DNA from: a virus | Taxonomy: Duplodnaviria > Caudoviricetes | IMG/VR virus record: IMGVR_UViG_3300011116_001227 | Strand: one strand, 5' to 3' | Length of the DNA: 64,000 bases | Part shown: in pieces, positions 1 through 64,000 of the stretch | How positions within the stretch are numbered: the stretch's first letter is position 1 | How the letters are laid out: every line of letters begins with the position of its first letter | Made by a program: the position numbers and the translations under genes | Notes under the pieces: generated by a model | The model's input: the letters and a program-made list of their open reading frames with translations, nothing else | Told to the model about the DNA's origin: nothing | Database searches by the model: none

Positions 1-156
1 TTGAAAAGGATCAAAAAGTGTGTAAGGATCAATTCTGTCTAAATAATACTTTGATAGCATTTTAAATCTCCTGTGTTTTATTGAGGCAATTGCCTCTGTG
101 AATCACAAGTTAATCATTAAGCTAAAAAAGGGAAGGCCTTCTCTAATTTTTTTTAA

Positions 157-414
157 TCAATCAAAAAGTTTTACTTGAGCGTCTAAGCCTTTTGTAGCAG
201 TCATCTTCGCTTCAAGATCTTTCAAGTACTTTTGATGTGCTTCTTCAATAGACTTTTTATAGTCAGGCTCAAGAACAAGCATGTCAGGATCGCTTTGATC
301 CTGCGTCAGGACAATCTGTCTCATCAAATCTGCGACGTCAATTCCCAATAAAAATCCTTCTTGAACAATCTGAACAATTCTGTGAAGCACGGAGTCTGAT
401 AATTTGTAATTCAT
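157..414 (-). CDS. hypothetical protein
   Basis: 85-aa ORF, co-oriented with neighbours, SD-like GAGG upstream; no family motif recognised. Confidence 0.6.
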   Translation of the reverse strand: MNYKLSDSVLHRIVQIVQEGFLLGIDVADLMRQIVLTQDQSDPDMLVLEPDYKKSIEEAHQKYLKDLEAKMTATKGLDAQVKLFD

Positions 415-455
415 ATTTCCTCTTTCAATTTTAAGTCAATTAAATTGAATGTACA

Positions 456-1049
456 TCAATGTCTTGGCAAAATTTTATTCAATTGCAAGGTCTTTTGAAT
501 CTGTCGAGCAATTATTTTTTTATCATTATTACAATTAACTAAGCTTGCTCTTTCATAATTTTCAAATGCCCATCTAGCGTACTCGATTCGAACTTTTTGT
601 TGTAGTTCTGAGTCGGATTCATAAGAATCTTCAGCTTCGTGAGAGTGCGATTTTCCGTGTAAGATTATTGTGTAATCAGGCTCTCTCAGACGCTTAGCTA
701 ATTCAAGTGTATATTCTTTGGAAACACCTTCAGCAGCACCATACACAACTGTAGACAAGCTCCATCGATCCATGATAATGTAGTCGTAATACCTTTCCAG
801 AGCTGACAAAGTAAACATCTGAAAAAACTTTCTATTAAGAAACTGAAACCACTGGAAGATTTTTGGAAACTTTTTCGCAAGGCCATTCTTAAGCATCCAA
901 TAGATGATCCGATAAGTTACTGCGGATCTAATTGGCACCTCTACCACAGCTGCACACAATCCAGTCCTAGCAATGTATTCCTGAAGAAGTCTTGTTTGTG
1001 TAAATTTCCCTACTCTATCTGGTCCTTCAACTACAATTATCTTGCTCAT
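456..1049 (-). CDS. tmk: thymidylate (dTMP) kinase
   Basis: N-terminal P-loop IVVEGPDRVGKFTQ, IMDRWSLS motif, PDYTIIL; adjacent to thyX. Confidence 0.85.
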   Translation of the reverse strand: MSKIIVVEGPDRVGKFTQTRLLQEYIARTGLCAAVVEVPIRSAVTYRIIYWMLKNGLAKKFPKIFQWFQFLNRKFFQMFTLSALERYYDYIIMDRWSLSTVVYGAAEGVSKEYTLELAKRLREPDYTIILHGKSHSHEAEDSYESDSELQQKVRIEYARWAFENYERASLVNCNNDKKIIARQIQKTLQLNKILPRH

Positions 1050-1705
1050 GCGAAAGGTCCTCGTAATTCACCATTGACCGTGAGGCCAAATGCTTCCATG
1101 GTGGAAGAAAAAGCCCCTGTAGATACTACCAAATCCAACATCTGCTTTGCAATGTCGCGGATCTCTATTTGAGAATGCTCAGAATATCGTAATCGAATAA
1201 AATGTACGAAACTTCGGAAGTTAAACATCACATCGGCAGTGATCTGATTTCCATAAGGAAGATACAGACGAGCAGATTCTTTTGCGCGCTTACGACTCAT
1301 TCCTCCTTGAACCAAGCGATCAAGCGCAGCATGATACTTCTGAAGACTAGATTCTAAGTGTTCTGTGTAGAGTTCCTGCTCAACTTGAGGCCAGTCTGTT
1401 GGAACATAGTACTTGTCTTCCTTAAGTTCCTTGTAACGAGCTGATTCTGCGTTGATAGAAACTCCAATACGATGTTTCAAGAGATGCACATGTGAAGCTA
1501 TGTCGGTTGTTACGAGGAAGCTAATTGAGCTTTTCTCGAATGGGGTCTCGTGACCATTCTCAGCAAGCATCTTGAGAAGATTAGGAATTCTGTTCTTCTT
1601 GTCTTCTGTAAGTTCACGTGATGTTGAAGTCCATGCAGAAAGTGCATGAGACTCGTCTGACCCATAAACCCCGATTAACTCTACCTTATTTGGTTGCGGA
1701 GGCAT
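1046..1705 (-). CDS. thyX: FAD-dependent thymidylate synthase ThyX
   Basis: HETPFE, KHRIGVSINAESARY (RHRxxSxxxxSxR-like signature), ARLYLP, NFRSFVHFIRLR, QIEIR. Confidence 0.92.
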   Translation of the reverse strand: MPPQPNKVELIGVYGSDESHALSAWTSTSRELTEDKKNRIPNLLKMLAENGHETPFEKSSISFLVTTDIASHVHLLKHRIGVSINAESARYKELKEDKYYVPTDWPQVEQELYTEHLESSLQKYHAALDRLVQGGMSRKRAKESARLYLPYGNQITADVMFNFRSFVHFIRLRYSEHSQIEIRDIAKQMLDLVVSTGAFSSTMEAFGLTVNGELRGPFA

Positions 1706-1744
1706 GGCCGTATATTAAACCATGCTAACATAATTGGATATATG

Positions 1745-2020
1745 TCAAGATTTTTTAAGTTTTTGAAGAGTCTCGTCAAACTTGCCAGGCATCTTTTCTG
1801 ATAGCATTTTGATTGCTTCAATTGCTTGCATGTAAGGAAGCTTTGAAGATATTAATTGCTCAGCCATAGAAATTAAAACCTCATCAGCAAGTGCGGAGTC
1901 ACCATTTAATTGATTATCAATCAACTTTAATTCTGGATCTGCCATCATTGACTCTTCATTGATAACATTTTGAATTTCTTCTGTGATGATCTTCCTGAGT
2001 TGTGTAGATGTAAGCTTCAT
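1745..2020 (-). CDS. small protein with MKLTxxQLRKIIxEE leader (candidate internal head protein)
   Basis: N-terminus MKLTSTQLRKIITEEIQN shared with four other small ORFs; SD GGAG upstream. Confidence 0.65.
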   Translation of the reverse strand: MKLTSTQLRKIITEEIQNVINEESMMADPELKLIDNQLNGDSALADEVLISMAEQLISSKLPYMQAIEAIKMLSEKMPGKFDETLQKLKKS

Positions 2021-2116
2021 GTTTTCTTCTCCAAACTATGATTATATATCGAGATGACTGGACAAATATGTCGTGTAAGACATATGAACAAATTAGACAA
2101 CATCATTGTGATATTA

Positions 2117-2449
2117 TCAATAGATTTGAAAAAACTTATCAAGATGACTTTTTGCTGCAGAATTGATATCTTTTTTCAATTCTTTAAGCAGAACAGCTAG
2201 TTGCTGTTGAAGTGCTCTTCTTGTTGATGGCTCAAGAGGTTGAGAATTAATTTGTGACAAAATCAATCTACCAATAGAATTAGAGAACTCTTCTGACATC
2301 TCGTCAATTTTAAATTCGGGGATAGAGCTGAGATTTCCTTGAGCATAAGATCTAGTAGACTCTCCTCTCCAACTTCCAAATTCATTTAAACGCTTCTTTA
2401 CATTGCTGTAAACAGCATTTTCTAAAGCATTTGTTTTTTTAATTTTCAT
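2117..2449 (-). CDS. hypothetical protein
   Basis: 110-aa ORF packed directly downstream of the RNR gene. Confidence 0.6.
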   Translation of the reverse strand: MKIKKTNALENAVYSNVKKRLNEFGSWRGESTRSYAQGNLSSIPEFKIDEMSEEFSNSIGRLILSQINSQPLEPSTRRALQQQLAVLLKELKKDINSAAKSHLDKFFQIY

Positions 2450-2467
2450 AAAAAGTAATTAGGCACA

Positions 2468-5053
2468 TTATGCGCACTTTGACCAACCGCAAGATACACA
2501 GGTGGCACATCCTTCTTTATAAACAATTCCTTCAAGACCACAAGAACCACAGACCTTGTCGGAATTTGATTTTGTTCCATCTGGAATATAGCTCTTTAGA
2601 ACACGAGCTATCGCCTTAGAGAAAGACTGCATTCCGCTGTGTTTATCTTTCTGTAACTGTTCAACAACATATTGAACAGGTACTCCGTGACGAAGAGCAA
2701 GCGAAAGGGTGCGAGTCATTGCTCCATGGTTTGGATTTGAAAATAATTCTACGACATCCTTGAACAGAAGGTGATCATCGTCTCCAACTGGGATTTGAAG
2801 GTTATATGTTGCTACGCCGTCCTTCTTACCGTTCTTGATCAGTGTTCCAGTCTTGGATTTCTTTGGAACTTCAACATGTTGGGATAGGCCGCAGAAGATC
2901 TCGTAAGGATTTCCTTCAAGCTTACCAACCAACACCAAGTAGCTCTCGTTGTCACCACCTGCCCTCACGTTAATTCGATGAATATCGCAGGTTAATTCCT
3001 TGGGTCGCTTTGGCGCATGACTTTCTACCATGGTCTCTGGTTGACCATCAACATCTGCTTTCTTTTCTTCGGGCTTTGTCTCGGCCACAAGAACACCTGT
3101 TCGGCAACCATCACGGTATACAGTGAATCCTTTACAACCTGACTCCCAAGCTGACATGTAAACTTCAGCGACTAAATCTCTTGAAACGTCGTTAGGCAGA
3201 TTACAAGTTTTTGAAATTGCATGGCACACCCATCGTTGTGCAGCTGCCTGTAATTTAACGGAATTTTTCCAGTCAATGTCGTTTGCTGTTCCACCACAAT
3301 ATGGAGACTCTGCAACGTTCTCCTCAGTCTTGTGGTTGACCTCCATCCATTTCTTAAATGCATGGTGGTAGACCATGAACTCCTGCCACTTATCGCCGAG
3401 TGGATCGACGAAGTCAACCTTAACATTAGGATCATCACCGTTGACCTTCTTGCGGCGCTTGTAGAACAACATGAATGCCGGTTCGATACCGGATGTGGTC
3501 TGGGTAAGAACCGAGACTGATCCGGCAGGAGCTGTTGTTGTCAAGGCAATGTTTCTACGGCCGAACTTCTTGTAATCAGCCACGAGATCTGGATTTGCCG
3601 CTAGAATCTGTTGGATGAAGGGATGATCTGCTTCAAGCTCGTGAGAGAACATAGGGAATGCTCCACGTTCCTCGGCCATCAGTATCGAAGATCGGTACGC
3701 ATACATGGCAACATTCTTATAGATCGATTCAGTCATCTCGATGGATGTATCTGATCCGTATACAAAATTCATGGCGGCTAGGGTATCTCCGATTGCCGTT
3801 ACGCCAAGACCCGTCCTTCGACCACCAAGAGTTGCTGACTTAATTTTTTTCCAAAGGTTGATCTCAGGTTTCTTAACATCTTCGGACTCAGGATCTTCTG
3901 AGATCTTGTCTATGATCTTATCTACGGCTTCAGCTTCAAGATCGACAAGGTCGTCCATCAGTCGCTGAGCCTTGACAATTACCTCCTTGAAGGCGACTGT
4001 GTCAAACGATGCTGCAGAAGTGAATGGATTCTTAACAAACTTATAGACATTGACGAGCAACAATCTGCAAGAATCGTATGGAGACAAAACAAGTTCTGCG
4101 CAAGGATTGCATGAGACGCTTCCATAACCTACACTTGCATATGCTTCGGTAGGAGTACGCTTCTTGACAGTGTCCCAAAACAGAAGACCGGGTTCGGCTG
4201 ATGACCAAGCGGCATCGATTATCTGATCCCAAATTTTTTTTGCTTTGACAATCTTTATTACCTTTGCTTCTGCTAAAGGAACATCAACTGGCCATTGTAA
4301 TGTAAAATCGATGTCATCTTTTACGGCTTGCATGAATTCATCGGTGAGACGAATCGAAATATTGGCTCCGGTCACTTTCTTAAGATCACGCTTAATGTTG
4401 ATAAAAGTTTCAATTTCGGGATGTTTTATGGAAATAGTTTGCATGAGGGCTCCACGTCTTCCACCTTGCGCAACCTCACGGCACGTGTTGGAGAATCGTT
4501 CCATAAAGACACCAATGCCATCTGTTGTACCCGCAGCATTTGCTGTATTCATACCCTTAGGACGAATCGTAGAAATATCAAAACCTACTCCGCCTCGACG
4601 CTTCATGATCTGAGCTTGTTCTTGATCAGCGAAAAGAATTCCGCCGTAAGAATCCTGGGGCGAATCGATGACGAAACAATTTGATAGAGATTGTAGCTTG
4701 TGTTCATTTCCAATCGCTGACATTGGAGAACCTTGAGGAACCACAGAACCTAGGCCGCGAGATTCCTTGGCAAGTTCTTCAAGTGACATCTTTTCGCGCT
4801 GAGAAGCATCGATGTGATCGACATCCGCAAGAAGACAGAAGATCTCCTTCTCCGTCATTGGGTTTGGATACTTTGCTTCGATCCTAGCGAATTCACGAGC
4901 CAAGCGGCGGTGCATGTCTGAAGGAGTCAACTCCAGCAGATCATCTTTTGGAGTCCTGAGGGCGTACTTATCTACGAAAACCGATGATGCTAATTCATCA
5001 CCGTTAAAATACTTGAGTGATGCTTGATATGCTTGTTCGCGTGTGTAAGACAT
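2468..5053 (-). CDS. nrdJ: class II (adenosylcobalamin-dependent) ribonucleotide reductase
   Basis: SLSNCFV, GGVGFDISTIRP, RRGALM, NPCAE catalytic motif, TTAPAGSVS, HAISKTCNLP, C-terminal TSCPD-like region and CxxC...CxxC ribbon; no small-subunit gene nearby. Confidence 0.9.
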   Translation of the reverse strand: MSYTREQAYQASLKYFNGDELASSVFVDKYALRTPKDDLLELTPSDMHRRLAREFARIEAKYPNPMTEKEIFCLLADVDHIDASQREKMSLEELAKESRGLGSVVPQGSPMSAIGNEHKLQSLSNCFVIDSPQDSYGGILFADQEQAQIMKRRGGVGFDISTIRPKGMNTANAAGTTDGIGVFMERFSNTCREVAQGGRRGALMQTISIKHPEIETFINIKRDLKKVTGANISIRLTDEFMQAVKDDIDFTLQWPVDVPLAEAKVIKIVKAKKIWDQIIDAAWSSAEPGLLFWDTVKKRTPTEAYASVGYGSVSCNPCAELVLSPYDSCRLLLVNVYKFVKNPFTSAASFDTVAFKEVIVKAQRLMDDLVDLEAEAVDKIIDKISEDPESEDVKKPEINLWKKIKSATLGGRRTGLGVTAIGDTLAAMNFVYGSDTSIEMTESIYKNVAMYAYRSSILMAEERGAFPMFSHELEADHPFIQQILAANPDLVADYKKFGRRNIALTTTAPAGSVSVLTQTTSGIEPAFMLFYKRRKKVNGDDPNVKVDFVDPLGDKWQEFMVYHHAFKKWMEVNHKTEENVAESPYCGGTANDIDWKNSVKLQAAAQRWVCHAISKTCNLPNDVSRDLVAEVYMSAWESGCKGFTVYRDGCRTGVLVAETKPEEKKADVDGQPETMVESHAPKRPKELTCDIHRINVRAGGDNESYLVLVGKLEGNPYEIFCGLSQHVEVPKKSKTGTLIKNGKKDGVATYNLQIPVGDDDHLLFKDVVELFSNPNHGAMTRTLSLALRHGVPVQYVVEQLQKDKHSGMQSFSKAIARVLKSYIPDGTKSNSDKVCGSCGLEGIVYKEGCATCVSCGWSKCA

Positions 5054-5080
5054 AAAATTAACTTTCAGTTGAGTTTTTAA

Positions 5081-6523
5081 TTATACAATGTTCTGTGAAG
5101 AAGGATTAGCTTCAGCTTTCTTTCCTGGGAATTCTTTTTTTAATTCATCCCATTTTGCTTTCAATGCTTTCTTTTGCATTTCTTCGTCAGAAGCTGTAAT
5201 AACTTCTGGTGTGTCTGCAGTTCCGACAATCTCAAATTGACTTCTTGCTGTATTGATCTTAGCTGGATAAACCAGACCATCTCTACCTGCACGGTTCTTT
5301 GCAACGTACAACCTACCCCATCCAGATGCCTTCTCGTGTGACCTTCTAGACACAGAGATGATGAAGTCACAGATCATTGCCTTGCCGTATGCTTCTGACA
5401 TGTTCGTCATGTCAATGATTTCTGCATTTGCTCCCTCTTTGTTGGATTGTGATGCAGTCCAGACAGGAATGCCATATTCCATCGCAAATCCTCTAAGCTC
5501 TTCATATACGAGCTTTAATTCATGACGCAGAGAATCAAACTGTCGAGTCGATCTCATAATGTCTGCATAATCGATAATGATGATGTCTGGTCTAAAGCCC
5601 TTCAAATCCAATCGTTCGACATGCGATCGAATAGTGAAGATGGATGCTGTGTTCGTGGGATATTCTTTAATGAATAGCCGACCAAGGTGCTTGTTATCTT
5701 CATAGAACTTTTTGACCTCATCCTTGCGATCCATGACTTCATTAGAATCCATGTCACAAAGATTAGAATCATAACGGATACCTACTGCCGTTTCAGACAA
5801 CTCAAAGGTATAGTGAAGAACATTTCTACCGTTTCTTAGTGCATTGGCACCGATCATGGTCAAGAAGTGAGACTTACCTGAACCAGAACCACCGACGACA
5901 CATAGCAGCTCTCCCTTACCAGAACCACCGTTGAGCAATTCTTTCTTATCCAATTCAGGAATACCAGTTGGAATCGTGTCTCGCTTTAGACGGGTAAACC
6001 GCGCATCCATCTCGTTAAAAAAGTCGTGGCCGACAGATGGAGCCGTTCCAATCTGGACTGCTTTTTTAATTGATTCGACGATTGCTTCGTACTTATTAGC
6101 CTGCATTTGATCAACAGCATTCTCAAGAGCTGCCTTGAGCGCTTGTTTTCGGCAGAAATCAAGTGACTTATCCTTCACAAATTGAAGGTCACCGATGTCG
6201 GGATTAGTCTTAATTCTATGAAGATATTCTACAATTTGATCTCTTAAAATCGTATCTGTGCCAGTCTTAAGATCGTCTCTAATGATTGTGACGAGCAGAT
6301 TAAGTGTAGGAAACACCTTGTATTTCTTAGAATAAGCGAAGTATCTATCAGCAAGAAATTTCAGGTAATTAATCTCGAAGTATGCGATATCGACAACTTC
6401 AGTCATTTGCTCTGCCCATTTTGTGTCTGTGAGCAAAGCTTGAACAAGCTTTTCTTGAAAAGTCTTTCCAAACTGTCCGAAAGATGCTCCGCTAGTTCTG
6501 ACTACATTTTCACTATCAGTCAT
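5081..6523 (-). CDS. dnaB: replicative DNA helicase (DnaB / T4 gp41-like)
   Basis: Walker A GGSGSGKSH, HYTFELSE, IIIDYADIM, WTASQSNK, KNRAGRDG. Confidence 0.9.
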   Translation of the reverse strand: MTDSENVVRTSGASFGQFGKTFQEKLVQALLTDTKWAEQMTEVVDIAYFEINYLKFLADRYFAYSKKYKVFPTLNLLVTIIRDDLKTGTDTILRDQIVEYLHRIKTNPDIGDLQFVKDKSLDFCRKQALKAALENAVDQMQANKYEAIVESIKKAVQIGTAPSVGHDFFNEMDARFTRLKRDTIPTGIPELDKKELLNGGSGKGELLCVVGGSGSGKSHFLTMIGANALRNGRNVLHYTFELSETAVGIRYDSNLCDMDSNEVMDRKDEVKKFYEDNKHLGRLFIKEYPTNTASIFTIRSHVERLDLKGFRPDIIIIDYADIMRSTRQFDSLRHELKLVYEELRGFAMEYGIPVWTASQSNKEGANAEIIDMTNMSEAYGKAMICDFIISVSRRSHEKASGWGRLYVAKNRAGRDGLVYPAKINTARSQFEIVGTADTPEVITASDEEMQKKALKAKWDELKKEFPGKKAEANPSSQNIV

Positions 6524-7515
6524 GATGCGTCCTTAATTTTCTCTTTAAAACTTTGAATGCAGGATAAATCGTAAAAGAAACGATCGGTGTCAAAATCGTT
6601 AATTCCTTCTTTGATAAGGGACCTGATCAGCTCAATCCTATTCGACTTGGGCTCAAATGTATCGATAACATTTTGAATCTTTGAGATCTGATCTCCTGAA
6701 AGCATGCTTCCGTCAAGATGTACAAGATTCCAGTTTCTTCTAACAATTGAAGATTCATCGTAAACTCTTTTGTAGATAACACTCTCTGACGAGTGACTGG
6801 CTGCGTAGTTTAAAACATCTTGCAGCAGTGCAGATTCTTCTTTGCAGAGAAATGGAAACTTAGAAGATACAGTTTTAAAGCCTAAGCCTTTTACACCCGG
6901 AATATTGTCTGAAGTATCACCGCACAAAGCTTTTGCAATTGCAAAATTATTTGCGTGAATCTTATACTCTTTTAAGACATCATCGCTGGTGACAAAACAC
7001 TTCTTGTGCATAGAATAAACTTTTGTCTTTTCGTCTAGCAGCTGAAGCATATCTTTGTCAGAAGACACAATAATCTTTTCAGCGTTTCTAAATGGTCCTC
7101 TGCAAAGAAATGCAATGATATCATCGCCTTCACAGTTAGAAACGTAAGTCTGACAAACAGGTATAGACTTAAGCATTCTAAGAAGAGAAACAAGCTGATC
7201 TTGCTTGTTCTTTTCTGTGTCAGGAATGTCATCGCCGTAAAATCTATTTAATTTTTCAGGACGTCTATTCTTCTTATATTCTGGATATAAATTTCTGCGA
7301 CGCTGCGATCCACCACCCTCCCAAGCAATATAAACTGCGATAGGTGAAATTTCTCTGACGAGCTTCTGCAGCGTCTTTAAAAATCCTATACATCCACCCA
7401 CTTGATGACCATTGGTCGACATCTGTGGAAATGCTGCCCATGATCTGACGAATAAATTCATACCGTCAATTAAGAGAACAGGTCTCATATTTCTATTCTT
7501 TGTTAAAGAATTCAA
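6520..7515 (-). CDS. 5'-3' exonuclease / flap endonuclease (T4 RNase H-like)
   Basis: LLIDGMNLFVR, EGDDIIAFL, VSSDKDMLQL, ALCGDTSDNIPGVKGLGFKT (helix-3-turn-helix motif). Confidence 0.9.
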   Translation of the reverse strand: MNSLTKNRNMRPVLLIDGMNLFVRSWAAFPQMSTNGHQVGGCIGFLKTLQKLVREISPIAVYIAWEGGGSQRRRNLYPEYKKNRRPEKLNRFYGDDIPDTEKNKQDQLVSLLRMLKSIPVCQTYVSNCEGDDIIAFLCRGPFRNAEKIIVSSDKDMLQLLDEKTKVYSMHKKCFVTSDDVLKEYKIHANNFAIAKALCGDTSDNIPGVKGLGFKTVSSKFPFLCKEESALLQDVLNYAASHSSESVIYKRVYDESSIVRRNWNLVHLDGSMLSGDQISKIQNVIDTFEPKSNRIELIRSLIKEGINDFDTDRFFYDLSCIQSFKEKIKDAS

Positions 7516-7534
7516 ATTTAAAAGAAGTCATTTG

Positions 7535-7786
7535 TTAAGACTTCTGATTTTTTCTTTTTGTCTTGCTTAATTTAGATACTTCTTTTACAACTTCTTTAAC
7601 GTCTGTCTGATTAGACAAATCTTCAGAAGATGTCTTGTTGGCAGAAAAAATTTTATTTGAAAGTTTCATTTTGCTGCAATCGTCAAGCTTAGATTTTTGA
7701 GCAAAAATCTTTAAAATAGAATCTATTCTTCCAAGCATGTAGCCAGATATGAACAGCAAAAATCCAAGTGCTTCACTTATTTTCAT
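7535..7786 (-). CDS. small protein with N-terminal hydrophobic segment
   Basis: ALGFLLFISGYMLG hydrophobic stretch followed by a Lys-rich tail; GAGG SD and ATAGTTA motif upstream. Confidence 0.55.
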   Translation of the reverse strand: MKISEALGFLLFISGYMLGRIDSILKIFAQKSKLDDCSKMKLSNKIFSANKTSSEDLSNQTDVKEVVKEVSKLSKTKRKNQKS

Positions 7787-7801
7787 GAAAACCTCGAGTT
7801 C

Positions 7802-7808
7802 TAACTAT
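7802..7808 (-). promoter_or_regulatory. putative late promoter motif ATANTTA (ATAGTTA)
   Basis: exact motif 15 nt upstream of the 7786 start; the motif recurs before many late genes. Confidence 0.4.
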
Positions 7809-7815
7809 GCAGTTA

Positions 7816-8304
7816 CTAGACACCTGTACTTCCAAATCCGCCTTCTCCTCGATCAGTCTCAGAAATAGCTGAAGACTTCTGGAAGATGGCTTGAAAAATC
7901 GGGAAAAACATTAGCTGTGCAATCCTATCACCTTTTTTAACAATAAAATCTTCCCGGCCTGAGTTGTACAGGATCACCTTTACCTCCCCGCGGTAATCGT
8001 TGTCTACGAGACCAGGAGCATTTAATACCTGAATTCCATTCTTGGCCGCTAGACCAGACCTGGAACAAACTTGTGCTGCAAATCCAGATGGAATTTCCAT
8101 CTTCAATCCCGTACCAACAACCAATCGAGATCCAGAAGGAATTACGACGTTGTCGGTTGACATGAGATCACACCCTGCAGAACCTGATGTTTGATACGCA
8201 GGAATCAAAGAATCATCATCTGTGATTACTTTGATCCAAATTGGATTCGTTGGTCGTTCAGTCATCTGATCCTCCGTCATCAGTAATGTTGTCATCTGCT
8301 TCAT
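7816..8304 (-). CDS. dut: trimeric dUTPase
   Basis: SAGCDL, RSGLAAK, GLVDNDYRGEVKV, RIAQL, RGEGGFGSTG (five dUTPase motifs); true start may be a later Met. Confidence 0.93.
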   Translation of the reverse strand: MKQMTTLLMTEDQMTERPTNPIWIKVITDDDSLIPAYQTSGSAGCDLMSTDNVVIPSGSRLVVGTGLKMEIPSGFAAQVCSRSGLAAKNGIQVLNAPGLVDNDYRGEVKVILYNSGREDFIVKKGDRIAQLMFFPIFQAIFQKSSAISETDRGEGGFGSTGV

Positions 8305-9457
8305 TCGAATCTACGGCAGGTCCAGCAACTAGTGTTAATGCACAATCAATTGCTTCCATCAACCATGGACCATGTTTGGCATCTCGTAGAAGTTCACCAA
8401 ACTCAGACTTGTAGAATTTCTTCTCTACAATGACCTCACCTGTCTTATCATCGACGACACTGAGTTCTTTCCACGCACCTTCTCCAGAAATATTGATTGT
8501 CTTACCTTTTCGTTTGATGAATCCAGTGTCCTTGCAATAAGAACGAACCTGGTCGAAAAGGTATTCATCCTCAACAATTCCCTTACCAAAGATGATGTCA
8601 AATTCGCACTTACGGAACGGAGGAGCAACCTTGTTCTTCTTAATCGTGGCGATAACGTGAATTCCAATAACGTTACCAGCCTTGTCCTTTACTTGCGTTC
8701 CAGATGTTAGCTTCAATCGAATTGATGCATGATAAGGAATTGACTTTCCTCCAGGCGTGACATCAGGATCTCCGTGAAGTACTCCGATAGCAGTGCGCAG
8801 CTGATTTAGACATAGAAGGGTCACATTGTTCTGTCCAATAACACCAGTGATCTTGCGCATGCCCTTTGAGATGACTCGTGCCTGAAGACCAATTGTGTTA
8901 TCCTCATACTCGCCATCCAGCTCTGCTTTAGGGGATGTCGCTGCCACAGAATCCCAGATGACTAAAATTGGAACATTCTTATCAAGGATCTGCTTGGCCT
9001 TTGTGATTGTAGACTCAATGATCGAAAACACTTCTTCTGTGCAGTGTGAATCGCAATACACAAATCGCTTACGAACATCGATTCCCATCGTCGCCAGCTT
9101 GGCAACAGGAGTTGCATTCTCGGTATCGACATAAACAACAAGACCACCAAGCTTTTGAGCCATGGCCGCTGCGTGGTAGGCAAGGTGAGACTTACCGATG
9201 GATGGCGCGCCAGAGATCTCAATGATTCGACCCTCTGGGTAACCACCATGGGTGGCATTTCGAATTGCATAGTTTAATTGAATTGAACCTGTGTCCAACC
9301 ATCGTTTGACAACAGTTGGAGCTTCATCTTCACCAAGGTTATATGCAATCCTTTGACCGAACTCTTTGTTTAGAGCCTTGATCAGGTCATTTGTCATGTT
9401 CGCTACTGTGCTGTCATCTTCAACTTCAAGATCATCAACCTTTGATTTCTTTGCCAT
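8258..9457 (-). CDS. recA: RecA-family recombinase
   Basis: GRIIEISGAPSIGKS Walker A, VIWDSVAA, GLQARVISKGMRK, NQLR, TPGGKSIPYHASIRL, KNKVAPPF; start taken at MAKKSK (9457) rather than 9496. Confidence 0.93.
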   Translation of the reverse strand: MAKKSKVDDLEVEDDSTVANMTNDLIKALNKEFGQRIAYNLGEDEAPTVVKRWLDTGSIQLNYAIRNATHGGYPEGRIIEISGAPSIGKSHLAYHAAAMAQKLGGLVVYVDTENATPVAKLATMGIDVRKRFVYCDSHCTEEVFSIIESTITKAKQILDKNVPILVIWDSVAATSPKAELDGEYEDNTIGLQARVISKGMRKITGVIGQNNVTLLCLNQLRTAIGVLHGDPDVTPGGKSIPYHASIRLKLTSGTQVKDKAGNVIGIHVIATIKKNKVAPPFRKCEFDIIFGKGIVEDEYLFDQVRSYCKDTGFIKRKGKTINISGEGAWKELSVVDDKTGEVIVEKKFYKSEFGELLRDAKHGPWLMEAIDCALTLVAGPAVDSNEADDNITDDGGSDD

Positions 9458-9494
9458 ATGATCTACTATTATCTCCTTAATGTGCAAATAGTAC

Positions 9495-9527
9495 AAACGC
9501 CGAAAACCTTTTCGATTCCCGGCGTTT
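9495..9527 (-). terminator. intrinsic terminator-like hairpin after the SSB gene
   Basis: minus-strand stem AAACGCCGGGA / TTTCGGCGTTT (with G-U pairs) between the gp32-like gene and recA. Confidence 0.6.
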
Positions 9528-9548
9528 ATTAAGCATTAAGTGGTGCTA

Positions 9549-10391
9549 TCATTCACTCATAAGATCAGCAAAAGCATCATCAAGAGATTGTTTCTTGTTG
9601 CTCTTTGACTCAGACGTATCTTTCTTAGACTTCTTGTCTTGAGGTGTTGTCTTGATTTCTGATGTTAGAGAATCAAGTTCGTCTGAAACCGATGTTCCTC
9701 GAGATGTACCTTCGCTCTTGTCTGATTCAGAAGATGTTCCTCCGTTCAGCCAATTATTAAGAATTGTCTCAATTTCTTGAGTTGTCTTTAGTCGGTACAT
9801 GTCGTCTAGATTCGGAATCGTATTCAGCCAAGTTTCCATCTGCTTTGCATCCTCGTGCAACTTTGATGGACGACGAGCTGGATCAACCGTCGTATCATTA
9901 AATTGCTTGCCAGGCTGCTTAGTAATTGATACCTTTAAGTCAAATCCTTCTGTAGGAGAAAGAATATCGCCTACTTCCTCATCAAGAAAGAAGCTTAACA
10001 TTCGCTGATAGACCAACTTGCCAAAGCTCCACACCTGGACTCCCTTGTCTTCTTCGCCGCGAACGATAACAGGCGCATAGCAACGCATCTTTGGCGCCAG
10101 TTTCTTGGCAAGATTACGATCGTCTGGCTTGCCGCTACTGTACAACTTTCGAATCAAATCATTAATTGGATCAGGCTTTCCAAACTGATTTGGAGCAAGA
10201 ATACCTGCATTATCACCGATATAATAGAACCACCTCTCTGCAAAAGGTTGACCATCTGGTGAATTCTTCCATGGAAGACAACGAATCTTATGTTCACCAA
10301 GCTGTGGCTTCCACATTTGGATCGATGAGGTCTTCTTAACACCGCTAAGTTCTGCGACACGCTTCTTAATTGCTTCTAGATCAATAGCCAT
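9549..10391 (-). CDS. gp32: single-stranded DNA-binding protein (T4 gp32-like)
   Basis: WKPQLGEHKIRCLP, PDPI, GVQVWSFGKLVYQ, DILSPTEGFDLKV, acidic C-terminal tail LDDAFADLMSE. Confidence 0.85.
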   Translation of the reverse strand: MAIDLEAIKKRVAELSGVKKTSSIQMWKPQLGEHKIRCLPWKNSPDGQPFAERWFYYIGDNAGILAPNQFGKPDPINDLIRKLYSSGKPDDRNLAKKLAPKMRCYAPVIVRGEEDKGVQVWSFGKLVYQRMLSFFLDEEVGDILSPTEGFDLKVSITKQPGKQFNDTTVDPARRPSKLHEDAKQMETWLNTIPNLDDMYRLKTTQEIETILNNWLNGGTSSESDKSEGTSRGTSVSDELDSLTSEIKTTPQDKKSKKDTSESKSNKKQSLDDAFADLMSE

Positions 10392-10540
10392 TTCCGTTTT
10401 CCTATTCCTTTGTAATAAACGTCAATCAGCAAAAGAACAACATGTTAATTGCTGATATAACTCCTTGTCGAACACATCGAAGTGTACTTTGCTTTCTCGC
10501 AAATGTTTACAACTTTAAATTGAGCAGTTTATCGATCAAC

Positions 10541-10819
10541 TTACTTGATACGAACGTGCTTATTTTTGTGCTTTTTAACTCGCTTACCTGCGACAGGATG
10601 ATTACCAGGTTGCATGTCTGCAGAAGAAGCGCCTAGATGACCTGTATAACCTCCACCAGGCACGAGTGCAGTAGCAACTGTAGACATCTCGACTTTTTTA
10701 TCATTTGCGTCATATGAATTTGGCTTCTTTGGTTTGCTACTGCGAAGTTGATTAGGAACTCTTGCATTTCTCATTTCTTCAAGAGCCAACTCTAAAAATT
10801 CTCTCAGCAGGTCTTCCAT
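10541..10819 (-). CDS. hypothetical small basic protein
   Basis: 92-aa ORF starting MEDLLREFLELALEE; ATAGTTA motif at 10826-10832. Confidence 0.55.
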   Translation of the reverse strand: MEDLLREFLELALEEMRNARVPNQLRSSKPKKPNSYDANDKKVEMSTVATALVPGGGYTGHLGASSADMQPGNHPVAGKRVKKHKNKHVRIK

Positions 10820-10838
10820 ATGACTTAACTATCAGAGA

Positions 10839-11426
10839 TCAAGTATCTTTTTCCTCTTTAGTTGCAATGATATCAGCTTGATGAACAATATCAGCAAGCA
10901 TAGGCTCTCGCATCTTATAAGGAACATTTTCTTGGATGTATTGGCCATCATTCAGCTTGATCGCCAGCCATTCGTCCTGAGTTAATTTTAATCCAAAATG
11001 TTGACACAACCACACACCTCTGTCAGGTACAGTCATATAAAAGATGTCTTTGTTGTGCTTATACATCTCGCCAAGCTTTTCTCGATGCCACTCCGAATCT
11101 TGCGAAACATAGTAATCGTTCTTATGATCTCCTACCTTTCCTAGGTCGTGGAAGAGACAGCCGATGATCAAAGAATCTTTCGGGACATTCCACTCAAAAG
11201 TCTTACACAATTTCATAGCGTAAGTTAGGACTCGAAGAGAGTGATCTACTAGACCTCCAGGAAAAGCTGCATGATACTCTTTTCGTCCTGAAGCGGGGCA
11301 CAGTGCCAACCTTTCACCTAGGTGATCTACCAGAGCCAATGCTGCAGGTGATCGATCTCCAAGCTTCTCGCACAACGAACGGAACTTATCAAAGTTTGCG
11401 GCAATTTCTTCTGGTTCTAGTGACAT
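10839..11426 (-). CDS. HD-domain phosphohydrolase (YhaM/Cbf-like)
   Basis: YHAAFPGGLVDHSLRV, LFHDLGKVG, IVHQADIIA. Confidence 0.85.
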   Translation of the reverse strand: MSLEPEEIAANFDKFRSLCEKLGDRSPAALALVDHLGERLALCPASGRKEYHAAFPGGLVDHSLRVLTYAMKLCKTFEWNVPKDSLIIGCLFHDLGKVGDHKNDYYVSQDSEWHREKLGEMYKHNKDIFYMTVPDRGVWLCQHFGLKLTQDEWLAIKLNDGQYIQENVPYKMREPMLADIVHQADIIATKEEKDT

Positions 11427-11434
11427 ATTGACCT

Positions 11435-11463
11435 ATCGTAATTCTTTTAAAATTGGTGTACAA
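11435..11463 (-). promoter_or_regulatory. sigma70-type promoter for the HD gene
   Basis: minus strand TTGTAC-17 nt-TACGAT, ending 8 nt before the ATG. Confidence 0.5.
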
Positions 11464-11466
11464 GTT

Positions 11467-12696
11467 TTACCTTGAAATTTCCTCAATTTTTAGAGGGAAC
11501 GCCTGATCATACCCAGGTACCTTTATCTTATTGATCTTGGCCACATCATCCAATCGATCTGGATGGACATCAAGAATCAATGCATCGTGAAGGACGTACA
11601 AGGGACGAATTCCGTCAGCGCCGAGAGAATCTAACACGCACTTAAATCCTGACAAGGACACATCAACGCCAGTGCTCTGAACGTACGTGTTGATCAGGAG
11701 ATTCTTTGCTTCGGGATCAACTGCAAGAGATCGTCCATGTCGATTTCTGATTTTTCCTCCCGTAGTCTCTGTCTCAAGCCTTGAGCGAAGACTGCTGAGA
11801 TCAAAGTAGTCGTTGATTCCTTTCACGAATGCATCAATCTTCTTTTGAGTAATTCCTAAACGAGCTCTTAGAGATTCCTTCGCGGCGCCGTATAGCTCAG
11901 AGATGATTGCGACTTTTACTGCATCTCGATTCTGTCTATCACCAAAAATCTTTTCAGCAATCTCTCCATAGATGTCCTCAGCATCGCTGCTTCGACCTGC
12001 TTCAGCCAGAACAATACGTGGTTCAAGAGCTCTAAAATCTAGCGAACAGATCGATCCGGATTTAAAAGATGTCTGTATAATAGCCCGATGCTCTCTCTTA
12101 AGTGTAAGAATATTAGGTCCTGCTGCGATTGTTAAGCGACCCGTTCGAGTGCCAAATCGATTGTAGACGGGTGTGTCTGCATAGCCGCGTGGATCGGGCT
12201 TGAAAGATGACAAGACAGAAGCATTCACTGCAGAAGATTCTAAGAAACTATGCCACTTCTCAACATCGATCTTGGCAGGTTTTAAGGCGGCGAGAACATC
12301 AGAACCTGCTGACCATGCGTTGTTGTAATAATCACAAGGTAATTCTGAAAAAGATTCTTCAATTACCTTAATTGTATTTTTAAAGTAATTTTCATAGACC
12401 GGTCTGGGTAAAACGTGCTGCCATGGAATGTTAATGTTTGACCCTGTGACAATATGAAGCATCATGTCAGTGTACTGAACAGGAAGCTGAGGAAGTTGAC
12501 GATCTTCGAGCTTTAAAAGTTCTAGAAGAGATCGAGACTTCGTCTTGTCAGATCTGCTGCTCAAAATCCACGCGTCGCTGGGAATCCTAGACGTCCATGA
12601 ATATCCATCTTCAGATCTCAAAAAATGCTTTGGGGTTCCAAAATAATAAGACTCGATGCAGTACTTGACAGACATCTCTATCTCAAAAAGATACAC
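11467..12696 (-). CDS. polA: compact family A DNA polymerase-like protein
   Basis: TRTGRLT..GPNI, motif A DFRALEPRI, motif B RDAVKVAIISELYG, NTYVQSTGVD, motif C LHDALILDV; only 409 aa and no recognisable 3'-5' exonuclease motifs. Confidence 0.8.
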   Translation of the reverse strand: MYLFEIEMSVKYCIESYYFGTPKHFLRSEDGYSWTSRIPSDAWILSSRSDKTKSRSLLELLKLEDRQLPQLPVQYTDMMLHIVTGSNINIPWQHVLPRPVYENYFKNTIKVIEESFSELPCDYYNNAWSAGSDVLAALKPAKIDVEKWHSFLESSAVNASVLSSFKPDPRGYADTPVYNRFGTRTGRLTIAAGPNILTLKREHRAIIQTSFKSGSICSLDFRALEPRIVLAEAGRSSDAEDIYGEIAEKIFGDRQNRDAVKVAIISELYGAAKESLRARLGITQKKIDAFVKGINDYFDLSSLRSRLETETTGGKIRNRHGRSLAVDPEAKNLLINTYVQSTGVDVSLSGFKCVLDSLGADGIRPLYVLHDALILDVHPDRLDDVAKINKIKVPGYDQAFPLKIEEISR

Positions 12697-12722
12697 AGCT
12701 GTCTAAGAATTGTTTAACATTA

Positions 12723-15700
12723 CTACTTGATAGTCGTCGTGATTGTTTTTGTGCTTGATGAATTAAGCGCTGCAGCTGCTGTTTCTTCTTTCTTTTTTTC
12801 CGAATCTTCTTTACCAGCTTTAGCCTGAGGGGTTGTCTTTGGTTTTGCGGCCGGAGCGGACTTGTTCGTTTTTTTATCATCTTGAGATGGTTCAGGCGGC
12901 GACTTTGACGCGTCTTTCAAGAGCTTGATGATTGACGGCGCGCCGCTGAACTTTCCGTAGCCGTCTGTGAAGGCAAAATTCAAAGTTGTCTCAAATTTTC
13001 CGGGAGTGAGCTTGTGGGTTACTTCAGTGCAGTTGTACAGATTGTCTAGCGAAGTTCCCGTGCCTAAATCAACGAAGTACTGCTGATATAGTCGAGCTGC
13101 AGGACACCCCATCGTCACGATGTTTAAAGAAGCTGGGACTGTTCTGACGGGCAAACCGCCCGGTCCTGAGAGACCATCAGAGGGAGGCGCAACAGAATTT
13201 GCATTACCAGCCTTTGGCTTCATGATGTTCACTAAATTCGCTGCAGCCATGAGATCGTCAGTCTTCGAAGCTAGAGTCGCAGTTTTCACGAGAGTCCCTT
13301 GAGACCCTATCAAGATCGTAGGCGCCAAGGCTCGCAGAGAATCCCGCAAAGCTGCAGGATTTCGCTTTATGACTGTCTGAGAAGTTCCCTCGGGCGTCTT
13401 CAATTTGATGAGATTGTTCAAAACTGCTGGTTGTGGATTTTGTCCTGCTGCTATTCCGCTTAAAGTACCGTCATTCCCAATTGAAGCTGCGAGATCTGCA
13501 GCTCCAGCGCCGTTTAAATCATTCAAAAATTTCTGAACTTCTGTTCTGTTAGTTTCATTTGCCTTCAGTTTTTCTCTTACTTCGCTTGCGTTGAAAGATC
13601 CGACGTGAAATCCGTCTGATAATTCGACGAACTCTGAGAAAATTTTTCTTGGATTGACCTGCTTGTCGTAGATGTGGATTCGAACGATCTGACCGGCGGT
13701 GCTCGGCTCGGCGACATTATTTATTAGATCGTCTATTCTCCTGACAGAAGAACTCGGCAGCGGAGTCGGAGAAGTCTCTATCATGAACTCTATGAGAGGC
13801 TTTCTGAATCCTGGATATTTGGTTTGCCAACGTGCTAGAGCGAGCTCGTATCCTTCTCTCGTCTCTGAAGCAGACTGCGGCGAAGGATTGTCTTTGTTGA
13901 ACGGCTCAAACAGCTCGATCATTCCGTATCCCGGCGAGCGGTCGTCAGAGAATTGATTGTTGACGATCATTCTCATGAACTCTTCTATCGTGAAGTCATT
14001 CTTGTTCTTCGACTTCATTAGGTCGTCTATCGCGTAGACGAAGCGGGTCAAGTCAATTGGAAACTCTGCAATACTTGCTCCGCTCACAGGCCCGCACTGG
14101 TCGTTCAGTGCATAGAAAATTACTTGCACTTCAGACCCAGCATTATCAATTTCTGGATTTGCTTCTATAAATGCGGGCAAGACGGTGTTGATAAACAGCT
14201 TGCCGAAAGACACGATCTTGTTTTTGCCAGCATCTATCGCAATTCTCGTAGGCGCAGTGTTGTCAGACGTCGACGTGGCTTCCTGCTTGCCGCCCTTGTC
14301 TTTCTTCGTTGCAAGAGTATTTCCTGCCTGAAATTTTTGCAAAGCTCCTCTAAGATCTGCTGAAAAATAAGTCGCATCGTCGCCCTTATTTACATTTACT
14401 ACAGTGACGGGTTCCGTCGGAGGAGCGCCTCTTTTTGGTGCAGACACAGGAGCTTGTTTCTTCTTTGGGTCGGGAGGCGGCGGCGGAAGTTCCAAGGGCG
14501 ATGCGAGGAAGGGATCTGCTCCCTCAGTGCACCTCGTGATAAGGTTCGTGATTTCAGTTGCACGAACCCCAGAAAGAGCAGCTTTGGTCGCTGCAGGATC
14601 GAGAACAAGAGACAATTGACTTTTTATTTTTTCGGCATCTGCTGCGTTGATCGCTCCCGTGTCTGCATAATGATTTACGACTTGCGCTATGTACGTAGAA
14701 GGATTTTCTTTAATTGAGCTGGGAAGCATCTGGCCTGATGCTCCTGCATTTAGAATTTGCGAAAGACGAGCGTCTGGGCCTAGGACAGACGCGCCATACT
14801 TGTTAGACAAGTCTGATAATTCTTGCAGTAAATTTTCATAACCTGCAATCATCGCCTCGTATTGTCCTCCCAACTTAATAGAAGTCCTCTTAGACTTTGA
14901 AACTCCAAGACCCACAAGATCGAGAGTCAAGTTTACAGTTCCCACTTGGTCGAAACCAAACTGCGTATTTTTAATTTGCCAACAGTCTTCGGCGTGCATA
15001 GACTCATTGATAAAATCTGCGTAAGCGTCTTCGTTGTTAAAAGAAATTGAGCTTTTTCCGTCACTGCCCTTACTAATTCTAGACGGTGCAATCCATCCGT
15101 AAGAAGTCCAAATCTTTACGAAGCCGTACCCAGACGGTCCTCTAAAAAATTCAGACATCTCTGAGATTCTTGACTTGTCGTGAATCTTCAGCTGAAGCTT
15201 TCCAGTCTTGTGTGCCATCGCTCCGGCGCCGGCGTTTAAAATTTTAACTTCAAAATCAAGAATAGATGCAAAAGGCAAGAACGGCTTCGCGTCGACGAGG
15301 CGTCCATTCGGCAAGCCTGTTTTTGAATCCGTTGAAGCCTTCGTCGTCGAGATGTTCGAAAGAGACTGAGGTGACAAGAACAGTTCCATGCCAGATTTCG
15401 CTTCGATAGAAGCTCCGGTAAACTGATCTCCCTGCTGCGTCAAAGTGATGTCACCGAATCGAGATATCGCTTGATCAGCAGCAGTTGCTGTTGATCTATC
15501 GACAGATCCCACTAAAAATCTGAGCAATGAAGGTGTGCTCAAATAATAAAGTCCTTGCTTGCCCAACTCCTCGCGGCGCTTATCGTCGGTATTACTATCA
15601 GATGCTTTCAAAGAAAGCGTTATTTTCTTCTGGCCGATCATCTCGATCTCGAGGTACGGCACCAGCTGATTCGCTACGAGCGGTGGTGTGTAGTTCAAAA

Positions 15701-16178
15701 ACATCTCAACATCTTCGGTCTTCGCCACTGCTGGACTGAGATAGGGATCTTTCGAAACAACAATTCCAATCTCACATTTCTTGCTGCTGAGATTGTTGTC
15801 TTTTGCTATGAGCCAGTCTGAGTCTTGGAAACTCAAACTGCTCGTCGGACTAATTTTTGTGCCCTTCCTCCAGTAATCTTCGTCGCCTATCATGCTGAAG
15901 ATTCCTTTTGATTTAGTCACGCAGTGAAAATCTTTTTTGATGTCGGCGAGCCCCTCGGGCGTGGGAGGTGAGTCTGGCTGTTTCTTAGCTGTAGCCTCGG
16001 CGCTAAGCAACTTTTCGATGTCGCTCATTCGTGTTGTCTTGTCGATCAGCTTAATTCTGAGCTTGTCGTTGAGCGATTGTGTTTTTGCACCGTCTCCGCC
16101 GGCGAGCTTTGATATTCCCCGCGGAGACAACAGGTCAAAGAGGTCTGTTAGAAATGTTTGTGCAGGCAGGTCTGCCAT
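12723..16178 (-). CDS. putative baseplate hub protein (gp27 / late-control-D-like)
   Basis: position after the LysM/gp53-like gene; C-terminal SLNIVTMGCP...YNCTEVTHKLTPGKFETTLNF resembles hub C-termini; start moved to MADLP at 16178 (TGATG overlap with the upstream gene). Confidence 0.55.
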   Translation of the reverse strand: MADLPAQTFLTDLFDLLSPRGISKLAGGDGAKTQSLNDKLRIKLIDKTTRMSDIEKLLSAEATAKKQPDSPPTPEGLADIKKDFHCVTKSKGIFSMIGDEDYWRKGTKISPTSSLSFQDSDWLIAKDNNLSSKKCEIGIVVSKDPYLSPAVAKTEDVEMFLNYTPPLVANQLVPYLEIEMIGQKKITLSLKASDSNTDDKRREELGKQGLYYLSTPSLLRFLVGSVDRSTATAADQAISRFGDITLTQQGDQFTGASIEAKSGMELFLSPQSLSNISTTKASTDSKTGLPNGRLVDAKPFLPFASILDFEVKILNAGAGAMAHKTGKLQLKIHDKSRISEMSEFFRGPSGYGFVKIWTSYGWIAPSRISKGSDGKSSISFNNEDAYADFINESMHAEDCWQIKNTQFGFDQVGTVNLTLDLVGLGVSKSKRTSIKLGGQYEAMIAGYENLLQELSDLSNKYGASVLGPDARLSQILNAGASGQMLPSSIKENPSTYIAQVVNHYADTGAINAADAEKIKSQLSLVLDPAATKAALSGVRATEITNLITRCTEGADPFLASPLELPPPPPDPKKKQAPVSAPKRGAPPTEPVTVVNVNKGDDATYFSADLRGALQKFQAGNTLATKKDKGGKQEATSTSDNTAPTRIAIDAGKNKIVSFGKLFINTVLPAFIEANPEIDNAGSEVQVIFYALNDQCGPVSGASIAEFPIDLTRFVYAIDDLMKSKNKNDFTIEEFMRMIVNNQFSDDRSPGYGMIELFEPFNKDNPSPQSASETREGYELALARWQTKYPGFRKPLIEFMIETSPTPLPSSSVRRIDDLINNVAEPSTAGQIVRIHIYDKQVNPRKIFSEFVELSDGFHVGSFNASEVREKLKANETNRTEVQKFLNDLNGAGAADLAASIGNDGTLSGIAAGQNPQPAVLNNLIKLKTPEGTSQTVIKRNPAALRDSLRALAPTILIGSQGTLVKTATLASKTDDLMAAANLVNIMKPKAGNANSVAPPSDGLSGPGGLPVRTVPASLNIVTMGCPAARLYQQYFVDLGTGTSLDNLYNCTEVTHKLTPGKFETTLNFAFTDGYGKFSGAPSIIKLLKDASKSPPEPSQDDKKTNKSAPAAKPKTTPQAKAGKEDSEKKKEETAAAALNSSSTKTITTTIK

Positions 16179-16477
16179 CAGCCGACGAGCTCCGCGACGC
16201 GACGAATGTCGACAATGTTGATCTGCGTCCCGGCGGGAACTTGCATCCCCCAGCCGATATTGGACGATGCTGCTAATACCCACCAGTATTTCGCGTCGCC
16301 GTATATGGATCCTGCAAGAGTGTCGAGCCTGTCGTCGCCCGTCAAAATTAGCTTGCTGATGATCTGCAAAGATCCTGCGCGGATTGCTTGACGTATGCTG
16401 CTGACGGCTTCAGCTGTACCAAATTGAGATCCTCTGCTTAGACGAGAATCGAGCTTGTATCGAGATAAAACCGCCAT
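16178..16477 (-). CDS. LysM-like baseplate wedge protein (gp53-like)
   Basis: GDDRLDTLAGSIYGDAKYWWVLAASSNI...VPAGTQINI, typical of the baseplate LysM/gp53 family. Confidence 0.72.
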   Translation of the reverse strand: MAVLSRYKLDSRLSRGSQFGTAEAVSSIRQAIRAGSLQIISKLILTGDDRLDTLAGSIYGDAKYWWVLAASSNIGWGMQVPAGTQINIVDIRRVAELVG

Positions 16478-16501
16478 GTTGTTGAAGCCTCTACTCTAGC
16501 C

Positions 16502-16508
16502 TAACTAT
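16502..16508 (-). promoter_or_regulatory. putative late promoter motif ATANTTA (ATAGTTA)
   Basis: exact motif 24 nt upstream of the 16477 start. Confidence 0.45.
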
Positions 16509-16548
16509 GCTAAAATTAAAATCAGATCCCGATTCATTATACGCCAAT

Positions 16549-19500
16549 TTATCGACCAAGTATCGGTCTGACTCTCGGTGCCATCGGACCAATCGGATAG
16601 ACGGGCGCTCTGTTCGCGCCGGTGTGATCCAAACCAGGCACGATGTCGTGGAACGGAGAGAACGATATCGTCACTTTACACATCTTTGGAGCTCGTTTTC
16701 CCTGCTCTTCTTCCCAAACAGTCCCGCTGTACCAGTCAAAATTCATCGACTCTATGAAACCAGGAATTCCTCTGCCACCAGACGACTCGAACGATCGAAC
16801 AACAGCGTTATTCGCAGGCTTCATGAATTCGTCCAGTCTTCCTTGGTAATCTGCAGTATTCTGAGTATTCGTCGTTGTCGTGCATATTGGAAGATTAGAA
16901 ATAGTGAATCCCGCTCCAATGTTGATGTATCCCTCCTCGCCCAAGATTCTTTCGTGCGGTGCTCTCTTTCCTACACTTTTATCGTAAAAGCTCTTGATTG
17001 TATTCTTTTGGTTCTTATCAGTAATAGTGGGATTGATAACGACTTTAAATTTTAAGTCTTTATTTATTTCTGTTGTCAATTTCGCTGATTCGCCCTTTAC
17101 TCCTACGACTTGGAGTGCGAATTTCTTCTTGTCTAAATTGACGATAGACGAAACTGCTGAATTATCAAAAATAAACTCGCCTCTAAGATAAAATGTGTTT
17201 CCGTCTGTGACAGCGGCACCATTATTATTAGACTGCTGAGGTGAAATTGATGTCATTCCGTTGATCATATTACCCTCGTAATATGCACCGAAGAGGCGAG
17301 ACAGATTAAATCTAGAGTAGTTGCTCTGAATGAGGTCTCCGATTCTCAGCCTGACGAGGGGAGCAGCAGCAATCTGCTGACTGAACGGAACAGTGACGCT
17401 GTTGTCTTTGTTGATACTCACAGATTTACCAGAAGTGAACTGTGGGTACAGCAGTGTAGACAGCTTGTTGAGCTTGATCCACATGTACTCAAAGTCTTCA
17501 GGGCTGAGGGCTGCAACCTGAAATGAGACGTCGATCTTTCTGTTTGTTCCCTTGTACGTCTTGATCTTTTCAACTCTGCCAAATGCGTCCACTGTGTCGT
17601 ACTCAGCTGTGTAAGAATCGCCGAGAGACTGCAAGAAAGCATGAAAGCTGACGATTTCATTTGTTCTCACGTCGTGAAAATAAAATGGCATGTACTCGGC
17701 GTCTAATTTCTGTTCCATGAGAGTCAGTACATCTCCCTCAATTCTATCTAGCACTGGATTGACTCTGTACCCGAGATTTGTGACAGCATCACTCCCAGCT
17801 TTTATTCCCCTGATTCCTGTTTTCTCGTCGTCTTCGAGAGACCCTGCAAATAGAGCAGGGGCGCCAAGCGTAGAATCACCGGCAACAGCTTTAGACAGAG
17901 ACTGAGGAATCAAAAGAAGATCGGGCGATCTAAAAGAAGACCACGCGAGTCGAAGGCTCTTGCCGCTTTGACCTTGTCCTGATTCAATTAATCTTGATTT
18001 GTCGTAAGCAGACCTGCCGTCGATCGGCCTGAGGTCGATCTCTGATTTTTTTAAACCAAAGCCGATAGAATTTGTGTCGACAATATCTACGGGCTCTCTC
18101 AGGACTGCGTCTCCGAGCTGAGCGAACGTGTTTAGCGATCTCATCAGCTTTGATCGCCTGAAAAATTCTATAAATGAAAGAATTTTCTGAACGCCGGCGA
18201 TGGGTGAGTTAGTGAATGCAGACGAAATACCTTTTAACTCATCACTGACCGTCAAGAAAGACCTGAAGATAGCACGGGAGAAGACCACGTAAGACTCTGG
18301 GCTGCTCACACCTGACTGGACAGCGCTAGACGTGCCGTAGAAAGAAGCGATTCCTGTTATTATGCAAGTGGCAAGATTGTACACAGTAGTATCAAATCCG
18401 AGAAGATCTGCCCAATTTGCGTCTCCGGAAATTATCGCAGTTGTCAATGAAGCAACATTTAAATTTGGAATTCCTTTGCCAGTAACTCTCCATCGACCGT
18501 ACGGAAGTCTTCCAATCTTGTCTAGTTTATTTTTGTCAGTAGAATTTGTTTTGCTCAGAAATGCGCTGATGATGCCTGGAATCAGTGCTATAGAGATAGT
18601 AAAAGCGACTGCGAGGATCTGCATTCCAAGAGCACTGAAACCTGTGAATTGATCGTAAGGGTTGTTGAGAGCACCCCAAGACTGCAGTGTTCCATTTCCA
18701 AAAGCGTTAGGTGTAATACTTGAAAGTGAATCAACGTTCACGCCCTTCGTTACTTTGTCTCCCTGAAGAGCAAGGTTTTCAAGAACGTCTTTAGCAGTTA
18801 ATTTGAGCTCTTCGACTTTTTTAATTCCGAGTTGTTCTCCTCCCGGTATTAAAGCAGCTTCAGCAGTAAATGATCCGTCTTCTGGATCGAGTTTCTTAAC
18901 ATCAGCTCGTCTTTCTGTCGAAGCTCTTGCCATGAGAACGTTACCCACTGTTGCAAGCTGTCGATAGTTAACTGTTCTGAGAGCAGGAGAACTGTATTCT
19001 TCGGGTTTATAAGATTCACCGGGTCTGTAATCTGTCATTCCGACGACTGTCTCAAGTCCTTCTTTGCTAGATTCAGACGAGAAAGGTGAGTCTGCTGTCC
19101 ATCTATTCTTGATGAGCGAAGTGCTGTACATCTTAACAGGATGATCTTCTGAGAGAGGATTGCCCGATGTAACTGTTCTGAGGAGGTCGTTTCCATCGAT
19201 CTTGATCTCGTCTTTTCTGACAATTCCTCGAGAAATTTGCGTCGAGATTACAGGATCTGAAGCCCATCCTGGACGGGGGAGAGTAGGGCGGGATCCGGGT
19301 GTTTCTGCGCTTCCATTTCCAAGACCAGGAGAGAAAGATCCTTCAGGAACACGTGTGATTCCTGAAGGATAGCCGTCAGTTGAAGTTGAAATCTCTGACA
19401 CAGTCTGCGCGTCGACCTTGTACCTGTTTCCTCCGCCCGCAGCCTGATCTGGCACTGATGGAGTTTTTCCTCGAGTTGTCTTACCGAGATACTGACCGAG

Positions 19501-19671
19501 AGTTATCTTAGTGCCCTTCGAGATATCTCTTCTCGATTTATCGACATTAATATCGCCAGAATTCCAATCTCCGTCGTCAGCAACATCTCGCTCGACACCG
19601 ACATCGTACGTGTGCACTTTTCCGTCGACGCTGAACCCACCCGTGCCTGTATCAAGCTTTTTGTCGCTCAT
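16549..19671 (-). CDS. large baseplate / tail tube-initiator-like protein
   Basis: YMPFYFHDVRTNEIVSFHAFLQSLGDSYTAEYD...GRVEKIKTYKGTNRKIDVSF...LYPQ and PGFIESMNFDW...PKMCKVTISF resemble tube-initiator (gp48/gp54, CIS tube) folds; lies downstream of the tape measure gene. Confidence 0.55.
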   Translation of the reverse strand: MSDKKLDTGTGGFSVDGKVHTYDVGVERDVADDGDWNSGDINVDKSRRDISKGTKITLGQYLGKTTRGKTPSVPDQAAGGGNRYKVDAQTVSEISTSTDGYPSGITRVPEGSFSPGLGNGSAETPGSRPTLPRPGWASDPVISTQISRGIVRKDEIKIDGNDLLRTVTSGNPLSEDHPVKMYSTSLIKNRWTADSPFSSESSKEGLETVVGMTDYRPGESYKPEEYSSPALRTVNYRQLATVGNVLMARASTERRADVKKLDPEDGSFTAEAALIPGGEQLGIKKVEELKLTAKDVLENLALQGDKVTKGVNVDSLSSITPNAFGNGTLQSWGALNNPYDQFTGFSALGMQILAVAFTISIALIPGIISAFLSKTNSTDKNKLDKIGRLPYGRWRVTGKGIPNLNVASLTTAIISGDANWADLLGFDTTVYNLATCIITGIASFYGTSSAVQSGVSSPESYVVFSRAIFRSFLTVSDELKGISSAFTNSPIAGVQKILSFIEFFRRSKLMRSLNTFAQLGDAVLREPVDIVDTNSIGFGLKKSEIDLRPIDGRSAYDKSRLIESGQGQSGKSLRLAWSSFRSPDLLLIPQSLSKAVAGDSTLGAPALFAGSLEDDEKTGIRGIKAGSDAVTNLGYRVNPVLDRIEGDVLTLMEQKLDAEYMPFYFHDVRTNEIVSFHAFLQSLGDSYTAEYDTVDAFGRVEKIKTYKGTNRKIDVSFQVAALSPEDFEYMWIKLNKLSTLLYPQFTSGKSVSINKDNSVTVPFSQQIAAAPLVRLRIGDLIQSNYSRFNLSRLFGAYYEGNMINGMTSISPQQSNNNGAAVTDGNTFYLRGEFIFDNSAVSSIVNLDKKKFALQVVGVKGESAKLTTEINKDLKFKVVINPTITDKNQKNTIKSFYDKSVGKRAPHERILGEEGYINIGAGFTISNLPICTTTTNTQNTADYQGRLDEFMKPANNAVVRSFESSGGRGIPGFIESMNFDWYSGTVWEEEQGKRAPKMCKVTISFSPFHDIVPGLDHTGANRAPVYPIGPMAPRVRPILGR

Positions 19672-19937
19672 TTGACTTCAACTACTACGATTTCAGAGCT
19701 GCCCTCTTCTTTAATTAGATCGTCTTCGAATTCTGAGACAGACTTCTTGAATCCCTCAGGATCTTTTTGGATCTCGGACACGATCGTCAAGACACTCTCG
19801 TAAAAATTTCCAACAAGCTCATCCACAGCTGCTTTGTTCGTCCTCTCCTCTTTGCTAGATTTAATCTGATTGAACAGATCTTTGATCGCAGCTTGTTCAT
19901 AAACCATCTTTAAGAATTCTTGCTTATTTGGAATCAT
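19668..19937 (-). CDS. hypothetical protein
   Basis: 89-aa ORF overlapping the next gene by 4 nt. Confidence 0.55.
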   Translation of the reverse strand: MIPNKQEFLKMVYEQAAIKDLFNQIKSSKEERTNKAAVDELVGNFYESVLTIVSEIQKDPEGFKKSVSEFEDDLIKEEGSSEIVVVEVK

Positions 19938-19983
19938 AAAAACCTTTGTGTTGATTAAAGAATTAATCTAGATCCTATACAGT

Positions 19984-22900
19984 TCAGCCGTACTCTGGTC
20001 TGATTTTTTGTGCCGTGATGGAGGCGTTCTTGCTGTTGCTTTGGACGTCTGTGATTGTATCGTTGATTGTTCTTCTCAAGAGTGAGTCGCTGCGCTCGAC
20101 AATGACCTTCTCGACCTTGTCAGCTTCCATCACGATCTTCAGATCGAGTTGGACAACGACGTCTTTGCTCTTCACGGTATAGATTCCTGAAGTGCCAAGT
20201 CCCGCCATGCCTGCGACTTGAGTGAGGCGAGCTTGCAGATTTATCTTTGGCATCGTCGCCAACGCGTCGTCGAGCTTTTGCGTCGCTGCGACCATGTCTT
20301 CAACTGCTTTGAGCGTCTTTGCGATGTTTTGTATCTGATCTAGATTGATTGCTTCAAAGTTGGTCGCGAGAGTAGGAATCGACTCCTGAGCGAGGATTGT
20401 GCTCATCTGCTGGAATTCTTTGCTCGTCCAGAAGCTATTCAATTTCTGCATTCCCGTGAGAGTTTTTGCTGGATCGATAGACTCTGCTCTAGACAGTGAC
20501 TCTCCAATTTTTGCTGTAGCCTCTGTCAAGCTGGAGAAAAACACGAGCGATTCTTTAGAATTCTGAATTATTAATGCAATCGCTGCATTCCAGTCGGGCA
20601 AATCATCTCTCAGATCTTTCACTTCGAGATCGACAATTTCTTTCATGTCAGTCAAAAAAGTTTTAACCACAGCACCGAAAGCAGAGAATGTTTTTCCAAT
20701 AAAAGATATCGACCCGGGCAAATCTTCGTATGAAGAGAGCTTGTTGAACGTGTCGACAATCGCATCAAAGATGGTCTTTCCACCGGAACCAAAGAACGGA
20801 TTAATAAGACCGTTAAGAACGTAAGTGAGATCAGCAAGAGGCGCAAGAATATCATTGCCTTTTCCTCCTGCACCCGACTCGGGAATCTCTACAGCTGCAA
20901 TACTCTTAGACAGATCGACGATCTTTGGAAGAATTTCAATCGCTTTGGTCAAGATGTCAATGCTCTTGTCGATATTCGCAATCTTGCTCATTTTTGTTGC
21001 AACTTCGGTGATCGTATGCAGCAACAAAGGCAATTCTTCTCTTAAAGATTGCAACACTTCTCTGATCGTCGGAAAATTGACGTTGATGGTCGTCGTGACA
21101 TTGCCCATGCCGTGCGTCTCAACCTTAGCCAGCGGCTGACCACCAGGTTTAGCAATTGCGGTCGCGAGACCAAAAACTGCAGAAAGAATCTTGCCCATCG
21201 GCTCGAGCGATTTCACCTGCTCGGGCGTGAGATTGCTGACTGACGCTCCAATTGCTCTTGTGATCATGTATATGAGCGGCGGAAGGTGAGTTGTCATCAC
21301 GTCAAGCATGCTTGTCATGTGTGTTGTGACAGCTTTTATTGCTTCTTTGTCTATCTCTTTGACAACACCCTTCGCTTTGTACATGCCCCACAGGGCTTCG
21401 GCCTCAGCTGTTCTTTCGTTCATGAATTTCTGAGGATCTGGCACGAGAGCTTGCATCATAGCAGCAACAGCTGACAGCACGCTTCCAACAGCGGCGCCAG
21501 CATCTTTCATCACAGCAACGTCTGCAGATTTGAGATTCTTAAGCGAAGCTGTTATTGAATATACAAGGAAACTCGCTCCCTTCATGAGCGATTCTATTAA
21601 CTCAGCACCGGCCTGCATATTTCGAGTAGTCTTCGAGGCATCCTGTCCAAAAATATCTTCAGTCAAGCTAGTAGACTTTGACATAAAATCAGACAGTGCA
21701 TTGCCAACAGATCCCAACAATGTGCCTACTGAAGTGATTAATCCAGAGAAAGCTTTCGTAGTCTCGATCTTGTCTGGTGTCAAGACCTTCATGCCTTCAA
21801 TAAGATTCTTTATTATTCCATTAATTCCACCCTTGCCGTCTTTTCCATTTAAAAGCTCTTGGATAAAGTTGCCGAGGCTGTCCATCATCTTGACATTGTC
21901 AGCTTCAGAACTAAAAAATCCCATAAAACCGCTGATCTTCTCTAAGATGCCACCTATCTTTTCTGTAAGATTTGTAACAGCATTCATGACAGATGCAAAA
22001 GCTTCAGCTCTTTTCTTGAGCCGATCCGGATTTCCGGTCATGCTTTCAAGGTACGCCATGATTGATACAGCAGCTCCCGTCATCACCCCCACTGCGCCAA
22101 CAATAGCTCCCATGCCAACAGCGATTGCAGCGCCACCAATTCCACCCGTAGAAAGAATTGTAGCTCCGATCACTGCTGCTTCTCCAATCACGACCCCCGC
22201 AATTGCAAATGCCTGCGACATCGCCTGCATCACGGCGGCGCCGGCGAGCATAGATTCTTTACCAATTAATCTTGTGATTCCACCTATTACTGCAGCAGCG
22301 ACAATCATTGCTGCAATTACGGCGCCGACCGCGATCATTCCAATGATAAATCCGTCTTGAGCTTTTTCTATTAGCTTTCCAACAACTGCAACCTCGGCGA
22401 CGACAAAGCCGATGCCAATGAACACCGGAATTAATCCATAGAGAACAGACATCGCGGCAAAGAGATCTTTTGATGATTGACCCTTGACAATCTTGAGTGA
22501 CAAGAAGAATGCCCCGAGGCCGATTGTCATCAATCCAGCTATCGCAAGAAGAGTGATGCCGAGTGTTTTCCAGCCGACATCTTTAATTTTTTCCATAGCT
22601 GCGAGAGCAGGCATAAACATCTCGATTGATTTAGAGAGTGCGATTAGAACGATTCCCGCCTTTAAAACGTCGGCTGTATCAACGCCCTTCACGATTTCGA
22701 GAGCTTTCCCAAACATCTTTATTCCGATGTAGAAGAATGCTGCAAATCCTGTGATAAACTTGGTGAGAGAACTCCAGTCAATCTTGCTTGTAGACGCAGC
22801 TTCCATCTTCGACAGATCTTCTGTCGATGGAAGCGCTCCCGCGGCAAATCCTGCTGGTGATTTTGTCGCTTCAGCTGCTTTTGTTGCTAGACCCGTTCCC

Positions 22901-25122
22901 GCCGATTTGGAAATTTCATCAATAGAACTTTTGCTTTGTGCGCCTTTTCCAAGAAGACCGCCAAGCATTCCTCCTGCTTTTTTAAAAGAACCACCGGCCG
23001 CTGCGCCGGCGATTCCTTGAAGTAATGCCGGTCCGAGCACAACAGCGATAGCACCTGCTATAATACCCTTACCGACCTTTGTGCCAAGAAGACTTTCTTT
23101 TAATTTTTCCCAAATTGCGGTACCGAGCTTTGACAACGCAGGGCCCAATTGATCTTTAATCGTCGCAAATGCGTCCAAGAACGGCTGAAACCACTCTTTC
23201 TTTGCTCCGACGACTGGAAATTTAGGTTTGCTGATCCAGTCAGCGATTTTATTGATAGCTTCAGCAAGTTTTGGAACAATAAAATTGACTAGACCTGAGA
23301 AGATCTTTCCAAACATCTCTCCGAATTTCTTAAATCCATCAAAGATCTTTCTAGATGCGGGTTTTCCAGAGTCAAAGAAATCACCGAAAACTTTCTTGAG
23401 TTCTTCTAAGAGATCCTCAAACTTTCCTTTAAATTCCCCTGTTTTAGGATCAAAGTATTTTCCAAAAACCTTCATGACGTCGCCAGACAATTTCTGGAAT
23501 CTTGCAGGATTGAAGAGATCGCTCAGGCCTCCAAGCATCTGCTTTACGCCCGGAAATGCTTTCACGAACATCGTGCCAAGCCGCGCGCCTGTTTCGCCAG
23601 CAATTCGCATGGATTCTCTCAGGTTCATCATGACGCCCTGGAACTCTGCTGAGCCCTTCACGCCTCTAGAGAATCCTGCCATCAAGTTGCCCATGAAGCC
23701 ACCAGGACCTGCCTTGACGTCGTTGTTGAGTCGCTCAATCTGTATAGCGAGTTGTTTCATTGCGTCTGCTTGAGAGAGCTGCGCATCTTCGGCCCTCTTT
23801 GCAGCGCTTGCAACGTCGTGAAGCTTGTCGCCTTGATCTTGGTTCGCGATCATAGTGTTCATCGCTTCGTCGGTCAAGCCTGCAGTCGTCTGCAGTAATT
23901 TTCGCTCGTGGAAATTGAGCTGAGTCAAATCTTTTCCGGTAGCTGCGAAGCTCTTTCTTAACAACTCAAACTTCTCAGCTGGACTTTGAGCTGCCATCAG
24001 CTCCATCGCATCAATGTTCGTACCGAACTGCTCGTTCAGCTTAGAGGTCGACTCTGCAGCCTTGTCGAACGTGTCGAATTGATCCATCAAGCCCGTGATC
24101 TTGTCGAGAGAAATTCCCAACTTGTTCGCGTACACGACAGACGTCGCAATTTCTTTCGTCGACAAATGGCCGAAATGGGACATGTCCTTCAGCGCTTTAC
24201 CCATGTCCTTAGAGATGACTTTTGCGTCTAATCCGAACTCTTTACCAAGCCTGATAGACTGCTTCGTGACCTCATTGAGCACAGTGCCCATGTCTTTGCC
24301 CATTCGCATGCCAGCAGCAGCGACGGCAGCCATCTGGTCGCCAGTGAGTCCAAGGCCCTTCTGGTATGCGAGGAGAGCGCCGCCGTTCTTTTGAAATTCA
24401 GCGGCATTAGCAGCAAACTGAGGACCCATCTCAGAAGCGAGCTGCGTCATGTACTTGATTCTTTCAGCAGCATTTCCAAATACTCTGAACGCTGAAAGAC
24501 CCGTGTCGTTAAATCCCTTCATGCTCATCGCCGTGGATTTAACAGCAGCTGAAGTGGGTCCTAAAAATCCGAACTCTTTGCGCAAACCCTCCATCGCTTC
24601 AAAGAGCTGATTTGCCATATCTTGGCCCTCAAGAGCCATGTCAGACATTCCCTTCAGCATCCCAAAAGGAATTGCAATAATAGCTTTCGTGACGCTAAAC
24701 GCACCCTTTACAATCGATCCAAAAAAATTAAAAATACCTTTTGATATCGCAAAAAGATTTGTAAATCCTTGCTTCAATCCCTTCAACGCGCCTGTGAGAG
24801 CTCCCACAGCGGGAGCGGTTGACACAGCTGACTTTCCAAAGTCTTTCATCTTTTTTGTCAAATCAGCAGTCGACTGCGTCGTCGATCTTGTCTGCTTGTC
24901 GTGTGCTGCAGATTCGTTTGTTACTCTCTGCCAGTCAGCTGTAGAGAAACACTTGCTAGACATCTCGCAGTATTTTGCGAGTTCCTCTGACATTCCAGAA
25001 ATAGCCTGACGAAGCTGAGTAATTACATTCAGCTGATCTTGAAAAGCCTTGGTAGACTCGGTCACGTCGCGCTTTGACGGTCCTCGCTTTCCTGAGCCCG
25101 TATTATCATTCTCGTCAGCCAT
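19984..25122 (-). CDS. tail tape measure protein
   Basis: 1712 aa, Ala/Gly-rich and predominantly helical, with hydrophobic central repeats; downstream of the chaperone and tube genes. Confidence 0.8.
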   Translation of the reverse strand: MADENDNTGSGKRGPSKRDVTESTKAFQDQLNVITQLRQAISGMSEELAKYCEMSSKCFSTADWQRVTNESAAHDKQTRSTTQSTADLTKKMKDFGKSAVSTAPAVGALTGALKGLKQGFTNLFAISKGIFNFFGSIVKGAFSVTKAIIAIPFGMLKGMSDMALEGQDMANQLFEAMEGLRKEFGFLGPTSAAVKSTAMSMKGFNDTGLSAFRVFGNAAERIKYMTQLASEMGPQFAANAAEFQKNGGALLAYQKGLGLTGDQMAAVAAAGMRMGKDMGTVLNEVTKQSIRLGKEFGLDAKVISKDMGKALKDMSHFGHLSTKEIATSVVYANKLGISLDKITGLMDQFDTFDKAAESTSKLNEQFGTNIDAMELMAAQSPAEKFELLRKSFAATGKDLTQLNFHERKLLQTTAGLTDEAMNTMIANQDQGDKLHDVASAAKRAEDAQLSQADAMKQLAIQIERLNNDVKAGPGGFMGNLMAGFSRGVKGSAEFQGVMMNLRESMRIAGETGARLGTMFVKAFPGVKQMLGGLSDLFNPARFQKLSGDVMKVFGKYFDPKTGEFKGKFEDLLEELKKVFGDFFDSGKPASRKIFDGFKKFGEMFGKIFSGLVNFIVPKLAEAINKIADWISKPKFPVVGAKKEWFQPFLDAFATIKDQLGPALSKLGTAIWEKLKESLLGTKVGKGIIAGAIAVVLGPALLQGIAGAAAGGSFKKAGGMLGGLLGKGAQSKSSIDEISKSAGTGLATKAAEATKSPAGFAAGALPSTEDLSKMEAASTSKIDWSSLTKFITGFAAFFYIGIKMFGKALEIVKGVDTADVLKAGIVLIALSKSIEMFMPALAAMEKIKDVGWKTLGITLLAIAGLMTIGLGAFFLSLKIVKGQSSKDLFAAMSVLYGLIPVFIGIGFVVAEVAVVGKLIEKAQDGFIIGMIAVGAVIAAMIVAAAVIGGITRLIGKESMLAGAAVMQAMSQAFAIAGVVIGEAAVIGATILSTGGIGGAAIAVGMGAIVGAVGVMTGAAVSIMAYLESMTGNPDRLKKRAEAFASVMNAVTNLTEKIGGILEKISGFMGFFSSEADNVKMMDSLGNFIQELLNGKDGKGGINGIIKNLIEGMKVLTPDKIETTKAFSGLITSVGTLLGSVGNALSDFMSKSTSLTEDIFGQDASKTTRNMQAGAELIESLMKGASFLVYSITASLKNLKSADVAVMKDAGAAVGSVLSAVAAMMQALVPDPQKFMNERTAEAEALWGMYKAKGVVKEIDKEAIKAVTTHMTSMLDVMTTHLPPLIYMITRAIGASVSNLTPEQVKSLEPMGKILSAVFGLATAIAKPGGQPLAKVETHGMGNVTTTINVNFPTIREVLQSLREELPLLLHTITEVATKMSKIANIDKSIDILTKAIEILPKIVDLSKSIAAVEIPESGAGGKGNDILAPLADLTYVLNGLINPFFGSGGKTIFDAIVDTFNKLSSYEDLPGSISFIGKTFSAFGAVVKTFLTDMKEIVDLEVKDLRDDLPDWNAAIALIIQNSKESLVFFSSLTEATAKIGESLSRAESIDPAKTLTGMQKLNSFWTSKEFQQMSTILAQESIPTLATNFEAINLDQIQNIAKTLKAVEDMVAATQKLDDALATMPKINLQARLTQVAGMAGLGTSGIYTVKSKDVVVQLDLKIVMEADKVEKVIVERSDSLLRRTINDTITDVQSNSKNASITAQKIRPEYG

Positions 25123-25158
25123 CTAAATTCTTTCTTTACTCGCTCAGTATAGCTATTA

Positions 25159-25461
25159 TCAGAGCGGCCACTGAATACCAAATATTCTCTCAAATGTAGA
25201 GGCTGTCATCTCTTTTTCTCTAAGCTTCTTCACGACAGATTCAACAGTCGCTGAAGGATTATCAAGCTCTTCTTTAAACTTCTTTGAAGCCATCAACGCT
25301 TCAGCAATCGTACGAATCTCTTCTCTGCTTCCCTTCAACTTCGTGTTGACATACTTTCCAACTGCCCATGCTCCAATCGAAGCAATTAACAATCTGTTGG
25401 TTAAATTTGAGTGAGATCCACTCACTTTCAGACTGGATTTGAGATTTAATTCGTCAGACAC
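25159..25461 (-). CDS. hypothetical protein
   Basis: 100-aa ORF (GTG start, AAGGAG SD) directly before the tape measure gene. Confidence 0.55.
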   Translation of the reverse strand: MSDELNLKSSLKVSGSHSNLTNRLLIASIGAWAVGKYVNTKLKGSREEIRTIAEALMASKKFKEELDNPSATVESVVKKLREKEMTASTFERIFGIQWPL

Positions 25462-25529
25462 TTGTGCTCCTTCTGCAATATCACACTGTAAATAATACGA
25501 TAGAAAAAAAGCAGATCATCAAATGCAGA

Positions 25530-25811
25530 CTAAGTGAACCGCCTCAAGCGAGAAGGCGTCTGAGATCGCATCTTTCCTTGCAGTTGTCTAACGTCTGGTG
25601 TGTTTTGATGGACTGCTCGCGACTGCGTCTCTCCTGATTCGCTTGTCTTGGACAGCTCCTTACCGATTCTCTCTATGAACCAGCGTTTATACGCGACGGG
25701 CATCCGCTGAACTTCTTCCCACAGACACCCGCCGTAATACATTAAAAGAAATGCCGGCTCAAGAACGAGCTGTTCTCTATCTTCGGGCCTGAGGCCAAAG
25801 AAACGTGACAC
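25530..25811 (-). CDS. tail assembly chaperone second frame (gpT-like)
   Basis: FFGL...EPAFLLMYYGG..WEEVQRMPVAYKRWFIERI; overlaps the upstream chaperone in the +1 frame. Confidence 0.62.
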   Translation of the reverse strand: MSRFFGLRPEDREQLVLEPAFLLMYYGGCLWEEVQRMPVAYKRWFIERIGKELSKTSESGETQSRAVHQNTPDVRQLQGKMRSQTPSRLRRFT

Positions 25812-26658
25812 CGAGCGGCATACTCACCTCCTCGGAATGACCACAAGCATCGCAAGTCGTATCTTGACGCATGACGATTCCCGGCTCATTGTCCTTAATG
25901 TACTCTCTCAACGCAAGAGAATCTCTCGCTGGCATCAGCTTGATAAAATTAGAAATCTTCGATCTATCAGTAACACCATCAATAGACGCGATCGAATACA
26001 GCAAGCTCGTGGTCACATTCGACTCAGTGCCAAGTGCCATCTTCTTCTGCTTCTCGTTCATCACCATGATCTCTTCTTCGTCTCGACCAGTCATGAACTT
26101 AAAACGAACTCTCTTCTTGCTGTAAGGCAACTCATACTCGAACAAATTTGTGCCATCCTGCACAGGATCAATCTCAAGTCGCTTAATCGGAAGCGATGCT
26201 AAATCAAATGCGTGCGGGGACTTAACGCCACACTCTCCACACTCCATCTCGACATTGTACTCGGGACCATAACCCGTAATACGAATCGAAATCATCAGCG
26301 CGTTTCTGTCACCTGATAAAAGCTGAAGAGGATCAATAGATCGATCAACAAGACAAGACTTAATCAGCTCAGAAATAACAGTACCCTTCTTCAAAAGAGC
26401 ACGCGATGTCAAAATATCTTCTTCCTTCGCAGTCATAGCCTTAATCTCAACGGTCTCTAAACCAAAAAGATTCGACTCAGGATGATACACCTTTCCCATC
26501 GAAGGCAACGGAACAAGCTCTTGCGGAATATCTAAACCGAAATCAGCTTTCGCCTTCTCTGTCGCAGACTGCCTCGGCATTCGAGGATCTACGCCCGGCG
26601 GCAACGGCTGCCCCTGTGTAAAAACTGCATTTTTCTGATCACGATCTTCTGTACTCAT
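25777..26658 (-). CDS. baseplate hub assembly / tail chaperone (T4 gp26-like)
   Basis: VPLPSMGKVY, EIKAMTAKEEDILT, GDRNALMISIR..GYG, CGEC and CDAC motifs, FKFMTGRDE; start MSTEDR at 26658 has a GGAG SD. Confidence 0.75.
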   Translation of the reverse strand: MSTEDRDQKNAVFTQGQPLPPGVDPRMPRQSATEKAKADFGLDIPQELVPLPSMGKVYHPESNLFGLETVEIKAMTAKEEDILTSRALLKKGTVISELIKSCLVDRSIDPLQLLSGDRNALMISIRITGYGPEYNVEMECGECGVKSPHAFDLASLPIKRLEIDPVQDGTNLFEYELPYSKKRVRFKFMTGRDEEEIMVMNEKQKKMALGTESNVTTSLLYSIASIDGVTDRSKISNFIKLMPARDSLALREYIKDNEPGIVMRQDTTCDACGHSEEVSMPLGVTFLWPQARR

Positions 26659-26915
26659 CTGTTCTCCATTTAAATGAAATCTATTACAGATATTAAGCAC
26701 ACAAACAGCTCGTGTAAACACACAGAAGATACCCAATCAAAACAATTTATAAATTGTCATAAGAAACTTTATCGAATTATAAAACATTAATCTACAAACA
26801 AAGAAAAAAGTCTGCAGAAAGCAGCCTTTCTCCCAAGCCTTTTACAAGACTCAGTTGTCGAAGTACATCGCGGCTTCGGCGGCGTCGATTGAGGTATGGC
26901 CAGCAGCTTTGGACT

Positions 26916-27710
26916 CTAGACTTCGCTACCATGTTCTACATCGTGGCATCCATCGCACAGGACAACCCCAGAAATATTCTTCTCAATATGATAGTTGGTA
27001 ACCCACTCGGCAATTAAATGTTTTTTCTCGAAGGACTCACCTGGTTCTCCTAGCTCCTGAACAGCCTTAAACAGAATACTGGCAAACCGCTCACCGTCGT
27101 GGTGTACCTCTAACTCCTTGGGCGATCCACATTTGCTGCACTTAAACCCACTGGCTTTCAGCTTCGGGTATACCCAGACGCTGTGCAGATGAGAACGAAC
27201 GAGCGGCTGTAGGGCAGAAGTGCCGCCCCGCCATTGAGAATGAGCAGAACCAGTGAGAGGATACAGGTTACAGTCTTTCCATTGCTGAGTCATATATCTA
27301 GAACGATTTTCTTTAAATTCTTTTGTCCCATATGCCTTCTCTGCAATTTTCTCAAATTCAGGATCATTCTCTTTTGTTTTACCGCGATTCCGTGGATCTT
27401 TGCTCCAAAGCCCTTCGTCGTGGCGTTTCTTCAAGCTCTTCGATCGAGCTTCTTCATTGTGTCCCCAATTATTGTGAACGCGCGAGGCATGCCCTCTGAT
27501 GAACTTCATGTAACCCACTTGCAGAGAGTGGAAGCGGGGAATTTGACCACAGCCGCATTCACATGTGGGTTCCTGCCCATTCAAGAATAATTTCTTGTAT
27601 AAATCAATCGAGGATAATCGGTGTCGTTTTTGACAATGAATTCTGAGTGAATTTAAGCTATCAGATTGATACTCTACACACTCAGGGCAGGTAAATGATA
27701 AAAGGTCCAT
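26916..27710 (-). CDS. putative homing endonuclease: C2H2 finger + CxCGCG module + HNH domain
   Basis: CPEC...HCQKRH, CECGCG...RGH, HSQWRGG, CSKCG..ELEVHH...LCDGCHDVEH. Confidence 0.75.
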   Translation of the reverse strand: MDLLSFTCPECVEYQSDSLNSLRIHCQKRHRLSSIDLYKKLFLNGQEPTCECGCGQIPRFHSLQVGYMKFIRGHASRVHNNWGHNEEARSKSLKKRHDEGLWSKDPRNRGKTKENDPEFEKIAEKAYGTKEFKENRSRYMTQQWKDCNLYPLTGSAHSQWRGGTSALQPLVRSHLHSVWVYPKLKASGFKCSKCGSPKELEVHHDGERFASILFKAVQELGEPGESFEKKHLIAEWVTNYHIEKNISGVVLCDGCHDVEHGSEV

Positions 27711-27779
27711 GGCACATATTGTACCACAGACCTCTTGACTTGTATATTCGATGACTTTATATTTTGTCGAATGTTAATG

Positions 27780-28271
27780 TCAGAATTGTAACACGCAGTT
27801 ATCAAAACGGAGTGTCATAGTGATTTCTGTTGGACCGCCGTCTTCGTAGGTGACGTCGCCGAAGTTAGCTTCTGTGATGAAAGCGCCCTTGATGTCCCAG
27901 AGTTCGACCACAGTTCCGACTGGATCTAGAAGTTTTAGTTGGATGTCGCGCTTGTAGAAGTCTGCATAGCCGCTGCGTCCGCTGACTGACTCAAAGTGAG
28001 TTCGGACCCATTCCATGACCTGTTGTGCGCCGGAAGGTGCGATTGGGTCGTGGAGGGTGACAGCCATTGTGCCGAAGGTTGTCTTGCCCGCGAGGTAGCG
28101 GCGTGAGTTGATGAAGGGGACTTCAACTTCTTCTGTTGTGATTGTGGGTCTAGCAGTTGTCTTGATGATGTAGGCGTCGATGCCTTCAATCATGAGTACC
28201 CATCTATTCTTACGTTTTGGTTCGAATTTCGCGGGTAGCATTGATGATACGTCTAATGTTTCAGCAGCCAT
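27780..28271 (-). CDS. gp19: tail tube protein
   Basis: FEPKRKNRWVL, RPTITTEEVEVPFIN.RRYLAGK, WVRTHFESVSGR.GY, YKRDI.LKLLDPVG.VVE.W.IKGAF, LRFD; follows the sheath genes. Confidence 0.9.
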   Translation of the reverse strand: MAAETLDVSSMLPAKFEPKRKNRWVLMIEGIDAYIIKTTARPTITTEEVEVPFINSRRYLAGKTTFGTMAVTLHDPIAPSGAQQVMEWVRTHFESVSGRSGYADFYKRDIQLKLLDPVGTVVELWDIKGAFITEANFGDVTYEDGGPTEITMTLRFDNCVLQF

Positions 28272-28306
28272 TGTATTTCTCCTGTGTGATCCTCAGATAA
28301 CGATCT

Positions 28307-28313
28307 TAATTAT
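28307..28313 (-). promoter_or_regulatory. putative late promoter motif ATANTTA (ATAATTA)
   Basis: exact motif 35 nt upstream of the tube gene start. Confidence 0.5.
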
Positions 28314-28328
28314 TAGCAAAAAATATTT

Positions 28329-28357
28329 TTTACTATTAAAGATCAGTCAACTATAAT
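28329..28357 (+). promoter_or_regulatory. sigma70-type promoter for the antisense endonuclease gene
   Basis: TTTACT-17 nt-TATAAT, 22 nt before the ATG at 28380. Confidence 0.6.
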
Positions 28358-28379
28358 TCAAGCGGAATAGGAAGATTAA

Positions 28380-30035
28380 ATGGGTGCTGTTGAAGGTAAA
28401 AAATTAGAGTCGCATACATGTCCTCTGTGTGGTGAATTGACAACAAAGCGTCTTACGACATTGACGAAGCACTTCTTTGAAGTTCACAACAAAAAAGACG
28501 AAGAAGTGTGGGAGATGGAGAACGGTCCGCGGCCGACGTGCGCGTGTGGGTGTGGAGGACACACGACTTGGCGAGGATGGGGGAAAGGTTATGGGAAAGT
28601 CGTCAATGGGCACAATGCAAGCATCTACGCTGTATATAATCCTGAAGATGCTGCAAAGATATCAGCATTGCGTTCTGCGTCGTTGACAGGTAGAGAAAGT
28701 TGGTCAAAAGGTCACACAAAAGAGAGCGACGAAAGAATTGCTGCAAGAGCGGCTGCGACTTCTGCTGGAAGAAAAGAAGCGTTCAGCGAAGGTCGAATAA
28801 AGACGTGGAACAAAGGATTGACTGCTGAGTCGGATGAAAGAGTGTTGAGAGCGTCAGAAGATCTGAAGAAGAAGTTTTCTGAGGGTGAAATTGTGCCGTG
28901 GGCAAAGGGACTCAGCAAAGACACAGACGAGCGAGTGTCGAAGATGGCTGCGTCAGTCCGTATCGCTGTACAGCACAAGTCGCTTAGAGACAGGTTAGAT
29001 CAGATTAAGCGTCTTTCTATGGACGAAGTGAAGCAAAGGATCGAATCTTCGGGCGATCTGACAGTCGTAGACGGTCTTCAGAACTACATTAGCGATGCTT
29101 CGCGTGTCATCATCGTGAAGTGCAACAGGTGTGGAACACACACTCAGGGTTCTCTTAGAATGCTGGGTAAGGGAAGGTGTTTTCAGTGCGCACCAGGAGG
29201 ATCAGCAGCTCAAGAAGAAGTCGCGAGGTATGTAGAGAGTTTGGGTGTAGAAGTAAAGAGAAACGATAGAAAGACGATGGCGATGGAATTGGACATATAC
29301 GTTCCTCGCGTAGAGTTTGCTATCGAGTATAATGGGTTGTTTTGGCACAGTCACATCAACAAGCCGCCGCAGTATCACGAGAATAAATCGAGACTTGCAA
29401 AAGAGTGTGGTATTAAATTGCTTCATGTCTTTGAAGACGAGTGGCGGGACAAAAAGAACATTGTTAAATCACTCATATCGTCTCGCCTCGGAATATCGTC
29501 TCTGACCTTGGGTGCTAGAAAGTGTAAAGTAAAAATCTTGACAGCTAGCGAAAGAAAATCATTCTTTGAAGAGAATCACTTGGATGGAGATGTTGCGTCA
29601 GAGGTTGCGTGGGGTCTTGTCAGTAACGGAGAAATCGTGTATGCACTTTCTCTTCGGCGACCTTTTCACAAGAAGTACTCGTCTGGTTTGGAGATATCAC
29701 GTTGTTGTCCTCGCCTCGGACATAATGTGCAGGGAGGATTAAGCAAGTTAGTGAAAATTGCTAGAGAATACTGTAAGACGTCAGGAAAGACGTGCTTGAT
29801 GACTTATGTCGATACTCGATTGGGAGGTCAAGGAAGAGGATACGAGATCTCGGGTTTAAAGAGATCAGGGTCCACAGTTGCTCGTTGGTGGTGGACAGAC
29901 ATGGACAACAGGTTTAATCGCTTTAAATTTAAGGCTAATTCTGAAGAAGGAAAGTCAGAAGCTGAAGTCGCTAGCGAGGCGGGTGTTGTCAAGATATGGG
30001 GTTGCGAGAATGTCGTCTACACATTGGACGTGTGA
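28380..30035 (+). CDS. putative homing endonuclease (T4 Hef-like, PD-(D/E)xK) with C2H2 + CxCGCG module
   Basis: CPLC...HFFEVH, CACGCG...NGH, three W.KG...SDERI/V repeats, CxxC ribbon, ELDIYVP..FAIEYNGLFWHS...LLHVFEDEW nuclease core and Hef-like C-terminal domain; opposite strand to its neighbours. Confidence 0.8.
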   Translation: MGAVEGKKLESHTCPLCGELTTKRLTTLTKHFFEVHNKKDEEVWEMENGPRPTCACGCGGHTTWRGWGKGYGKVVNGHNASIYAVYNPEDAAKISALRSASLTGRESWSKGHTKESDERIAARAAATSAGRKEAFSEGRIKTWNKGLTAESDERVLRASEDLKKKFSEGEIVPWAKGLSKDTDERVSKMAASVRIAVQHKSLRDRLDQIKRLSMDEVKQRIESSGDLTVVDGLQNYISDASRVIIVKCNRCGTHTQGSLRMLGKGRCFQCAPGGSAAQEEVARYVESLGVEVKRNDRKTMAMELDIYVPRVEFAIEYNGLFWHSHINKPPQYHENKSRLAKECGIKLLHVFEDEWRDKKNIVKSLISSRLGISSLTLGARKCKVKILTASERKSFFEENHLDGDVASEVAWGLVSNGEIVYALSLRRPFHKKYSSGLEISRCCPRLGHNVQGGLSKLVKIAREYCKTSGKTCLMTYVDTRLGGQGRGYEISGLKRSGSTVARWWWTDMDNRFNRFKFKANSEEGKSEAEVASEAGVVKIWGCENVVYTLDV

Positions 30036-30204
30036 CAAAAATAAAAAAGGTTGAAAACTTCTTATTTCCAACCACTGCGTTCGAAAAATTTCTTTCCTAA
30101 AATAAGATTCGGAGTTCATCCATTTTGTTTAGATGAACTCCAAAAATCTCTTCTTTAATCAGGCTGTAATTACAGTTAAGAATTAATCAATTAATATTCT
30201 GTAA

Positions 30205-33200
30205 TCACTGTTGGATGTTGTTTGTTACAACGAAGTCGAGAGAGACGAATTCGATGCTCTTTGTTGGCTGAACGAAGATCTTGCCGCGGAGTGTGTTGTT
30301 CTCGATATCGTCCTGTGTTGTTGTGGAGGAGTCGATGACAACCTTGAACCTCTCGAGGCCGCTGAGAGCCTGGATTCTCTGTAGTCGAGGTGTGACAGCT
30401 GAAGAGAAGCGAGCGAGGGTTGCTTCGCGGTTTGGCTCGAACAGAATTGACTGCGCGATGTCGCGAACTTGTCGTCTGATCTCGATGAGAAGTCTTCTCA
30501 CGTTGACTCTGTCTAGAGCAGATGCAGCAACTTGAAGCGTCTTCTGTCCCCAAACCACGAGACCGGAAGCGGGATTTGTTCCACTTCTTGGTGCACCTGG
30601 GAAGGCGACGAGAGGATTGATGCTGTTGTCGTAGAGGCTGTCAAGATCGTTCTGAGTCAATCTAACGCGGGCTTCAAGCGCATCTTGTGGAAGAGCACCT
30701 CTTGTGAAGCCTGCTGGTGCGAACCATGGATGTCCCACAGCGTCGTTCAGCGAGAGAGCGCCGAGGACGACGACCGAAGGTGGAACGAACAGGTTGACTC
30801 CCTTTGGATCTGTGTAGAGAACGTCAGGGAAGTAAGCAGCAGCGAAAGAGCTGTCAACAGATCGGTTCTTGAATGCTGTTAGAGAATTTGTGACAGAAGG
30901 AAGACCGTTCTCGTCTCTGATGTTGTCACTGTTCTCGTCTTGATGTTCAATATCCATGATGAAGAGAGCATCGAATCTCTCTTCTGTAGCTTGAACAGCA
31001 GTGTCAGTGACAAGAGGCTCTCTAATGCCTGGAATTGCGAGAAGTTGAATGTCGACGTTTGTTGTGTTCTTCATGATCTCGATTGCCTTGAGATAAGAAG
31101 AAACGCTTGAACCTTCATTTAATCCGCGTCCTGCACCTGCTGTCATGTCAGCAACAACTGCAAGGTTTGTAATCTCTGCCTCTTCAGCATCGAAGATATT
31201 GACGCCGTCGAATCCACCCTGCATGAATGTTGTGAACTTAGCAAACTTCTTGTTTGTAGAAAGATCGTCGATTTTGAATGGACGAGTCTTGGCAGCATCT
31301 GTTCCAAGATTTGCTGAAAGATATCCTCCAGCTGCAGGAGCTCCGCCTCTGACGTAGACTGCCTTTGCCCATTTGTCTGGATCTGCTGCTCCTGTAGAGC
31401 CTGTCACAACTTGAACGTTCTCAAGCGTGAACAAGTTGTTGCAGAATTCATCAGAATCAAGAACGCCAAGAGCTGCTGTCGCTGCCTGACCTGAATTGCT
31501 TCCTGTGACGAAGTGAGCTTCGCCGACGACGAAATCTGGGAAGTACTTCGCGAAAGACTCAATGCTCATATTTGGAAGAATTGATCCATTCTTCTTTAGA
31601 ATTGTCTCAGGGTGTTCGAACTGCACGCCCCAGTAGAATTCCTTCTCGACCTGTTCCTTCACTGACCACTCGTCACCAGTTGTGATCTTGTGTCTAAAGG
31701 GAAGAGGAGGCGTGATTGAGTTCTTGAGGAACGAAGCTGATGTGTTTGTAACCTGAGAAAGAATTCCTGCAACAGAAGCTGGTCCTAATGCAGCAAGTGG
31801 GCTAGAACCAGAAGTCACCAAGTGGTTGACGCCTCTGAAACCTACTGGAAGTGCTGTAGGATCAACGAATCCGTTCTCGATGTCTTGGTTCATCTCGACT
31901 CGAACGTAGTTAGATTTATTTGCGTAATTACCTTCTACGACGAGCTTCTGAGATGAGAGCTCTCTATCAAAGTCATAGTAAGCGTGAAGATCGCCAATCA
32001 CCTTTGCGATATAACGGTCAGACGATGGATCAAGAGTCACGCCTGCGAATCTTTCGTTTGGAATAACAGACTTAGCAAGATCTCTGTCAGAAAAAGTTCT
32101 AATTACAATGTCGAAAGTTCCGTACTTGTAGAGAGGATCGTTAGACTTGTTGATGTTCTCAATAGAGATCTTAACTTGAGAAGATGCTCCTGCTCCGTCG
32201 TCGAGAGCATGAAGCTTAAAGAGATTGACAGGGTTTCCACCAAATTTTTGAGAGATAAACCATGGTGTCACTGCATGACCGAAACGATCTCTAAAATTCT
32301 CGTAGTTAGGAACGTTTGCTCCGCCCACATTTCTCGAGAGAGAAGATGTCACTAAGAATGAAGCGGGTTCGTGTCCACCGAGAACAGCTGAACCAGATGC
32401 CGCATTAATAACGCCAGAACCTGTTACTGTTGCGAGTGTTGGATGAACATCCCAGTGTGCGTAGAGGTAGTGACCTGCATCTTGCATCTTGAGAGGATCA
32501 GTGTTAAAAACATCAGCAAAGTAGTTGTTAGAAGTGACGTCGAAAGAAGCTGTAAGAACATTTGGGTAAGATGCTTCAGTTCCTTTATGTCCATTTAGCA
32601 ATAGAACGAATTCTTGCTTTACAGTTCCATTCTGTGTTAGATAGGTGCTGCCTAATGTTGTGCCTAGAGCTGTTGCTTCAGCTGCAACCAACGTTGAAGA
32701 AGGAGCAGCTGAAGATAAAGAAGCACCTGGCATAGAAGAGGACATCTTTACTAAGACACCGCTTGGTGCCATTAAAACGCCTCTAACTAAAGGAATTGCT
32801 GCTGCTGACGATTGAATTCCTGCATCGCTTAGATAAGTTGATCCTGCAGATTCTGACATGAAGCATCCGAGGAAGTATGTTCTTCCTGGTACGCCGCTAG
32901 AATTTGCGTATGGATTTGAGCTTATTGTATCTGGATTTGGCTGTTGTTCACCAACAGTAAAACCTGCATTGTTTACGTCACCTGCTGCTAATCTCTTCTT
33001 GCCGTCACCGACGCCAAGAACTCTCAGGTAAGTCACAGCTTGAGCATTTCGAAGCCACTCACGAACTGCGAGTGGTCCAAACTTCTTTCCGTCAGTCTCA
33101 CCAAATTTAGCTGTCCAATCAGATAAGTTTCCTACTGTAACCGGCACGAATGCTGGTCCGTGTATTGCTGTACCAATTATTCCAGCCGGGACACCCACAG

Positions 33201-33276
33201 GTTGTTGTGTTGTTGGACCTGTGAGGTCAATTTCTCTAGCTGTTACGCCTGCGCTTCCGAACTTTAATTTTGCCAT
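30205..33276 (-). CDS. gp18: tail sheath protein (copy 1)
   Basis: SAGVTAREIDL, GTAIHGPAFVPV, FGETDGKKFGP, PWFAPAGFTRG, LQVAASALDRVNVRRLL, FEPN, PTKSIEFVSLDF. Confidence 0.92.
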   Translation of the reverse strand: MAKLKFGSAGVTAREIDLTGPTTQQPVGVPAGIIGTAIHGPAFVPVTVGNLSDWTAKFGETDGKKFGPLAVREWLRNAQAVTYLRVLGVGDGKKRLAAGDVNNAGFTVGEQQPNPDTISSNPYANSSGVPGRTYFLGCFMSESAGSTYLSDAGIQSSAAAIPLVRGVLMAPSGVLVKMSSSMPGASLSSAAPSSTLVAAEATALGTTLGSTYLTQNGTVKQEFVLLLNGHKGTEASYPNVLTASFDVTSNNYFADVFNTDPLKMQDAGHYLYAHWDVHPTLATVTGSGVINAASGSAVLGGHEPASFLVTSSLSRNVGGANVPNYENFRDRFGHAVTPWFISQKFGGNPVNLFKLHALDDGAGASSQVKISIENINKSNDPLYKYGTFDIVIRTFSDRDLAKSVIPNERFAGVTLDPSSDRYIAKVIGDLHAYYDFDRELSSQKLVVEGNYANKSNYVRVEMNQDIENGFVDPTALPVGFRGVNHLVTSGSSPLAALGPASVAGILSQVTNTSASFLKNSITPPLPFRHKITTGDEWSVKEQVEKEFYWGVQFEHPETILKKNGSILPNMSIESFAKYFPDFVVGEAHFVTGSNSGQAATAALGVLDSDEFCNNLFTLENVQVVTGSTGAADPDKWAKAVYVRGGAPAAGGYLSANLGTDAAKTRPFKIDDLSTNKKFAKFTTFMQGGFDGVNIFDAEEAEITNLAVVADMTAGAGRGLNEGSSVSSYLKAIEIMKNTTNVDIQLLAIPGIREPLVTDTAVQATEERFDALFIMDIEHQDENSDNIRDENGLPSVTNSLTAFKNRSVDSSFAAAYFPDVLYTDPKGVNLFVPPSVVVLGALSLNDAVGHPWFAPAGFTRGALPQDALEARVRLTQNDLDSLYDNSINPLVAFPGAPRSGTNPASGLVVWGQKTLQVAASALDRVNVRRLLIEIRRQVRDIAQSILFEPNREATLARFSSAVTPRLQRIQALSGLERFKVVIDSSTTTQDDIENNTLRGKIFVQPTKSIEFVSLDFVVTNNIQQ

Positions 33277-33300
33277 TTAAGCTCTCCAATTACTACTAAC

Positions 33301-33307
33301 TAACTAT
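33301..33307 (-). promoter_or_regulatory. putative late promoter motif ATANTTA (ATAGTTA)
   Basis: exact motif 24 nt upstream of the sheath copy 1 start. Confidence 0.5.
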
Positions 33308-33323
33308 CAGTTAAAGATCATTT

Positions 33324-36300
33324 TCAAACGAACTGAACTCCACTATTTGTCACAATAAAGTCAATTGCGATGAATTCAACAACTCGTGTTGGAACAACCA
33401 CGATTCTTCCATTGAGACGATTAAGATCTGCGTCATCTTGGGTGTTGTTTGTTTCGTTCATAATGACCTGGAATCCTTCTATTCCTGCTTGAACTTGAAT
33501 TAGTCCAAGTTGGAACGAAGCGTCAGCTACGAACTTATTTCTTACAGCGGGTGTGTTTTGTTCGAAGACGATCTTTTGTGCAATACCAATGATGATACGC
33601 TTGATCTCGAGCATAAGACGTCTAACGTTCACTCTATCAAGAGCTGACTTATTGATTTGAAGCGTCTTTTGTCCGTAGATCACGAATCCAAGTCTTGGGA
33701 ATGTTGCGATTGGATTAATTCTTGATTCGTACATACGATCGCGATCAGAGACGTTGAGTCTCACTGCAACATTCGTAACGAAGTCAAGAGCTGCTCTATT
33801 GAAACCAGCTGGTGCGAACCATGGATAAGAAACTCTATCGTTAAATCCTAACGCACCGAGAGCTGCCACAGAGGCAGGAACCTTCACTCTTCTGCTGTTT
33901 GTAGCGTCGTCGACGTACACATCAGGGAAGTAAGTTGCTGCGTAGTTGTTGTCGATGTTTCTTGCATCAAGCTCGTTGCAAACATAATTGATGTTTGGCT
34001 TGCCTGTTGAATCATCGTACAAACGATTACCGCTATCGTCGTAAGATGGAATATCCATGACGTGCATTGCAAGACCGTAATCTTTTACCTTGCTCATTGC
34101 ATTATCATTGATGTAAGGTTCTCTAATTCCAGGAATTGCGAGAATGTTATTATTAGCAACAAGAGGATCTGTCGCAATGTTGATTGCTGTGAGGTAAGAA
34201 GCAACCCCGCTGTTGTTTACATCTTGACCCGCTGGATTTGTAGCAAATCCTTGCACTGCATTATTTGTTGAAGCTCCGCCGCCAGAGTCGAACGATACAG
34301 ACTTATCATTCATTCTGCGTGAATTTCGATCAAGCATGTTTGTTCCATCGAATCCACCGTACATAAAGTTAGTAAACTTCATGAATGTTGAGAACTTATT
34401 GAAGTCAGATGCTGATCCTGATGCCAAAAGTGTCGCGAAGGACATTCTGTTCCTTCCATTTTCAGAATATGTGTACTTTGTATTGTCAAGTGCAGCATTT
34501 CTGATATAGGCAGCTTCCTTCATGTGAGCATTAATTGAGCTTGTTAAGTCTCCAATTGAATTATTAAACAACACAACGTTAGAAAGTGTGAACTTGTTGT
34601 TGTTTAAAAGATCTGCATTAGAACCAGTCACCAAAGCATCTAGCTTTTCAATTCCCATAAACTTGGTTAATGAACCAAGGAGGTTGTTCTTTTCTGTAAC
34701 AACGTTAGGATTGAGAAGAGATGTTCCTGTAGGATCAGAAGCGACGCTGTCTCTCTCGAACTTCACGCCCCAGTAAAGTGCTGGATTTGCGAGCTCAGAG
34801 TTACCTGGCTGACCAATGAATACTGGGCTTGATGCCATCTCGCCTCTTGTTACCTTGAATCTCATTGGCACAGGTGGCAAAAATGATGCTGAAAGACTGT
34901 TAAAGGAAGAATTTAATTGTCCGTCTAGTCTTGCCTTTGAAGATTGCAAAGCGTCAGAAGACTTAAGATTTGGATTGAGGTTGACAAGATGTGCTCCCTT
35001 AAATCCGAAGGGAAGAGAATTTTGTGGAACTTGCTTCTCTTCAACCATAGAATTCATAACAATTCTAACATATCGAGACTTATTGGCATACTTGCCTGTT
35101 GCAACAATTCTCTTCTCGCTTGAGATTGTTGAATCGAAGTTATAGAAGACCTTTCTGTCTCCGATTAGCTTCGCAACATAGTTTGGTGAATCTGGATCGA
35201 GCGTGCAGTTCGAGAACTGCTCAATGACTTGAACTGTTTGATCAGTATCGTCCCAATTTCTAACTTGAACTGTGAATGTTCCGTATCTATTGGCGTCATT
35301 TGTAGATGCCTTAAGATTTGAGATAGAAATCTTGTAGAGCTGATTTGCATACTCACCGTCATCAATCGCCTCAAAGTGGAAGAGATCGTATTCTGTCTTT
35401 CCGAAAGGCTGAGAGATGAAGGATGTTGTTTTTGGTGAAGTGAATCTTGTATTGTAAGATCCGTAAACCTCTCTAAATGTCTTAGAGGAATCTCCTGTAG
35501 CAGAAGAATTTGCTGAGCCTGAGAGAATACCAACACGACTTTGAGCGCTGCCGCTAGCGAAAGCAACAGCTGGATCGACTGCAAAGTCTGCGTGGAGGTA
35601 ATGTTGTTCTTGGTAGAATTTATCTGGGTCTCTGTTCAGGATCTTGCCAATATAGTCCTTATCAGTTGGATCAAACGATGCTGTGAGAACCTTAATTCCA
35701 CCTAATCCATCAGCAACTGAGAATGAAGAACCTAAAGTAGAAGAAATAATTAGCTTAAACTTTCCTGATCCAAGATCTGCGTCGTCATTAAGCGCAGAGC
35801 CGGGTGTGAAAGATGAAGCAACGATGGATCCATTCGCATCTGTGACCATGACCTTTGCTGTATTTGGAGTCATGAGAAGACCTCTCACGAGGTTAACGTA
35901 TGTTGATCCAGCGAAAGAATCGTTGTCTGAGAAGACGGGTGCTGCAGAACCTTCATATGTTCCAACTTCATGTCGTGCAACAAGAAACTGAACTGCACCA
36001 TTATGACGAGAATCTGCTGCAACAGTTCCAGCTAAAGCAAAACCTGCGTTATTAACAACACCGTATGCTGCTGTATTGCTAAGATGCGCATCAGTTGTAT
36101 TTGATCCTGCACCTAAAACTCTGATGTAAGACAAAGAAGATCTATTCTTTAAGAACTCATTTGCAGCGTATGGTCCAAACTTATCAGGATCTAATTTGCC
36201 AAAAACTTCAGCAAATTCATTAAAGTTAGCTACTGTAACAGGAACAAAGGCTGGACCTTTATTTGCTGTTCCAATGATTAAAGCAGGAACGCCGGTCGGG

Positions 36301-36374
36301 CCTGTCACTGCTGGGGCTGAAAGATCAATCTCTCGCTCATAAAAGTTGGGCGACTTAAAAGTCTGCTCTGACAT
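33324..36374 (-). CDS. gp18: tail sheath protein (copy 2)
   Basis: SPNFYEREIDL, GTANKGPAFVPV, PWFAPAGFNRA, LQINKSALDRVNVRRLM, FEQN, PTRVVEFIAIDF. Confidence 0.92.
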   Translation of the reverse strand: MSEQTFKSPNFYEREIDLSAPAVTGPTGVPALIIGTANKGPAFVPVTVANFNEFAEVFGKLDPDKFGPYAANEFLKNRSSLSYIRVLGAGSNTTDAHLSNTAAYGVVNNAGFALAGTVAADSRHNGAVQFLVARHEVGTYEGSAAPVFSDNDSFAGSTYVNLVRGLLMTPNTAKVMVTDANGSIVASSFTPGSALNDDADLGSGKFKLIISSTLGSSFSVADGLGGIKVLTASFDPTDKDYIGKILNRDPDKFYQEQHYLHADFAVDPAVAFASGSAQSRVGILSGSANSSATGDSSKTFREVYGSYNTRFTSPKTTSFISQPFGKTEYDLFHFEAIDDGEYANQLYKISISNLKASTNDANRYGTFTVQVRNWDDTDQTVQVIEQFSNCTLDPDSPNYVAKLIGDRKVFYNFDSTISSEKRIVATGKYANKSRYVRIVMNSMVEEKQVPQNSLPFGFKGAHLVNLNPNLKSSDALQSSKARLDGQLNSSFNSLSASFLPPVPMRFKVTRGEMASSPVFIGQPGNSELANPALYWGVKFERDSVASDPTGTSLLNPNVVTEKNNLLGSLTKFMGIEKLDALVTGSNADLLNNNKFTLSNVVLFNNSIGDLTSSINAHMKEAAYIRNAALDNTKYTYSENGRNRMSFATLLASGSASDFNKFSTFMKFTNFMYGGFDGTNMLDRNSRRMNDKSVSFDSGGGASTNNAVQGFATNPAGQDVNNSGVASYLTAINIATDPLVANNNILAIPGIREPYINDNAMSKVKDYGLAMHVMDIPSYDDSGNRLYDDSTGKPNINYVCNELDARNIDNNYAATYFPDVYVDDATNSRRVKVPASVAALGALGFNDRVSYPWFAPAGFNRAALDFVTNVAVRLNVSDRDRMYESRINPIATFPRLGFVIYGQKTLQINKSALDRVNVRRLMLEIKRIIIGIAQKIVFEQNTPAVRNKFVADASFQLGLIQVQAGIEGFQVIMNETNNTQDDADLNRLNGRIVVVPTRVVEFIAIDFIVTNSGVQFV

Positions 36375-36404
36375 TCTATTATCTCCTTAACAAATACCGA
36401 TCAG

Positions 36405-36411
36405 TAATTAT
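36405..36411 (-). promoter_or_regulatory. putative late promoter motif ATANTTA (ATAATTA)
   Basis: exact motif 30 nt upstream of the sheath copy 2 start. Confidence 0.5.
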
Positions 36412-36415
36412 TGTC

Positions 36416-37687
36416 TTAATTATCACTAATCAAAACAATTTCTAATCCGCCCAAACTATGGCCAGAATAAACTGTCTCTCCCTTCGAGGTTGTCGACACA
36501 GTTTTTATAAAATTATGTCCTCTGGGAACTGACAAAAGTGAAGGATCATTTGAATCTTCAGTTCCTGGCGAATAAGGATTGTGACTAGATATAACTGGAT
36601 AAATTTTTTGCTGTCGCCAACCCGGCGTTCGTTGATCGTCTAACACATTGCTTTGAAGATCAAGTGGTAATGTAGGATCGTCTGACCCTAAAAGATACTT
36701 GTTAGACGGAATTTCACTTGCAATGTCAATTGATCCGCTAGATAGATTCTTAAATGCTATAGTTGGTGACGAGACGTATCTCTTAATTGGAACTGGCATT
36801 CCTGGCGATTGAGTTGCAAAGAAATACGCTGGGACTGTTACAGTAAAATTATGCTTAATGAATCTTTCAGTTGTTGCCATGTCATCGAAGCTAGTCTCCA
36901 TGTTAAAAGACCCACCTTCTACAATTCCTACAAACCAGTAACCTTTCTTTGTATCAAGACGCCAAGACTGTCCTTGAGGTAAAAAAGATGTAATTAACTT
37001 TTCCAAGATCTGATTTGAATGTTGCATGTACTGCGTCCAAACAGTAACTTGGTATTTAATTGTATAGAATTGAGGAGTAGGAACGACAATCGTTTCAAAT
37101 ACGTTATTATTTAGACTGGGCTTCAGATACGCTCCATCTCGTATGTCTTTGTCAACTACGAGCTCGCCTAGTTTTCTTTCTACTACAATTTGATTACCAT
37201 GTCTTGTGTCATTTGGATTGACAGCAAGGTTAGATTGATTCTTTAAAAATAACTTATTAATTAAGGACTGATAATCACGGTCCGATTTATCAAGTCTTCT
37301 CTTAATAACAATCTCACCAACCTGCTGATTAATTCCACGCTTGGTGATATCTGCTGAAAGATCCTGAGTAACTTCTGTCCTCATGATCGTTATTAACGGA
37401 AGAATTAATGAGCCAGTCTTGTCTCGTATTGGGCGTCCTAACTTTAGCATTGCCCATTTTTCTCCTGCAGCAAATACAATTGGAACGCTGATTAAATCTG
37501 TTGAATCGATTCCACCGACTTGAGGAGAAATTTCTTTGTCGAACAACTCAAACATTGCAGTATCGACATCTTCGAGCCCACAAGAGTTGATATAATAATC
37601 TGGCAAGCCCGATGTTTTTTCGTAGCCTGACGGAAGCGGTTGAACGCCGTAGTTCTTCTTGCTTAAAGTCTTAAATCTAGTGGGCAT
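36416..37687 (-). CDS. putative tail terminator / sheath stabilizer (gp15-like)
   Basis: LEDVDTAMF, VPIVFAAGEKW, LILPLITIMR, PQFYTIKYQVTVWTQY; located between the neck and sheath genes. Confidence 0.55.
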   Translation of the reverse strand: MPTRFKTLSKKNYGVQPLPSGYEKTSGLPDYYINSCGLEDVDTAMFELFDKEISPQVGGIDSTDLISVPIVFAAGEKWAMLKLGRPIRDKTGSLILPLITIMRTEVTQDLSADITKRGINQQVGEIVIKRRLDKSDRDYQSLINKLFLKNQSNLAVNPNDTRHGNQIVVERKLGELVVDKDIRDGAYLKPSLNNNVFETIVVPTPQFYTIKYQVTVWTQYMQHSNQILEKLITSFLPQGQSWRLDTKKGYWFVGIVEGGSFNMETSFDDMATTERFIKHNFTVTVPAYFFATQSPGMPVPIKRYVSSPTIAFKNLSSGSIDIASEIPSNKYLLGSDDPTLPLDLQSNVLDDQRTPGWRQQKIYPVISSHNPYSPGTEDSNDPSLLSVPRGHNFIKTVSTTSKGETVYSGHSLGGLEIVLISDN

Positions 37688-37696
37688 AATTCTCTA

Positions 37697-38338
37697 TCAT
37701 TCGTCATAAAAAGACTTAATAATTTTTCTTGGTCCGTCGATCGGTGGATCAAGAGTTCCGTTCTCTCTAAGATCTCTCTTATCAGCGGTTGGATTGCCTT
37801 TAGAATCCAGCTCATTACCTCTTTGCTGTTCGAACTCTGTCTGAACAGCATCAGCATCTGTGTTTGCAATATCTGTAGGACCTTTAAGCGGTGCTTTAAA
37901 CAGACCGTCGCGAGATTTATTACCAATAATCTTGATGCCATTTTTATGTTCAGGTAGACCGAATATATTTTTAGAAACCATTGCTTCGGTCACTTCATAG
38001 AAAATTTCATCGAATGAGAAAAAGTCACCAATATTCACTCGAATTCCCTTGTCGACTAAATCTCTATATTGAATAAATGCTTCAATCATAAACTGCTTGT
38101 CAATACCGAACTTGTCTATCTTGGTTGACTGTTGGAAGTTTGCATCAACAATGCATTCTATTTCTATTGGATTGTCGTAGACTTTCTTCAATGCTTCGTT
38201 ATAAACATCGTGAGTTTTTGTCTTCAACTCTGAAATAGGGTAATAATAGATTTTTTGACCAATCACATCTTTTACTATCTCTTTCGTAATGTCTGAGATA
38301 AAATTTAACTCTCTCTCTGTGATAAACAAACGAGCCAT
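37697..38338 (-). CDS. neck / head completion protein (gp14-like)
   Basis: MARLFITERE...EIVKDVIGQKIYYY...VYNEA, IGDFFSFDEIFYEV; synteny with the neck genes. Confidence 0.65.
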   Translation of the reverse strand: MARLFITERELNFISDITKEIVKDVIGQKIYYYPISELKTKTHDVYNEALKKVYDNPIEIECIVDANFQQSTKIDKFGIDKQFMIEAFIQYRDLVDKGIRVNIGDFFSFDEIFYEVTEAMVSKNIFGLPEHKNGIKIIGNKSRDGLFKAPLKGPTDIANTDADAVQTEFEQQRGNELDSKGNPTADKRDLRENGTLDPPIDGPRKIIKSFYDE

Positions 38339-38350
38339 AAGTTATCTCCT

Positions 38351-39529
38351 TTATCCTATTACGATAGATTTTCCTGATGGCATAGGGATATACCTCAGAC
38401 TCTTGTTAAGATTTTCTGCTGTGAGAGCGTCAGTTTCTATCAGCTTGGCTCTCGTCAAGTTTGATAAAAATTCTTTTAACTGTGTAATTAGTTTGTCCTT
38501 GTCTTCTCTACCCTGCGTAACAAGTGATTCACCATTCAGCTGAAGATCAGCATTTGGAATAGGAATACTCTGAAATTTAGAGCGAATTAGACCTAATAAC
38601 TCTCTGCAAAGCGCAAGAGTATATTGACGAATCCACTGACGTCCAGGTTGTGTGATGCTTCTAAATGGAAGATTTCCATAAGGAATATTCTCTGGTCCTG
38701 AAATACCGTAGATAGAATCGTCTTTAAAGGCTGTAGGATTAAGTGGATCTTTTCTTGGCATTACTTTGCAATAAACTCTTCCCACTTGTGATTCAAGTAC
38801 TGGAATCGGGAATAGACGAAGTTTGCTTCCAATTAATTGATAACTGTATTGTGATCTTCTCACTCTGAATGCAGTTTCTAACATTCCTCTTCTTAAAACA
38901 TCTTCAAATACTGGAAGAACGTAGAACACTGTTGAGTTGATGTACGACTCATAGTTGAAGTTTGTCGCCAAGTAGTTTGTAATATTTGACGCGTTTAAAA
39001 GAAAGTGTTGTGCAGCAATTGGCTCAAAGTGAAACAATTCTACAATTTTTAACTTTCCTTTAGATCCGCTTGGAATAGTGTCGTAAATGTTTAAATTTGT
39101 TTGAGCGTCTTTTAAGTCAGCGTACAAATCGTAGTCTTGTTTGTCGCCTACGACGTCAAAATAGCCTAAAATAGGATTGTAGGAACCTCCTACGTTGGTC
39201 TCAGAAGCATACGCATCTGCCATTCTTGTTAAGAACTCCAACGTATTCCTTGTGTACTTATTTGTCAGATCTGTTGATCCTGTAGGCATTCCTAAAACGT
39301 TTGACAATTCAGACACAATTTTCATTTCATGAATATTTTTGCTATATTCACAGCATGCTTCTTCAAAACATGCCCATATCTCTTTCTTAGTCAATTCAAC
39401 GCTAAGAACATCGTCACCTAACTTTCTTTTTACAAAGTTGACCATGCTGTCAGCTTCAGACTGAAAGTCAGTATCTGAATCAAAAAAACCGAACGGTGTA
39501 GGATTCACAATGTCCGTAAAAGATGCCAT
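38351..39529 (-). CDS. neck / adaptor protein (gp13-like)
   Basis: TPFGFFDSD.DFQ, VKRKLGDDVLSVEL, WIRQYTLALCRELLG.IRSKF..IPIPNA..QLNG. Confidence 0.7.
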   Translation of the reverse strand: MASFTDIVNPTPFGFFDSDTDFQSEADSMVNFVKRKLGDDVLSVELTKKEIWACFEEACCEYSKNIHEMKIVSELSNVLGMPTGSTDLTNKYTRNTLEFLTRMADAYASETNVGGSYNPILGYFDVVGDKQDYDLYADLKDAQTNLNIYDTIPSGSKGKLKIVELFHFEPIAAQHFLLNASNITNYLATNFNYESYINSTVFYVLPVFEDVLRRGMLETAFRVRRSQYSYQLIGSKLRLFPIPVLESQVGRVYCKVMPRKDPLNPTAFKDDSIYGISGPENIPYGNLPFRSITQPGRQWIRQYTLALCRELLGLIRSKFQSIPIPNADLQLNGESLVTQGREDKDKLITQLKEFLSNLTRAKLIETDALTAENLNKSLRYIPMPSGKSIVIG

Positions 39530-39556
39530 CTAAAACTCCGAGTACAATCGTACAGA

Positions 39557-39563
39557 TAAATAT
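39557..39563 (-). promoter_or_regulatory. putative late promoter motif ATANTTA (ATATTTA)
   Basis: exact motif 27 nt upstream of the neck gene start. Confidence 0.5.
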
Positions 39564-39611
39564 CATTAGGAAAAACTAATCATTAACAAACTCAACAAAA
39601 CAGGTGATATT

Positions 39612-40400
39612 GTGAAAATAATAAAATTTGGTTCATCAGGAGAAGACGTTTCTACGTGGCAAATTTTTTTAAGAGGACTAAAAGAAGACAGCCATGTAAT
39701 TGTCAATGGCTTCTTTGACAATCAGACGAACGCAGAAACAAAAGAATTTCAAGCAAAATCAAATCTAAAAAACGACGGAATAGTCGGTCCTTCGACATTG
39801 GCCGTAGCTTTAAATTTAGGTTTTTGCTTGATGTCAGATGATTCAATTGACGAGAATAGTTCTAATTGGCCCGTTCTGCCTTCACCAAATCAATTTTTAA
39901 GCCCGCAAGCAAGAATTAAATTATTTGGAGCTTTTACTTACGAATCTGCACCTGTTTCGTCAAATCCAGAAGCCATAATCATAAAGGGAGATTGGGTTGC
40001 AAAAAATATAAAGAGTGTAGCAATTCCTCAACTCAAAGGATTAGCTGGCGCTCCTGCAAATTTGGCTGTTCAAATAAATGAAAAGATTGCTGATCAGACA
40101 ATCAAACTATTCACAGCTTGGGAATCAGCAAATCTAAAAGATAAAATTAAAACGTGGGGCGGATCTTGGGTACCTAGATTTATTAGAGGATCTAGATCAA
40201 CATTATCAAATCATGCATGGGGAACGGCATTTGATATAAATGCACAATGGAACATGCTTGGATCTACTCCAGCATTAAAGGGACAGCTAGGGTCGACTAG
40301 AGAACTAGTTCAAATAGCTTACGAACACGGTTTCTATTGGGGAGGCTGGTTTCCTGGTCGACCTGATGGAATGCACTTTGAAGCTTACAAAATTCTATAG
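39612..40400 (+). CDS. endolysin: peptidoglycan-binding domain + M15-family peptidase
   Basis: GSSGEDVSTWQIFL...FQ...DGIVGPSTL (PG-binding), then R..RG...SNHAWGTAFDIN and DGMHFE (M15 Zn ligands). Confidence 0.85.
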   Translation: MKIIKFGSSGEDVSTWQIFLRGLKEDSHVIVNGFFDNQTNAETKEFQAKSNLKNDGIVGPSTLAVALNLGFCLMSDDSIDENSSNWPVLPSPNQFLSPQARIKLFGAFTYESAPVSSNPEAIIIKGDWVAKNIKSVAIPQLKGLAGAPANLAVQINEKIADQTIKLFTAWESANLKDKIKTWGGSWVPRFIRGSRSTLSNHAWGTAFDINAQWNMLGSTPALKGQLGSTRELVQIAYEHGFYWGGWFPGRPDGMHFEAYKIL

Positions 40401-40628
40401 TCACATACCAGAAATTAAAGCTTGCACAGCAGTCTTAACTCTTTCTTGCAATTCTTTAGGAAGTGCTGCAAGAAGAACATAATTTTCAACTTTTTGAGAA
40501 GATGCTGGTACACCTCCAGCAACATACTCTTGATTAACTGTAACTACAGTTCTAAGAACTAGAGGAGGAAGGCCTGGTCTGTTTGCGTAAATTGGTTGAT
40601 AAAGATCAGCGTTGTTATTCATGTTCAT
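40401..40628 (-). CDS. hypothetical protein
   Basis: 75-aa ORF, stop abuts the endolysin stop. Confidence 0.55.
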   Translation of the reverse strand: MNMNNNADLYQPIYANRPGLPPLVLRTVVTVNQEYVAGGVPASSQKVENYVLLAALPKELQERVKTAVQALISGM

Positions 40629-40804
40629 CCTTTTAAGATATTGTTAGACTTAGCGAGTGCTTCGTTCATATTGGACATCATCTGTCTAATCTTTAGCAAC
40701 TCTTCTTCTAATTCTTCAACATTCTTGCCTAAAGATCTGTCTTCTTCGATTCTAGCAAGAAGATTCACGTATAATTCATGCAGTTTTTCTGATGATGCGG
40801 GCAT
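40625..40804 (-). CDS. small coiled-coil hypothetical protein
   Basis: start taken at MPASSEK (40804); heptad-like acidic/basic helix; 4-nt overlap with the next gene. Confidence 0.5.
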   Translation of the reverse strand: MPASSEKLHELYVNLLARIEEDRSLGKNVEELEEELLKIRQMMSNMNEALAKSNNILKG

Positions 40805-41081
40805 TTTTTTGTCCTTTCTTGTTAACTTCTTCACTTTCGATTTTGATCTGACTATTATTTTTATTGAGATCGCTAACTCTCTTCTCTTCTTGAAGAATCC
40901 AAGATTCAAACTTTGTTTTGTTAGTTTGATCTTGAACAGTCTGCATATTTTGAAGAATTATTGATCTTAATTCTAACAAAAGATTTTGTTGAGCATCTCT
41001 GCTGTCTGCTTCTACGACTTTCGTCGTAAGAAGAGTTTCATATAGAAAAATTGTCTCAGTAGGGGTTAAAGATAAAAGCAT
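40776..41081 (-). CDS. hypothetical protein
   Basis: start taken at MLLSLTP (41081) with GGAGG SD. Confidence 0.55.
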   Translation of the reverse strand: MLLSLTPTETIFLYETLLTTKVVEADSRDAQQNLLLELRSIILQNMQTVQDQTNKTKFESWILQEEKRVSDLNKNNSQIKIESEEVNKKGQKNARIIRKTA

Positions 41082-41155
41082 TTTTACCTCCAGAAAAATT
41101 AAAAACGGCACACCTTTCGATGCGCCGTCTTATTCTACAATATTTTAATTTAAAA

Positions 41156-41419
41156 TCACCAAGCCTTGTCAGTAAATCTATAATGCTTCTGAAGAGCACG
41201 ATAGATTGTACGGGCTTCACGTCCATCAAAACGGAAAGTATCACCATTTGGTGAATCAACAAAAAGAACAGTTGAATCACTCACAGGATTTGTGCTAACT
41301 GCAACTGTAATTCCTGTATTACGGCGAGTCGTCTCTGTTCGAAGCTTTCCAGTACGATCTTCACGCGAAACAATTGTAGAATTACGATTAGCTGATTGTG
41401 TGTTCTTACGTCGTGTCAT
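41156..41419 (-). CDS. small basic hypothetical protein
   Basis: 87 aa, Arg/Thr-rich, AGAGG SD. Confidence 0.6.
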   Translation of the reverse strand: MTRRKNTQSANRNSTIVSREDRTGKLRTETTRRNTGITVAVSTNPVSDSTVLFVDSPNGDTFRFDGREARTIYRALQKHYRFTDKAW

Positions 41420-41507
41420 AATTTACCTCTGTAATATTAGAACCAGTGGTTCCTATGCTTCTATAATAAGACAGAGGTATGTCTATGTTCAAAACTTGAT
41501 CTTGTAA

Positions 41508-41816
41508 TTATTTTTCTTCAATCTTAGACATCAGTATACCAACCTTCTTAGAAGCATCTGGGTCTGCTGCAAGCAAAGCTTTTACAAATGCTAAAAGAGC
41601 TGCTCCCTTGCTAGCATCGCCCTTTTTGGCAGCGAGAACTGCAACTTTTAATGTCTGTTCATCCATGCCTAATTGATTAGCGATCTCTTTTGTATTGAGC
41701 TGTCCCTTTGTGTCTGTTTTTTCGCCTTTTGCAGAAGCTGCTGAGTCTTCTCCTCCTTCTCGAAGAATCTCTTGACGAATAATTTTACGTAATTGTAGTT
41801 CTGTTAATTTTATCAT
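41508..41816 (-). CDS. small protein with MIKLTxxQLRKIIxxE leader
   Basis: MIKLTELQLRKIIRQEILRE; ATACTTA motif at 41832-41838. Confidence 0.65.
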   Translation of the reverse strand: MIKLTELQLRKIIRQEILREGGEDSAASAKGEKTDTKGQLNTKEIANQLGMDEQTLKVAVLAAKKGDASKGAALLAFVKALLAADPDASKKVGILMSKIEEK

Positions 41817-41954
41817 TTTTTTTACTTTATTTAAGTATCCAAGAAATTTATTCGGGTCCCAGAGTTTAAATATAAAAAATTACTAAATTATTGGCTGTTG
41901 CCAACAAAAACAAAAGGCGATATTTTCTAATGCCCTGCTTATTAAACAAAGCAG

Positions 41955-43556
41955 TTATTTCGAATTAATTAATCCTGATATAATATTGGGTGAATTACCA
42001 AATTCTGCAGTCTTATTTCCGTCACCTCTAGCAACAGCATAAACTGCTGCAGTTGAAGCAAAAGAAGAAACCTGTTCAGATGTCTTTGACACGTCATCTG
42101 CACCAGTGACCGGATTGAATCCAACAGCATTCTTTCCTCCAACCTTGTTGGCATAAACATGTCCAAACCAACCGTTCTTGATGTTTGCTTTAGGATCCAT
42201 AACATAGAGCCAATTGCAACCGTCGGGAGTTGCGTCAGGCCACGCATTTCCTTGAAGTGGTGTATGAGGAGTATCGCCATATGCGACAAACGTCGTGTTT
42301 TGATCTAGCTTTTCTGTCACACTCTCAGGATCAGTCTGCTGTGACAGATAGTTGTAGAAGCCATTCAGGACCTTCCCTAGGTGTTTTGTGGTATTTCTGC
42401 CTTGGTTCATTAAGGTAGAATTATCAAATGTAACGTGGGGGTCTGTGAAGGTCGTGTCGGAGGTCGGTCCTGGGGATAATGCTACTATCGCAGTCTTCGA
42501 TAACCCAAGAGTAAATGCCTTAGCAACTACGATAAGAACTCTACCAAATTCTTCTATTTGATTTTTTTGAGAAGGCGTCATATAAGAAGAAGATGAAGCT
42601 GCACCGTCGAGCATCTCTTGAATTCCAAAATCAGATAAGTCTTGGCTTGTTGGAGTCAACTGCGAAGCAAAGTTAAGTCCAATGATTCGTGCTGCATTCT
42701 TTGTGACAGACATCTGAGGTAACCATGTAGATCGGCTAGAAGACTTTCTTAGTCCGACAAGTGCTTTATAATAGACCTCAAATAACTCCTGATCGTTTTT
42801 GCTGATTAGAGCAAATTGACTTGCTGCAGAATTAAAAAGATCGATCATTCCTGCAGAGCTTGGAACAGTTGCTACTTCAGGAGCACCTGGCGCTCTTCCA
42901 TACTTGACGGGATCTATTCCAAGGACAGGTACAATCGCGCCTGAACCTGCTGATCCGAGAGATGCAAGTGCTGCCACCATAGTAGAATTACCAGACAATG
43001 ATGTAGAAGAAGTTGGAAATTCTGTGTGTGTCTCATCCTTTCCAGACATGAAGGCAGAGACAGGATACTTTGGGGTTCCTGTAGAATGATCGAACCAAGG
43101 AGCATCAGGACCATAGAAGAAAGGTCTGTCACCGCCTGACCAACTCTTTACGCCAGCTGGAAGAGACGGAATGACATTTCCCTTACCTGATGTGTACGTT
43201 CCACGGTATCCGCTTCCCGGATTGTATCCGTACTGAGACGTATAGAGGTAAGAAGAAAATCCACCGAACTGCGATGTTAATCCAGGAACGTTGGCATTTT
43301 GACATGCCTTGAGACCAACATCAGCGACGGGCCACAGTTCTTGAAACCACGCCTGTGATCCATTTGGAGCTGGTACTATTAATGAACGACCAAATGTAGA
43401 TCCGGCAGCTTCAGCAAGTCCCGATCCACCCTCGTCTGATAAAAAGTTTAAAAGTTTACTTCTCTCAATTCCCACAGCAGCAGCAACAACTGTGCACATT
43501 TTTAGAAATGTTCTGCGTTGTTCTCCTCGAAGATCTTTTAATTTCCAGTTAGACAT
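41955..43556 (-). CDS. Tat-exported protein, DUF1501/DUF1552-like
   Basis: twin-arginine signal QRRTFLKM + hydrophobic stretch + AEAA cleavage-like site; C-terminal DPH...LDQNTTFVAYGDTPHTP resembles the DUF1501 LDDTLVV..SEFGRTP region. Confidence 0.6.
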   Translation of the reverse strand: MSNWKLKDLRGEQRRTFLKMCTVVAAAVGIERSKLLNFLSDEGGSGLAEAAGSTFGRSLIVPAPNGSQAWFQELWPVADVGLKACQNANVPGLTSQFGGFSSYLYTSQYGYNPGSGYRGTYTSGKGNVIPSLPAGVKSWSGGDRPFFYGPDAPWFDHSTGTPKYPVSAFMSGKDETHTEFPTSSTSLSGNSTMVAALASLGSAGSGAIVPVLGIDPVKYGRAPGAPEVATVPSSAGMIDLFNSAASQFALISKNDQELFEVYYKALVGLRKSSSRSTWLPQMSVTKNAARIIGLNFASQLTPTSQDLSDFGIQEMLDGAASSSSYMTPSQKNQIEEFGRVLIVVAKAFTLGLSKTAIVALSPGPTSDTTFTDPHVTFDNSTLMNQGRNTTKHLGKVLNGFYNYLSQQTDPESVTEKLDQNTTFVAYGDTPHTPLQGNAWPDATPDGCNWLYVMDPKANIKNGWFGHVYANKVGGKNAVGFNPVTGADDVSKTSEQVSSFASTAAVYAVARGDGNKTAEFGNSPNIISGLINSK

Positions 43557-43569
43557 TTTTTACCTCGAT

Positions 43570-44583
43570 TCACTGACAAGAATGTGCTGCACTGAGAAGA
43601 GCAGCTACTGCGATAATCCTCTTTTTATTTAAATCGCTTAGATCATTTGGATTTGCTTTCTGAATAATTAAATTGCACAGAAGCATGTGATCATCCGTAG
43701 CTGCTTGTCCAATTAAGCAACTCACATTTTCTTCTACACAACTACCATCTGACACGTTAAACATTGGCTTGTTCTTTCCATTTAAAGTGCATGCAGGCGC
43801 TTTTGAAGGATCAGAAATATTTGTAATAATTTGAGGTGCAGCTTGAATAAAAATATCCATAATTTTCATTGCAGATGCAGTAGTATGTTCATCCTTTTCG
43901 CCTAGACGAGAATCAAGCTTAGGCACACCTAACGCATTCTTACCTGTATAATAAAGGTAACCAGGCGTTGAAATTTTAGTTACACAGTAACCATCTTTTG
44001 CGTCAGGAGAGTTGTTTCCGACGTCAAGACAAGTACGATTAATTTCGTTCTGCTTGTCATCCTGATTGCAGAAGCACGCTTCTCCGTTTGGACACAATGG
44101 ATCATTACCTTGTCCGGATCCGTTTGCGGTGGTGTCAGCCATTTCACAAGCTGAATTACCTCCGCCAAAAACGTTACCTAACGACTGAGAAGCACCAAAA
44201 ATTGTTACTTGCGTAGTTTTTAAATCAGAAACACTGCCTTGAGGAATTGAGGCTCCACGTGAACGCAACAAATTACCAAGCTGCGTATATGATAATTTAT
44301 GGCAGCTATGCAGTCTAGAAATAATTTCATCTGCAGCAGGAGGCTGATAAGATGGAACTACACTCATACCACCAGAACCATCTTGTGAAGATCCGCTCGA
44401 TGAAGAACTAGATGATGTTGAAACTAAAGAATTTGTTCCACCTGAGCCTGCCATAGAAGATGAAGATACAGATGACACTGCTTCCTGTTCAGGGCAATCG
44501 TATTCTTCAATATCTGGTGGAGTAGATCCACAAGCTAAAATTAATACAAACAGTGTTGCAAATCCAAATAGATTCTTGTTCAT
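43570..44583 (-). CDS. cysteine-rich lipoprotein
   Basis: MNKNLFGFATLFVLILAC signal/lipobox (start 44583, 1 nt after the upstream stop), Ser/Gly linker, many Cys. Confidence 0.7.
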   Translation of the reverse strand: MNKNLFGFATLFVLILACGSTPPDIEEYDCPEQEAVSSVSSSSMAGSGGTNSLVSTSSSSSSSGSSQDGSGGMSVVPSYQPPAADEIISRLHSCHKLSYTQLGNLLRSRGASIPQGSVSDLKTTQVTIFGASQSLGNVFGGGNSACEMADTTANGSGQGNDPLCPNGEACFCNQDDKQNEINRTCLDVGNNSPDAKDGYCVTKISTPGYLYYTGKNALGVPKLDSRLGEKDEHTTASAMKIMDIFIQAAPQIITNISDPSKAPACTLNGKNKPMFNVSDGSCVEENVSCLIGQAATDDHMLLCNLIIQKANPNDLSDLNKKRIIAVAALLSAAHSCQ

Positions 44584-44584
44584 T

Positions 44585-46063
44585 TTAAAACCTCGTGAAA
44601 TCATCTGAGACTAGAATTTCTCTAAACACTTTCTTTAAGTTATAGTTGTTAGACTTAAACATAACGACAAACTTCGACATTGTCATTAATTCTGGATTTG
44701 GATCATTTCGATCAGGCATACTAACCCAGTTTCTTCCACCGACTTCTGTGATATCTGATCTACCCATCGCATAATTCCACATCCTCTTGACGGCGCACTC
44801 AAGGACTTCATCATCCTTTGACATCTGCTGTCCTAACTCTGACAGACTAGATGCAGGTGCAGGTGTTTCTACGCCATTAACTTTCATAACCTTCTTCCAC
44901 GCAGTTCCATTCTGACCTCCATTAGGACACTTTGAAGGATCAATGCAAAGCCAGTCTGATAACTTTGCACGTGGTGATCCAGGAACAGGAACGAATACTG
45001 AATATTCTCCTGCACCTGTCAGCATCTGATAGACGCCTTTTGAATCGAATTGTGAAAATAGCGGTGCTCTATGATTCCACGTCGCATGACAGTTTGCACA
45101 CACGTTGGCAACGTTATAGGCATGAAAGTCAATTCTACCTCCGTTACATGCACCGGCAATTTCATCGACGGACCATTTATTTTGGTACCCAGGAATCGGA
45201 GTTCCACCGCTACAGGGAGGATTTTGTGGAGGAACATCAGTCGGCTCTCCTCCTGCCTGCTCATTTCCATTTCGACAAAGAAAAGTCTCGTGGAAGAATC
45301 GATTTCGCCTGAACGAAAGATTTCCAAAGAAGATACTTTGAACGCCTGGATCAGTTAAAATTCCTGACGACTTCATCCCGACTCCCATGTTGTTACAATT
45401 ACCGTCAGAGAACACGTGAGTCGTCTGATTGTATGTGGGACACGCGTTGGCATCTTGAGTCAGCAACAATCTCCAATCTTTTTCTTCATAGAAGATTCTT
45501 GCAGCTAATGTGGGGGCAGTCTCACGAGTCGGTTCACCCGGTGTAGTGGAGGGACCGGACATCTTGAAGGTGTAGCGATAAAAGTCCAACATGGTATCAG
45601 CAAAACGAGGATCTGCGAGCTTCTTATCAATGAGCTCTTCATACTTTGCCTTCTGTAGGTCTTTTGGCAAATCGCTCAGCTGATAGATTTCAGAAACTGT
45701 AGGTACGTCTCCAACAATCAGAAAACTCGCTGTTCTTAAGGCTTCTGAATAATCGACTTCTCTCTCGTCCAACTCTGTCTTTTCTAATTGAGGTTGATTT
45801 CCTGATCCTGTAGAAACAGTAGATGAGACTTCTGCAACAGTTGCAACAATTTCATTTCCTGAAGTTGTTGTAGAAGATTTTTCACTTGGAACTACAACTT
45901 CACCAGATCCTGTCGATGGAGTAGGACAGTACTTGTAAATCGATGCTGAAGTGTCACCTGAGGCTTTATTCGGATTAGGACGTTCACACCCGTAGAATAA
46001 GAACGCCATAGAAACAATAACAAAAAAACTACGTTTTAAGAATTTGTTCTTTTCTTCTGACAT
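44585..46063 (-). CDS. lipoprotein with CxxCH motif, DUF1549/DUF1588/DUF1585-like
   Basis: lipobox FYGC; EALRTASFLIVGDVPT...YEELIDKKLADPRF (DUF1549-like); CANCH; ELGQQM...ECAVKRMWNYAMGR...YNLKKVFREILVSDDF (DUF1553/1585-like). Confidence 0.65.
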   Translation of the reverse strand: MSEEKNKFLKRSFFVIVSMAFLFYGCERPNPNKASGDTSASIYKYCPTPSTGSGEVVVPSEKSSTTTSGNEIVATVAEVSSTVSTGSGNQPQLEKTELDEREVDYSEALRTASFLIVGDVPTVSEIYQLSDLPKDLQKAKYEELIDKKLADPRFADTMLDFYRYTFKMSGPSTTPGEPTRETAPTLAARIFYEEKDWRLLLTQDANACPTYNQTTHVFSDGNCNNMGVGMKSSGILTDPGVQSIFFGNLSFRRNRFFHETFLCRNGNEQAGGEPTDVPPQNPPCSGGTPIPGYQNKWSVDEIAGACNGGRIDFHAYNVANVCANCHATWNHRAPLFSQFDSKGVYQMLTGAGEYSVFVPVPGSPRAKLSDWLCIDPSKCPNGGQNGTAWKKVMKVNGVETPAPASSLSELGQQMSKDDEVLECAVKRMWNYAMGRSDITEVGGRNWVSMPDRNDPNPELMTMSKFVVMFKSNNYNLKKVFREILVSDDFTRF

Positions 46064-46075
46064 ATAGACTCATTA

Positions 46076-46082
46076 TAACTAT
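46076..46082 (-). promoter_or_regulatory. putative promoter of the lipoprotein/Tat cassette (ATAGTTA overlapping TATAAT)
   Basis: minus strand reads TTTATAGTTATAATGAGTCTATATG up to the 46063 start. Confidence 0.4.
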
Positions 46083-46140
46083 AAATTGAATGGTAAGATA
46101 AACTTTTAAAAAAATACAACATGTAATTAAGCAATTATTT

Positions 46141-46494
46141 TTAAGAATTTTTTAAAGTCAAATGAGATAAACGATGATGCTTCTTTCTAAGAACAAGAGG
46201 ATTGTCTTTGACGAGCCAGAATTCTTTCTCTAGCGGAGGTTCTTCTCCTGCTTTAAACCACATCAACTTTCTTCCGCAAGACGAAGAATATACGCCAATT
46301 ATCGTTATCTCTCCAGCATGAATTAGATCATGACACGTGTGACACACTATAGCCAAATTGTGATTGTCGTTGGAGCATCGAGGATCGCACCGCGGAATGA
46401 TGTGGTGAAAGTTCAACGCCGCAGACCGATCAAACCCACAGACCTCGCACTGTTTTTTGACGAGTTTAGGTTGATTTCTGCTGCGACGCTTCAC
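46141..46494 (-). CDS. small HNH endonuclease
   Basis: CEVCG...LNFHHIIP...NLAIVCHTCHDLIH. Confidence 0.8.
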   Translation of the reverse strand: MKRRSRNQPKLVKKQCEVCGFDRSAALNFHHIIPRCDPRCSNDNHNLAIVCHTCHDLIHAGEITIIGVYSSSCGRKLMWFKAGEEPPLEKEFWLVKDNPLVLRKKHHRLSHLTLKNS

Positions 46495-46581
46495 TCGCTT
46501 TATTATACAATTCAGCGAAAATCTTAAATGAAATCAACGATACAATTATGACAACTCGTTCGCAGAAGGATATATAAAGAC

Positions 46582-47286
46582 ATGTTGTACGACAAGATTG
46601 TTCGTCGGCTGCTGAAAGAATCAAAGCTCGATTCATTCGCTCGTCAAATTAACAGAATGACGATGGACGGCATAAAAAACGTTATTTCTTCTAAATCGAC
46701 AAAAAGAAAAAATAAATTTCGATTTAAAAACGAAGCAACCGACAAAGATGGCACATCTATAGAGGTTGTCACTGACGTATTATTTCGCGAGAACAACAAT
46801 CGAGTGTCCGTAAGTGCCGGCTGGGACTGGCAAAATAGAGTAATGGACGTTCTCGTAAAAATTCCCGATGGAGTCGACAACTATAAAAATCTGCAAGAAA
46901 TTCAATCGAAGCTCTACGAAGCTATTAGACACGAGCTGGAACATTCCACACAAAGTGACGAAGAGGTTGATTCAGCAGAAGAAGCATATCACGACTTCGA
47001 ACAAGACAAATACGACATTGACGCGATTAAGAACTACTACTCTAACGAATCAGAAATACCTGCATTCGTTGCTGGTATTTATCACGCAGCAAAGCGTCTT
47101 CGAAAACCATTCTACCAATTAATGGAAGACAGGTTGGAAAAAATAAAGAAAAATATGAGCAAAAGAGCTGATGATATAGAACCCAGCTACATCAATTCAT
47201 CCGTAGAAGAAATAAGAACTGCGTGGAAAAATTACGCAAGTTTAAGATTTCCGAAAGCAGTCTTAAACAATACCTCAAATGATTAA
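46582..47286 (+). CDS. putative zinc metallopeptidase (HExxH)
   Basis: IRHELEHSTQ followed by YYSNESEIPAF (candidate third ligand Glu). Confidence 0.55.
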   Translation: MLYDKIVRRLLKESKLDSFARQINRMTMDGIKNVISSKSTKRKNKFRFKNEATDKDGTSIEVVTDVLFRENNNRVSVSAGWDWQNRVMDVLVKIPDGVDNYKNLQEIQSKLYEAIRHELEHSTQSDEEVDSAEEAYHDFEQDKYDIDAIKNYYSNESEIPAFVAGIYHAAKRLRKPFYQLMEDRLEKIKKNMSKRADDIEPSYINSSVEEIRTAWKNYASLRFPKAVLNNTSND

Positions 47287-47318
47287 TTAATTGTCTGGCG
47301 TAGCATGCATTAAGAGTT

Positions 47319-47396
47319 AAGCGACGCGGACGTTCGTATCCGCAGATTTCACAATGGTCTTTTACACAATTTTTCTTTTCAACGTCTGCGTCGCTT
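47319..47396. repeat. 16-bp inverted repeat with 46-nt spacer
   Basis: AAGCGACGCGGACGTT (47319-47334) and AACGTCTGCGTCGCTT (47381-47396); one mismatch that is a G-U pair on the plus strand. Confidence 0.8.
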
Positions 47397-47435
47397 CACA
47401 AGAAAGATTATAAGCAAATTATCGTGTTGTTAAAT

Positions 47436-47460
47436 TAAAAAACCGCAGCAGAGCCGCGGT
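47436..47460 (-). terminator. intrinsic terminator
   Basis: minus-strand stem ACCGCGGC-TCT-GCTGCGGT followed by a T-run, just after the 47486 stop. Confidence 0.75.
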
Positions 47461-47485
47461 CTCTTAAAACACAAAGTGATTGTTC

Positions 47486-47935
47486 TCAGGTTCCGCTGAA
47501 TGTCATCGTTCCTGAAACTGCTGTCTGCAAGAAAGACTTGCCGTCGCAGATATAAGCTGCTGCATTGCCAAGAATCGCTTGAAATGTAGATTTGCTGCCG
47601 TGACCAGCATTGTTTCCTGTTCCCGCAGATCCAGCAAACACTAGAGTTCCAGGATCTTCTTGAGAGCCTGTAAGGACGTGTGCCGTTGCAGAAGCATTTC
47701 TAAAAACGAAAAGAGATCCTGGCACTGTCGCTGCAAGAGGCATTGTAACAGTAACAGCAGATGCGCCGCTGATTGTGTACACGCCGCCAGCAACGAGTGT
47801 TGTGTTTGATGTAATAGGCGTAATTGTAACGACTGGTGTTGATGCAAATGTAATTGCAGAATCAATCTGCACGCCTGTCTGACCGCCAATCTGATTGAAA
47901 CCTGATGTGTCGTCAATCTTAACTTTAATACTCAT
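47486..47935 (-). CDS. putative virion structural / decoration protein
   Basis: 149 aa, Thr/Ser/Gly/Ala-rich, beta-strand-like; AAGGAG SD and ATATTTA motif at 47983-47989. Confidence 0.5.
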   Translation of the reverse strand: MSIKVKIDDTSGFNQIGGQTGVQIDSAITFASTPVVTITPITSNTTLVAGGVYTISGASAVTVTMPLAATVPGSLFVFRNASATAHVLTGSQEDPGTLVFAGSAGTGNNAGHGSKSTFQAILGNAAAYICDGKSFLQTAVSGTMTFSGT

Positions 47936-48029
47936 TGTGATTTTTCTCCTTGAATTTCCCCCACACTAAAATTGGGACACACTAAATATAGACTAGTCGA
48001 TTATTTAAAATAATTGTTCTATAGTCGAA

Positions 48030-48473
48030 TTATTTAGACATCATATAAGACTTGAATGCATCACTTCCAATAGCGTGATGCTTTCCTTCAATCTGATAAT
48101 AAAGATTCACACCGACGTTTAACGACCATTGCACCATCCAATTGAGAGTCTTAACGTCAAGTTTTCCCCCTGCTTCTGCAACCTCATAATGCGTGAGATC
48201 AGGTTGAGAAGGTAAAATAATTTTTGAAATTATGACTCCTGTTAAGTCAGGTCTCATCCACTCTGGAAAAGTTTCCTGCTCGGCGAGCCACGCGCAATTA
48301 TACGTTTTGCATACATCTGGACGACCTACATAATCAGTACATTTTCCTTTCGAGAGAAAGAAACAAGGACAACCTGGATACATGCTGTGACCTTTAATAT
48401 TAGCTGACAACCATCCTTCACAACACTTTGTGCATTCTCCACAAGTTCTATTTGCAATTTTTAATTGTTTCAT
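48030..48473 (-). CDS. YkgJ-like cysteine-cluster (Zn/Fe-chelating) protein
   Basis: CGECTKCC...CPCFFL..GKC..Y..RP.VCKTYNCAW; start taken at MKQLKIA (48473). Confidence 0.7.
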   Translation of the reverse strand: MKQLKIANRTCGECTKCCEGWLSANIKGHSMYPGCPCFFLSKGKCTDYVGRPDVCKTYNCAWLAEQETFPEWMRPDLTGVIISKIILPSQPDLTHYEVAEAGGKLDVKTLNWMVQWSLNVGVNLYYQIEGKHHAIGSDAFKSYMMSK

Positions 48474-48756
48474 CTGATTCCCAGTTTGATTTACCCACTG
48501 GATAACACTTGTAACATCTGCTGCCTCTTTCAAATGCTTGAAGAGTCTTTGGTTGAACTTCTCCACACTTCACGCATTCAAATTTGAGATACTGCTGTTG
48601 TCTTGATCTGTATTCTTCTAGATTTGTAATTAATTTAAACTCTTTTGATCTCTCTAATATTCTTTCTTCTATTGTTAAAGTTACCAACATTTTATTTTCA
48701 GATATTTTTTTAAGAGTCTCCTGGGTGTGGTGTCGACCATAAAAATGGTTTCCGGG
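48448..48756 (-). pseudogene. internal fragment of a NUMOD3 / Hef-like homing endonuclease
   Basis: frame upstream of the 48690 ATG is open and reads PGNHFYGRHHTQETLKKISENK (NUMOD3-like); downstream CVKC...RCYKCYP parallels CNRC...RCFQCAP of the 28380 protein; no nuclease core. Confidence 0.65.
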
Positions 48757-48757
48757 A

Positions 48758-48790
48758 ATACATTAACTGAATGTTTATAAACTACAAAGG
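48758..48790 (+). repeat. 33-bp direct repeat, copy 1
   Basis: ATACATTAACTGAATGTTTATAAACTACAAAGG; 32/33 identical to 49642-49674. Confidence 0.92.
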
Positions 48791-48800
48791 ACATGTTGAT

Positions 48801-49628
48801 TCAAGACAGCTCTGCATCCTCCGGGGCGAGCATCACCACGAACCACCAATTGCGCTTCTCACAGAAAGCCTTCGCGGCGTCCCACTTGGCCTGGTCCACG
48901 GCGTCGTGGCGACCCTTCACCTCGTACAGGGTGCGGTCGTCAAATCCGTAGAAATCAGGAATGTAAGTCCGAGTGGTGCCGTCGGGGTGGGTATAGGGAA
49001 TCTGGATGCCGTGGTTCTTGGTGACGTGGTACTGGCGAGACACGCAGGCCTGGTAGAACGCTGACTCCCAAGACGAGTGCATGTGCTCCTCCTCGCCGGT
49101 CCACGGGCTGATCAGGGTCTCACGCTTGAAGGGAGCGTGCGGTCCGATCTTGTTGTCAGCCAAGAGCTGCACGGCACGAGCGGAGGCTTCTTGCCGGAGG
49201 ACGGGTGCGAGGGGCGACTCAGCCCAGAAGCGACGAATAGACTCTGTCTGTTTCTTTATTGCCTCAGGAGTTTTTGAAAGAGGATTCATCTTTTTTATTC
49301 TCTTTTTTGCTACATCTGGGTGTTTTGACATGAATTCTTTCATGTTTACAGAGTTCTTCCTCCCGATCTTCGCCTTCTCTTCTTCAGATTTGATTCTGCC
49401 ATGTGCGTGATGTCCGTGAATAAATCGGGTAAAATCCTTTAAGGCAATATTCCACTTATTTTTGGAACCACATCCACAAGCACAGTGTGGAGCTTGTCCA
49501 CCGTATTTCCACTTGAGCACGTATTCTTGCGCGTTGATCTTGTGACATCGAATGTGTCTTAAGACGAACTCTAATGAATCGAATTCAGTATTACACTCTT
49601 TACAGACATTGTCAATTTCAGTTAACAT
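48801..49628 (-). CDS. putative homing endonuclease: C2H2 + CxCGCG module + TnsA-like PD-(D/E)xK domain
   Basis: CKEC...HIRCH, CACGCG...HGH, NUMOD3-like KSEEEKAKIG, SSWESAF, IPYTHPDGTTRTYIPDF...LYEVKG...KWDAAKAFC. Confidence 0.78.
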   Translation of the reverse strand: MLTEIDNVCKECNTEFDSLEFVLRHIRCHKINAQEYVLKWKYGGQAPHCACGCGSKNKWNIALKDFTRFIHGHHAHGRIKSEEEKAKIGRKNSVNMKEFMSKHPDVAKKRIKKMNPLSKTPEAIKKQTESIRRFWAESPLAPVLRQEASARAVQLLADNKIGPHAPFKRETLISPWTGEEEHMHSSWESAFYQACVSRQYHVTKNHGIQIPYTHPDGTTRTYIPDFYGFDDRTLYEVKGRHDAVDQAKWDAAKAFCEKRNWWFVVMLAPEDAELS

Positions 49629-49641
49629 ATAACTATTATAT

Positions 49642-49674
49642 ATACATCAACTGAATGTTTATAAACTACAAAGG
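49642..49674 (+). repeat. 33-bp direct repeat, copy 2
   Basis: ATACATCAACTGAATGTTTATAAACTACAAAGG; overlaps the base of the capsid-gene terminator stem. Confidence 0.92.
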
Positions 49675-49691
49675 CCACCTTTTGGGTGGCC
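49673..49691 (-). terminator. intrinsic terminator after the major capsid gene
   Basis: perfect stem GGCCACC-CAAAA-GGTGGCC followed by TTTGTAGTTT on the minus strand. Confidence 0.8.
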
Positions 49692-49730
49692 TCTGCAGAT
49701 CTTAGGCTATGAATTCAGATGATATTCATG

Positions 49731-51608
49731 TCATATCACGTTCATGTCCAAGCATGTGACAGTCCCGAAGAAATCACTTCGGACCATCTTCTTGCCGTAG
49801 CGAGTCATCACGCCTTTTCTTGGCGTAAAGTCCTCAGGAGCGAAGATGGTGGGTGTCACAATGAGTGGAACGTATGGAGCGTAGACGTAGCCGGTCTCGA
49901 GGTAGGAGCCGCCCTTGTAGCCGACGAGGATCTTGTTACGTGGGAAGTAAGGATCCTTGTAGACTGTGAAGCGGTTAGAAACTGAGCCGATTGCCTCTGC
50001 ACCGATTGTGAATGGAGAAGCGACCTGTCCCTCGCCATCGATAGAAAGCTTTGGCTTGTAGAGGACAGAGCTCTCGAGGATCGTTGCAACATCTGGGCCG
50101 CAGACCATGAAGTTTGCAGAGCCACGGAGTGTCTTGCGGTGAATGGTGTTCGCAACGTCGATGACTGTCTCAACGAGTGTCTCGTACCACTCACGAACTG
50201 TACCGGTGAAGGCTGGTCCGATCTGGAGGCCATCAGCGAGGGCAGAGCGTGCTCCTGTAACCTTGTTAACGAAGCGACCAGGTGAACGTGACCAGTAGTA
50301 GTTAGCGCCGTTTGCCTGTGTGACGAGGTCGTTGAGGATCTCGCGGTCGATCTCGAGAGCAATTTGCTCAGAGAGGATCGAGGTGAGCTCAACCTCTGCG
50401 TCCATCGAGTGATAGGCGTTGAGGTCTTGCGCGAGTTCAGGTGACCAACGTGCGCGGAGCTTGCGGGTCTCAGCTGTCACAGCGATAGACTCGATACGGA
50501 TGTCGATCTCTGGGATAACTGGAGATGGGTTTGATCCGAAGTCAGATTCGAAAGAAGGCACTGTAACTGTGCTGCCAGCTGTGCTGTCAACTGAGAGTGC
50601 AGATGAAACAGCGTATGTTACGTGAGCTGTGGCTGTACCTTGAAGCTGAGATGTGTTTGTTGCTGCAACAAGTGCGAGAAGGTGTGCACCGCCGAGTGGG
50701 TTTGGTGTCCAAACCTTAGAGGTGTTGTTCCAGTCACCGCGCTTGTTGAGGCGACGAAGGTTCTTGATGCCTGTGCCACCTTGGAAAGCCTCGCCCCATG
50801 CGAGTGCGTTGGTGAGACCGCTGTGAACAGCGACCTGATCGATTGCAAGTGCGTCGACGTTTGATCCGAGATCGGAGAGCTTGACAACGACGAATGCAGC
50901 ATCGAGTGTTCCTAGTGCAAGAGCATTCTCGACCTGTGGGTCGAAATCTGCGTAGCGAGCGTTAGATCCGCTGAACATGGAATCAGATGTGATCATTGCA
51001 CCCTCAACCCATGTACCAGCAGCGTTCCAAGAACCTGAAGCGTTTCCTGTTGCTGATGCGTCGTAGGTGAGATCGAGTGTAGAAACTGATCCTGTCACGC
51101 GGCTGTAACCTGCACCAACGAGGTCGTACATACCACCAGCTGCAAGAGATCCAGATTGGACGCCCTTACCACGTGGGTTGTTGTAGATAGATTGACCTGC
51201 GGTGTATGTTGATGTAGAATCTCCGCTGATTTGACCAACGTTTGTTCCGTAGGTGTAATCAAGGTAGAAGATTAGACCTGATGGGAGGCTCATTGGTTGG
51301 ATGGAGACGAGCTCGTTGGCAACGAGGCCACCGAACACGCGGCGGACGATTGGGAATGCGATGTTGCTGAAGCCCTGGATCTGACCGGAAGAAGCAATGT
51401 TTCCGCCGCCAGAAGAAAGAGCTGAGCTCTCCTTGAGGACCTGTGCTGCTTGGTTCTCGAGAAGCTGTGACATCATCTCGCGGCGTTGACCGTCGAGTCC
51501 ACGGAGGAGGCCTGTGCGGCTCCACTTCTCTGTTAAACGGGCGCGCTCTGCACCAACGTGCTTGTCGCGAATGCCCTGTGCTAATTGATCTAAGCTAAAA
51601 TACTTCAT
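49731..51608 (-). CDS. gp23: major capsid protein
   Basis: KWSRTGLL.GL, MSQLLENQA, AFPIVRRVFGGL.ANELVSIQPMSLPSGLIFYL, TRKLRARWSPELAQDLNAYH.MDAE.EL, GYVYAPYVPL, PRKGVMTRYG. Confidence 0.96.
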   Translation of the reverse strand: MKYFSLDQLAQGIRDKHVGAERARLTEKWSRTGLLRGLDGQRREMMSQLLENQAAQVLKESSALSSGGGNIASSGQIQGFSNIAFPIVRRVFGGLVANELVSIQPMSLPSGLIFYLDYTYGTNVGQISGDSTSTYTAGQSIYNNPRGKGVQSGSLAAGGMYDLVGAGYSRVTGSVSTLDLTYDASATGNASGSWNAAGTWVEGAMITSDSMFSGSNARYADFDPQVENALALGTLDAAFVVVKLSDLGSNVDALAIDQVAVHSGLTNALAWGEAFQGGTGIKNLRRLNKRGDWNNTSKVWTPNPLGGAHLLALVAATNTSQLQGTATAHVTYAVSSALSVDSTAGSTVTVPSFESDFGSNPSPVIPEIDIRIESIAVTAETRKLRARWSPELAQDLNAYHSMDAEVELTSILSEQIALEIDREILNDLVTQANGANYYWSRSPGRFVNKVTGARSALADGLQIGPAFTGTVREWYETLVETVIDVANTIHRKTLRGSANFMVCGPDVATILESSVLYKPKLSIDGEGQVASPFTIGAEAIGSVSNRFTVYKDPYFPRNKILVGYKGGSYLETGYVYAPYVPLIVTPTIFAPEDFTPRKGVMTRYGKKMVRSDFFGTVTCLDMNVI

Positions 51609-51660
51609 TTTAAAAAACTCCTAAAATTCTAAAGTTGGTTTGTTGTTAATAAGTTTCACA

Positions 51661-53568
51661 TCACTTAATGATGCCCGCGAGCTTAGCCCAACGATCAGCT
51701 TCGTAGCCTTCGTTGAGAGTTGTCGCCGCGGGACGCGCGGGACGTGACGAAGAGCCAACAACACTGCGGTTAGTGGACTCAGAAATCTGACGTCCTGTTG
51801 AACCGCCTTGAAGGGTCTTCACCAAGCTCTCGTAAACAAGCTTCACTTCACGAACATTTGATGCCTCGTCCAATCTCTCAATTACTTCGGCCTTCTGGCG
51901 CTTTGTGAGAGACTCGTTCTGGAGAAGCTTGTTTGTGAAAAGCAGCTTCGCGTTGAACAGATTTGTTTCTGCCAACTTTTCGCGGAGTGTTTCGGTTTCC
52001 TCCGCCAACCGTTGTGAACGACCATTTGTGGTCGATTCTTGACGTGCAGTCGCCTCAGCGAGCATGCCGCTTAGTTTTCTAGAACGAGCAACAGACTCAT
52101 TGAATTGTTGCGCGTAATAATTGTATGCTTCCTTCATGCGAGAAGATTGATTCTTTGCTTTCTTCTTTTGATGTTCTGTCTTGCTCATCTTCGCTTGACG
52201 ATCGGCCTTCATGCCTTGCTTCTTTGCTTGAGAAGCCTTCTTCTTTGCCTCAAACTGAAGTCTTGCTTCAGCAGCAAGCTTTCGCTTGATAGACTCAGCT
52301 TGGCGATTTGATTGGACAGCTGGATGTGCATCTCTCTCGGAGCGAACCTTCTTTGTAGGTCGTTCCATGTGCATCTTCTCTCCCATCTCGTCGACCTCGT
52401 CGACCTCGTCGACCTCGTCAACTTCGTCGACTTCGTGTGCGTCAGCTTCATAAGCTTCTTCGGGTATGTCCTTCTCGTCCATCTCATCAACCATCTCGTC
52501 TGTTGCATGAGCATCGGCTTCTGAGAGATCGATGTCGACGAAGGGGTCACCCATGTCTTCATCTTCAAATTCATCAGAAACTTCACCAGGACCGTGGCCC
52601 CAAGCTTGAACGTCTGCCATGTCTGAAGACTCACGAATTGACTTCATTCTGCTAATTTCATTTCTCAGCATGTTCTCGTCGATCTCAACGACTAAATTAC
52701 CCTTGAGCCAGCGAGTTTCAGTTGCGGTTTCTTCAGATTCCTCTTCCTCAGATGGTTCTTCCGCTTCTGGAGCCTCTTCTTCAGCTTCTTCAGCTTCTTC
52801 AGCTTCACCAGCTTCACCAGCAGCCTCTTCATCAGACTCGCCACCTTCGCTTTCGCTTTCGTCTTCGACAAGTTCAATTTCAACTTCTTCGAGGTCGACG
52901 TCATCTGGAAGATTTTTAAGCTTTAATGAGATTTCTGCTTCGTTGAGTGAGATTTTTTTCATAGTGTTCATTTCTTGCTCCATGAGCTTTTTAAGTGTAT
53001 TGTGGCATTCCTTTAATCGTTCAATTAATGACTGTTTAGCAGAAGAATCTTTCTGTTTCTGCAACGCAGAATACGTATTCTCTACTTCGTTAATAGTAGA
53101 AACTAGTCCTACTAGATACATCTTTGTTTCTCTTAAAATTGCACTAGCACCGGCATAGTTCTCAACAACTTTTTCTAAATTGTTCACGATAGATTCAGTG
53201 CTAACAGTAAGTGACTGATCTCCAGGAACTAAAGCCGAAACAGCTTCTGGATCGTCCATGCTAAGATATGGATCTTCAGAAGTTAAATCTAATATAACTT
53301 CTTCTGCATCATCTTCATCTGGCAAAGAAATTGCAGAAGCTATTTGAGGATCCACATTAACGGCGTCTGGCATCTCGCCAGGGACACCATACATGTCGTC
53401 AAAAAGTAATTCATCATCAGCTGCTGTTTCTCCTAAAAGCTGATTCTCGATAAGATCTTTAATTCTTGGTGTAACAGCCTCTAGAATTGCTCTTTTTGCA
53501 TTGTCTTCAGCTATTTCTTTAAGCTTTTTGACATCCGCTAGAGCTTCCTCGTACAATTGCTTGCTCAT
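51661..53568 (-). CDS. prohead scaffolding / core protein (gp22-like)
   Basis: directly upstream of the capsid gene; LYEEALAD.KKLKE.A..NAK.AILE, long acidic region, NLFNAKLLFTNKL, C-terminal RWAKLAGI. Confidence 0.78.
   Translation of the reverse strand: MSKQLYEEALADVKKLKEIAEDNAKRAILEAVTPRIKDLIENQLLGETAADDELLFDDMYGVPGEMPDAVNVDPQIASAISLPDEDDAEEVILDLTSEDPYLSMDDPEAVSALVPGDQSLTVSTESIVNNLEKVVENYAGASAILRETKMYLVGLVSTINEVENTYSALQKQKDSSAKQSLIERLKECHNTLKKLMEQEMNTMKKISLNEAEISLKLKNLPDDVDLEEVEIELVEDESESEGGESDEEAAGEAGEAEEAEEAEEEAPEAEEPSEEEESEETATETRWLKGNLVVEIDENMLRNEISRMKSIRESSDMADVQAWGHGPGEVSDEFEDEDMGDPFVDIDLSEADAHATDEMVDEMDEKDIPEEAYEADAHEVDEVDEVDEVDEVDEMGEKMHMERPTKKVRSERDAHPAVQSNRQAESIKRKLAAEARLQFEAKKKASQAKKQGMKADRQAKMSKTEHQKKKAKNQSSRMKEAYNYYAQQFNESVARSRKLSGMLAEATARQESTTNGRSQRLAEETETLREKLAETNLFNAKLLFTNKLLQNESLTKRQKAEVIERLDEASNVREVKLVYESLVKTLQGGSTGRQISESTNRSVVGSSSRPARPAATTLNEGYEADRWAKLAGIIK
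52387..52436. repeat. 9-bp tandem repeat encoding (DEV)n
   Basis: CTCGTCGAC x3 plus about 2.5 degenerate units. Confidence 0.85.
52776..52820. repeat. 9-bp tandem repeat encoding (AEE/AGE)n
   Basis: CTTCTTCAG x3 and CTTCACCAG x2. Confidence 0.85.
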
Positions 53569-53603
53569 TTGAGTCCTTTCAAGTTACCAATATTGTCAAT
53601 AGC

Positions 53604-53610
53604 TAATTAT
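53604..53610 (-). promoter_or_regulatory. putative late promoter motif ATANTTA (ATAATTA)
   Basis: exact motif 35 nt upstream of the scaffold start. Confidence 0.5.
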
Positions 53611-53656
53611 TAGCATTTTTCTCAATTTACGATATTTTCTTAAAAGAGATATCAAA

Positions 53657-54259
53657 TCACGATTTTTTGCTACTTCCTAGTTCAATTTGAGAATCAACAG
53701 ACGACGCTCCGATCAGCGGAGAAGATAAACTTGGCGATACGGTTCCCAGATTTTGTCTGTTTTTATTATCAATAGAAGTAGATGATACGGTAATATTCGG
53801 CTTATAAGTTTTTGCATCTTGTAATGTTGAAGATGCTCTTTCAAAATTAACATCTATCGATCCTAAGACACCGGAAGCACCAGGTGATGCTAAATCGGGC
53901 ATAAAGGCATTTGAAGGATCTCCAGCAACTGATTTAGATGGATCTATAAAATTTTCTGCTGAAGTATCAGGTAATGGGACTGCTGAAGTTCCGACAAAGT
54001 ATCTTGGTTTACTTTTGTTGTCAGTTTGAATTAAAACACCGTCAGTCTTTAATGTCGATACAAACGTCTCAGAAATTGAAGCTGCTGCATTTGAATTGTT
54101 AGTCTCATTAGAAATAGACGTAGATCCATACAACAAACCCTTCTGATCAGTCATGGGACTGCTATTAAAAAGTTTGTGTAGCCTGCTGTATTTACTAGTC
54201 GGGCCAGGAATAGGAATACCAACAAAATCTGTGTATCTACCTTTTCCCGGCCCAGACAT
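53657..54259 (-). CDS. head-region protein, paralog A
   Basis: starts MSGPGKGRYT; shares AGDPSNA..PD..SPGA with the next ORF. Confidence 0.65.
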   Translation of the reverse strand: MSGPGKGRYTDFVGIPIPGPTSKYSRLHKLFNSSPMTDQKGLLYGSTSISNETNNSNAAASISETFVSTLKTDGVLIQTDNKSKPRYFVGTSAVPLPDTSAENFIDPSKSVAGDPSNAFMPDLASPGASGVLGSIDVNFERASSTLQDAKTYKPNITVSSTSIDNKNRQNLGTVSPSLSSPLIGASSVDSQIELGSSKKS

Positions 54260-54276
54260 TATATGAACCTACTATA

Positions 54277-54795
54277 TCAAGCAGAACCTTGTGATTTGCC
54301 TATGGTTAAATCAGTTCCGATTGGAATAGATCCAATTGCTGTAGAAGTTACCACAGGAGACTGAGTGCCTAAATTATTAGCATTTTGTCCTACTGCAGTA
54401 GTTGGCGCTAAATGATTTGGCTTCATTATAGTTGCATCTATCTTTTTAGGACCATGAGGTGCAACATTTACTGCATCTGTTCCTGTAGCTCCTGGAGAGC
54501 TGATGTCTGGAACGTAAGCATTTGATGGATCTCCTGCTATGTTTTTTGTCGTATCAAATGCTTTCGCACCTGAATAGTTCATCTGAACTCCTTGAGGAAA
54601 CATTTGTGCATCTCCCGCGCCTGCGCTTAAAAGATCTTTTGCATTCGTAGCAAGAGTAACAGCATCAACAGGAAACTTTCCTCTGTCGTTAGAAGACTTT
54701 GCGTTGAACAGCGAATATCTAGCATCGTATCGAGCTTTGCTCTTGACATCTAACGGCGTATAGTTGGTGTATCTACCTTTTCCGGGTCCAGACAT
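54277..54795 (-). CDS. head-region protein, paralog B
   Basis: starts MSGPGKGRYT; shares AGDPSNA..PD..SPGA and NLGT.SP with the previous ORF. Confidence 0.65.
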   Translation of the reverse strand: MSGPGKGRYTNYTPLDVKSKARYDARYSLFNAKSSNDRGKFPVDAVTLATNAKDLLSAGAGDAQMFPQGVQMNYSGAKAFDTTKNIAGDPSNAYVPDISSPGATGTDAVNVAPHGPKKIDATIMKPNHLAPTTAVGQNANNLGTQSPVVTSTAIGSIPIGTDLTIGKSQGSA

Positions 54796-54837
54796 AAAAT
54801 TTTTCCTTTAGTAAGAATTTAATCGTCTAGAATGAGA

Positions 54838-55074
54838 TCACTTCCAGCTATTCTTCAGCTCAGTAATCTTTTCGAGACGTCGACGAAGACGTGACTCTTC
54901 AATCTTGAGAGCCTTCATAAAATCAATAGAAAGTTCGTGAGCCTTATCAGATCCAAGTTCATCTGCATCGAGCTCAACAGCATCCTTTGCGTGATCCTCT
55001 GTTGACTCCATCTCGCCGAACTTTGAAACTTCTTCTTCAATAATTTGCTTTAGTAACTTGCTTGTTAATTTCAT
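54838..55074 (-). CDS. small protein with MKLTxxxLKxIIxEE leader
   Basis: MKLTSKLLKQIIEEEVSK; ATATTTA motif at 55104-55110. Confidence 0.65.
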   Translation of the reverse strand: MKLTSKLLKQIIEEEVSKFGEMESTEDHAKDAVELDADELGSDKAHELSIDFMKALKIEESRLRRRLEKITELKNSWK

Positions 55075-55128
55075 TTTCGTATCCTTTGACTGTTTTCTTT
55101 TATTAAATATTCGCTAGCTAAAAAAGAA

Positions 55129-55542
55129 TTATTTATTTGGACTATTTGCAAAAGCTAAATTTGCCCATTTTGATGCTGCTTCTTCTCCAAAGATCTCTTC
55201 GGGATCTTTAGACGCAACAATATTTTCTACAATTCCAACTGGACCTAATTTGGTGGGTGCTCCCGATCGATCATTTTCTATCATTGTGGGTAAACTCTTT
55301 GCTGCAGTATCAGCAAGAATTTCTGCCATTATTGGATTTCCACCTGATTCTTGTAGGATTGCTTGATGAAGAGCGGGTGACTCTCTTCTCTTTGTCTGAA
55401 TTTTTTGTTGAGTTTTGTTGATTGATGTCTTAGACGATTCTTGAATTGGAGTTTTTGAAGCAGTTGCACCAATTCCTTCGCTAAGAATTTCTACAAGGCA
55501 TTCTTTGACAATTGATTTTAGATCTGATTTTGTTAATTTCAT
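55129..55542 (-). CDS. protein with MKLTKSDLKSIVKE leader
   Basis: start taken at MKLTKSD (55542); head-gene cluster. Confidence 0.62.
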   Translation of the reverse strand: MKLTKSDLKSIVKECLVEILSEGIGATASKTPIQESSKTSINKTQQKIQTKRRESPALHQAILQESGGNPIMAEILADTAAKSLPTMIENDRSGAPTKLGPVGIVENIVASKDPEEIFGEEAASKWANLAFANSPNK

Positions 55543-55562
55543 CAAATTTACCTTTCTGCTGA

Positions 55563-55991
55563 TCAGCCCACGCCACTCCAACCACCAAGAATTTCTCCAC
55601 CAGTTGATCCCGATAAAGATCCCGTAAGAGGAGGCATCTGTGCGCTTGAAATTGTTGTTAAACCTGCATATAAGCTAAAACTAATAGTATTGCTAGCATC
55701 TGCTCTAACGTAAACTTCTGTAACTCTAGCATCAAGTGTTACTGTGCTTCCAAAATCAACAATAAAGAAATAATTTCCGCCCACACCATTGACACCATTC
55801 GCAGTAAAACCAATGCGTAATTTCTTTGTAGCTGTTTCGTTATTTCTAATAGTAATACTCTTAGACACTCTTGGAAGTGTGTACTTAATAACATCTGTTG
55901 CCGATGTTGATCCTGTAATAACCCATGGTAAAGGTGATACTTGAAACTCTGGTACGCTGAAGAAGCCCGATGAAGGATTGTTTAATGCCAT
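55563..55991 (-). CDS. putative virion structural protein
   Basis: 142 aa, beta-rich (FQVSPLPWV, LPRVSKSITIRN); head cluster; AGGAG SD. Confidence 0.55.
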   Translation of the reverse strand: MALNNPSSGFFSVPEFQVSPLPWVITGSTSATDVIKYTLPRVSKSITIRNNETATKKLRIGFTANGVNGVGGNYFFIVDFGSTVTLDARVTEVYVRADASNTISFSLYAGLTTISSAQMPPLTGSLSGSTGGEILGGWSGVG

Positions 55992-56042
55992 TTCTATCTC
56001 CTGATCTCTAGAATATTCTTTTTTATTGTTTCTTAGAAACTA

Positions 56043-56654
56043 TCATCTTTTTAAACTGAGAATATCGTTTAGAATTCTGTCAATTCTATCGGACTTGTTA
56101 AAAGCATTCTTCAGTTCGTGAGGATTTATTGTCTTCCCCTCTGGAAGCATAAATGCGCCAGGAGTTGAAGGTTCAGATACGAAATCCCAGCAGATCAGCT
56201 GAAAATCGTCTTGAACGATATGATAATCACCTTGTTTCTTTGTGGTTCCCACACCTCGAGAAGAAATTCCAAGCTTTACACCAGATTCAATTAGTGACTG
56301 AAGTATCTTTCCTGAAGGTGTGTCAAGAATTTCAACAGTACCGTATACAACTTGTTTATCAATGTGAGCTTCTCTAATAAGATGTGAAGCATTCTTTAAA
56401 TTGACGACAGAGGAATCAGGGTGATCAAGCTCACCAAGTGCTCTATTCTCGACAATAAATTTTTGATAATTTCTAACCTCTCTCTCGAGCACATCAATAG
56501 GATAGATTCTTCCATTTTGATTAAGTGTATCAGCTTTTTGCAAGATACCTTTCATCATCACTTTTCCACCATTTTTGTCGCGAGATTCTTTAATCATCTC
56601 TGGCGTGTAATCAAATATTTCGTAAGAATTTAAGAGCTTAAGATCAGCAGACAT
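56043..56654 (-). CDS. gp21: prohead maturation protease
   Basis: GILQKAD..NQNGRIYP, ALGELDHP, NLKNASH, GISSRGVG, DFVSEPST. Confidence 0.93.
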   Translation of the reverse strand: MSADLKLLNSYEIFDYTPEMIKESRDKNGGKVMMKGILQKADTLNQNGRIYPIDVLEREVRNYQKFIVENRALGELDHPDSSVVNLKNASHLIREAHIDKQVVYGTVEILDTPSGKILQSLIESGVKLGISSRGVGTTKKQGDYHIVQDDFQLICWDFVSEPSTPGAFMLPEGKTINPHELKNAFNKSDRIDRILNDILSLKR

Positions 56655-56657
56655 ACA

Positions 56658-57512
56658 TCACTCCTTTGACTCAAGCTCAGAATTGAGCTTTGAATAAATC
56701 ATAAATTTTGTTATTGTTGAATCATCAACAGTTTCAATGCTCTCTTTCAAAAGTTCTTCTTTTGTTTCAAGAAGCTTTTTAGATAAGTGAGGCAAAGATT
56801 TTGTTTCTTCAGCGTAAGCATCAATGCTGCTTATAAGATTGGTTCGAACTTCTTCTAACTTAGTTCTAAGATGTGTAGAATCATTAGATTCTGTCGAGAG
56901 TGCGTAAGCTTTTATAATACTCTTTTGTTGATCACTCAATCCAGAATATTTTTCATTAAGCTTCTTTGTCATGACAGTCATTAGAAGACGAGAAGTTCCT
57001 GCTGAATCTTCTGAAATTGTATGCTCATTCACTGACTTCTTCGGAGTCAAAAGCCAAGAAACAAGTTGATCTTCATACTCAGCAACTCTAGAAATATCAA
57101 CGTCGTCTGATCTCCACTCATTTATTAGTTGTTGAATAGTAGCACACATTCTGTATTCAGAAATATGTTGGTCATAAAATTCTGAATCGTTAATAGTATG
57201 ATTAATATTTCTGATTAAGAGAGACTTTTCTCTGTTGAGATCTTCAACATTTATTTGAATCGCAGCATCTTTTGCTTCTTTTAGAATTCTTGATGCGACC
57301 TGAGGAGAAGAAACAGATGTTTTGACTAAAGAATTTAAAAGTCTAAACTCTCTATACAAATTTGTTCCTTTTTTAAAGTGTCTTCTTAGTATCTTTAATG
57401 AAACTGAAGACTTTTTCTTGTCGTTTTCGACAAGAGATTTAGAAATAGACGAAACTAAAAACTCATATAACAGTATAGAGTTTCTTTTCTTGTTGTGGTT
57501 CTTGCTCATCAC
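56658..57512 (-). CDS. conserved head-assembly-region protein
   Basis: between the portal and protease genes; HNKKRNSILLYEFLV, REKSLLIRNIN; function not assignable. Confidence 0.55.
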   Translation of the reverse strand: MMSKNHNKKRNSILLYEFLVSSISKSLVENDKKKSSVSLKILRRHFKKGTNLYREFRLLNSLVKTSVSSPQVASRILKEAKDAAIQINVEDLNREKSLLIRNINHTINDSEFYDQHISEYRMCATIQQLINEWRSDDVDISRVAEYEDQLVSWLLTPKKSVNEHTISEDSAGTSRLLMTVMTKKLNEKYSGLSDQQKSIIKAYALSTESNDSTHLRTKLEEVRTNLISSIDAYAEETKSLPHLSKKLLETKEELLKESIETVDDSTITKFMIYSKLNSELESKE

Positions 57513-60500
57513 TGTAACTCCTCATTGTCACTGTCATCTAATTCGATTCCTGTCACTTCAGACAGTAGGTTTTTTGTTGCAATACTTTTTTGGAATGTTG
57601 GTGAGGATGCCATCTTTTTTAGTGCTGACATCACATCGATTCCTACTCTTGTCCTTGACTCCTTAAACGGATTAGAAAGTGCATTATTTATTCCTTTCAT
57701 ATCGTAAGGATCTGTCATTGCAAGATCATCACTACTCAAAGAATCTTCCCACTTGGGCATGTGAAGTTTTGCTGGTCCTGCGTGACGAATTCTAGCCCTA
57801 TTGCGTCTAATTCTGTCAATTTGACGTTGTGCTTTGACCGGTGTGTCAATATCTTTGAGATTAAATTTAATTGAAAAATCTTCGTCGTCATTATCGGGAT
57901 CATCTGACGAAAGAAGAAGGTCTCGCTTATCACCTTCATCCTCAGGATTATCTCCTGCGAACAGATCTTCTCCACCGCCTTCTTCTCCTCCTGTCTCTTC
58001 TTCGCCTGCTCCACCTTCTCCAGATTCCTCACCTTCAGGTTCAGTTGACGTCTCCTCACCTGATGAGTCTTCTTCTCCTTCGGGTTTTGCGCTTTCAATT
58101 GCTTGATCAACCATCTTTTCTTTAAGACGCTGATCATCAATTTTATCGCACTGTTCGTTGCTTAATCCCCAAATCTCTTTTCTAATAAATTCTTTGCTCA
58201 TCTGACCTTCAGGTGCAGATCCTGCAATTTCAAACTTTGATCTCCAGAGTTCAAGCTTTTGTTGCTGTGCAATAGTAGAAGGATTTGGAAGTCTCAGAAC
58301 GAAATTCTGTAAATCTTCGTCATCGAATCCATGAGAATAAAGATGAATAATTGCAATCTTGTTTAATTCAGCTAGAAGCGTCTTTTGAATTACAGCAATT
58401 GTTCTAGAAAAACGAATGTCTTCTTGAGCTAATGTCGCCTTTGAGCTTAAAGACTCATCGTATCCCAGATATGCTTTTGGAATCTTTAAAGCAGCAAAAA
58501 GCTTCTTTTGAATATAAGCAACGTCTTCAACTGCAGCAGCATTTTGACCACCTGCAAGAGTATCAATTTTAGTACCAGATTCTCCGCCGCGGACTGGAAT
58601 GAAATAGTCTTCATCTACTGAAAGAGGATTATATCGAAGATCAACTCTTCCCGTTGCTCTGTCTATAACTTGACTCGATCTAAGATTCTTTCGCTGTTCT
58701 TCAACATACATTGGAACATTTTCAGGAGGAATGTTAGCTACGTCGATATAAAATACTCTTCGTTCTGGTGCTCGAACGACTCTATACACCAACATTGCAT
58801 CTTCAATAAGAATTAACTGTCTCCAAATTCTTCTTGCAGCTTCGACAATTGAAGAACCGTATGGCAAGAAAGCATCATTACCTAAGAGTCTAAAGTGAAT
58901 TACTTCCCAATTCTCAAGAGTCTTGTTTCCCATCGTGACCCACTTATACCGAATCGCCATGGGGTCATCTGGGTCATAATTTTCTTCTCTAAGAATTTCA
59001 TTAACAGGTATAGGAAAAACATTAATTACTCCGTGCTCAGGAGAGACGTCGCAGTACAGGAAAAAATCTCCGTACTTGACTAAATTTCTTGCCCAAGAAC
59101 GAAGATTAAATTCTACGTTAAGGATATCGTAGAAAAGTTCTTCTAAAACTTCCTTAATCTTTTCATTCTCTGAATGAATATGAAGAACTCGACCTCTCTC
59201 ATCTTGAGCGCATGTCTCATCTGCGTAAATGTCGAGGGCACTCGCAATCTCAGGAGTGTTGTGAGAAATGACTGTGTCTGTAGCGAAGTTCTTATAGCCG
59301 TCGACAGTTAGATCATACAGTGGGATCACACCATGATAGTCGATAGACGCAACTTTAAGATTTTCGTAGTTATGAGAAAATTCAGTGTAGTTTTTATAAC
59401 CTTGTTCGGCAAGTCGCTTAGAAAGAATTGTATCTGTCGTGCCCAAAGACTGAATTAGATCCTTCTTTGACATGCCTTTAGAAAAAATTGAGCATATTCT
59501 GTCAAAGGTAACTGAATGATTATATCGAGGATTATTCTCGCCTTGGTTGCTCCATCCTGCGTTGTGCCAATCTGGGTTGTATGCTTTGGCGAATGTTTGG
59601 AAGTCTTGATATCCGTGTTTTCGTAGTTTACGTTTGATTACATTGGGATCGGTATCAAGAACTTCGCACATCTTTCGAGAATTGAAGTTTGTTCTTTCGG
59701 CAACTTCTAAAATTCGACCGAATGTGATGTCCTTCCGCTCGGCAGGATTGTTCTCGGACATGAACTTAGAATGATTGATCTTGAACTGTTGAATCCAGTC
59801 AGAATTTTGTTCAGACCATTTAGCACCGTTGAGAATCTCTGCATGAAGCTTTTGATGAGCTTCACTTGTCATCACCTGGAGATTTTCGGGTCTATTGTCG
59901 TATTTGATGAAATTTTTGTGGTGAACGACTTCGTCGTTTGTCAAAGGAGAACCTTTTATCATTTCTCCGACGACTCGATGCTCAGATACCCATCCATTCA
60001 TCTTCGACCGTCGATCCATTGTGTAGATCCAACGATAACCTTCACCTTCTTCTTTGCAGCCGTTAAAAAGATCCCGACGATAGAATGGCATCATTGCATC
60101 GCCAGCTTTAAGATCTTCAATCTTGCAGAAGGTTCCATCGCGCTTCATGAGTCGATGGTTAGGAGTTCCGATGATCTTCTGCCCGTTGTCGAAAGTAACT
60201 GTGTAAGCGTGATCGGTTCGGGTTTGTCGAGCTTGTTTACCCCAAGCTGGAATAATTCTTCCTAAGTTATGATCATAAGAATAGACTAGGAATGTTTTGT
60301 CTGGGTCTGAAGAGCATTCTTCAGCAAGATCTTTAATTTTCTTATAACCGTCAGGTACTGCGATTAGAGTATCTCCATGAAGACAGTACTCCATCTCAAC
60401 GAAATCCTGGTACCTCATCATTCTCTCTGAGAGGTTATATGCATTTGCTGTGATAGTTGTGTATGTAGGAGCTACGCTTTTTTGGAAAAGAAGCGTACCA

Positions 60501-60625
60501 CTGCTTTTTGTAGAATCAGGAAGTGCTACAGTTGTGTCAAGACCTCTAATTTTTCTCTTGACAATTGGGCCACTCTTAAAAAGTCTTGTTAATTTTTGAA
60601 AAAGAGATTGTTGATTTTTAGCCAT
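57509..60625 (-). CDS. gp20: portal protein (intein-containing precursor, about 662 aa after splicing)
   Basis: RYQDF..MEY|TPEIASALDIYADE, ARNLVKYGDFF, LPYGSSI, IEDAMLVYRVVRAPERRVFYIDV, EDYFIPVRG, KKLFAALKIP. Confidence 0.95.
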   Translation of the reverse strand: MAKNQQSLFQKLTRLFKSGPIVKRKIRGLDTTVALPDSTKSSGTLLFQKSVAPTYTTITANAYNLSERMMRYQDFVEMEYCLHGDTLIAVPDGYKKIKDLAEECSSDPDKTFLVYSYDHNLGRIIPAWGKQARQTRTDHAYTVTFDNGQKIIGTPNHRLMKRDGTFCKIEDLKAGDAMMPFYRRDLFNGCKEEGEGYRWIYTMDRRSKMNGWVSEHRVVGEMIKGSPLTNDEVVHHKNFIKYDNRPENLQVMTSEAHQKLHAEILNGAKWSEQNSDWIQQFKINHSKFMSENNPAERKDITFGRILEVAERTNFNSRKMCEVLDTDPNVIKRKLRKHGYQDFQTFAKAYNPDWHNAGWSNQGENNPRYNHSVTFDRICSIFSKGMSKKDLIQSLGTTDTILSKRLAEQGYKNYTEFSHNYENLKVASIDYHGVIPLYDLTVDGYKNFATDTVISHNTPEIASALDIYADETCAQDERGRVLHIHSENEKIKEVLEELFYDILNVEFNLRSWARNLVKYGDFFLYCDVSPEHGVINVFPIPVNEILREENYDPDDPMAIRYKWVTMGNKTLENWEVIHFRLLGNDAFLPYGSSIVEAARRIWRQLILIEDAMLVYRVVRAPERRVFYIDVANIPPENVPMYVEEQRKNLRSSQVIDRATGRVDLRYNPLSVDEDYFIPVRGGESGTKIDTLAGGQNAAAVEDVAYIQKKLFAALKIPKAYLGYDESLSSKATLAQEDIRFSRTIAVIQKTLLAELNKIAIIHLYSHGFDDEDLQNFVLRLPNPSTIAQQQKLELWRSKFEIAGSAPEGQMSKEFIRKEIWGLSNEQCDKIDDQRLKEKMVDQAIESAKPEGEEDSSGEETSTEPEGEESGEGGAGEEETGGEEGGGEDLFAGDNPEDEGDKRDLLLSSDDPDNDDEDFSIKFNLKDIDTPVKAQRQIDRIRRNRARIRHAGPAKLHMPKWEDSLSSDDLAMTDPYDMKGINNALSNPFKESRTRVGIDVMSALKKMASSPTFQKSIATKNLLSEVTGIELDDSDNEELQ
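59258..60385 (-). mobile_element. intein (376 aa) with HNH homing endonuclease
   Basis: starts at Cys81 (CLHGDTLI), TPNHRLM block B, ends YDLTV..YKNF....VISHN followed by Thr; internal EHRVV...VHHKNF.K.DNRPENL. Confidence 0.92.
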
Positions 60626-60705
60626 AACTTTTGCCTCTTCACTTGTTGAAGCCGGCTCTTCACCTTGCGGGATTATATTAAACTATTATTGTTAGTAATT
60701 CAATA

Positions 60706-61020
60706 CTACTTTGCTGAAGGTTTAAATATTACACTTTGTGCTGCAGGATTTGACTTGCTAGATACATCAATATAGCTCATTGCATTTTTTGCAACATTGT
60801 CAAGTTTTGACGCTAAATCATCTAGAGCAGCTATTCCTACATGTGACTTGGCTGATTCAGATGAAGATTCTTTAAAAGAATTTATTGCACGAATTAAATC
60901 AGCAGCTGATTTCATAACTTTAGAACCGGCTGTGATATCAGCAGCATCATGTCCTTCAGTAAGATTTTGAATCTCTTCTTTGATTATTTGCTTAAGCTGT
61001 TTAGCAGTAATTTTATGCAT
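60706..61020 (-). CDS. small protein with MHKITxxQLKQIIKEE leader
   Basis: MHKITAKQLKQIIKEEIQNLTE; between the terminase and portal genes. Confidence 0.65.
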   Translation of the reverse strand: MHKITAKQLKQIIKEEIQNLTEGHDAADITAGSKVMKSAADLIRAINSFKESSSESAKSHVGIAALDDLASKLDNVAKNAMSYIDVSSKSNPAAQSVIFKPSAK

Positions 61021-61050
61021 TGCAATTGTTCCTGGGTATATGTATCTTCT

Positions 61051-62673
61051 TCACTTGTAGAGCCAAGAAAAATCTGAATTGTCTGTTTGATTTGTTGATT
61101 CGGAATGATTTTGATTTCCAAATGGTGACATACTTCTAATTTGAGGATGGACTGGCATCATAGTATTTCTATTGCCTGGCAATCCTATTGCATCGCTTAC
61201 AGATCTACTTCCTCTTGAAGTAGCTTTTAACATTGCATAAGCCATATTTGATGCTTGATCGTTACCCGAACTCTCACCCGCTGTCAGCCACATTCCAATA
61301 GCGATACTGATTATAAGATCATCGTGTGCATCTTTTGATGCCATCGCTTTTGAACCATTCCATACGAAGGCCTGCATTTGGTCGTAAAGTCGCTGAGAAT
61401 AAGATTTAATAACACCATTTCTTATCAACTCTTCAAGCTTTGCAAGCATTTGATGACGAGACTTGGCTTGTGTTGAAAATCCTGGAAGATCATCTGAATT
61501 TACTGGTCTATAATCGAATGGGTCACCTCTAGTACCACTGTAATACAGTCTTGGATATCCTGCATCTCTTAGCTTTACACACGTAAAGTAGCCGAAAGAA
61601 TTTTGTTCAGGACAGAGCAGGGCATCATTATAGAGTTTTCCATATTCAAAAAGAATATCAGCAAGTTTGTCGGGCGGAATTTTTCCCATAAATTCTGCAC
61701 AAACTTCGCAAGTTTCGTAATCAATTACATGAAAAGCTGAATAATCAGAAGCATCACCACGAGAGACGTCTGCTGAAATAACATATTTTTTGTTAACTTC
61801 AGGATTTCTCCAAATCCAAACACCGTTCTGAGGTCCGGACTTTGTAATTGGATTTTGAATCATCTCTCTCATTCTGTCAAGCTCACCCGGCTGAAGGAAT
61901 GTGTCGCCTGATGTGATAAAGTCGCATAAAAATTCTTGTGCAACTTTTCTTCTAGGAAGATTCCTTGTCTCTTTATCAAACCATTCTTGATCATGGTCAG
62001 GATGAACATACCATGGGAGTCTGATAGGATTAAAATCATTAAGACCTGATTCAGCTTCCGTCCACAACTTGTAATATTGACCACCTACACCGTTCGGTGT
62101 CGACAAAATAACAGCACTACCACCAGTTGAAAGAGTAGGGTAGAGACCGGTCCAGATGTCGTCAAAGTCTCTAATGAATGCAGCCTCATCAACAATAAGC
62201 AAGGCCAACGCTTCAGAACGTCCAGCGTCAGGAGAAGTCGGAACTGCTGTTATTGTCGAACCATTTGAAAATCTAATTGACTGTTTGGTTGGCTCAAATT
62301 TAGTCAACAATAACCATGCTGGAAGAGAATCAAGCATTGTCTTCACCTTTTTGATGAAGTTCATTGCAGTAGGCAATTTTGTTGCGATAACAAGAATATT
62401 CTTGTCTTTTTTAAAGAGTGCCATCCAGAGCGCATAAGCAGCAGTAACAGTAGACAAACCAAGCTGTCTAGATTTCAAAACAATGTTAAATCTACTTTCT
62501 TGAAAAGACTTGACACATTCATCTTGAAATTCATAAGTTTCAAAAGGAATTAAACCTTTAACTGGGTGCTGAATTTTCGTGTATTCTTTCATAAAATACA
62601 CGGGATTTTTTCCGCACTTTAAAATTTCTGAAACTTGCTGCTGTCTGTTTATATTGACTGGATTTTTACTCAT
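61051..62673 (-). CDS. gp17: terminase large subunit
   Basis: HPVKGLIPF, LKSRQLGLST Walker A, LLIVDEAAFI Walker B, STPNG, nuclease ISADVSRG...DYSAF, HDDL. Confidence 0.95.
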   Translation of the reverse strand: MSKNPVNINRQQQVSEILKCGKNPVYFMKEYTKIQHPVKGLIPFETYEFQDECVKSFQESRFNIVLKSRQLGLSTVTAAYALWMALFKKDKNILVIATKLPTAMNFIKKVKTMLDSLPAWLLLTKFEPTKQSIRFSNGSTITAVPTSPDAGRSEALALLIVDEAAFIRDFDDIWTGLYPTLSTGGSAVILSTPNGVGGQYYKLWTEAESGLNDFNPIRLPWYVHPDHDQEWFDKETRNLPRRKVAQEFLCDFITSGDTFLQPGELDRMREMIQNPITKSGPQNGVWIWRNPEVNKKYVISADVSRGDASDYSAFHVIDYETCEVCAEFMGKIPPDKLADILFEYGKLYNDALLCPEQNSFGYFTCVKLRDAGYPRLYYSGTRGDPFDYRPVNSDDLPGFSTQAKSRHQMLAKLEELIRNGVIKSYSQRLYDQMQAFVWNGSKAMASKDAHDDLIISIAIGMWLTAGESSGNDQASNMAYAMLKATSRGSRSVSDAIGLPGNRNTMMPVHPQIRSMSPFGNQNHSESTNQTDNSDFSWLYK

Positions 62674-63098
62674 GACATATCAAAGATGTACGTTTTTCTA
62701 TAATACGCTGTTCTCTTTGGTGTGTGATGGTAACCACCGCCTATCATCTCAACAGAGTCAGATTCGTCAAATTTTTCTAGCTTCAAAGAATCTCCTGTTA
62801 ATTCTTTATAAGCTTTCTTAAGAGAACTTATTCTATCTTTTATAAGTCTATCTGCAGACTCTGATGATCTCTTCTTTGTGATCTGTGCCTCACCGCTAGA
62901 AGAAAAATTAATAATGTCAATATAAGTTACCGTCAGTCTTGATCCAAAGTCTCCAGATTTTTCATCTTTATCAGCCAAGTGTACTACACCTGAAAATGAA
63001 AATTTTACCGAATAAGATGAAGCTTTTGGAGTCGAAGATCTTCCCCATGTTGTATCTACAATATTGTTTAGTGCACTGAGATCAATTTTTTTTGACAT
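62670..63098 (-). CDS. hypothetical protein
   Basis: 142-aa ORF with a 4-nt overlap to the terminase gene. Confidence 0.6.
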   Translation of the reverse strand: MSKKIDLSALNNIVDTTWGRSSTPKASSYSVKFSFSGVVHLADKDEKSGDFGSRLTVTYIDIINFSSSGEAQITKKRSSESADRLIKDRISSLKKAYKELTGDSLKLEKFDESDSVEMIGGGYHHTPKRTAYYRKTYIFDMS

Positions 63099-63129
63099 AA
63101 CTTGCGCTCGCTGATACAGTAAATAGGTG

Positions 63130-63399
63130 TCACATTTTTAATTTAGACTTAATGTATTCTTTAGAGGGTCTCCAGTCAACTTTCCAGTCTTCAAGTTTAG
63201 GATAAATTATCTTATTGGAACAAGAATCACAGCACTCAAATTTTCTAAAAGACTCTTCGTCATAGTAAGAAGTCATAATTGTCTCGCAAAATGGACAAAA
63301 AAGCGGTGGTGAAGTTGAAGGATCCTTCTCTTTAATGACATAAAATCCATCACACTCTTTAATCAACCTGTCATTAAGATACGATTTCCACTCGCTCAT
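63130..63399 (-). CDS. small Cys-containing (Zn-binding?) hypothetical protein
   Basis: CPFC...CCDSC motifs; 4-nt overlap with the upstream gene. Confidence 0.55.
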   Translation of the reverse strand: MSEWKSYLNDRLIKECDGFYVIKEKDPSTSPPLFCPFCETIMTSYYDEESFRKFECCDSCSNKIIYPKLEDWKVDWRPSKEYIKSKLKM

Positions 63400-64000
63400 A
63401 CGAACACCATCTTTGAATCTTTCTCGTTCTTTGTAATCTCTAGGATATGATCAGCAACATCCTTAATTCCGTCAACATGTGTGATCACCAAAATTAATCT
63501 AAAAAACTTCTTTAAACTTGTCAGTAATCTATTGCATGATTCAACGCCAGAATCATCTAATGTTCCAAACCCTTCATCAATGATGAACATGTCTGACTTT
63601 GACATCGAAGAAACATTCACCAATGCAACTCTTAGTGCAATAGAAGCGATCGTCTTCTCCATTCCAGAGCACAATTCAATTATTCTACGAGAATCTCCAT
63701 AATTGATGTAGATCTCAGATGCATCTGATTCATCATCATTCTCCAACTCAACTGAGAAATCTACGATTCCGTGGAGGATCTTTGAAATCTCTGCATTAAT
63801 GACCGGTAGCTGTGACCTTGTTATGATCAAAGGAATTCCTTTCTTTGAGAAAGATCCTGAAATGATCTCATATGTCTTCATCGACTTTAAGATAACATCT
63901 CTAGCTGTTCTCTCTGTAGATAATTTTTCGATATCTGAGAGGAGTTTTCCTCTCTGAGTTGCCAAGTTCATCCTGATCTCATCCGATGATTTGATAAGCT
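63396..64000 (-). CDS. sbcC: SbcC / gp46-like recombination ATPase, C-terminal part (runs off the window)
   Basis: signature CSGMEK, Walker B FIIDEGFGTLD, H-loop VITHVD; frame stays open to position 64000. Confidence 0.9.
   Translation of the reverse strand, partial: LIKSSDEIRMNLATQRGKLLSDIEKLSTERTARDVILKSMKTYEIISGSFSKKGIPLIITRSQLPVINAEISKILHGIVDFSVELENDDESDASEIYINYGDSRRIIELCSGMEKTIASIALRVALVNVSSMSKSDMFIIDEGFGTLDDSGVESCNRLLTSLKKFFRLILVITHVDGIKDVADHILEITKNEKDSKMVFV

Follow-up and report, generated by a model that had tools for sequence, protein, structure and literature searches.

Three open reading frames (P0001, P0002 and P0003) of a large uncultured phage share an unannotated N-terminal two-zinc module of about 80 amino acids, carry a different nuclease domain at each C-terminus, and are probably free-standing homing-endonuclease genes that belong to a single modular superfamily from uncultured phages. 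They lie in the window, i.e., a 64,000-nt stretch of IMG/VR record IMGVR_UViG_3300011116_001227 (Duplodnaviria; Caudoviricetes), and were found at the coordinates given in a preliminary description of this DNA, which had also placed them beside tube, sheath and capsid genes; their neighbours are indeed the tail tube gene, two tail sheath genes and the gene of the major head protein (Table 1). P0002 occupies the gap between sheath and tube genes, in antisense orientation to them. The three proteins are expected to bind zinc and DNA, to cleave DNA and to support homing of their genes, and the neighbouring structural genes would be their targets.

Table 1. Coordinates of the module-nuclease genes, their domains and the bordering genes and repeats in the window
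Feature	Coordinates	Strand	Details and basis
P0001 (264 aa)	26916..27710	-	Module, linker and HNH endonuclease; just downstream of tail tube gene; AF2 mean pLDDT 89
P0001 HNH domain (aa 164-264)	26919..27221	-	CSKC 191-194, HH 203-204, N239, CDGCH 252-256, H260
P0001 module (aa 1-82)	27465..27710	-	C2H2 finger C8, C11, H25, H30; CxCGCG..GH knuckle C50, C52, C54, H74
Tail tube gene	27780..28271	-	phrog_4542, E 6.8e-31; module cassettes on both sides
P0002 (551 aa)	28380..30035	+	Module, three W.KG..DE.R repeats, zinc ribbon, EDxHD/Vsr-like nuclease and GNAT-like domain; PHROG 3339
P0002 module (aa 8-86)	28401..28637	+	Sequence similarity
P0002 linker repeats (aa 108, 143, 174)	28701..28949	+	Three W.KG.[TS]..[ST]DER repeats; sequence motif
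P0002 zinc ribbon, nuclease core and C-terminal half	29109..30032	+	Zinc ribbon CNRC 248-251 and CFQC 267-270; core with candidate E-D-x-H-D residues by motif (ELD 303-305, H323, ED 352-353); GNAT-like half; PHROG 3339
Tail sheath gene	30205..33276	-	Borders P0002 slot; phrog_23, E 4.9e-56
P0157 (80 aa)	48448..48690	-	Remnant of a second, Hef-type cassette; zinc-ribbon part kept, module and nuclease lost
Direct repeat, copy 1 (36 nt)	48758..48793	.	Downstream of P0003; 94% identical to copy 2
P0003 (275 aa)	48801..49628	-	Module, helical linker and TnsA/T7-endo-I-like PD-ExK nuclease; just downstream of major capsid gene; PF08722
P0003 nuclease domain	48819..49091	-	E188, D225 (IPDF), E236-x-K238; PF08722 and invariant columns
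P0003 module (aa 4-84)	49377..49619	-	Sequence similarity
Direct repeat, copy 2	49642..49677	.	Upstream of P0003, directly after capsid terminator-like hairpin; repeat comparison
Major head protein gene	49731..51608	-	Borders P0003 slot; phrog_138, E 5e-74

The module has the same layout in all three proteins, with CxxC-x13-14-H-x3-4-H followed by [T/H]-C-[E/A]-C-G-C-G and by G-H about 20 residues further on, and C.CGCG was present in P0001, P0002 and P0003 only when all six frames of the window were scanned. The shared C2H2 and CxCGCG...GH pattern that had been described for these N-termini was recovered by pairwise BLASTP over 69–77 aligned residues (P0001 vs P0003, E 1e-9; P0001 vs P0002, E 1e-11), with the three copies merely 27–33% identical to one another. 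Across 124 module copies, C8, C11, H25, C50, C54 and H74 (P0001 numbering) were invariant and H30 and C52 were kept in at least 90%; all eight Cys/His residues were fixed in each of the four site/class lineages of related loci, with variation at surface residues. Structure prediction of the module, which had been proposed along with the preliminary description, yielded a confident model (AF2, pLDDT 88–93 over residues 11–70). The first half shows classical C2H2 spacing (C8-x2-C11-x13-H25-x4-H30 in P0001) and was modelled as a hairpin followed by a helix at residues 19–30, i.e., as beta-beta-alpha. Residues 2–42 best matched the C2H2 finger of AFV1p06 (Z 5.0, rmsd 1.7 over 40 aa, the Z being modest because the domain is small), positions 2–30 of the family profile aligned to the DNA-binding C2H2 fingers of CTCF, Aart and Zif268-type proteins, and weak Pfam zf-C2H2 matches were obtained for 10–16 of 149 module-family members. 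Profile and model identify the first half as a classical beta-beta-alpha C2H2 finger plus an extra helix, for which zinc and DNA binding are predicted. The second half is a Cys3-His knuckle (CxCGCG, beta-hairpin, GH) of a kind modelled by no family library: no model in Pfam, NCBIfam or PHROG covered the CxCGCG half, and residues 45–80 gave no match, in structure or sequence, to anything of known function.

The nuclease domains were largely as previously described. P0001 was confirmed as an HNH (beta-beta-alpha-Me) endonuclease by predicted fold and motif, not by a curated model: its C-terminus aligned to T5 SciA (9qgx; Z 8.2, rmsd 2.7 over 93 aa), the GVE2 HNH protein (Z 5.6) and McrA (Z 5.0) in VIA-align, and it carries the HNH signature residues (HH203-204, N239, H256/H260, and the CSKC and CDGC pairs), with no match to HNH models in Pfam, NCBIfam or PHROG. 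For P0002, the Hef-like assignment was borne out by PHROG 3339 (E 1.4e-68); its tblastn matches were to genes annotated Hef-like in AR9, PBS1 and PA5oct, the Hef-class family profile matched I-Bth0305I (3r3p, E 0.0019) and GCN5 (E 6e-5), and a DUF559 model built in this analysis overlapped the nuclease core. In the Hef-class alignment, D305, E316 and W355 were invariant or nearly so. P0003 exceeded the cut-off of PF08722 (41.2 vs 26.5 bits), in agreement with the TnsA-like C-terminus claimed for it, and E188, D225, E236 and K238 were invariant in 15 TnsA-class members; with the P0003-class profile, E was 5.8e-6 for T7 endonuclease I (1m0d) and 0.13 for TnsA. The three domains differ, but calling the families unrelated overstated the case for the Hef-type and TnsA-type enzymes because the P0002 and P0003 nucleases both have a restriction-endonuclease-type fold. 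Repeats of the W.KG....DE.R type, said to be shared by two of the ORFs, were clear only in P0002 (three copies), as against a single degenerate copy in P0001 (aa 109) and none in P0003; in each protein, the part between module and nuclease is a helical linker, and NUMOD3 (PF07460) did not match the three linkers at E<=10.

For the survey of partner domains suggested in the preliminary description, a profile of the module was searched against 1.84 billion metagenome protein cluster representatives, which gave 978 protein clusters at E<=1e-3 (164 at E<=1e-10). The module was nearly always N-terminal, in one to four copies, and the CxCGCG knuckle also occurred alone in arrays of 3–8. Partners in the 150 best matches were P0001-like HNH (29), DUF559/Vsr (21), Hef (17) and TnsA-like domains (15), and more rarely HNH_3 with NUMOD3 (4) and a GIY-YIG-like domain (1; MUG113/T5orf172); NUMOD3 was also carried by 11 of 149 module-family members. 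Across metagenomes, the module is combined with five or more nuclease families. No copy was found in cultured phages or bacterial reference genomes.

Three intergenic slots were compared in 160 related viral contigs and were either empty or filled by different module-nuclease cassettes. Of 76 relatives compared at the sheath-tube slot, 35 had it empty, at less than 300 nt, and 20 had an antisense module+Hef gene there. Downstream of the tube gene, 62 relatives were compared (empty, 15; module+HNH, 11; module+TnsA, 11; module+Hef, 8), and on the tube-gene tree this slot changed its state at least 26 times. Downstream of the capsid gene, the slot was either empty or occupied by a TnsA, Hef, DUF559 or tandem cassette. 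Homology at the DNA level to relatives that lack a cassette ended at the gene borders, including those of the tube gene. Orthologues of P0001 (58–72% identity) occupied the same slot in 11 related contigs, as did those of P0003 (71–75% identity) in L082, L084 and L087. In the contigs L003 and L004, flanks that are 97–98% identical enclose a TnsA-type and an HNH-type cassette, respectively; the exchange begins 7 nt past the tube stop codon and is a clean cassette replacement. In six contigs, the TnsA-type gene is followed by a 3′ remnant of an HNH gene that is 82–95% identical to P0001 aa 227–264. With their own ORFs in intergenic slots, with borders at gene ends and with close relatives that do without them, the genes behave as optional cassettes whose occupancy changes between near relatives, like free-standing homing-endonuclease genes; this agrees with the free-standing homing endonucleases proposed in the preliminary description.

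The further claim that the module is swapped onto different catalytic domains stands as far as homology, the variety of partners and mosaic ancestry are concerned: one relative's TnsA-type protein is a mosaic whose N-terminal 164 aa are 43% identical to HNH-type P0001 (E 5e-36), as compared with 21% identity to TnsA-type P0003 over the whole length. It does not extend to the one recent event that could be resolved (L003/L004), in which the whole cassette was exchanged and not a domain within a gene. Module lineage appeared to track the insertion site, which is suggestive but not significant: Hef-type modules at the downstream-of-tube slot were 28–33% identical to the HNH/TnsA-type modules there, lineage was not cleanly matched to site, and grouping of modules by nuclease class was not rejected by AU tests (p 0.21 and 0.69).

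In the most likely mechanism, the zinc module and linker would anchor the enzyme at a DNA site in or beside the conserved neighbouring gene of a cassette-free phage, the tethered nuclease would then cut close by, and repair by recombination from a co-infecting cassette-bearing genome would copy the cassette into the intergenic slot. Being separable, module and nuclease heads have been recombined repeatedly in evolution, and one slot is contested by cassettes that have related modules but different heads. Among known enzymes, the zinc fingers of I-TevIII are required for DNA binding (PMC1865063), and EDxHD enzymes have their DNA-binding regions at the N-terminus (PMC3239194). As a tentative extension, which is possible but on balance doubtful, the ~80-aa unit and the ~40-aa CxCGCG..GH knuckle alone might be autonomous DNA-reading repeats, placed in arrays of 1–8 before interchangeable heads as natural zinc-finger nucleases, so that the module lineage, and not the nuclease, would set the homing site; on this view, it would be understandable that cassettes carrying related modules and either an HNH or a TnsA-like head contend for one slot behind the tail tube gene.

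The proteins could also be homing endonucleases whose module organises the linker, sets the cutting distance, dimerises or regulates, with specificity residing in linker helices or the nuclease domain. I-TevI's zinc finger is a distance-setting linker element that orders the linker and is not a DNA binder, I-TevIII has its dimer interface in the region of the zinc fingers (PMC1865063), and most of the specificity of I-Bth0305I lies in its nuclease domains, which read the central site (PMC3239194). Given I-TevI and I-Bth0305I, the module need not be the specificity determinant, and the module trees cannot tell grouping by site from grouping by class. We nevertheless consider such a non-recognition role unlikely, as profile and predicted fold both place a classical C2H2 finger in the module's first half, conservation is confined to the metal ligands and the helix surface differs from lineage to lineage, as would be expected of a diversifying recognition surface, and tandem arrays of 2–8 units are typical of DNA readers, not of linkers. 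Still less probable is that the proteins have been domesticated, either to regulate the late structural genes next to them in a sequence-specific way or to serve as nucleases against rival phages or satellites, instead of driving homing. All three genes adjoin highly expressed structural genes, and I-TevI also serves as a repressor; in the ICP1/PLE system, CapR and Odn are co-opted homing-endonuclease-related domains (PMC10448857). Domestication fits poorly with patchy presence, with fast replacement of occupants even between genomes 97–98% identical, and with the decayed copies (P0157 and the HNH 3′ remnants), and the predicted catalytic residues are intact; the many empty slots in relatives argue for selfish, dispensable elements. 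A chance or convergent Cys/His pattern, or recent duplication within one genome, can be dismissed despite the recurrence of short Cys/His motifs by chance and the occurrence of three genes in one genome, because of the pairwise E-values, the 978 clusters sharing the profile, the low identity between the copies and the closer orthologues at the same slots of other phages.

Shared DNA-binding modules on different nuclease families are an already established concept, and the module, being common in uncultured phages, therefore represents a new, presumably DNA-binding, part within a known modular design. The NUMOD-type modules are likewise small DNA-binding parts recombined among unrelated phage nuclease families; unlike NUMOD3, the present module is predicted to be zinc-dependent, is about 80 aa long and N-terminal, and is followed in the window's own proteins by linkers without a Pfam NUMOD3 match. 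In T4-type phages, the free-standing genes segH and hef reportedly replace mobC and mobE (an observation attributed to Sandegren et al. 2005). Different endonuclease genes likewise share an intergenic slot of related phages there, but the competing cassettes described here have a homologous N-terminal module in common. The EDxHD/Vsr-like enzymes (phage Hef, I-Bth0305I; PMC2677866, PMC3239194, PDB 3r3p), which occur in phages free-standing or in fractured genes (PMC2677866, PMC3239194), have the same layout of N-terminal DNA-binding region and C-terminal nuclease, and P0002 belongs to this group by PHROG 3339, its Hef-like relatives and the 3r3p profile match; described members have NUMOD-type helix-turn-helix N-termini, whereas the C2H2 and CxCGCG module found here also sits on HNH and TnsA-like heads. 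The phage HNH homing endonuclease I-TevIII similarly has zinc fingers of C2H2-like spacing (CX2CX12-13HX3C), but these are, as described, two C-terminal CCHC fingers without the CxCGCG..GH knuckle (PMC1865063). In the CapR/DUF723/DUF4397 arrays of T5orf172 enzymes, a nuclease is likewise joined to repeats of a DNA-binding zinc-finger domain, and the same work describes domain shuffling and places cassettes where exchanged phage segments begin or end (PMC10448857). The CapR family finger is CxxC...CxC, unlike the present module, whose partners are mainly HNH, Vsr-like and TnsA-like; P0001–P0003 had no Pfam match to DUF723 or DUF4397 (PF05265, PF14344) at E<=1, and neither was among the 25 commonest families in the 149 module-family relatives, but the two kinds of finger may be distantly related.

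As an unannotated, virus-restricted marker of roughly a thousand protein clusters that at present are listed as hypothetical, the module would make homing-endonuclease cassettes recognisable in metagenomic phage genomes. The three slots in 160 contigs constitute a well-sampled natural setting, with the same front end and exchangeable heads, for asking which part sets target choice. If module and knuckle arrays do read DNA modularly, the zinc-finger-nuclease type would have in them a second natural scaffold.

Decay and repeats were also observed at the slot next to the capsid gene. The remnant P0157 shares 55–83% identity with the corresponding stretch of intact module+Hef genes that occupy this slot in L082, L083, L096, L107 and L122. 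P0003 is flanked by both copies of the direct repeat, and relatives with a P0003 orthologue have the upstream copy only. Ahead of P0002, a match to a sigma-70-like promoter was located at 28329–28357.

The window was a block of structural genes from a large uncultured tailed phage, and megablast searches with both regions returned no near match among cultured phages. The tube, sheath and capsid genes were identified by PHROG profiles, and three ORFs (P0001, P0002 and P0003) that a preliminary description had placed beside these genes do adjoin them (see table). All three N-termini carry CxxC-x13-14-H-x3-4-H, followed by [T/H]C[E/A]CGCG and, about 20 residues on, a GH; within the window, a six-frame scan confined C.CGCG to these ORFs. 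The N-termini were 27–33% identical and matched each other with E 1e-9 (P0001 vs P0003) and 1e-11 (P0001 vs P0002), so that motif order and E-values bear out the claim of a common N-terminal module. Across an alignment of 124 module copies, C8, C11, H25, C50, C54 and H74 (P0001 numbering) were strictly invariant, and H30, C52, G53 and G73 were kept in at least 90%. In four site/class lineages of related loci, the eight Cys/His were the only fixed positions and surface residues varied. This fixed pattern fits two predicted zinc sites, Cys2His2 and Cys3His.

Features of the window discussed in the text, with the basis of their identification
Feature	Coordinates	Strand	Basis or remark
P0001, 264 aa	26916-27710	-	directly downstream of tube gene
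Tail tube gene	27780-28271	-	PHROG profile
P0002, 551 aa	28380-30035	+	between sheath and tube genes, antisense
Tail sheath gene, first of tandem pair, ~1020 aa	30205-33276	-	PHROG profile
Tail sheath gene, second of tandem pair, ~1020 aa	33324-36374	-	PHROG profile
Small HNH endonuclease gene, 117 aa	46141-46494	-	PHROG 144, E 2.9e-7
ORF with HELEH motif, 234 aa	46582-47286	+	no PHROG match
Cys-rich protein gene, 178 aa	48030-48566	-	phrog_9155, unknown function
Cassette remnant, 80-aa ORF	48448-48690	-	decayed middle (zinc ribbon) of a module+Hef gene
Direct repeat, downstream copy, 36 nt	48758-48793		brackets P0003
P0003, 275 aa	48801-49628	-	directly downstream of capsid gene
Direct repeat, upstream copy, 36 nt	49642-49677		brackets P0003; copies 94% identical
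Major head protein gene	49731-51608	-	PHROG profile

The sheath genes are paralogues, and in most related contigs the sheath C-terminus is likewise matched twice, at an interval of about 3 kb; this phage group has thus kept the duplication.

Behind the module, the proteins differ. Residues 164–264 of P0001 form an HNH domain by fold (T5 SciA, Z 8.2, rmsd 2.7, 93 aa; also GVE2 HNH, Z 5.6, and McrA, Z 5.0), in which HH203-204, N239, H256/H260 and two CxxC pairs are present; of the curated HNH models in Pfam, NCBIfam and PHROG, none matched its sequence. P0002 is Hef-like (PHROG 3339, E 1.4e-68, aa 166–549), with tblastn matches to genes annotated as Hef-like in AR9, PBS1 and PA5oct, and a profile of 17 members of this class matched 3r3p, the core of I-Bth0305I (E 0.0019). 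In a later stretch (alignment A6 positions 200–293), the same profile matched GCN5-type acetyltransferases (E 6e-5), in agreement with a weak match to the Mom-like DNA modification protein PHROG 1384 (E 2e-4); the C-terminal half of Hef-like endonucleases (P0002 aa ~375–551, window 29500–30032) thus looks like a GNAT/GCN5-type acetyltransferase fold. To our knowledge, such a domain has not been described in Hef proteins. P0003 matched the TnsA-like N-terminal nuclease PF08722 (41.2 bits, cut-off 26.5), its class profile matched T7 endonuclease I (E 5.8e-6) and TnsA (E 0.13), and E188, D225, E236 and K238 are invariant across the class. Three distinct nuclease families therefore stand behind one module; they had been called unrelated, which is too strong for the P0002 and P0003 types, since these share a restriction-endonuclease-type fold. 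The W.KG..DE.R repeats said to be common to two ORFs were clear in P0002 (three copies), but P0001 holds a single degenerate copy, and P0003 has none. Pfam NUMOD3 matched none of the three linkers.

Structure prediction had been proposed as a check on the module. Predicted by AlphaFold2 from the family alignment, P0001 reached a mean pLDDT of 89 and the module modelled alone 84 (residues 11–70 at 88–93). Residues 2–42 were modelled as a beta-hairpin followed by two helices, and the best VIA-align match, the AFV1p06 C2H2 finger (Z 5.0, rmsd 1.7, 40 aa), gives them a C2H2 fold; many classical DNA-binding fingers followed at Z 2–3, and family profile positions 2–30 aligned to CTCF, Aart and Zif268-type fingers. 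Residues 45–80 were modelled with the CxCGCG, a beta-hairpin (60–67) and the GH opening a short helix; fold and sequence searches left them unmatched, VIA-align matching the C2H2 half only. Foldseek against the PDB returned nothing at E ≤ 0.001, and look-alikes in the ESM Atlas were unnamed viral clusters.

For the survey of partner domains, likewise proposed earlier, a profile built from the three modules was searched against 1.84 billion representative proteins; 978 of them matched at E ≤ 1e-3, and 164 still did so at E ≤ 1e-10. In the best 150, the module was almost always N-terminal and occurred in one to four tandem copies, and its second half alone formed arrays of 3–8 units with a period of ~40–50 aa. 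The metagenomic proteins P0008, P0011, P0016, P0024 and P0124 lack the C2H2 half and consist of 4–8 tandem CxCGCG..GH knuckles; in some of them the rest of the protein is just a short tail, and no nuclease was recognised. The C-terminal 110 residues of the best 150 were clustered and named with Pfam, and several nuclease families proved to be joined to the module: P0001-like HNH (29 clusters), DUF559/Vsr-like (21), Hef-like (17), TnsA-like (15), HNH_3 with NUMOD3 (4), TnsA-like with a methylase match (3) and GIY-YIG-like (MUG113/T5orf172; 1), the remainder being short or partial proteins. All ten clusters that were looked up were metagenomic and unnamed or “hypothetical protein.” No model in Pfam, NCBIfam or PHROG covers the CxCGCG half. 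By tblastn, 50,697 cultured-phage records held no copy of the module (P0001 aa 1–86 found nothing; the sole match of P0002 aa 1–120 was a Vibrio phage hypothetical protein at E 0.06), and a pattern scan of one genome per species (185,579 bacterial and archaeal species) found none, both methods being less sensitive than the profile.

The occupancy of the intergenic slots was compared in two sets of 80 viral contigs, one around tube-gene relatives (80–99% identical) and the other around relatives of the capsid C-terminus (82–99% identical). Between sheath and tube, 35 of 76 contigs had nothing (gap < 300 nt; 53–192 nt), 20 had a module+Hef gene, always antisense like P0002, and 21 had other content. 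Downstream of the tube gene, 15 of 62 slots were empty (37–297 nt) and the others included module+HNH (11/62), module+TnsA-like (11/62) and module+Hef (8/62) cassettes, all beginning 55–128 nt past the tube stop. Downstream of the capsid gene, the slot was empty in L094 and L098, where the conserved Cys-rich protein gene directly follows; other relatives carried module+TnsA-like, module+Hef or module+DUF559, and L082, L107, L109, L114 and L146 carried two cassettes in tandem. The DNA similarity of the window to cassette-free relatives broke off where the sheath, tube and next genes end. The tube-gene tree implies at least 26 changes of state in the downstream slot and, in the upstream slot, 11 changes of the Hef state, with HNH- and TnsA-type occupants interleaved among near-identical tube genes. 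In the contigs L003 and L004, whose flanks are 97–98% identical over ~5 kb, a TnsA-type cassette replaces an HNH-type one from 7 nt past the tube stop into the 3′ end of the HNH ORF; a domain swap within the gene was ruled out for this pair, as the whole cassette including the module was exchanged. In L003, a stretch of ~710 nt (L003:5924-6636) separates the HNH remnant from the conserved gene that comes next; it is absent from L004 and is a further optional insert in this slot.

Fossils of former occupants were also found. The last ~38 HNH codons survive behind the TnsA-type gene in six contigs (82–95% identical to P0001 aa 227–264). In the window, the Hef-type remnant has lost module and nuclease and runs into the next gene at its 3′ end; the matching gene is intact at the slot in L082, L083, L096, L107 and L122. 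The downstream repeat copy beside P0003 sits where a Hef-type gene lost its 5′ part and is specific to this genome, because relatives with a P0003-orthologous cassette (L082, L084 and L087) have the upstream copy alone. Optional presence, replacement and fossils are the behaviour of free-standing homing-endonuclease genes, and empty slots, replacement and turnover among relatives support the mobility postulated before.

Shuffling was evident from a TnsA-type protein in L016: over its first 164 residues it shares 43% identity with the HNH-type P0001 (E 5e-36), and over its whole length only 21% with the TnsA-type P0003 (E 4e-10); judged by its sequence, it is a mosaic. This mosaic and the distinct heads on homologous modules demonstrate domain shuffling between module and nuclease heads, as the preliminary description had supposed. 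In the downstream-of-tube slot, the modules of HNH-type cassettes were on average 47% identical to those of TnsA-type cassettes. Mean module identity was 26% when TnsA-type cassettes of the tube slot were compared with those of the capsid slot, and 19–32% among Hef-type cassettes across the three slots. In the module tree, capsid-slot modules (TnsA, Hef and DUF559 heads) grouped together (SH-aLRT 80), as did downstream-of-tube HNH- and TnsA-type modules (88), and Hef modules of both tube flanks formed their own clade (95). That module lineage may track target site is only suggested and was not claimed, because grouping by nuclease class survived AU tests (TnsA-type p 0.21, Hef-type p 0.69; only 81 columns).

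DNA-binding modules on endonucleases are an established general design: GIY-YIG enzymes share NUMOD modules with HNH enzymes (as cited in PMC2677866, PMC3239194), the EDxHD family, Hef included, has N-terminal DNA-binding regions (PMC3239194), I-TevIII needs two CX2CX12-13HX3C fingers for DNA binding (PMC1865063), and T5orf172 endonucleases combine repeated CapR/DUF723/DUF4397 zinc fingers with domain shuffling (PMC10448857). No description of the CxCGCG motif or of a C2H2-Hef fusion was found in the literature. New are the module (most of all its CxCGCG..GH half), the breadth of its nuclease partners, its apparent limitation to uncultured phages and a set of well-sampled slots where cassettes whose front ends are related and whose heads differ take each other's place. 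The evidence supports the earlier interpretation as regards homology, shuffling and mobility; DNA binding by the module, and cleavage and target choice by P0001–P0003, are putative functions.

Between the neck and capsid genes, the small HNH endonuclease gene and the opposite-strand ORF with the HELEH motif that adjoins it (46141-47286) make up another endonuclease-associated island.

Follow-up and report, generated by a model that had tools for sequence, protein, structure and literature searches.

Closest described systems

Among the auxiliary metabolic genes of large T4-like phages, some encode exported proteins, such as pstS and phoA of cyanophages; these genes are host-derived and under purifying selection. 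Phages also encode receptor-blocking lipoproteins such as T5 Llp and Cor, which are single small, envelope-targeted proteins with a lipobox and without host operon homologues. Bacterial modules combining DUF1501 with PSCyt1, PSCyt2, and PSD1 occur in Planctomycetota, Verrucomicrobiota, and Lentisphaerota, and their function is unknown (Kamneva et al. 2012, PMC3542564; He et al. 2017, PMC5615132).

The DNA analyzed here, a stretch of 64,000 nucleotides called the window, belongs to a large freshwater T4-like phage and carries three coupled minus-strand genes, A, B, and C, between the gp23 capsid and gp13 neck genes. The original prediction had placed the cassette at this position and had related it to gene sets that combine PSCyt/PSD with DUF1501-type proteins, and both points held. 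As in the planctomycete cytochrome modules, the gene of a Tat-signal protein with a DUF1501-type fold adjoins that of an exported CxxCH protein with a DUF1549-like region. However, C was not recognized by PF07394, while A is short and lipid-anchored, lacks PSCyt1 and PSD1, and scores below the Pfam cut-offs. The cassette also always has a third gene, B, its hosts are Polyangia, and phages carry it too.

A second comparison is with the pairs of DUF1552 (HXXSHH) and DUF1585/1587/1588/1592/1595 (PSD2-5, PSCyt3) proteins. These are resembled by the weak PSD2/DUF1585 match and the DUF1592/DUF1585 fold matches of A, and by the less clear DUF1552 fold matches of C. In contrast to these pairs, A has no other PSD domains, C has no PF07586 sequence match, and the fold of C is nearer to DUF1501 than to DUF1552 (TM 0.46/0.51).

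Like auxiliary metabolic genes, the cassette lies in a bona fide phage genome, is of cellular origin, and is kept by selection. Like those of pstS and phoA, its products would act outside the infected cell's cytoplasm. Unlike these genes, it comprises an entire operon of three genes, which was captured on two occasions from paralogous host loci and depends on three host routes of export or maturation, namely Tat, heme c attachment, and the sorting of lipoproteins. With T5 Llp and Cor it shares lipobox proteins that are predicted to be envelope-targeted, but its large products resemble enzymes and are conserved along with their host counterparts. The analysis points to an intact heme-lipoprotein/Tat-enzyme operon from Polyangia myxobacteria in a phage, of which related phages captured a distant version independently.

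Organization of the cassette

The features of the locus are as follows.

38351-39529: gp13-like neck gene, flank of the cassette
41935..41954, minus strand: weak candidate terminator, a 6-bp hairpin right after the stop of C, then T-rich; consensus match only
43556..41955, minus strand: gene C, ORF of 533 aa with twin-arginine QRRTFLK
43512..43517, minus strand: codons for R14-R15, the twin arginines of C
ATG at 44583, stop ending at 43570, minus strand: gene B, ORF of 337 aa for a Cys-rich lipoprotein
46063..44585, minus strand: gene A, ORF of 492 aa for a lipobox lipoprotein with CANCH
45086..45100, minus strand: CANCH codons of A (residues 322-326), c-type heme attachment motif
45986..45988, minus strand: codon of the lipobox Cys26 of A (FYGC)
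46064..46161, minus strand: AT-rich region upstream of A, holding putative promoter elements
46077..46072, minus strand: putative TATAAT box, 8 nt ahead of the A ATG
46161..46134, minus strand: putative sigma-70-like site (TTGACT, 16 nt, AATAAT), overlapping the 3' end of the HNH gene
46141..46494, minus strand: free-standing HNH endonuclease gene immediately upstream of the cassette, present or absent among relatives
49731-51608: gp23 capsid gene, flank of the cassette

The TAA stop of A is separated from the ATG of B by 1 nt, and the TGA stop of B from the ATG of C by 13 nt. The predicted tight coupling of three genes, with a first gap of 1 nt, was therefore retained, and the second gap was corrected from 26 nt. 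Upstream of B, and likewise of C, stands a GAGG box resembling a Shine-Dalgarno sequence. In divergent phage copies, the region just upstream of A again has a run of T and then a box like TATAAT or TATTAT. The other flanking phage genes include a TnsA-like endonuclease, endolysin, gp15, sheath, TerL, and RNR. This T4-like gene content, together with the host-derived triad, agrees with the predicted capture of an intact envelope module by a lytic-type phage.

Export signals were judged from the sequence together with conservation. The predicted signal on each gene (FYGC, ILAC, and QRRTFLK) was present and conserved in homologues, and in the alignments the conservation of these residues in A, B, and C exceeds chance. 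Positions -2 and -3 of both lipoboxes are atypical (FYGC in A, ILAC in B).

Gene A, a predicted heme-motif lipoprotein

The product of A has a hydrophobic N-terminus ending at Cys26, a Ser/Thr/Gly-rich tether (residues about 27-95), and a helical domain with CxxCH. Cys26 was invariant in 33 of 33 homologues and always stood just after the hydrophobic stretch. The single CANCH motif had been correctly predicted; it is the sole CxxCH in A, and its residues C322, C325, and H326 were invariant among the 33 homologues, as were N330, H331, and R332. CANCH was also retained in the second type of phage copy described below.

For the domains of A, the prediction had named DUF1549 and DUF1553/1585, and it had listed DUF1588 for the related gene sets. 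PSCyt2/DUF1549 (PF07583) matched residues 100-163 only, with 24.6 bits, below the Pfam gathering cut-off of 29.8, and PSD2/DUF1585 (PF07624) matched residues 405-436 with 23.6 bits, below the cut-off of 25.8. No Pfam match to DUF1553 or DUF1588 was found in A, and these two names were dropped. Many close homologues are annotated with PF07624 (e.g., P0122 at 84% identity), and more distant bacterial homologues carry PF07583 in precomputed annotation.

The AF2 model of A (pLDDT 77.8) matched the folds of DUF1549, DUF1592, and DUF1585 proteins with E values of 1e-11 to 1e-5. For DUF1549 proteins in the AlphaFold DB clusters, Foldseek gave E values of 1.9e-10 to 2.5e-7 with TM of 0.45-0.48. In the ESM Atlas, TM was 0.49-0.76 overall and 0.49/0.55 to a PSCyt2+PSD1 (DUF1549/DUF1553) cluster. 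Together, motifs and model show A as lipid-anchored, with a single motif for c-type heme attachment and a predicted PSCyt2/PSD2-like ('planctomycete cytochrome') fold; heme binding is predicted.

Gene B, a Cys-rich lipoprotein

The signal of B ends in ILAC (Cys18), and this lipobox Cys was retained in at least 90% of 30 homologues. A Ser-rich tether follows, then a Cys-rich globular domain with the C-terminus ...AAHSCQ. The whole protein contains 14 Cys. No Pfam domain was found in B or in any homologue of B, and its nearest ESM Atlas clusters are Myxococcota lipoproteins without Pfam. B is a second, disulfide-rich lipoprotein that was seen only beside A and C. An extra tether Cys was present in both A and B at 31 loci, absent from both at 36, and discordant at 1, and contact between A and B is possible. 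This pattern tracks one deep split of the tree and therefore counts as a single event.

The cysteines of B also bear on a carrier cycle by analogy with Sox. In the Sox system, SoxAX contains heme, SoxYZ has a carrier Cys near its C-terminus, and SoxB is a Tat-exported hydrolase, a three-part logic that resembles A, B, and C. By this analogy, the heme protein A would load a cysteine of B oxidatively with a small group, inorganic or organic, and the sulfatase-like C would hydrolyze it off. The phage would thereby maintain the oxidation and assimilation of sulfur or phosphorus in the periplasm. The C-terminal ...SC[QE] is invariant among B homologues, and mature B of type 1, the type in the window, has an odd Cys count (13), both as such a carrier would have. 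However, the count is even in type-2 B, so the terminal Cys may simply be disulfide-bonded, and no search returned a sequence or fold relation to Sox proteins. We regard a Sox-like cycle as highly unlikely.

Gene C, a Tat-signal protein with a predicted fold of the alkaline phosphatase superfamily

QRRTFLK occupies residues 13-19 of C and is followed by the hydrophobic MCTVVAAAVGI. The twin arginines were retained in 90 of 91 family members. TIGR01409 scored 16.0 bits on C against a cut-off of 16.7, and PF10518 matched 21 of 38 family members at E values up to 1.

The prediction that C resembles DUF1501/1552 stood for the predicted fold, less clearly for DUF1552, and failed for sequence membership. 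No Pfam match was found in C, including DUF1501 (PF07394) and DUF1552 (PF07586), and 38 relatives likewise gave no PF07394 match even at E values up to 1. When three Polyangia genomes were searched with PF07394, nothing was found at the C locus of Minicystis rosea, the sole genome for which coordinates were compared. Alignment of C with 7 canonical DUF1501 proteins by hhalign gave a probability of 10.7% and an E value of 0.0029.

The AF2 model of C (pLDDT 83.5) was compared exhaustively with the PDB by VIA-align. The best 50 rows were all of the alkaline-phosphatase superfamily (Z 8.1-11.6, 228-270 aligned residues) and included sulfatases, NPPs, PafA, iPGM, and MCR-1. Among AlphaFold DB clusters, C matched DUF1501, DUF1552, and DUF1800, with E values of 3.9e-5 to 3e-4 for the DUF1501 rows. 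DUF1501 clusters of the ESM Atlas gave TM of 0.52-0.62, one of them 0.56/0.62 over 373 residues. Fold matches to DUF1552/HXXSHH were weaker, with E 8.5e-5 at TM 0.27 in AlphaFold DB and TM 0.46/0.51 in the ESM Atlas. The models therefore show C as a Tat-signal protein with a predicted alkaline-phosphatase-superfamily fold closest to DUF1501, a likeness in fold without sequence membership.

Residues H177, D372, H374, D428, and D441 were invariant in 91 sequences. T176 and T178 vary among them (AVHH in Polyangium), and H431 is replaced by Lys in type 2. Since the Thr adjoining H177 is not invariant, it is doubtful that C has a canonical Thr nucleophile. The family of C forms a small, discrete group of 329 clusters among 1.84 billion representatives.

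Contiguity and distribution among phages

The cassette is contiguous with phage DNA and is not a misassembly. A single 16,052-bp contig from an unrelated lake metagenome run covers positions 38000-48790 at about 99.5% identity and spans gp13, the cassette, and the HNH gene. In four independent assemblies (L005, L006, L007, and L089), the cassette also lies between gp23 and gp13. Its GC is 0.425, compared with 0.424 for the phage window. The predicted contiguity with phage genes was thus borne out. Furthermore, the stretch was found in 18 DNA runs, some labelled viral metagenome, and the cassette is represented in an ESM Atlas cluster labelled viral.

No description of a phage version of this module was found in the literature searched, and no copy was found among 50,697 GenBank phage records. 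It is not unique to this phage, since about 37-40 IMG/VR phage contigs carry it, unannotated, at the same gp23-gp13 locus. Related large phage records without the cassette also exist, which indicates that it is dispensable.

The locus could in principle hold misjoined host DNA, or a neutral hitch-hiker that is useless cargo of the neighbouring homing endonucleases. The site is flanked by the HNH and TnsA-like endonuclease genes, which vary from one relative to another; this marks an insertion hotspot. However, independent contigs cross both junctions, and both GC and GC3 of the cassette are phage-like. The evolutionary data given next also run against this reading.

Origin in Polyangia and purifying selection

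In genome_contigs, the A-B-C triad was found at about 80 bacterial chromosomal loci, all in class Polyangia (GC 0.63-0.74) and nearly all with the same gene order. For one of them (L001), nearby glmS, clpB, and mrp genes make a chromosomal location clear. In the C tree, phage type 1 formed one clade (support 99-100) nested in freshwater Polyangiaceae, and the A tree was concordant. Three phages (L139, L140, and L142) carry type-2 A-B-C at the same locus. Type-2 C is 35% identical to type-1 C, and type 2 is nested in another bacterial paralog clade, to which it is 57-67% identical. A single phage clade was rejected (AU p = 3.8e-98). According to these trees, the cassette was captured at least twice, independently, from paralogous host loci. 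The search for a donor clade and further phage copies, as proposed originally, thus led to freshwater Polyangiaceae and to a second capture.

The phage copies have adapted in composition and remained constrained in sequence. GC3 was 0.22-0.41 in phages compared with 0.80-0.88 in bacteria, and cassette GC follows that of each carrier phage. Among phage copies, dS was saturated and dN/dS was 0.05-0.16 where computable; they diverge about as much as gp13 and gp23. Both types keep the RR motif, both lipobox cysteines, CxxCH, H177, D372, H374, D428, and D441. These comparisons show that the operon passed from Polyangia (Myxococcota) into a clade of large, T4-like freshwater phages, and that phages retain it as a set of accessory genes evolving under purifying selection. 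Neutral cargo or an artefact is hardly credible, being largely refuted by GC, the spanning contigs, selection at dN/dS of at most 0.16, two independent captures of the same triad, and signals and motifs intact in all copies.

The cassette had also been expected to hint at the host lineage. Taken from gene origin alone, the lineage it points to lies not in Planctomycetota but in Myxococcota, and there specifically in class Polyangia; the phage GC of 0.42 is far below the 0.63-0.74 of Polyangia.

Proposed role of the cassette

The cassette is very probably a host-derived, functional, exported module, and we lean slightly toward its acting as an auxiliary copy of a host enzyme system. The host Sec/Lol, Ccm, and Tat machineries would export and mature A, B, and C in the infected cell, where the proteins would form the same membrane-tethered periplasmic enzyme complex as the host's own. 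The phage copy would supplement or replace the host copies after host gene expression fails. Since signals and candidate catalytic residues are kept in both captures, it most likely runs the host reaction and not a new one.

An ester-processing chemistry, suggested by the models, is a tentative and rather doubtful proposal. As a best guess, C would cleave or transfer a phospho- or sulfo-ester-type group in a metal-dependent reaction, and a heme-dependent step by A might be coupled to it. The target would be an envelope or external substrate, and sustaining its supply or an envelope function would raise phage yield. As the relatives have no known biochemical function (PMC3542564, PMC5615132), the proposed reaction is guessed from fold and motifs. 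It also counts against the proposed chemistry that a hydrolase-like enzyme is paired with a heme protein for no evident reason.

Alternatively, the exported products could alter or mask a receptor, exopolysaccharide, or lipid head group, so that infected cells resist further adsorption or progeny escape trapping on cell debris. The original prediction had proposed superinfection exclusion, along with possible uses in social or predatory behaviour. T5 Llp and Cor-type lipoproteins work in this way, by superinfection exclusion or receptor block, and two of the three cassette products are lipoproteins. The cassette is accessory and occurs in two types, as arms-race traits would. The structural neighbours of C include the envelope phosphotransferases MCR-1, EptA, EptC, LtaS, BcsG, and GacH (Z 8.5-10); however, these transferases are embedded in the membrane and use the Sec route, in contrast to the soluble Tat substrate C. 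In Polyangia, the bacterial operon lies on chromosomes, is widespread, and occurs in multiple copies, which argues that its native role is not anti-phage, and the phage copies retain each conserved host-enzyme residue without divergence. Surface remodelling or superinfection exclusion is therefore considered unlikely, and the auxiliary copy of a host enzyme system is the preferred reading.

Near-identical short contigs within C and A were also found in two RNA-library runs. Such libraries may hold DNA, and these contigs give a weak hint of cassette expression.

The three-gene cassette and its phage setting

The original prediction of a phage-borne cassette of three exported proteins was real and correctly spotted, and the lipoboxes FYGC and ILAC and the twin-arginine motif QRRTFLK were all present. 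The cassette lies between the gp23 capsid gene and the gp13 neck gene and consists of the following genes, named A, B and C.

46063..44585, minus strand, gene A: ORF of 492 aa (CANCH-motif lipoprotein)
44583..43570, minus strand, gene B: ORF of 337 aa, with its ATG one base past the A stop (Cys-rich lipoprotein)
43556..41955, minus strand, gene C: ORF of 533 aa (Tat-signal protein)

The spacer between B and C measured 13 nt, not the 26 nt first reported. GAGG boxes were present 5' of both B and C, and a short hairpin followed 3' of the C stop. The N-terminus of A showed a basic and hydrophobic signal up to FYGC and then a Ser/Thr/Gly-rich stretch, and the protein carried a single CANCH motif. 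B displayed a signal up to ILAC, followed by a Ser-rich stretch, and contained 14 cysteines. C displayed QRRTFLK at its N-terminus, ahead of a hydrophobic stretch.

The window belongs to a large T4-like phage with gp23, gp13, gp15, sheath, portal, TerL, RNR, helicase, RecA-like protein and endolysin genes. HNH (46141-46494) and TnsA-like (48801-49628) endonuclease genes sit between gp23 and the cassette. Misassembly or contamination with host DNA was considered and rejected. The GC content of the cassette was phage-like (0.425 versus 0.424 for the window), and the order gp23 ... A-B-C ... endolysin, gp13, gp15 was repeated in independent ENA and JGI assemblies and about 37 IMG/VR contigs. Furthermore, a single 16,052-bp contig from a public lake-water run of another study spanned 38000-48790 at about 99.5% identity. 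The contiguity with phage genes on which the original prediction relied was thus borne out by these independent assemblies and the lake contig. The stretch was found in 18 DNA runs; runs with any part of it numbered 20, from 11 studies, and some were labelled viral metagenome.

The 187-211 kb IMG/VR records of carrier phages (L116, L117, L121 and L142) had CheckV completeness values of 52-65%. The carrier genomes are therefore apparently roughly 330 kb in size, which makes them jumbo phages.

Bacterial origin of the triad

Homologues of A, B and C were plentiful. When one genome was scanned for each prokaryotic species, 80 loci were obtained, every one in the class Polyangia, spread across Polyangiaceae, Byssovorax, Polyangium, Chondromyces, Minicystis, Labilithrix and Kofleriaceae. 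The gene order A-B-C was shared by nearly all bacterial loci, whose GC content was 0.57-0.74. The nearest bacterial C proteins (75-77% identical) came from freshwater Polyangiaceae MAGs, and the surroundings of the nearest bacterial copies were plainly chromosomal, including glmS, clpB, mrp and a GH35 gene. When conserved neighbours that could reveal a pathway were sought around the bacterial triad, only an extra A paralogue recurred. It is located 5' of the triad (A'-A-B-C) in many bacterial loci, for example at 6247-7572 in L003 and 2630-3832 in L021. Both phage types, the window-like type 1 and the distant type 2, carried A-B-C alone, without the A' paralogue.

The donor clade was sought by phylogeny, as proposed with the original prediction. 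In the C tree, all type-1 copies in phage context and 31 copies of unknown context formed one clade (SH-aLRT 100), which was nested within the freshwater Polyangiaceae group. The A tree agreed with this placement.

Age and selection

The GC3 of the phage copies was 0.22-0.41, whereas the closest bacterial operon had 0.80-0.88. Between phage copies, synonymous sites were saturated, with dN of 0.12-0.29 and dN/dS of 0.05-0.16 where computable. Across phages, C was 81-84% identical, a divergence similar to that of gp13 and gp23, and the GC content of the cassette tracked that of each carrier phage. Together, these values point to an old acquisition, probably inherited ever since and kept functional. 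Carriage of the genes as neutral cargo is largely excluded. Judged from its sequence, the cassette is a host-derived operon under selection, predicted by its signals to be exported, and it encodes a lipoprotein with a heme motif, a second lipoprotein as partner and an enzyme-like protein with a Tat signal.

A second capture by related phages

Three IMG/VR records of related phages (L139, L140 and L142) contained another A-B-C set, type 2, at the same locus (6066-9371 in L142). Compared to the window, type 2 showed identities of 31% for A, 40% for B and 35% for C, and the gp23 of L142 was 76% identical to that of the window. Type 2 retained the lipoboxes and the CANCH, RR, DPH and GDTP motifs, and its GC3 was phage-like. 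Its closest relatives, 57-67% identical, belonged to a different Polyangia paralog clade.

A tree of 91 rows separated into two deep clades, with phage type 1 nested in one and type 2 in the other. Constraining all phage copies to one clade, a group defined after the tree was seen, cost 424 log-likelihood units (AU p = 3.8e-98). As read from these trees, the triad was captured by phages at least twice, whole each time. Two whole transfers and purifying selection in phages provide strong natural evidence for a beneficial single unit. The origin and evolutionary behaviour of the cassette are firmly established.

No C-family gene occurred in related records as large as 212 kb and 278 kb, and the control records were each matched once. 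Therefore, the cassette is accessory. A type-1 cassette was also seen at 5472-9602 of L088, a phage-like contig with a GC content of 0.32 (32%). Since its flanks (GT2, HNH, CYTH and Cpn10) matched nothing in the window, the cassette has changed its phage background or its position.

Protein families and structure models

The original prediction had noted DUF1549 and DUF1553/1585-like segments in A. A weak resemblance to PSCyt2/DUF1549 and PSD2/DUF1585 was confirmed, but both were below the Pfam cut-offs. Homologues of A carried precomputed annotations of one or the other of these domains. Among 33 A sequences, the lipobox Cys, C322, C325, H326, N330, H331 and R332 were invariant. In AlphaFold DB and the Atlas, the AF2 model of A (pLDDT 77.8), in which tether residues 1-92 were disordered, matched DUF1549, DUF1592 and DUF1585 proteins as well as some named 'planctomycete cytochrome C'. 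A Foldseek search of this model against PDB returned nothing meaningful, and no solved structure with the fold of A was found. Profiles of A and C gave chance matches only against PDB sequences, and none of the three proteins had a match in NCBIfam or PHROGs.

No known domain was found in B. Its conserved features were four core cysteines besides that of the lipobox, and the ending ...SC[QE] at the C-terminus. Furthermore, A and B share a tether cysteine in a [DN]-C-P motif, 10-21 residues past the lipobox Cys.

45926-45928, minus strand, tether Cys46 of A in the [DN]-C-P motif
44494-44496, minus strand, tether Cys30 of B in the [DN]-C-P motif

Both proteins had the tether cysteine in 31 loci and neither in 36, and the two disagreed at one locus. 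As this distribution follows one deep split of the tree, it counts as a single event. An intermolecular disulfide may link A and B through these cysteines.

C had no match in Pfam, and the DUF1501/1552 resemblance first noted for the third gene did not hold at the sequence level. The C family is small and discrete (329 of 1.84 billion representative clusters matched), and DUF1501 appeared in none of 10 C-family clusters tested. A comparison with canonical DUF1501 by hhalign gave a probability of 10.7%. The AF2 model of C (pLDDT 83.5) adopted an alkaline-phosphatase-superfamily fold, nearest to DUF1501 (TM 0.56/0.62). Foldseek against PDB returned only weak rows of this superfamily (E > 0.1). 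The fold was settled by an exhaustive VIA search of PDB, in which all 50 of the top 50 rows belonged to the alkaline-phosphatase superfamily, with Z up to 11.6. Across 91 C sequences, H177, D372-P373-H374, G427-D428 and D441 were invariant, and the twin arginines were nearly so.

Proposed function

Strict co-occurrence, two transfers as a unit and the tether cysteines suggest that A, B and C would form a membrane-tethered periplasmic complex. As all conserved residues and signals are retained, the phage copy would carry out the activity of the host copy, and the infected cell would gain an extra or replacement supply of it. Judged from its fold and Asp/His set, C may cleave or transfer a phospho- or sulfo-ester-type group in a metal-dependent reaction, and the heme motif of A suggests a coupled redox step. 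The same exported proteins could instead modify a receptor or the cell surface for exclusion, or take part in a Sox-like carrier cycle. Our broadest reading is tentative and may well prove wrong: the triad would be a hitherto undefined periplasmic machine of a heme lipoprotein, a Cys-rich partner lipoprotein and a Tat-exported metalloenzyme of a new alkaline-phosphatase-superfamily branch, captured at least two times by freshwater jumbo phages that infect uncultured planktonic Polyangia, because its reaction is a limiting step in phage production.

Relation to known systems

Planctomycetota, Verrucomicrobiota and Myxococcota are rich in PSCyt/PSD and DUF1501-type modules, and to our knowledge the function of these modules has been unexplained since 2004-2012. 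As an auxiliary operon of phages, the triad is best filed with such envelope modules of the PSCyt/DUF1501 type and represents a compact three-gene version. Its nearest described systems are the DUF1501 and PSCyt/PSD modules of PVC bacteria, which are reported to be targeted to the membrane and possibly to transfer electrons, with no known function (PMC3542564; PMC5615132). In contrast to these modules, the C of the triad is a separate sequence family, its A is minimal and lipid-anchored, a component B is added, and the taxon is Polyangia.

No paper tying PSCyt/DUF1501-type families to phages was found in the library searched. A mention of DUF1501 in a Pseudomonas phage paper concerned a weak match on a 61-aa ORF. 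Neither A nor C was present in GenBank phage records; the cassette was present, without annotation, in both IMG/VR and a virus-labelled Atlas cluster. BFVD returned no viral structure at E < 0.001. Its top weak row was A0A6J5M742, a 'DUF1501 domain-containing protein' of an uncultured Caudovirales phage. With this canonical DUF1501 on record for a phage, related modules may occur in other phages. With a canonical DUF1501 protein as tblastn query, GenBank phages gave two partial weak matches only.

The cassette extends the phage auxiliary repertoire to an exported heme and Tat enzyme system of several components, and links an uncultured freshwater T4-like phage clade to planktonic Polyangiaceae, for which we know of no isolated phages. 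If our broadest reading is right, the triad would be an auxiliary system in which Tat export has to work alongside lipoprotein sorting and the maturation of heme c, and we are aware of no described phage system needing all three together. It would also offer an experimental entry to the long-unexplained PSCyt/DUF1501 world. Cultivable triad carriers for genetics include Minicystis rosea, Polyangium, Chondromyces and Labilithrix.

Other features of the region

No T4-type late promoter (TATAAATA) was found 5' of the window's genes. A TATAAT- or TATTAT-like box preceded by a T-run was observed 6-8 nt 5' of the start codon of A (box at 46072-46077) and also 5' of 46494 (HNH) and 49628 (TnsA-like gene). 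Both elements recurred 5' of gene A in the divergent phage copies L006, L111, L116, L117, L118 and L125. This recurrence close to start codons suggests that A and both endonuclease genes are each transcribed from a separate promoter and that the leader is very short or missing.

The endonuclease genes between gp23 and the cassette were present, absent or swapped among relatives (L103, L111, L120, L126 and others), which marks this interval as a turnover hotspot. TnsA identity across relatives was 38-98%. A variable small-ORF zone lies directly 3' of gene C (41457-41857), where an independent lake contig had 260 different nt in place of 296 nt, and an insertion of 120 nt. The gp23 product (49731-51608) has 625 aa, compared to 621-630 aa in relatives, and its best Pfam Gp23 stretch begins near residue 340. 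The gp23 gene had a GC3 of 0.55, much above its neighbours, and a dS below theirs.

Follow-up and report, generated by a model that had tools for sequence, protein, structure and literature searches.

Introduction

Free-standing homing endonucleases of the seg and mob type in phage T4 are encoded by intergenic genes which lie beside essential, conserved genes and whose presence or absence varies among related phages. Near-identical copies of such genes are found in divergent genomes, co-conversion of the neighboring sequence follows a gradient, and a promoter-like box is embedded in a hairpin at the start of the gene. All of these traits recur at the locus which we describe here. By position, the closest known system is T4 segD, which encodes a GIY-YIG endonuclease and sits between genes 23 and 24 (PMC2988022). 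Spread of the T4 free-standing endonucleases is accompanied by co-conversion, and resection has to reach the donor homology that flanks the gene (PMC2988022). In I-TevI, I-TevII, I-TevIII, segB and Aeh1 mobE, a hairpin stops translation of read-through transcripts, and an internal promoter yields translatable ones (PMC2988022). Domain shuffling is likewise known for phage homing endonucleases, as is the location of endonuclease genes beside essential genes (PMC10448857).

The present locus lies in a window of 64,000 nucleotides (64 kb; IMG/VR record IMGVR_UViG_3300011116_001227), the whole stretch of DNA that was analysed, and comprises a single endonuclease gene which follows a gp23-type major capsid gene and is bounded by a direct repeat. 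Compared to the seg and mob proteins, the predicted nuclease is of a TnsA-N-like PD-(D/E)xK type and not GIY-YIG or HNH, and its DNA-binding part begins with a C2H2-like finger. Moreover, the gene is co-directional with gene 23, in contrast to segD, which is antisense. The predicted hairpin also differs from those of the seg and mob genes in that the AUG itself is covered, with no Shine-Dalgarno sequence visible.

I-Ssp6803I is a homing endonuclease with a PD-(D/E)xK fold. As at the present locus, a restriction-endonuclease-like fold serves for homing in a phage and metagenomic setting in I-Bth0305I, a member of the EDxHD family (PMC3239194). Members of this class differ in that they are intron-encoded or possess a Vsr-like catalytic core, whereas the best fold match of the present endonuclease is TnsA; entry 3r3p gave no sequence match to it and was not among its top 50 fold matches. 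The TnsA protein of Tn7 (1f1z, 1t0f) shares the catalytic fold and an E...D...ExK-type motif with the endonuclease, but the C-terminal domain, TnsB/TnsC/TnsD, transposon ends and a 5-bp duplication are all lacking here. A further comparison is offered by the promoter-early stem-loop cassettes (PeSLs) of T4-type phages (Arbiol et al. 2010, PMC2839356; Comeau et al. 2014, PMC4122927), in which, as in our case, a short terminator/promoter-type segment flanks a single non-essential ORF within a plastic region, and whose copies can recombine to delete, insert or circularise that ORF. PeSLs are present in about 50 dispersed copies per genome and carry consensus sigma-70 boxes, whereas the segment studied here is confined to one locus, has a poor -35 box and is accompanied by conversion of its flank.

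Results and Discussion

The repeat pair and its reality

For comparison with relatives, 80 IMG/VR loci (numbered with the prefix L) were retrieved with the capsid protein, to which they show 63-98% identity. In addition, Logan contigs from four runs, each of a different study (prefix X; X12 is a freshwater metagenome), were compared with positions 47900-50700 of the window.

A repeat search of the 64-kb window yielded a single direct-repeat family, whose two copies at 48758-48793 (left copy) and 49642-49677 (right copy) are identical at 34/36 positions and spaced by 884 bp; within the core 33-mer, 32/33 positions agree. This confirms the initial annotation, which had placed two 33-bp copies at 48758-48790 and 49642-49674, with a period of 884 and only the endonuclease ORF between them. 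A 25-nt core of the repeat occurs exactly twice in the window, compared to 0.00 occurrences expected from 100 shuffles. The sole sizeable ORF between the copies (48801-49628, minus strand, 275 aa) is flanked by spacers of 10 nt (48791-48800) and 13 nt (49629-49641). Read along the minus strand, the order is thus gp23 gene, stem-loop, right copy, 13 nt, ORF (49628-48801), 10 nt and left copy (48793-48758). The right copy carries a 'G' allele, as do the copies in L082 and L089, and the left copy an 'A' allele, which matches the capsid-proximal 33-mer of L092 at 33/33 positions.

The locus is polymorphic in its source sample and contigs break around it, so that the duplication could in principle stem from mis-joining of two haplotypes, a concern already raised in the initial annotation. 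However, each repeat copy is bridged together with both of its flanks by contigs from several runs of different studies. X1 record 1 covers 47900-48826, X1 record 3 covers 48994-49763 and X3 record 28 covers 49179-49890; X2 records 16-19 and X3 records 25, 26 and 28 provide further contigs over both junctions. With the junctions bridged in X1, X2 and X3, an assembly artefact is rejected, its probability being next to nil.

A dispersed promoter element, the other trivial explanation that had been named, does not agree with the data either. The 33-mer has two copies in the 64 kb, whereas no IMG/VR or JGI contig, those of 90-211 kb included, gave more than one match, and this match was always just behind the capsid terminator. 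The upstream regions of 44 genes share no common copy of it; for this reason, and because TATAAATA is absent throughout the window, the repeat was also rejected as a canonical T4 late promoter.

Capsid terminator and start-codon hairpin

The major capsid gene (49731..51608, minus strand, 625 aa) was assigned by its matches to Pfam PF07068 Gp23 (E 1.7e-77) and PHROG 138 major head protein (E 5e-74). It is followed by a stem-loop of the intrinsic-terminator type (49670..49694, minus strand; GGCCACC/GGTGGCC with A-U extensions), whose core stem at 49673-49691 adjoins the right copy with a 2-nt overlap and whose T-tract corresponds to the first 10 nt of the repeat. RNA folding of 49600-49700 gave -40.4 kcal/mol (z -8.4), and the terminator stem is retained in 7 relatives with one two-sided change.

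Folding of the window, L004 and L013 further predicts a 15-bp RNA hairpin over the endonuclease AUG (49617..49655, minus strand). Its 5' arm (49641-49655) consists of the last 14 nt of the 33-mer and one more base, its 3' arm (49617-49631) contains the AUG (49626-49628), and TATAAT is located in the loop. Across 7 sequences 94% of the cells are paired; a covariation test on the same 7 sequences, which are too alike, was not significant. The left copy, which is without the partner arm, forms no hairpin, and the fold predicted for 48716-48816 does not outperform shuffles (z +1.5). A scan for promoters gave no sigma-70-type call within the repeat, where the TATAAT box is present and the -35 box is poor. 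Judged by these features, the 33-mer appears to be resident regulatory DNA, made up of the T-tract of the terminator and the 5' arm of a predicted hairpin that buries the AUG. A candidate role of this hairpin in start-codon control is suggested by its design, which matches that of T4 I-TevI and segB and of Aeh1 mobE.

The endonuclease and its chimeric build

The C-terminal part of the protein (residues 208-266) matches Pfam PF08722 Tn7_TnsA-like_N with an E value of 2.4e-10 (41.2 bits compared to a cut-off of 26.5), and there are further matches to endonuclease families of PHROG. Among 11 aligned homologues drawn from related contigs (40-98% identity), E188, D225, E236 and K238 are invariant, and the catalytic PD-(D/E)xK motif takes the form SSWE...PDF...ExK. 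In an AlphaFold2 model of the protein, pLDDT averages 75 and is 82-95 in the nuclease domain. The top Foldseek matches of the model in the PDB are the TnsA structures 1t0f and 1f1z (probability 1.0, rmsd 3.3 Å over 130 columns, E value only 0.01), followed by archaeal Hjc resolvases. A sequence search of solved structures with the endonuclease returned zinc-finger noise only. In line with the initial annotation, the Pfam match, the invariant catalytic residues and the top fold match together support a TnsA-like endonuclease. The likeness is one of fold only, since the TnsA C-terminal domain is absent (the protein stops about 10 residues past the nuclease core) and no transposase gene lies nearby, the neighbors being the capsid gene, an HNH gene, small unknown ORFs and an endonuclease remnant.

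The N-terminal part comprises a C2H2-like zinc finger (C9, C12, H25 and H29; weak matches), a second Cys cluster and a NUMOD3-type helix. Given this architecture, the 275-aa ORF probably represents a free-standing homing endonuclease with predicted cleavage activity. We know of no precedent among phage free-standing homing endonucleases for the combination of a TnsA-N-like PD-(D/E)xK nuclease with a zinc-finger/NUMOD3-like module. When cultured phages were searched by tblastn with the endonuclease, the sole match was a weak one, to the gp4 genes for head completion in Synechococcus phage S-SSM5, and a distant blastn search with the 4.3-kb region gave only a 185-nt capsid match, so that no cultured relative is available.

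The GC profile divides the ORF into a 5' module of ~40% GC (49229..49628, minus strand), which encodes the finger, the second Cys cluster and the NUMOD3-like helix, and a 3' module of ~60-66% GC (48801..49228, minus strand), which encodes the nuclease matched by PF08722. On the nucleotide level the 5' module is 100% identical to L082 and 72-77% identical to L004, L013, L017, L090 and L092. The 3' module shows 97% identity over 409 nt to L014, whose N-terminal module is of another type and has no nucleotide similarity to the 5' module of the window. The junction between both modules lies in the conserved peptide RFWAESPLAPVLR. The endonuclease ORF is a chimera of two modules.

The locus among relatives

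By tblastn, homologues of this endonuclease (HE-A) are found in ~30/82 loci, about 100 nt past the capsid stop and with 23-98% identity. Some loci hold a different gene instead (HE-B, ~476 aa, with a NUMOD3 motif and faint restriction-endonuclease-like matches); L004 and L041 carry HE-A and HE-B in tandem, and some loci have neither gene. HE-B, not HE-A, faintly matches 3r3p (E 0.47). When capsid 3' ends were compared between loci with and without the endonuclease, no consistent difference emerged that would point to a target site.

In the nearest subclade the 33-mer, or a variant with 3-5 substitutions, is present once, right after the capsid terminator. This holds for loci in which HE-A follows (L004, L013, L017, L090, L092) as well as for those in which HE-A is missing and HE-B follows (L016/L091/L093). 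As it is found in single copy with or without HE-A, and once per contig, the 33-mer is resident backbone DNA and neither part of a transposon nor dispersed. Relatives without the ORF have one copy, not two. Among 13 occupied loci, the sequences flanking HE-A are clearly similar to each other in 2 (the window and L082), borderline in 2 and unrelated in 9, and the duplication is therefore not obligate on insertion. In L014 and L092 a second terminator or promoter remnant is located downstream in place of the repeat.

These data bear directly on transposition, i.e. on a minimal transposon with a TnsA-like nuclease, in which the 33-36 bp repeat would be a target-site duplication produced by staggered cuts. 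The TnsA-N-like fold and the arrangement of a single gene bounded by a direct repeat are what such an element would show. On the other hand, a TnsB-type transposase, TnsC, the TnsA C-terminal domain and terminal inverted repeats are all missing, the start-codon hairpin being the sole inverted repeat present. Wherever the gene occurs it occupies one and the same site, most occupied sites lack a flanking repeat, the 33-mer pre-exists in unoccupied sites, and adjacent capsid sequence has been replaced along with the gene (see below). Transposition with a long target-site duplication, of which the duplication had been proposed initially, is rejected on the basis of the resident 33-mer, the common site and the unrelated flanks in 9/13 loci, and we consider it highly improbable.

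The sequence next to the left copy preserves an older event. An internal fragment of HE-B (residues ~105-199; 48472..48756, minus strand; tblastn) is fused to the end of this copy and shows 67-82% identity to intact HE-B of L016, L004, L009, L077, L041 and L032. The homology begins at residue 105, which corresponds to position 48756 and abuts the left copy, and ends at residue ~199 (48472). Since HE-B homology starts exactly where the left copy ends, this copy forms a recombination joint with a decayed HE-B remnant. Comparable joints are seen in relatives. In L016 the 33-mer is followed by ~20 nt from the start of HE-A and then by the HE-B leader; L016 lost HE-A by deletion. In L089 the 33-mer plus 1-2 nt is joined to HE-A codon ~222, and in the window and X12 the 33-mer leads directly into HE-B at codon 105. 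Both in the window and in L089, the deletion starts at the boundary between hairpin arm and loop, and both junctions read TCCCGGA; breakage at the tip of the hairpin or a shared history may lie behind this common start. The space behind the capsid gene is thus a hot spot of endonuclease turnover.

Empty allele and replaced patch

An empty allele with a single 33-mer, as predicted in the initial annotation, is present in the independent freshwater metagenome X12. Here, a single contig of this one run, record 10 (934 nt, depth 8.8), joins position 48764 to position 49649 and skips 884 nt. Over 48003-48764 its flank agrees with the window except for 2 differences, and its single 33-mer is of the 'A' allele and joined to the same HE-B fragment as the left copy. 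Logan contigs are built on 31-mer words; the shared core of 26 nt is shorter than these words, which makes a false join through it unlikely. Depth over the endonuclease is ~0 in X12, but stretches without X12 cover were not counted as evidence and the bridging contig alone was used. The exact precursor (33-mer, 'A' allele and HE-B fragment without the endonuclease) was not found in IMG/VR and JGI contigs and is present only in run X12. Comparison of this empty allele with the filled window supports the recent insertion that had been postulated.

Beyond the skipped 884 nt, the right flank of X12 record 10 constitutes a distinct haplotype, with 15/166 differences over 49649-49814, the first at 49703. 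Record 11 shows 11/183 differences over 49791-49973, and records 13-15 show 0 differences over 49947-50609. The window therefore differs from the X12 backbone only in the 884 bp and in a segment of ~170-250 nt that comprises the 3' end of the capsid gene and spacer. This segment, which we interpret as co-converted, extends over 49693..49940 (minus strand) according to the X12 differences and to the identity with L082, which falls from 100% at the cassette to 74-80% beyond 49936; its right limit lies between ~49857 and 49947. The window can hence be described as an X12-type backbone in which a single patch has been replaced, from inside the 33-mer to ~49860-49947.

The replaced capsid segment also bears on a PeSL-like route. 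By this route, recombination between the copies would free an 884-bp circle, containing the gene and one 33-mer, which then enters a single 33-mer in a Campbell-type reaction. In RB49 and phi1, terminator/promoter cassettes around single ORFs do recombine and give rise to indels and mini-circles, in about 1 in 10^5 virions (PMC2839356; PMC4122927). Integration via a shared segment would yield both the flanking repeat and the one-copy empty allele, and the repeat adjoins a terminator and has promoter-like boxes. Entry of a circle, however, would spare the capsid 3' end, where instead ~170-250 nt are replaced by L082-like sequence. Moreover, the motif is not a dispersed family, and the contigs of the four runs, which miss rare forms, contain no circle or tandem joint. 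We therefore regard the PeSL-like route as unlikely.

A donor-like copy

L082, which together with L081 represents contig IMGVR_UViG_3300011113_000734, is 100% identical to the window over most of 48786-49735. Identity drops to 88-96% up to 49935 and to 74-88% further into the capsid gene, and left of 48786 there is no similarity. The cassette is thus ~99-100% identical between the two, though the capsid gene is only ~80-85% identical. L082 differs from the window at ~16 positions in 49736-49935, and the true donor was not found among the compared contigs. Right after the HE-A stop, L082 contains a diverged second intergenic copy, which is ~70% identical and extends through the TATAAT box.

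In X3 the endonuclease has a depth of 46-114, compared to 4-6 for the left flank of the window, and an excess over the endonuclease is found in X1 as well. Loose contig ends in X1 and X3 lead into two other downstream contexts, one of them of the L082 type. The excess depth and the additional contexts indicate that the cassette is present in several phage genotypes of the same waters.

The diverged copy in L082 also permits a local origin of the repeat, unrelated to mobility, in which the second 33-mer would have arisen by unequal recombination, template switching or gene conversion and X12 would be a separate lineage. The two partners, both within an endonuclease-bearing genome, would be the capsid-proximal copy and an older, diverged one of the kind seen in L082. 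Homogenisation of an L082-type diverged copy, which is in the homologous position, would indeed yield the state of the window; recombination is very active in T4-type phages, and the amplification of segments via microhomology, driven by an endonuclease, is documented (PMC13096335). Against this stands the left copy, which is joined exactly to the HE-B fragment of X12 (2 differences/762 nt), whereas L082 is unrelated there. The shared HE-B joint and the unrelated L082 sequence imply that the left flank derives from an X12-type and not from an L082-type genome. We consider local rearrangement quite improbable.

Proposed mechanism of spread

The one-sided replacement of ~170-250 nt of capsid sequence is the trace that double-strand-break repair with co-conversion leaves, and it forms the basis of our reading that the gene probably spread by intronless homing in an uncultured freshwater T4-like phage, to which, with the pathway deduced from sequence comparison, we assign a probability of about 0.7. 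In silico, we found presence and absence at the same site, a gene far more conserved than its flanks, a co-conversion tract and intact catalytic residues. Under homing, the two copies of the repeat would have different origins: the right copy appears to have come with the cassette, and the left copy to be the 33-mer of the recipient itself.

The proposed sequence of events is as follows. An X12-type backbone, consisting of the capsid gene, the terminator, one 33-mer and the truncated HE-B, would have been cut near the capsid 3' end, and the break would have been mended from a co-infecting, endonuclease-bearing donor. Copying from this donor would have taken in ~170-250 nt of the capsid 3' end, then the terminator, the donor 33-mer together with hairpin and start region, and finally the gene. 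On the capsid side homology would be continuous, such that the conversion tract could fade out. Downstream of the gene, the only homology between donor and recipient would have been the paralogous intergenic copy, a diverged form of which survives in L082. Resolution inside the 33-mer of the recipient would then have placed the donor 33-mer upstream of the gene and left the recipient's own 33-mer downstream, still attached to the HE-B remnant. Two copies would remain because resolution fell in the 33-mer of the recipient, the sole shared homology downstream.

The initial annotation had held that classical homing does not create duplications and that a different mobility mechanism might be needed. 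Such a need is not borne out, as the one-sided replacement of the capsid 3' end fits homing. Homing alone is, however, insufficient to explain the first duplication, i.e. the diverged copy in L082.

A more speculative extension, which we consider doubtful, is that the gene and one 33-mer form an 884-bp unit complete in itself, which could spread in two ways, by homing and by entry of a circle into 'solo' 33-mers, or that the endonuclease binds the 33-mer. If this were true, the footprint of a decayed endonuclease, a solo 33-mer, would be the landing pad for the next endonuclease. A related possibility is that the 33-mer serves as an operator and as part of the target, comparable to I-TevI with its own promoter.

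Conclusions

In conclusion, the direct repeat is probably a by-product of known recombination in resident regulatory DNA, and no new mobility mechanism is indicated. The locus adds to the free-standing homing endonucleases what appears, from its sequence and predicted fold, to be a member with a nuclease domain unusual for that role. It provides an unusually clean natural before/after pair for free-standing endonuclease homing in uncultured phages: the empty and the filled site can be compared with a donor-like copy, and conversion on one side has rewritten the 3' end of the major capsid gene. The site also preserves a full turnover cycle, in which endonuclease genes invade, exchange modules, decay through deletions and are followed by new invaders.

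The GC-rich nuclease module of HE-A, the 275-aa TnsA-N-like endonuclease encoded behind the gp23-type capsid gene, is 97% identical at the DNA level to that of the endonuclease in the related capsid-gene locus L014 (window 48801-49228 versus L014:2840-3270). Despite this near-identity, the N-terminal DNA-binding modules of the two proteins are unrelated, and the conserved RFWAESPLAPVLR junction marks the point at which the HE-A modules are swapped. With the AT-rich version, this pattern recurs in L041 and L004.

In L014 (3274-3410) and in a second related locus, L092, HE-A is followed on its 3' side by a second segment of terminator and promoter-like type, in part decayed. This segment is similar to what flanks the capsid gene on the 3' side in other lineages, e.g. 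L021; apparently, a terminator-plus-endonuclease unit was inserted whole in these two loci, upstream of an older terminator. About 2.3 kb downstream, within the plastic region behind the capsid gene, the window also carries a gene for a 117-aa HNH endonuclease (46141-46494; Pfam HNH, E 1.8e-5), which is intact and conserved in 15 related loci (64-79%) at varying distance from the capsid gene.

HE-B, a second endonuclease-like gene of about 476 aa (L016:8032-9462; also in L004, L009, L032, L041 and L077), persists in the window as a remnant (48472-48756). Its product carries an N-terminal zinc-finger-like motif resembling that of HE-A as well as a NUMOD3 motif (E 2.4e-5), and faintly matches both REase_MTES_1575 and, with E 0.47, the catalytic domain of I-Bth0305I (3r3p). 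HE-B may be an EDxHD/Vsr-like homing endonuclease.

In the window and in X12, the freshwater run with the empty allele, a deletion has fused the 33-mer, the direct repeat flanking HE-A, to HE-B codon 105, while in L089 the 33-mer plus 1-2 nt is fused to HE-A codon ~222. The two deletions look independent and have their junction in common (window 48756-48760; L089:3741-3760). Each of them begins where arm meets loop in the predicted hairpin over the HE-A start codon, and each carries TCCCGGA at the joint. Hairpin-tip breakage, microhomology and shared descent are possible causes of this common joint.

Only 6 nt separate the end of the TATAAT box from the HE-A AUG, a spacing that recurs upstream of the gene in L008, L041 and L015, whose upstream regions are of type 2, and no Shine-Dalgarno sequence is visible at window 49626-49641. 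Together, these features suggest an HE-A mRNA that is leaderless or has a very short leader.

The HE-A (window 48801-49628) nuclease domain weakly resembles gp4 of Synechococcus phage S-SSM5 (GU071097.1:5292-5627; 32% over 87 aa, E 1e-3), a member of the T4-type head-completion protein family. It also has a match, with E 2.7e-10, to PHROG 218 'head closure'. Taken together, both similarities hint that gp4 and the HE-A endonuclease have the TnsA-N-like fold in common.
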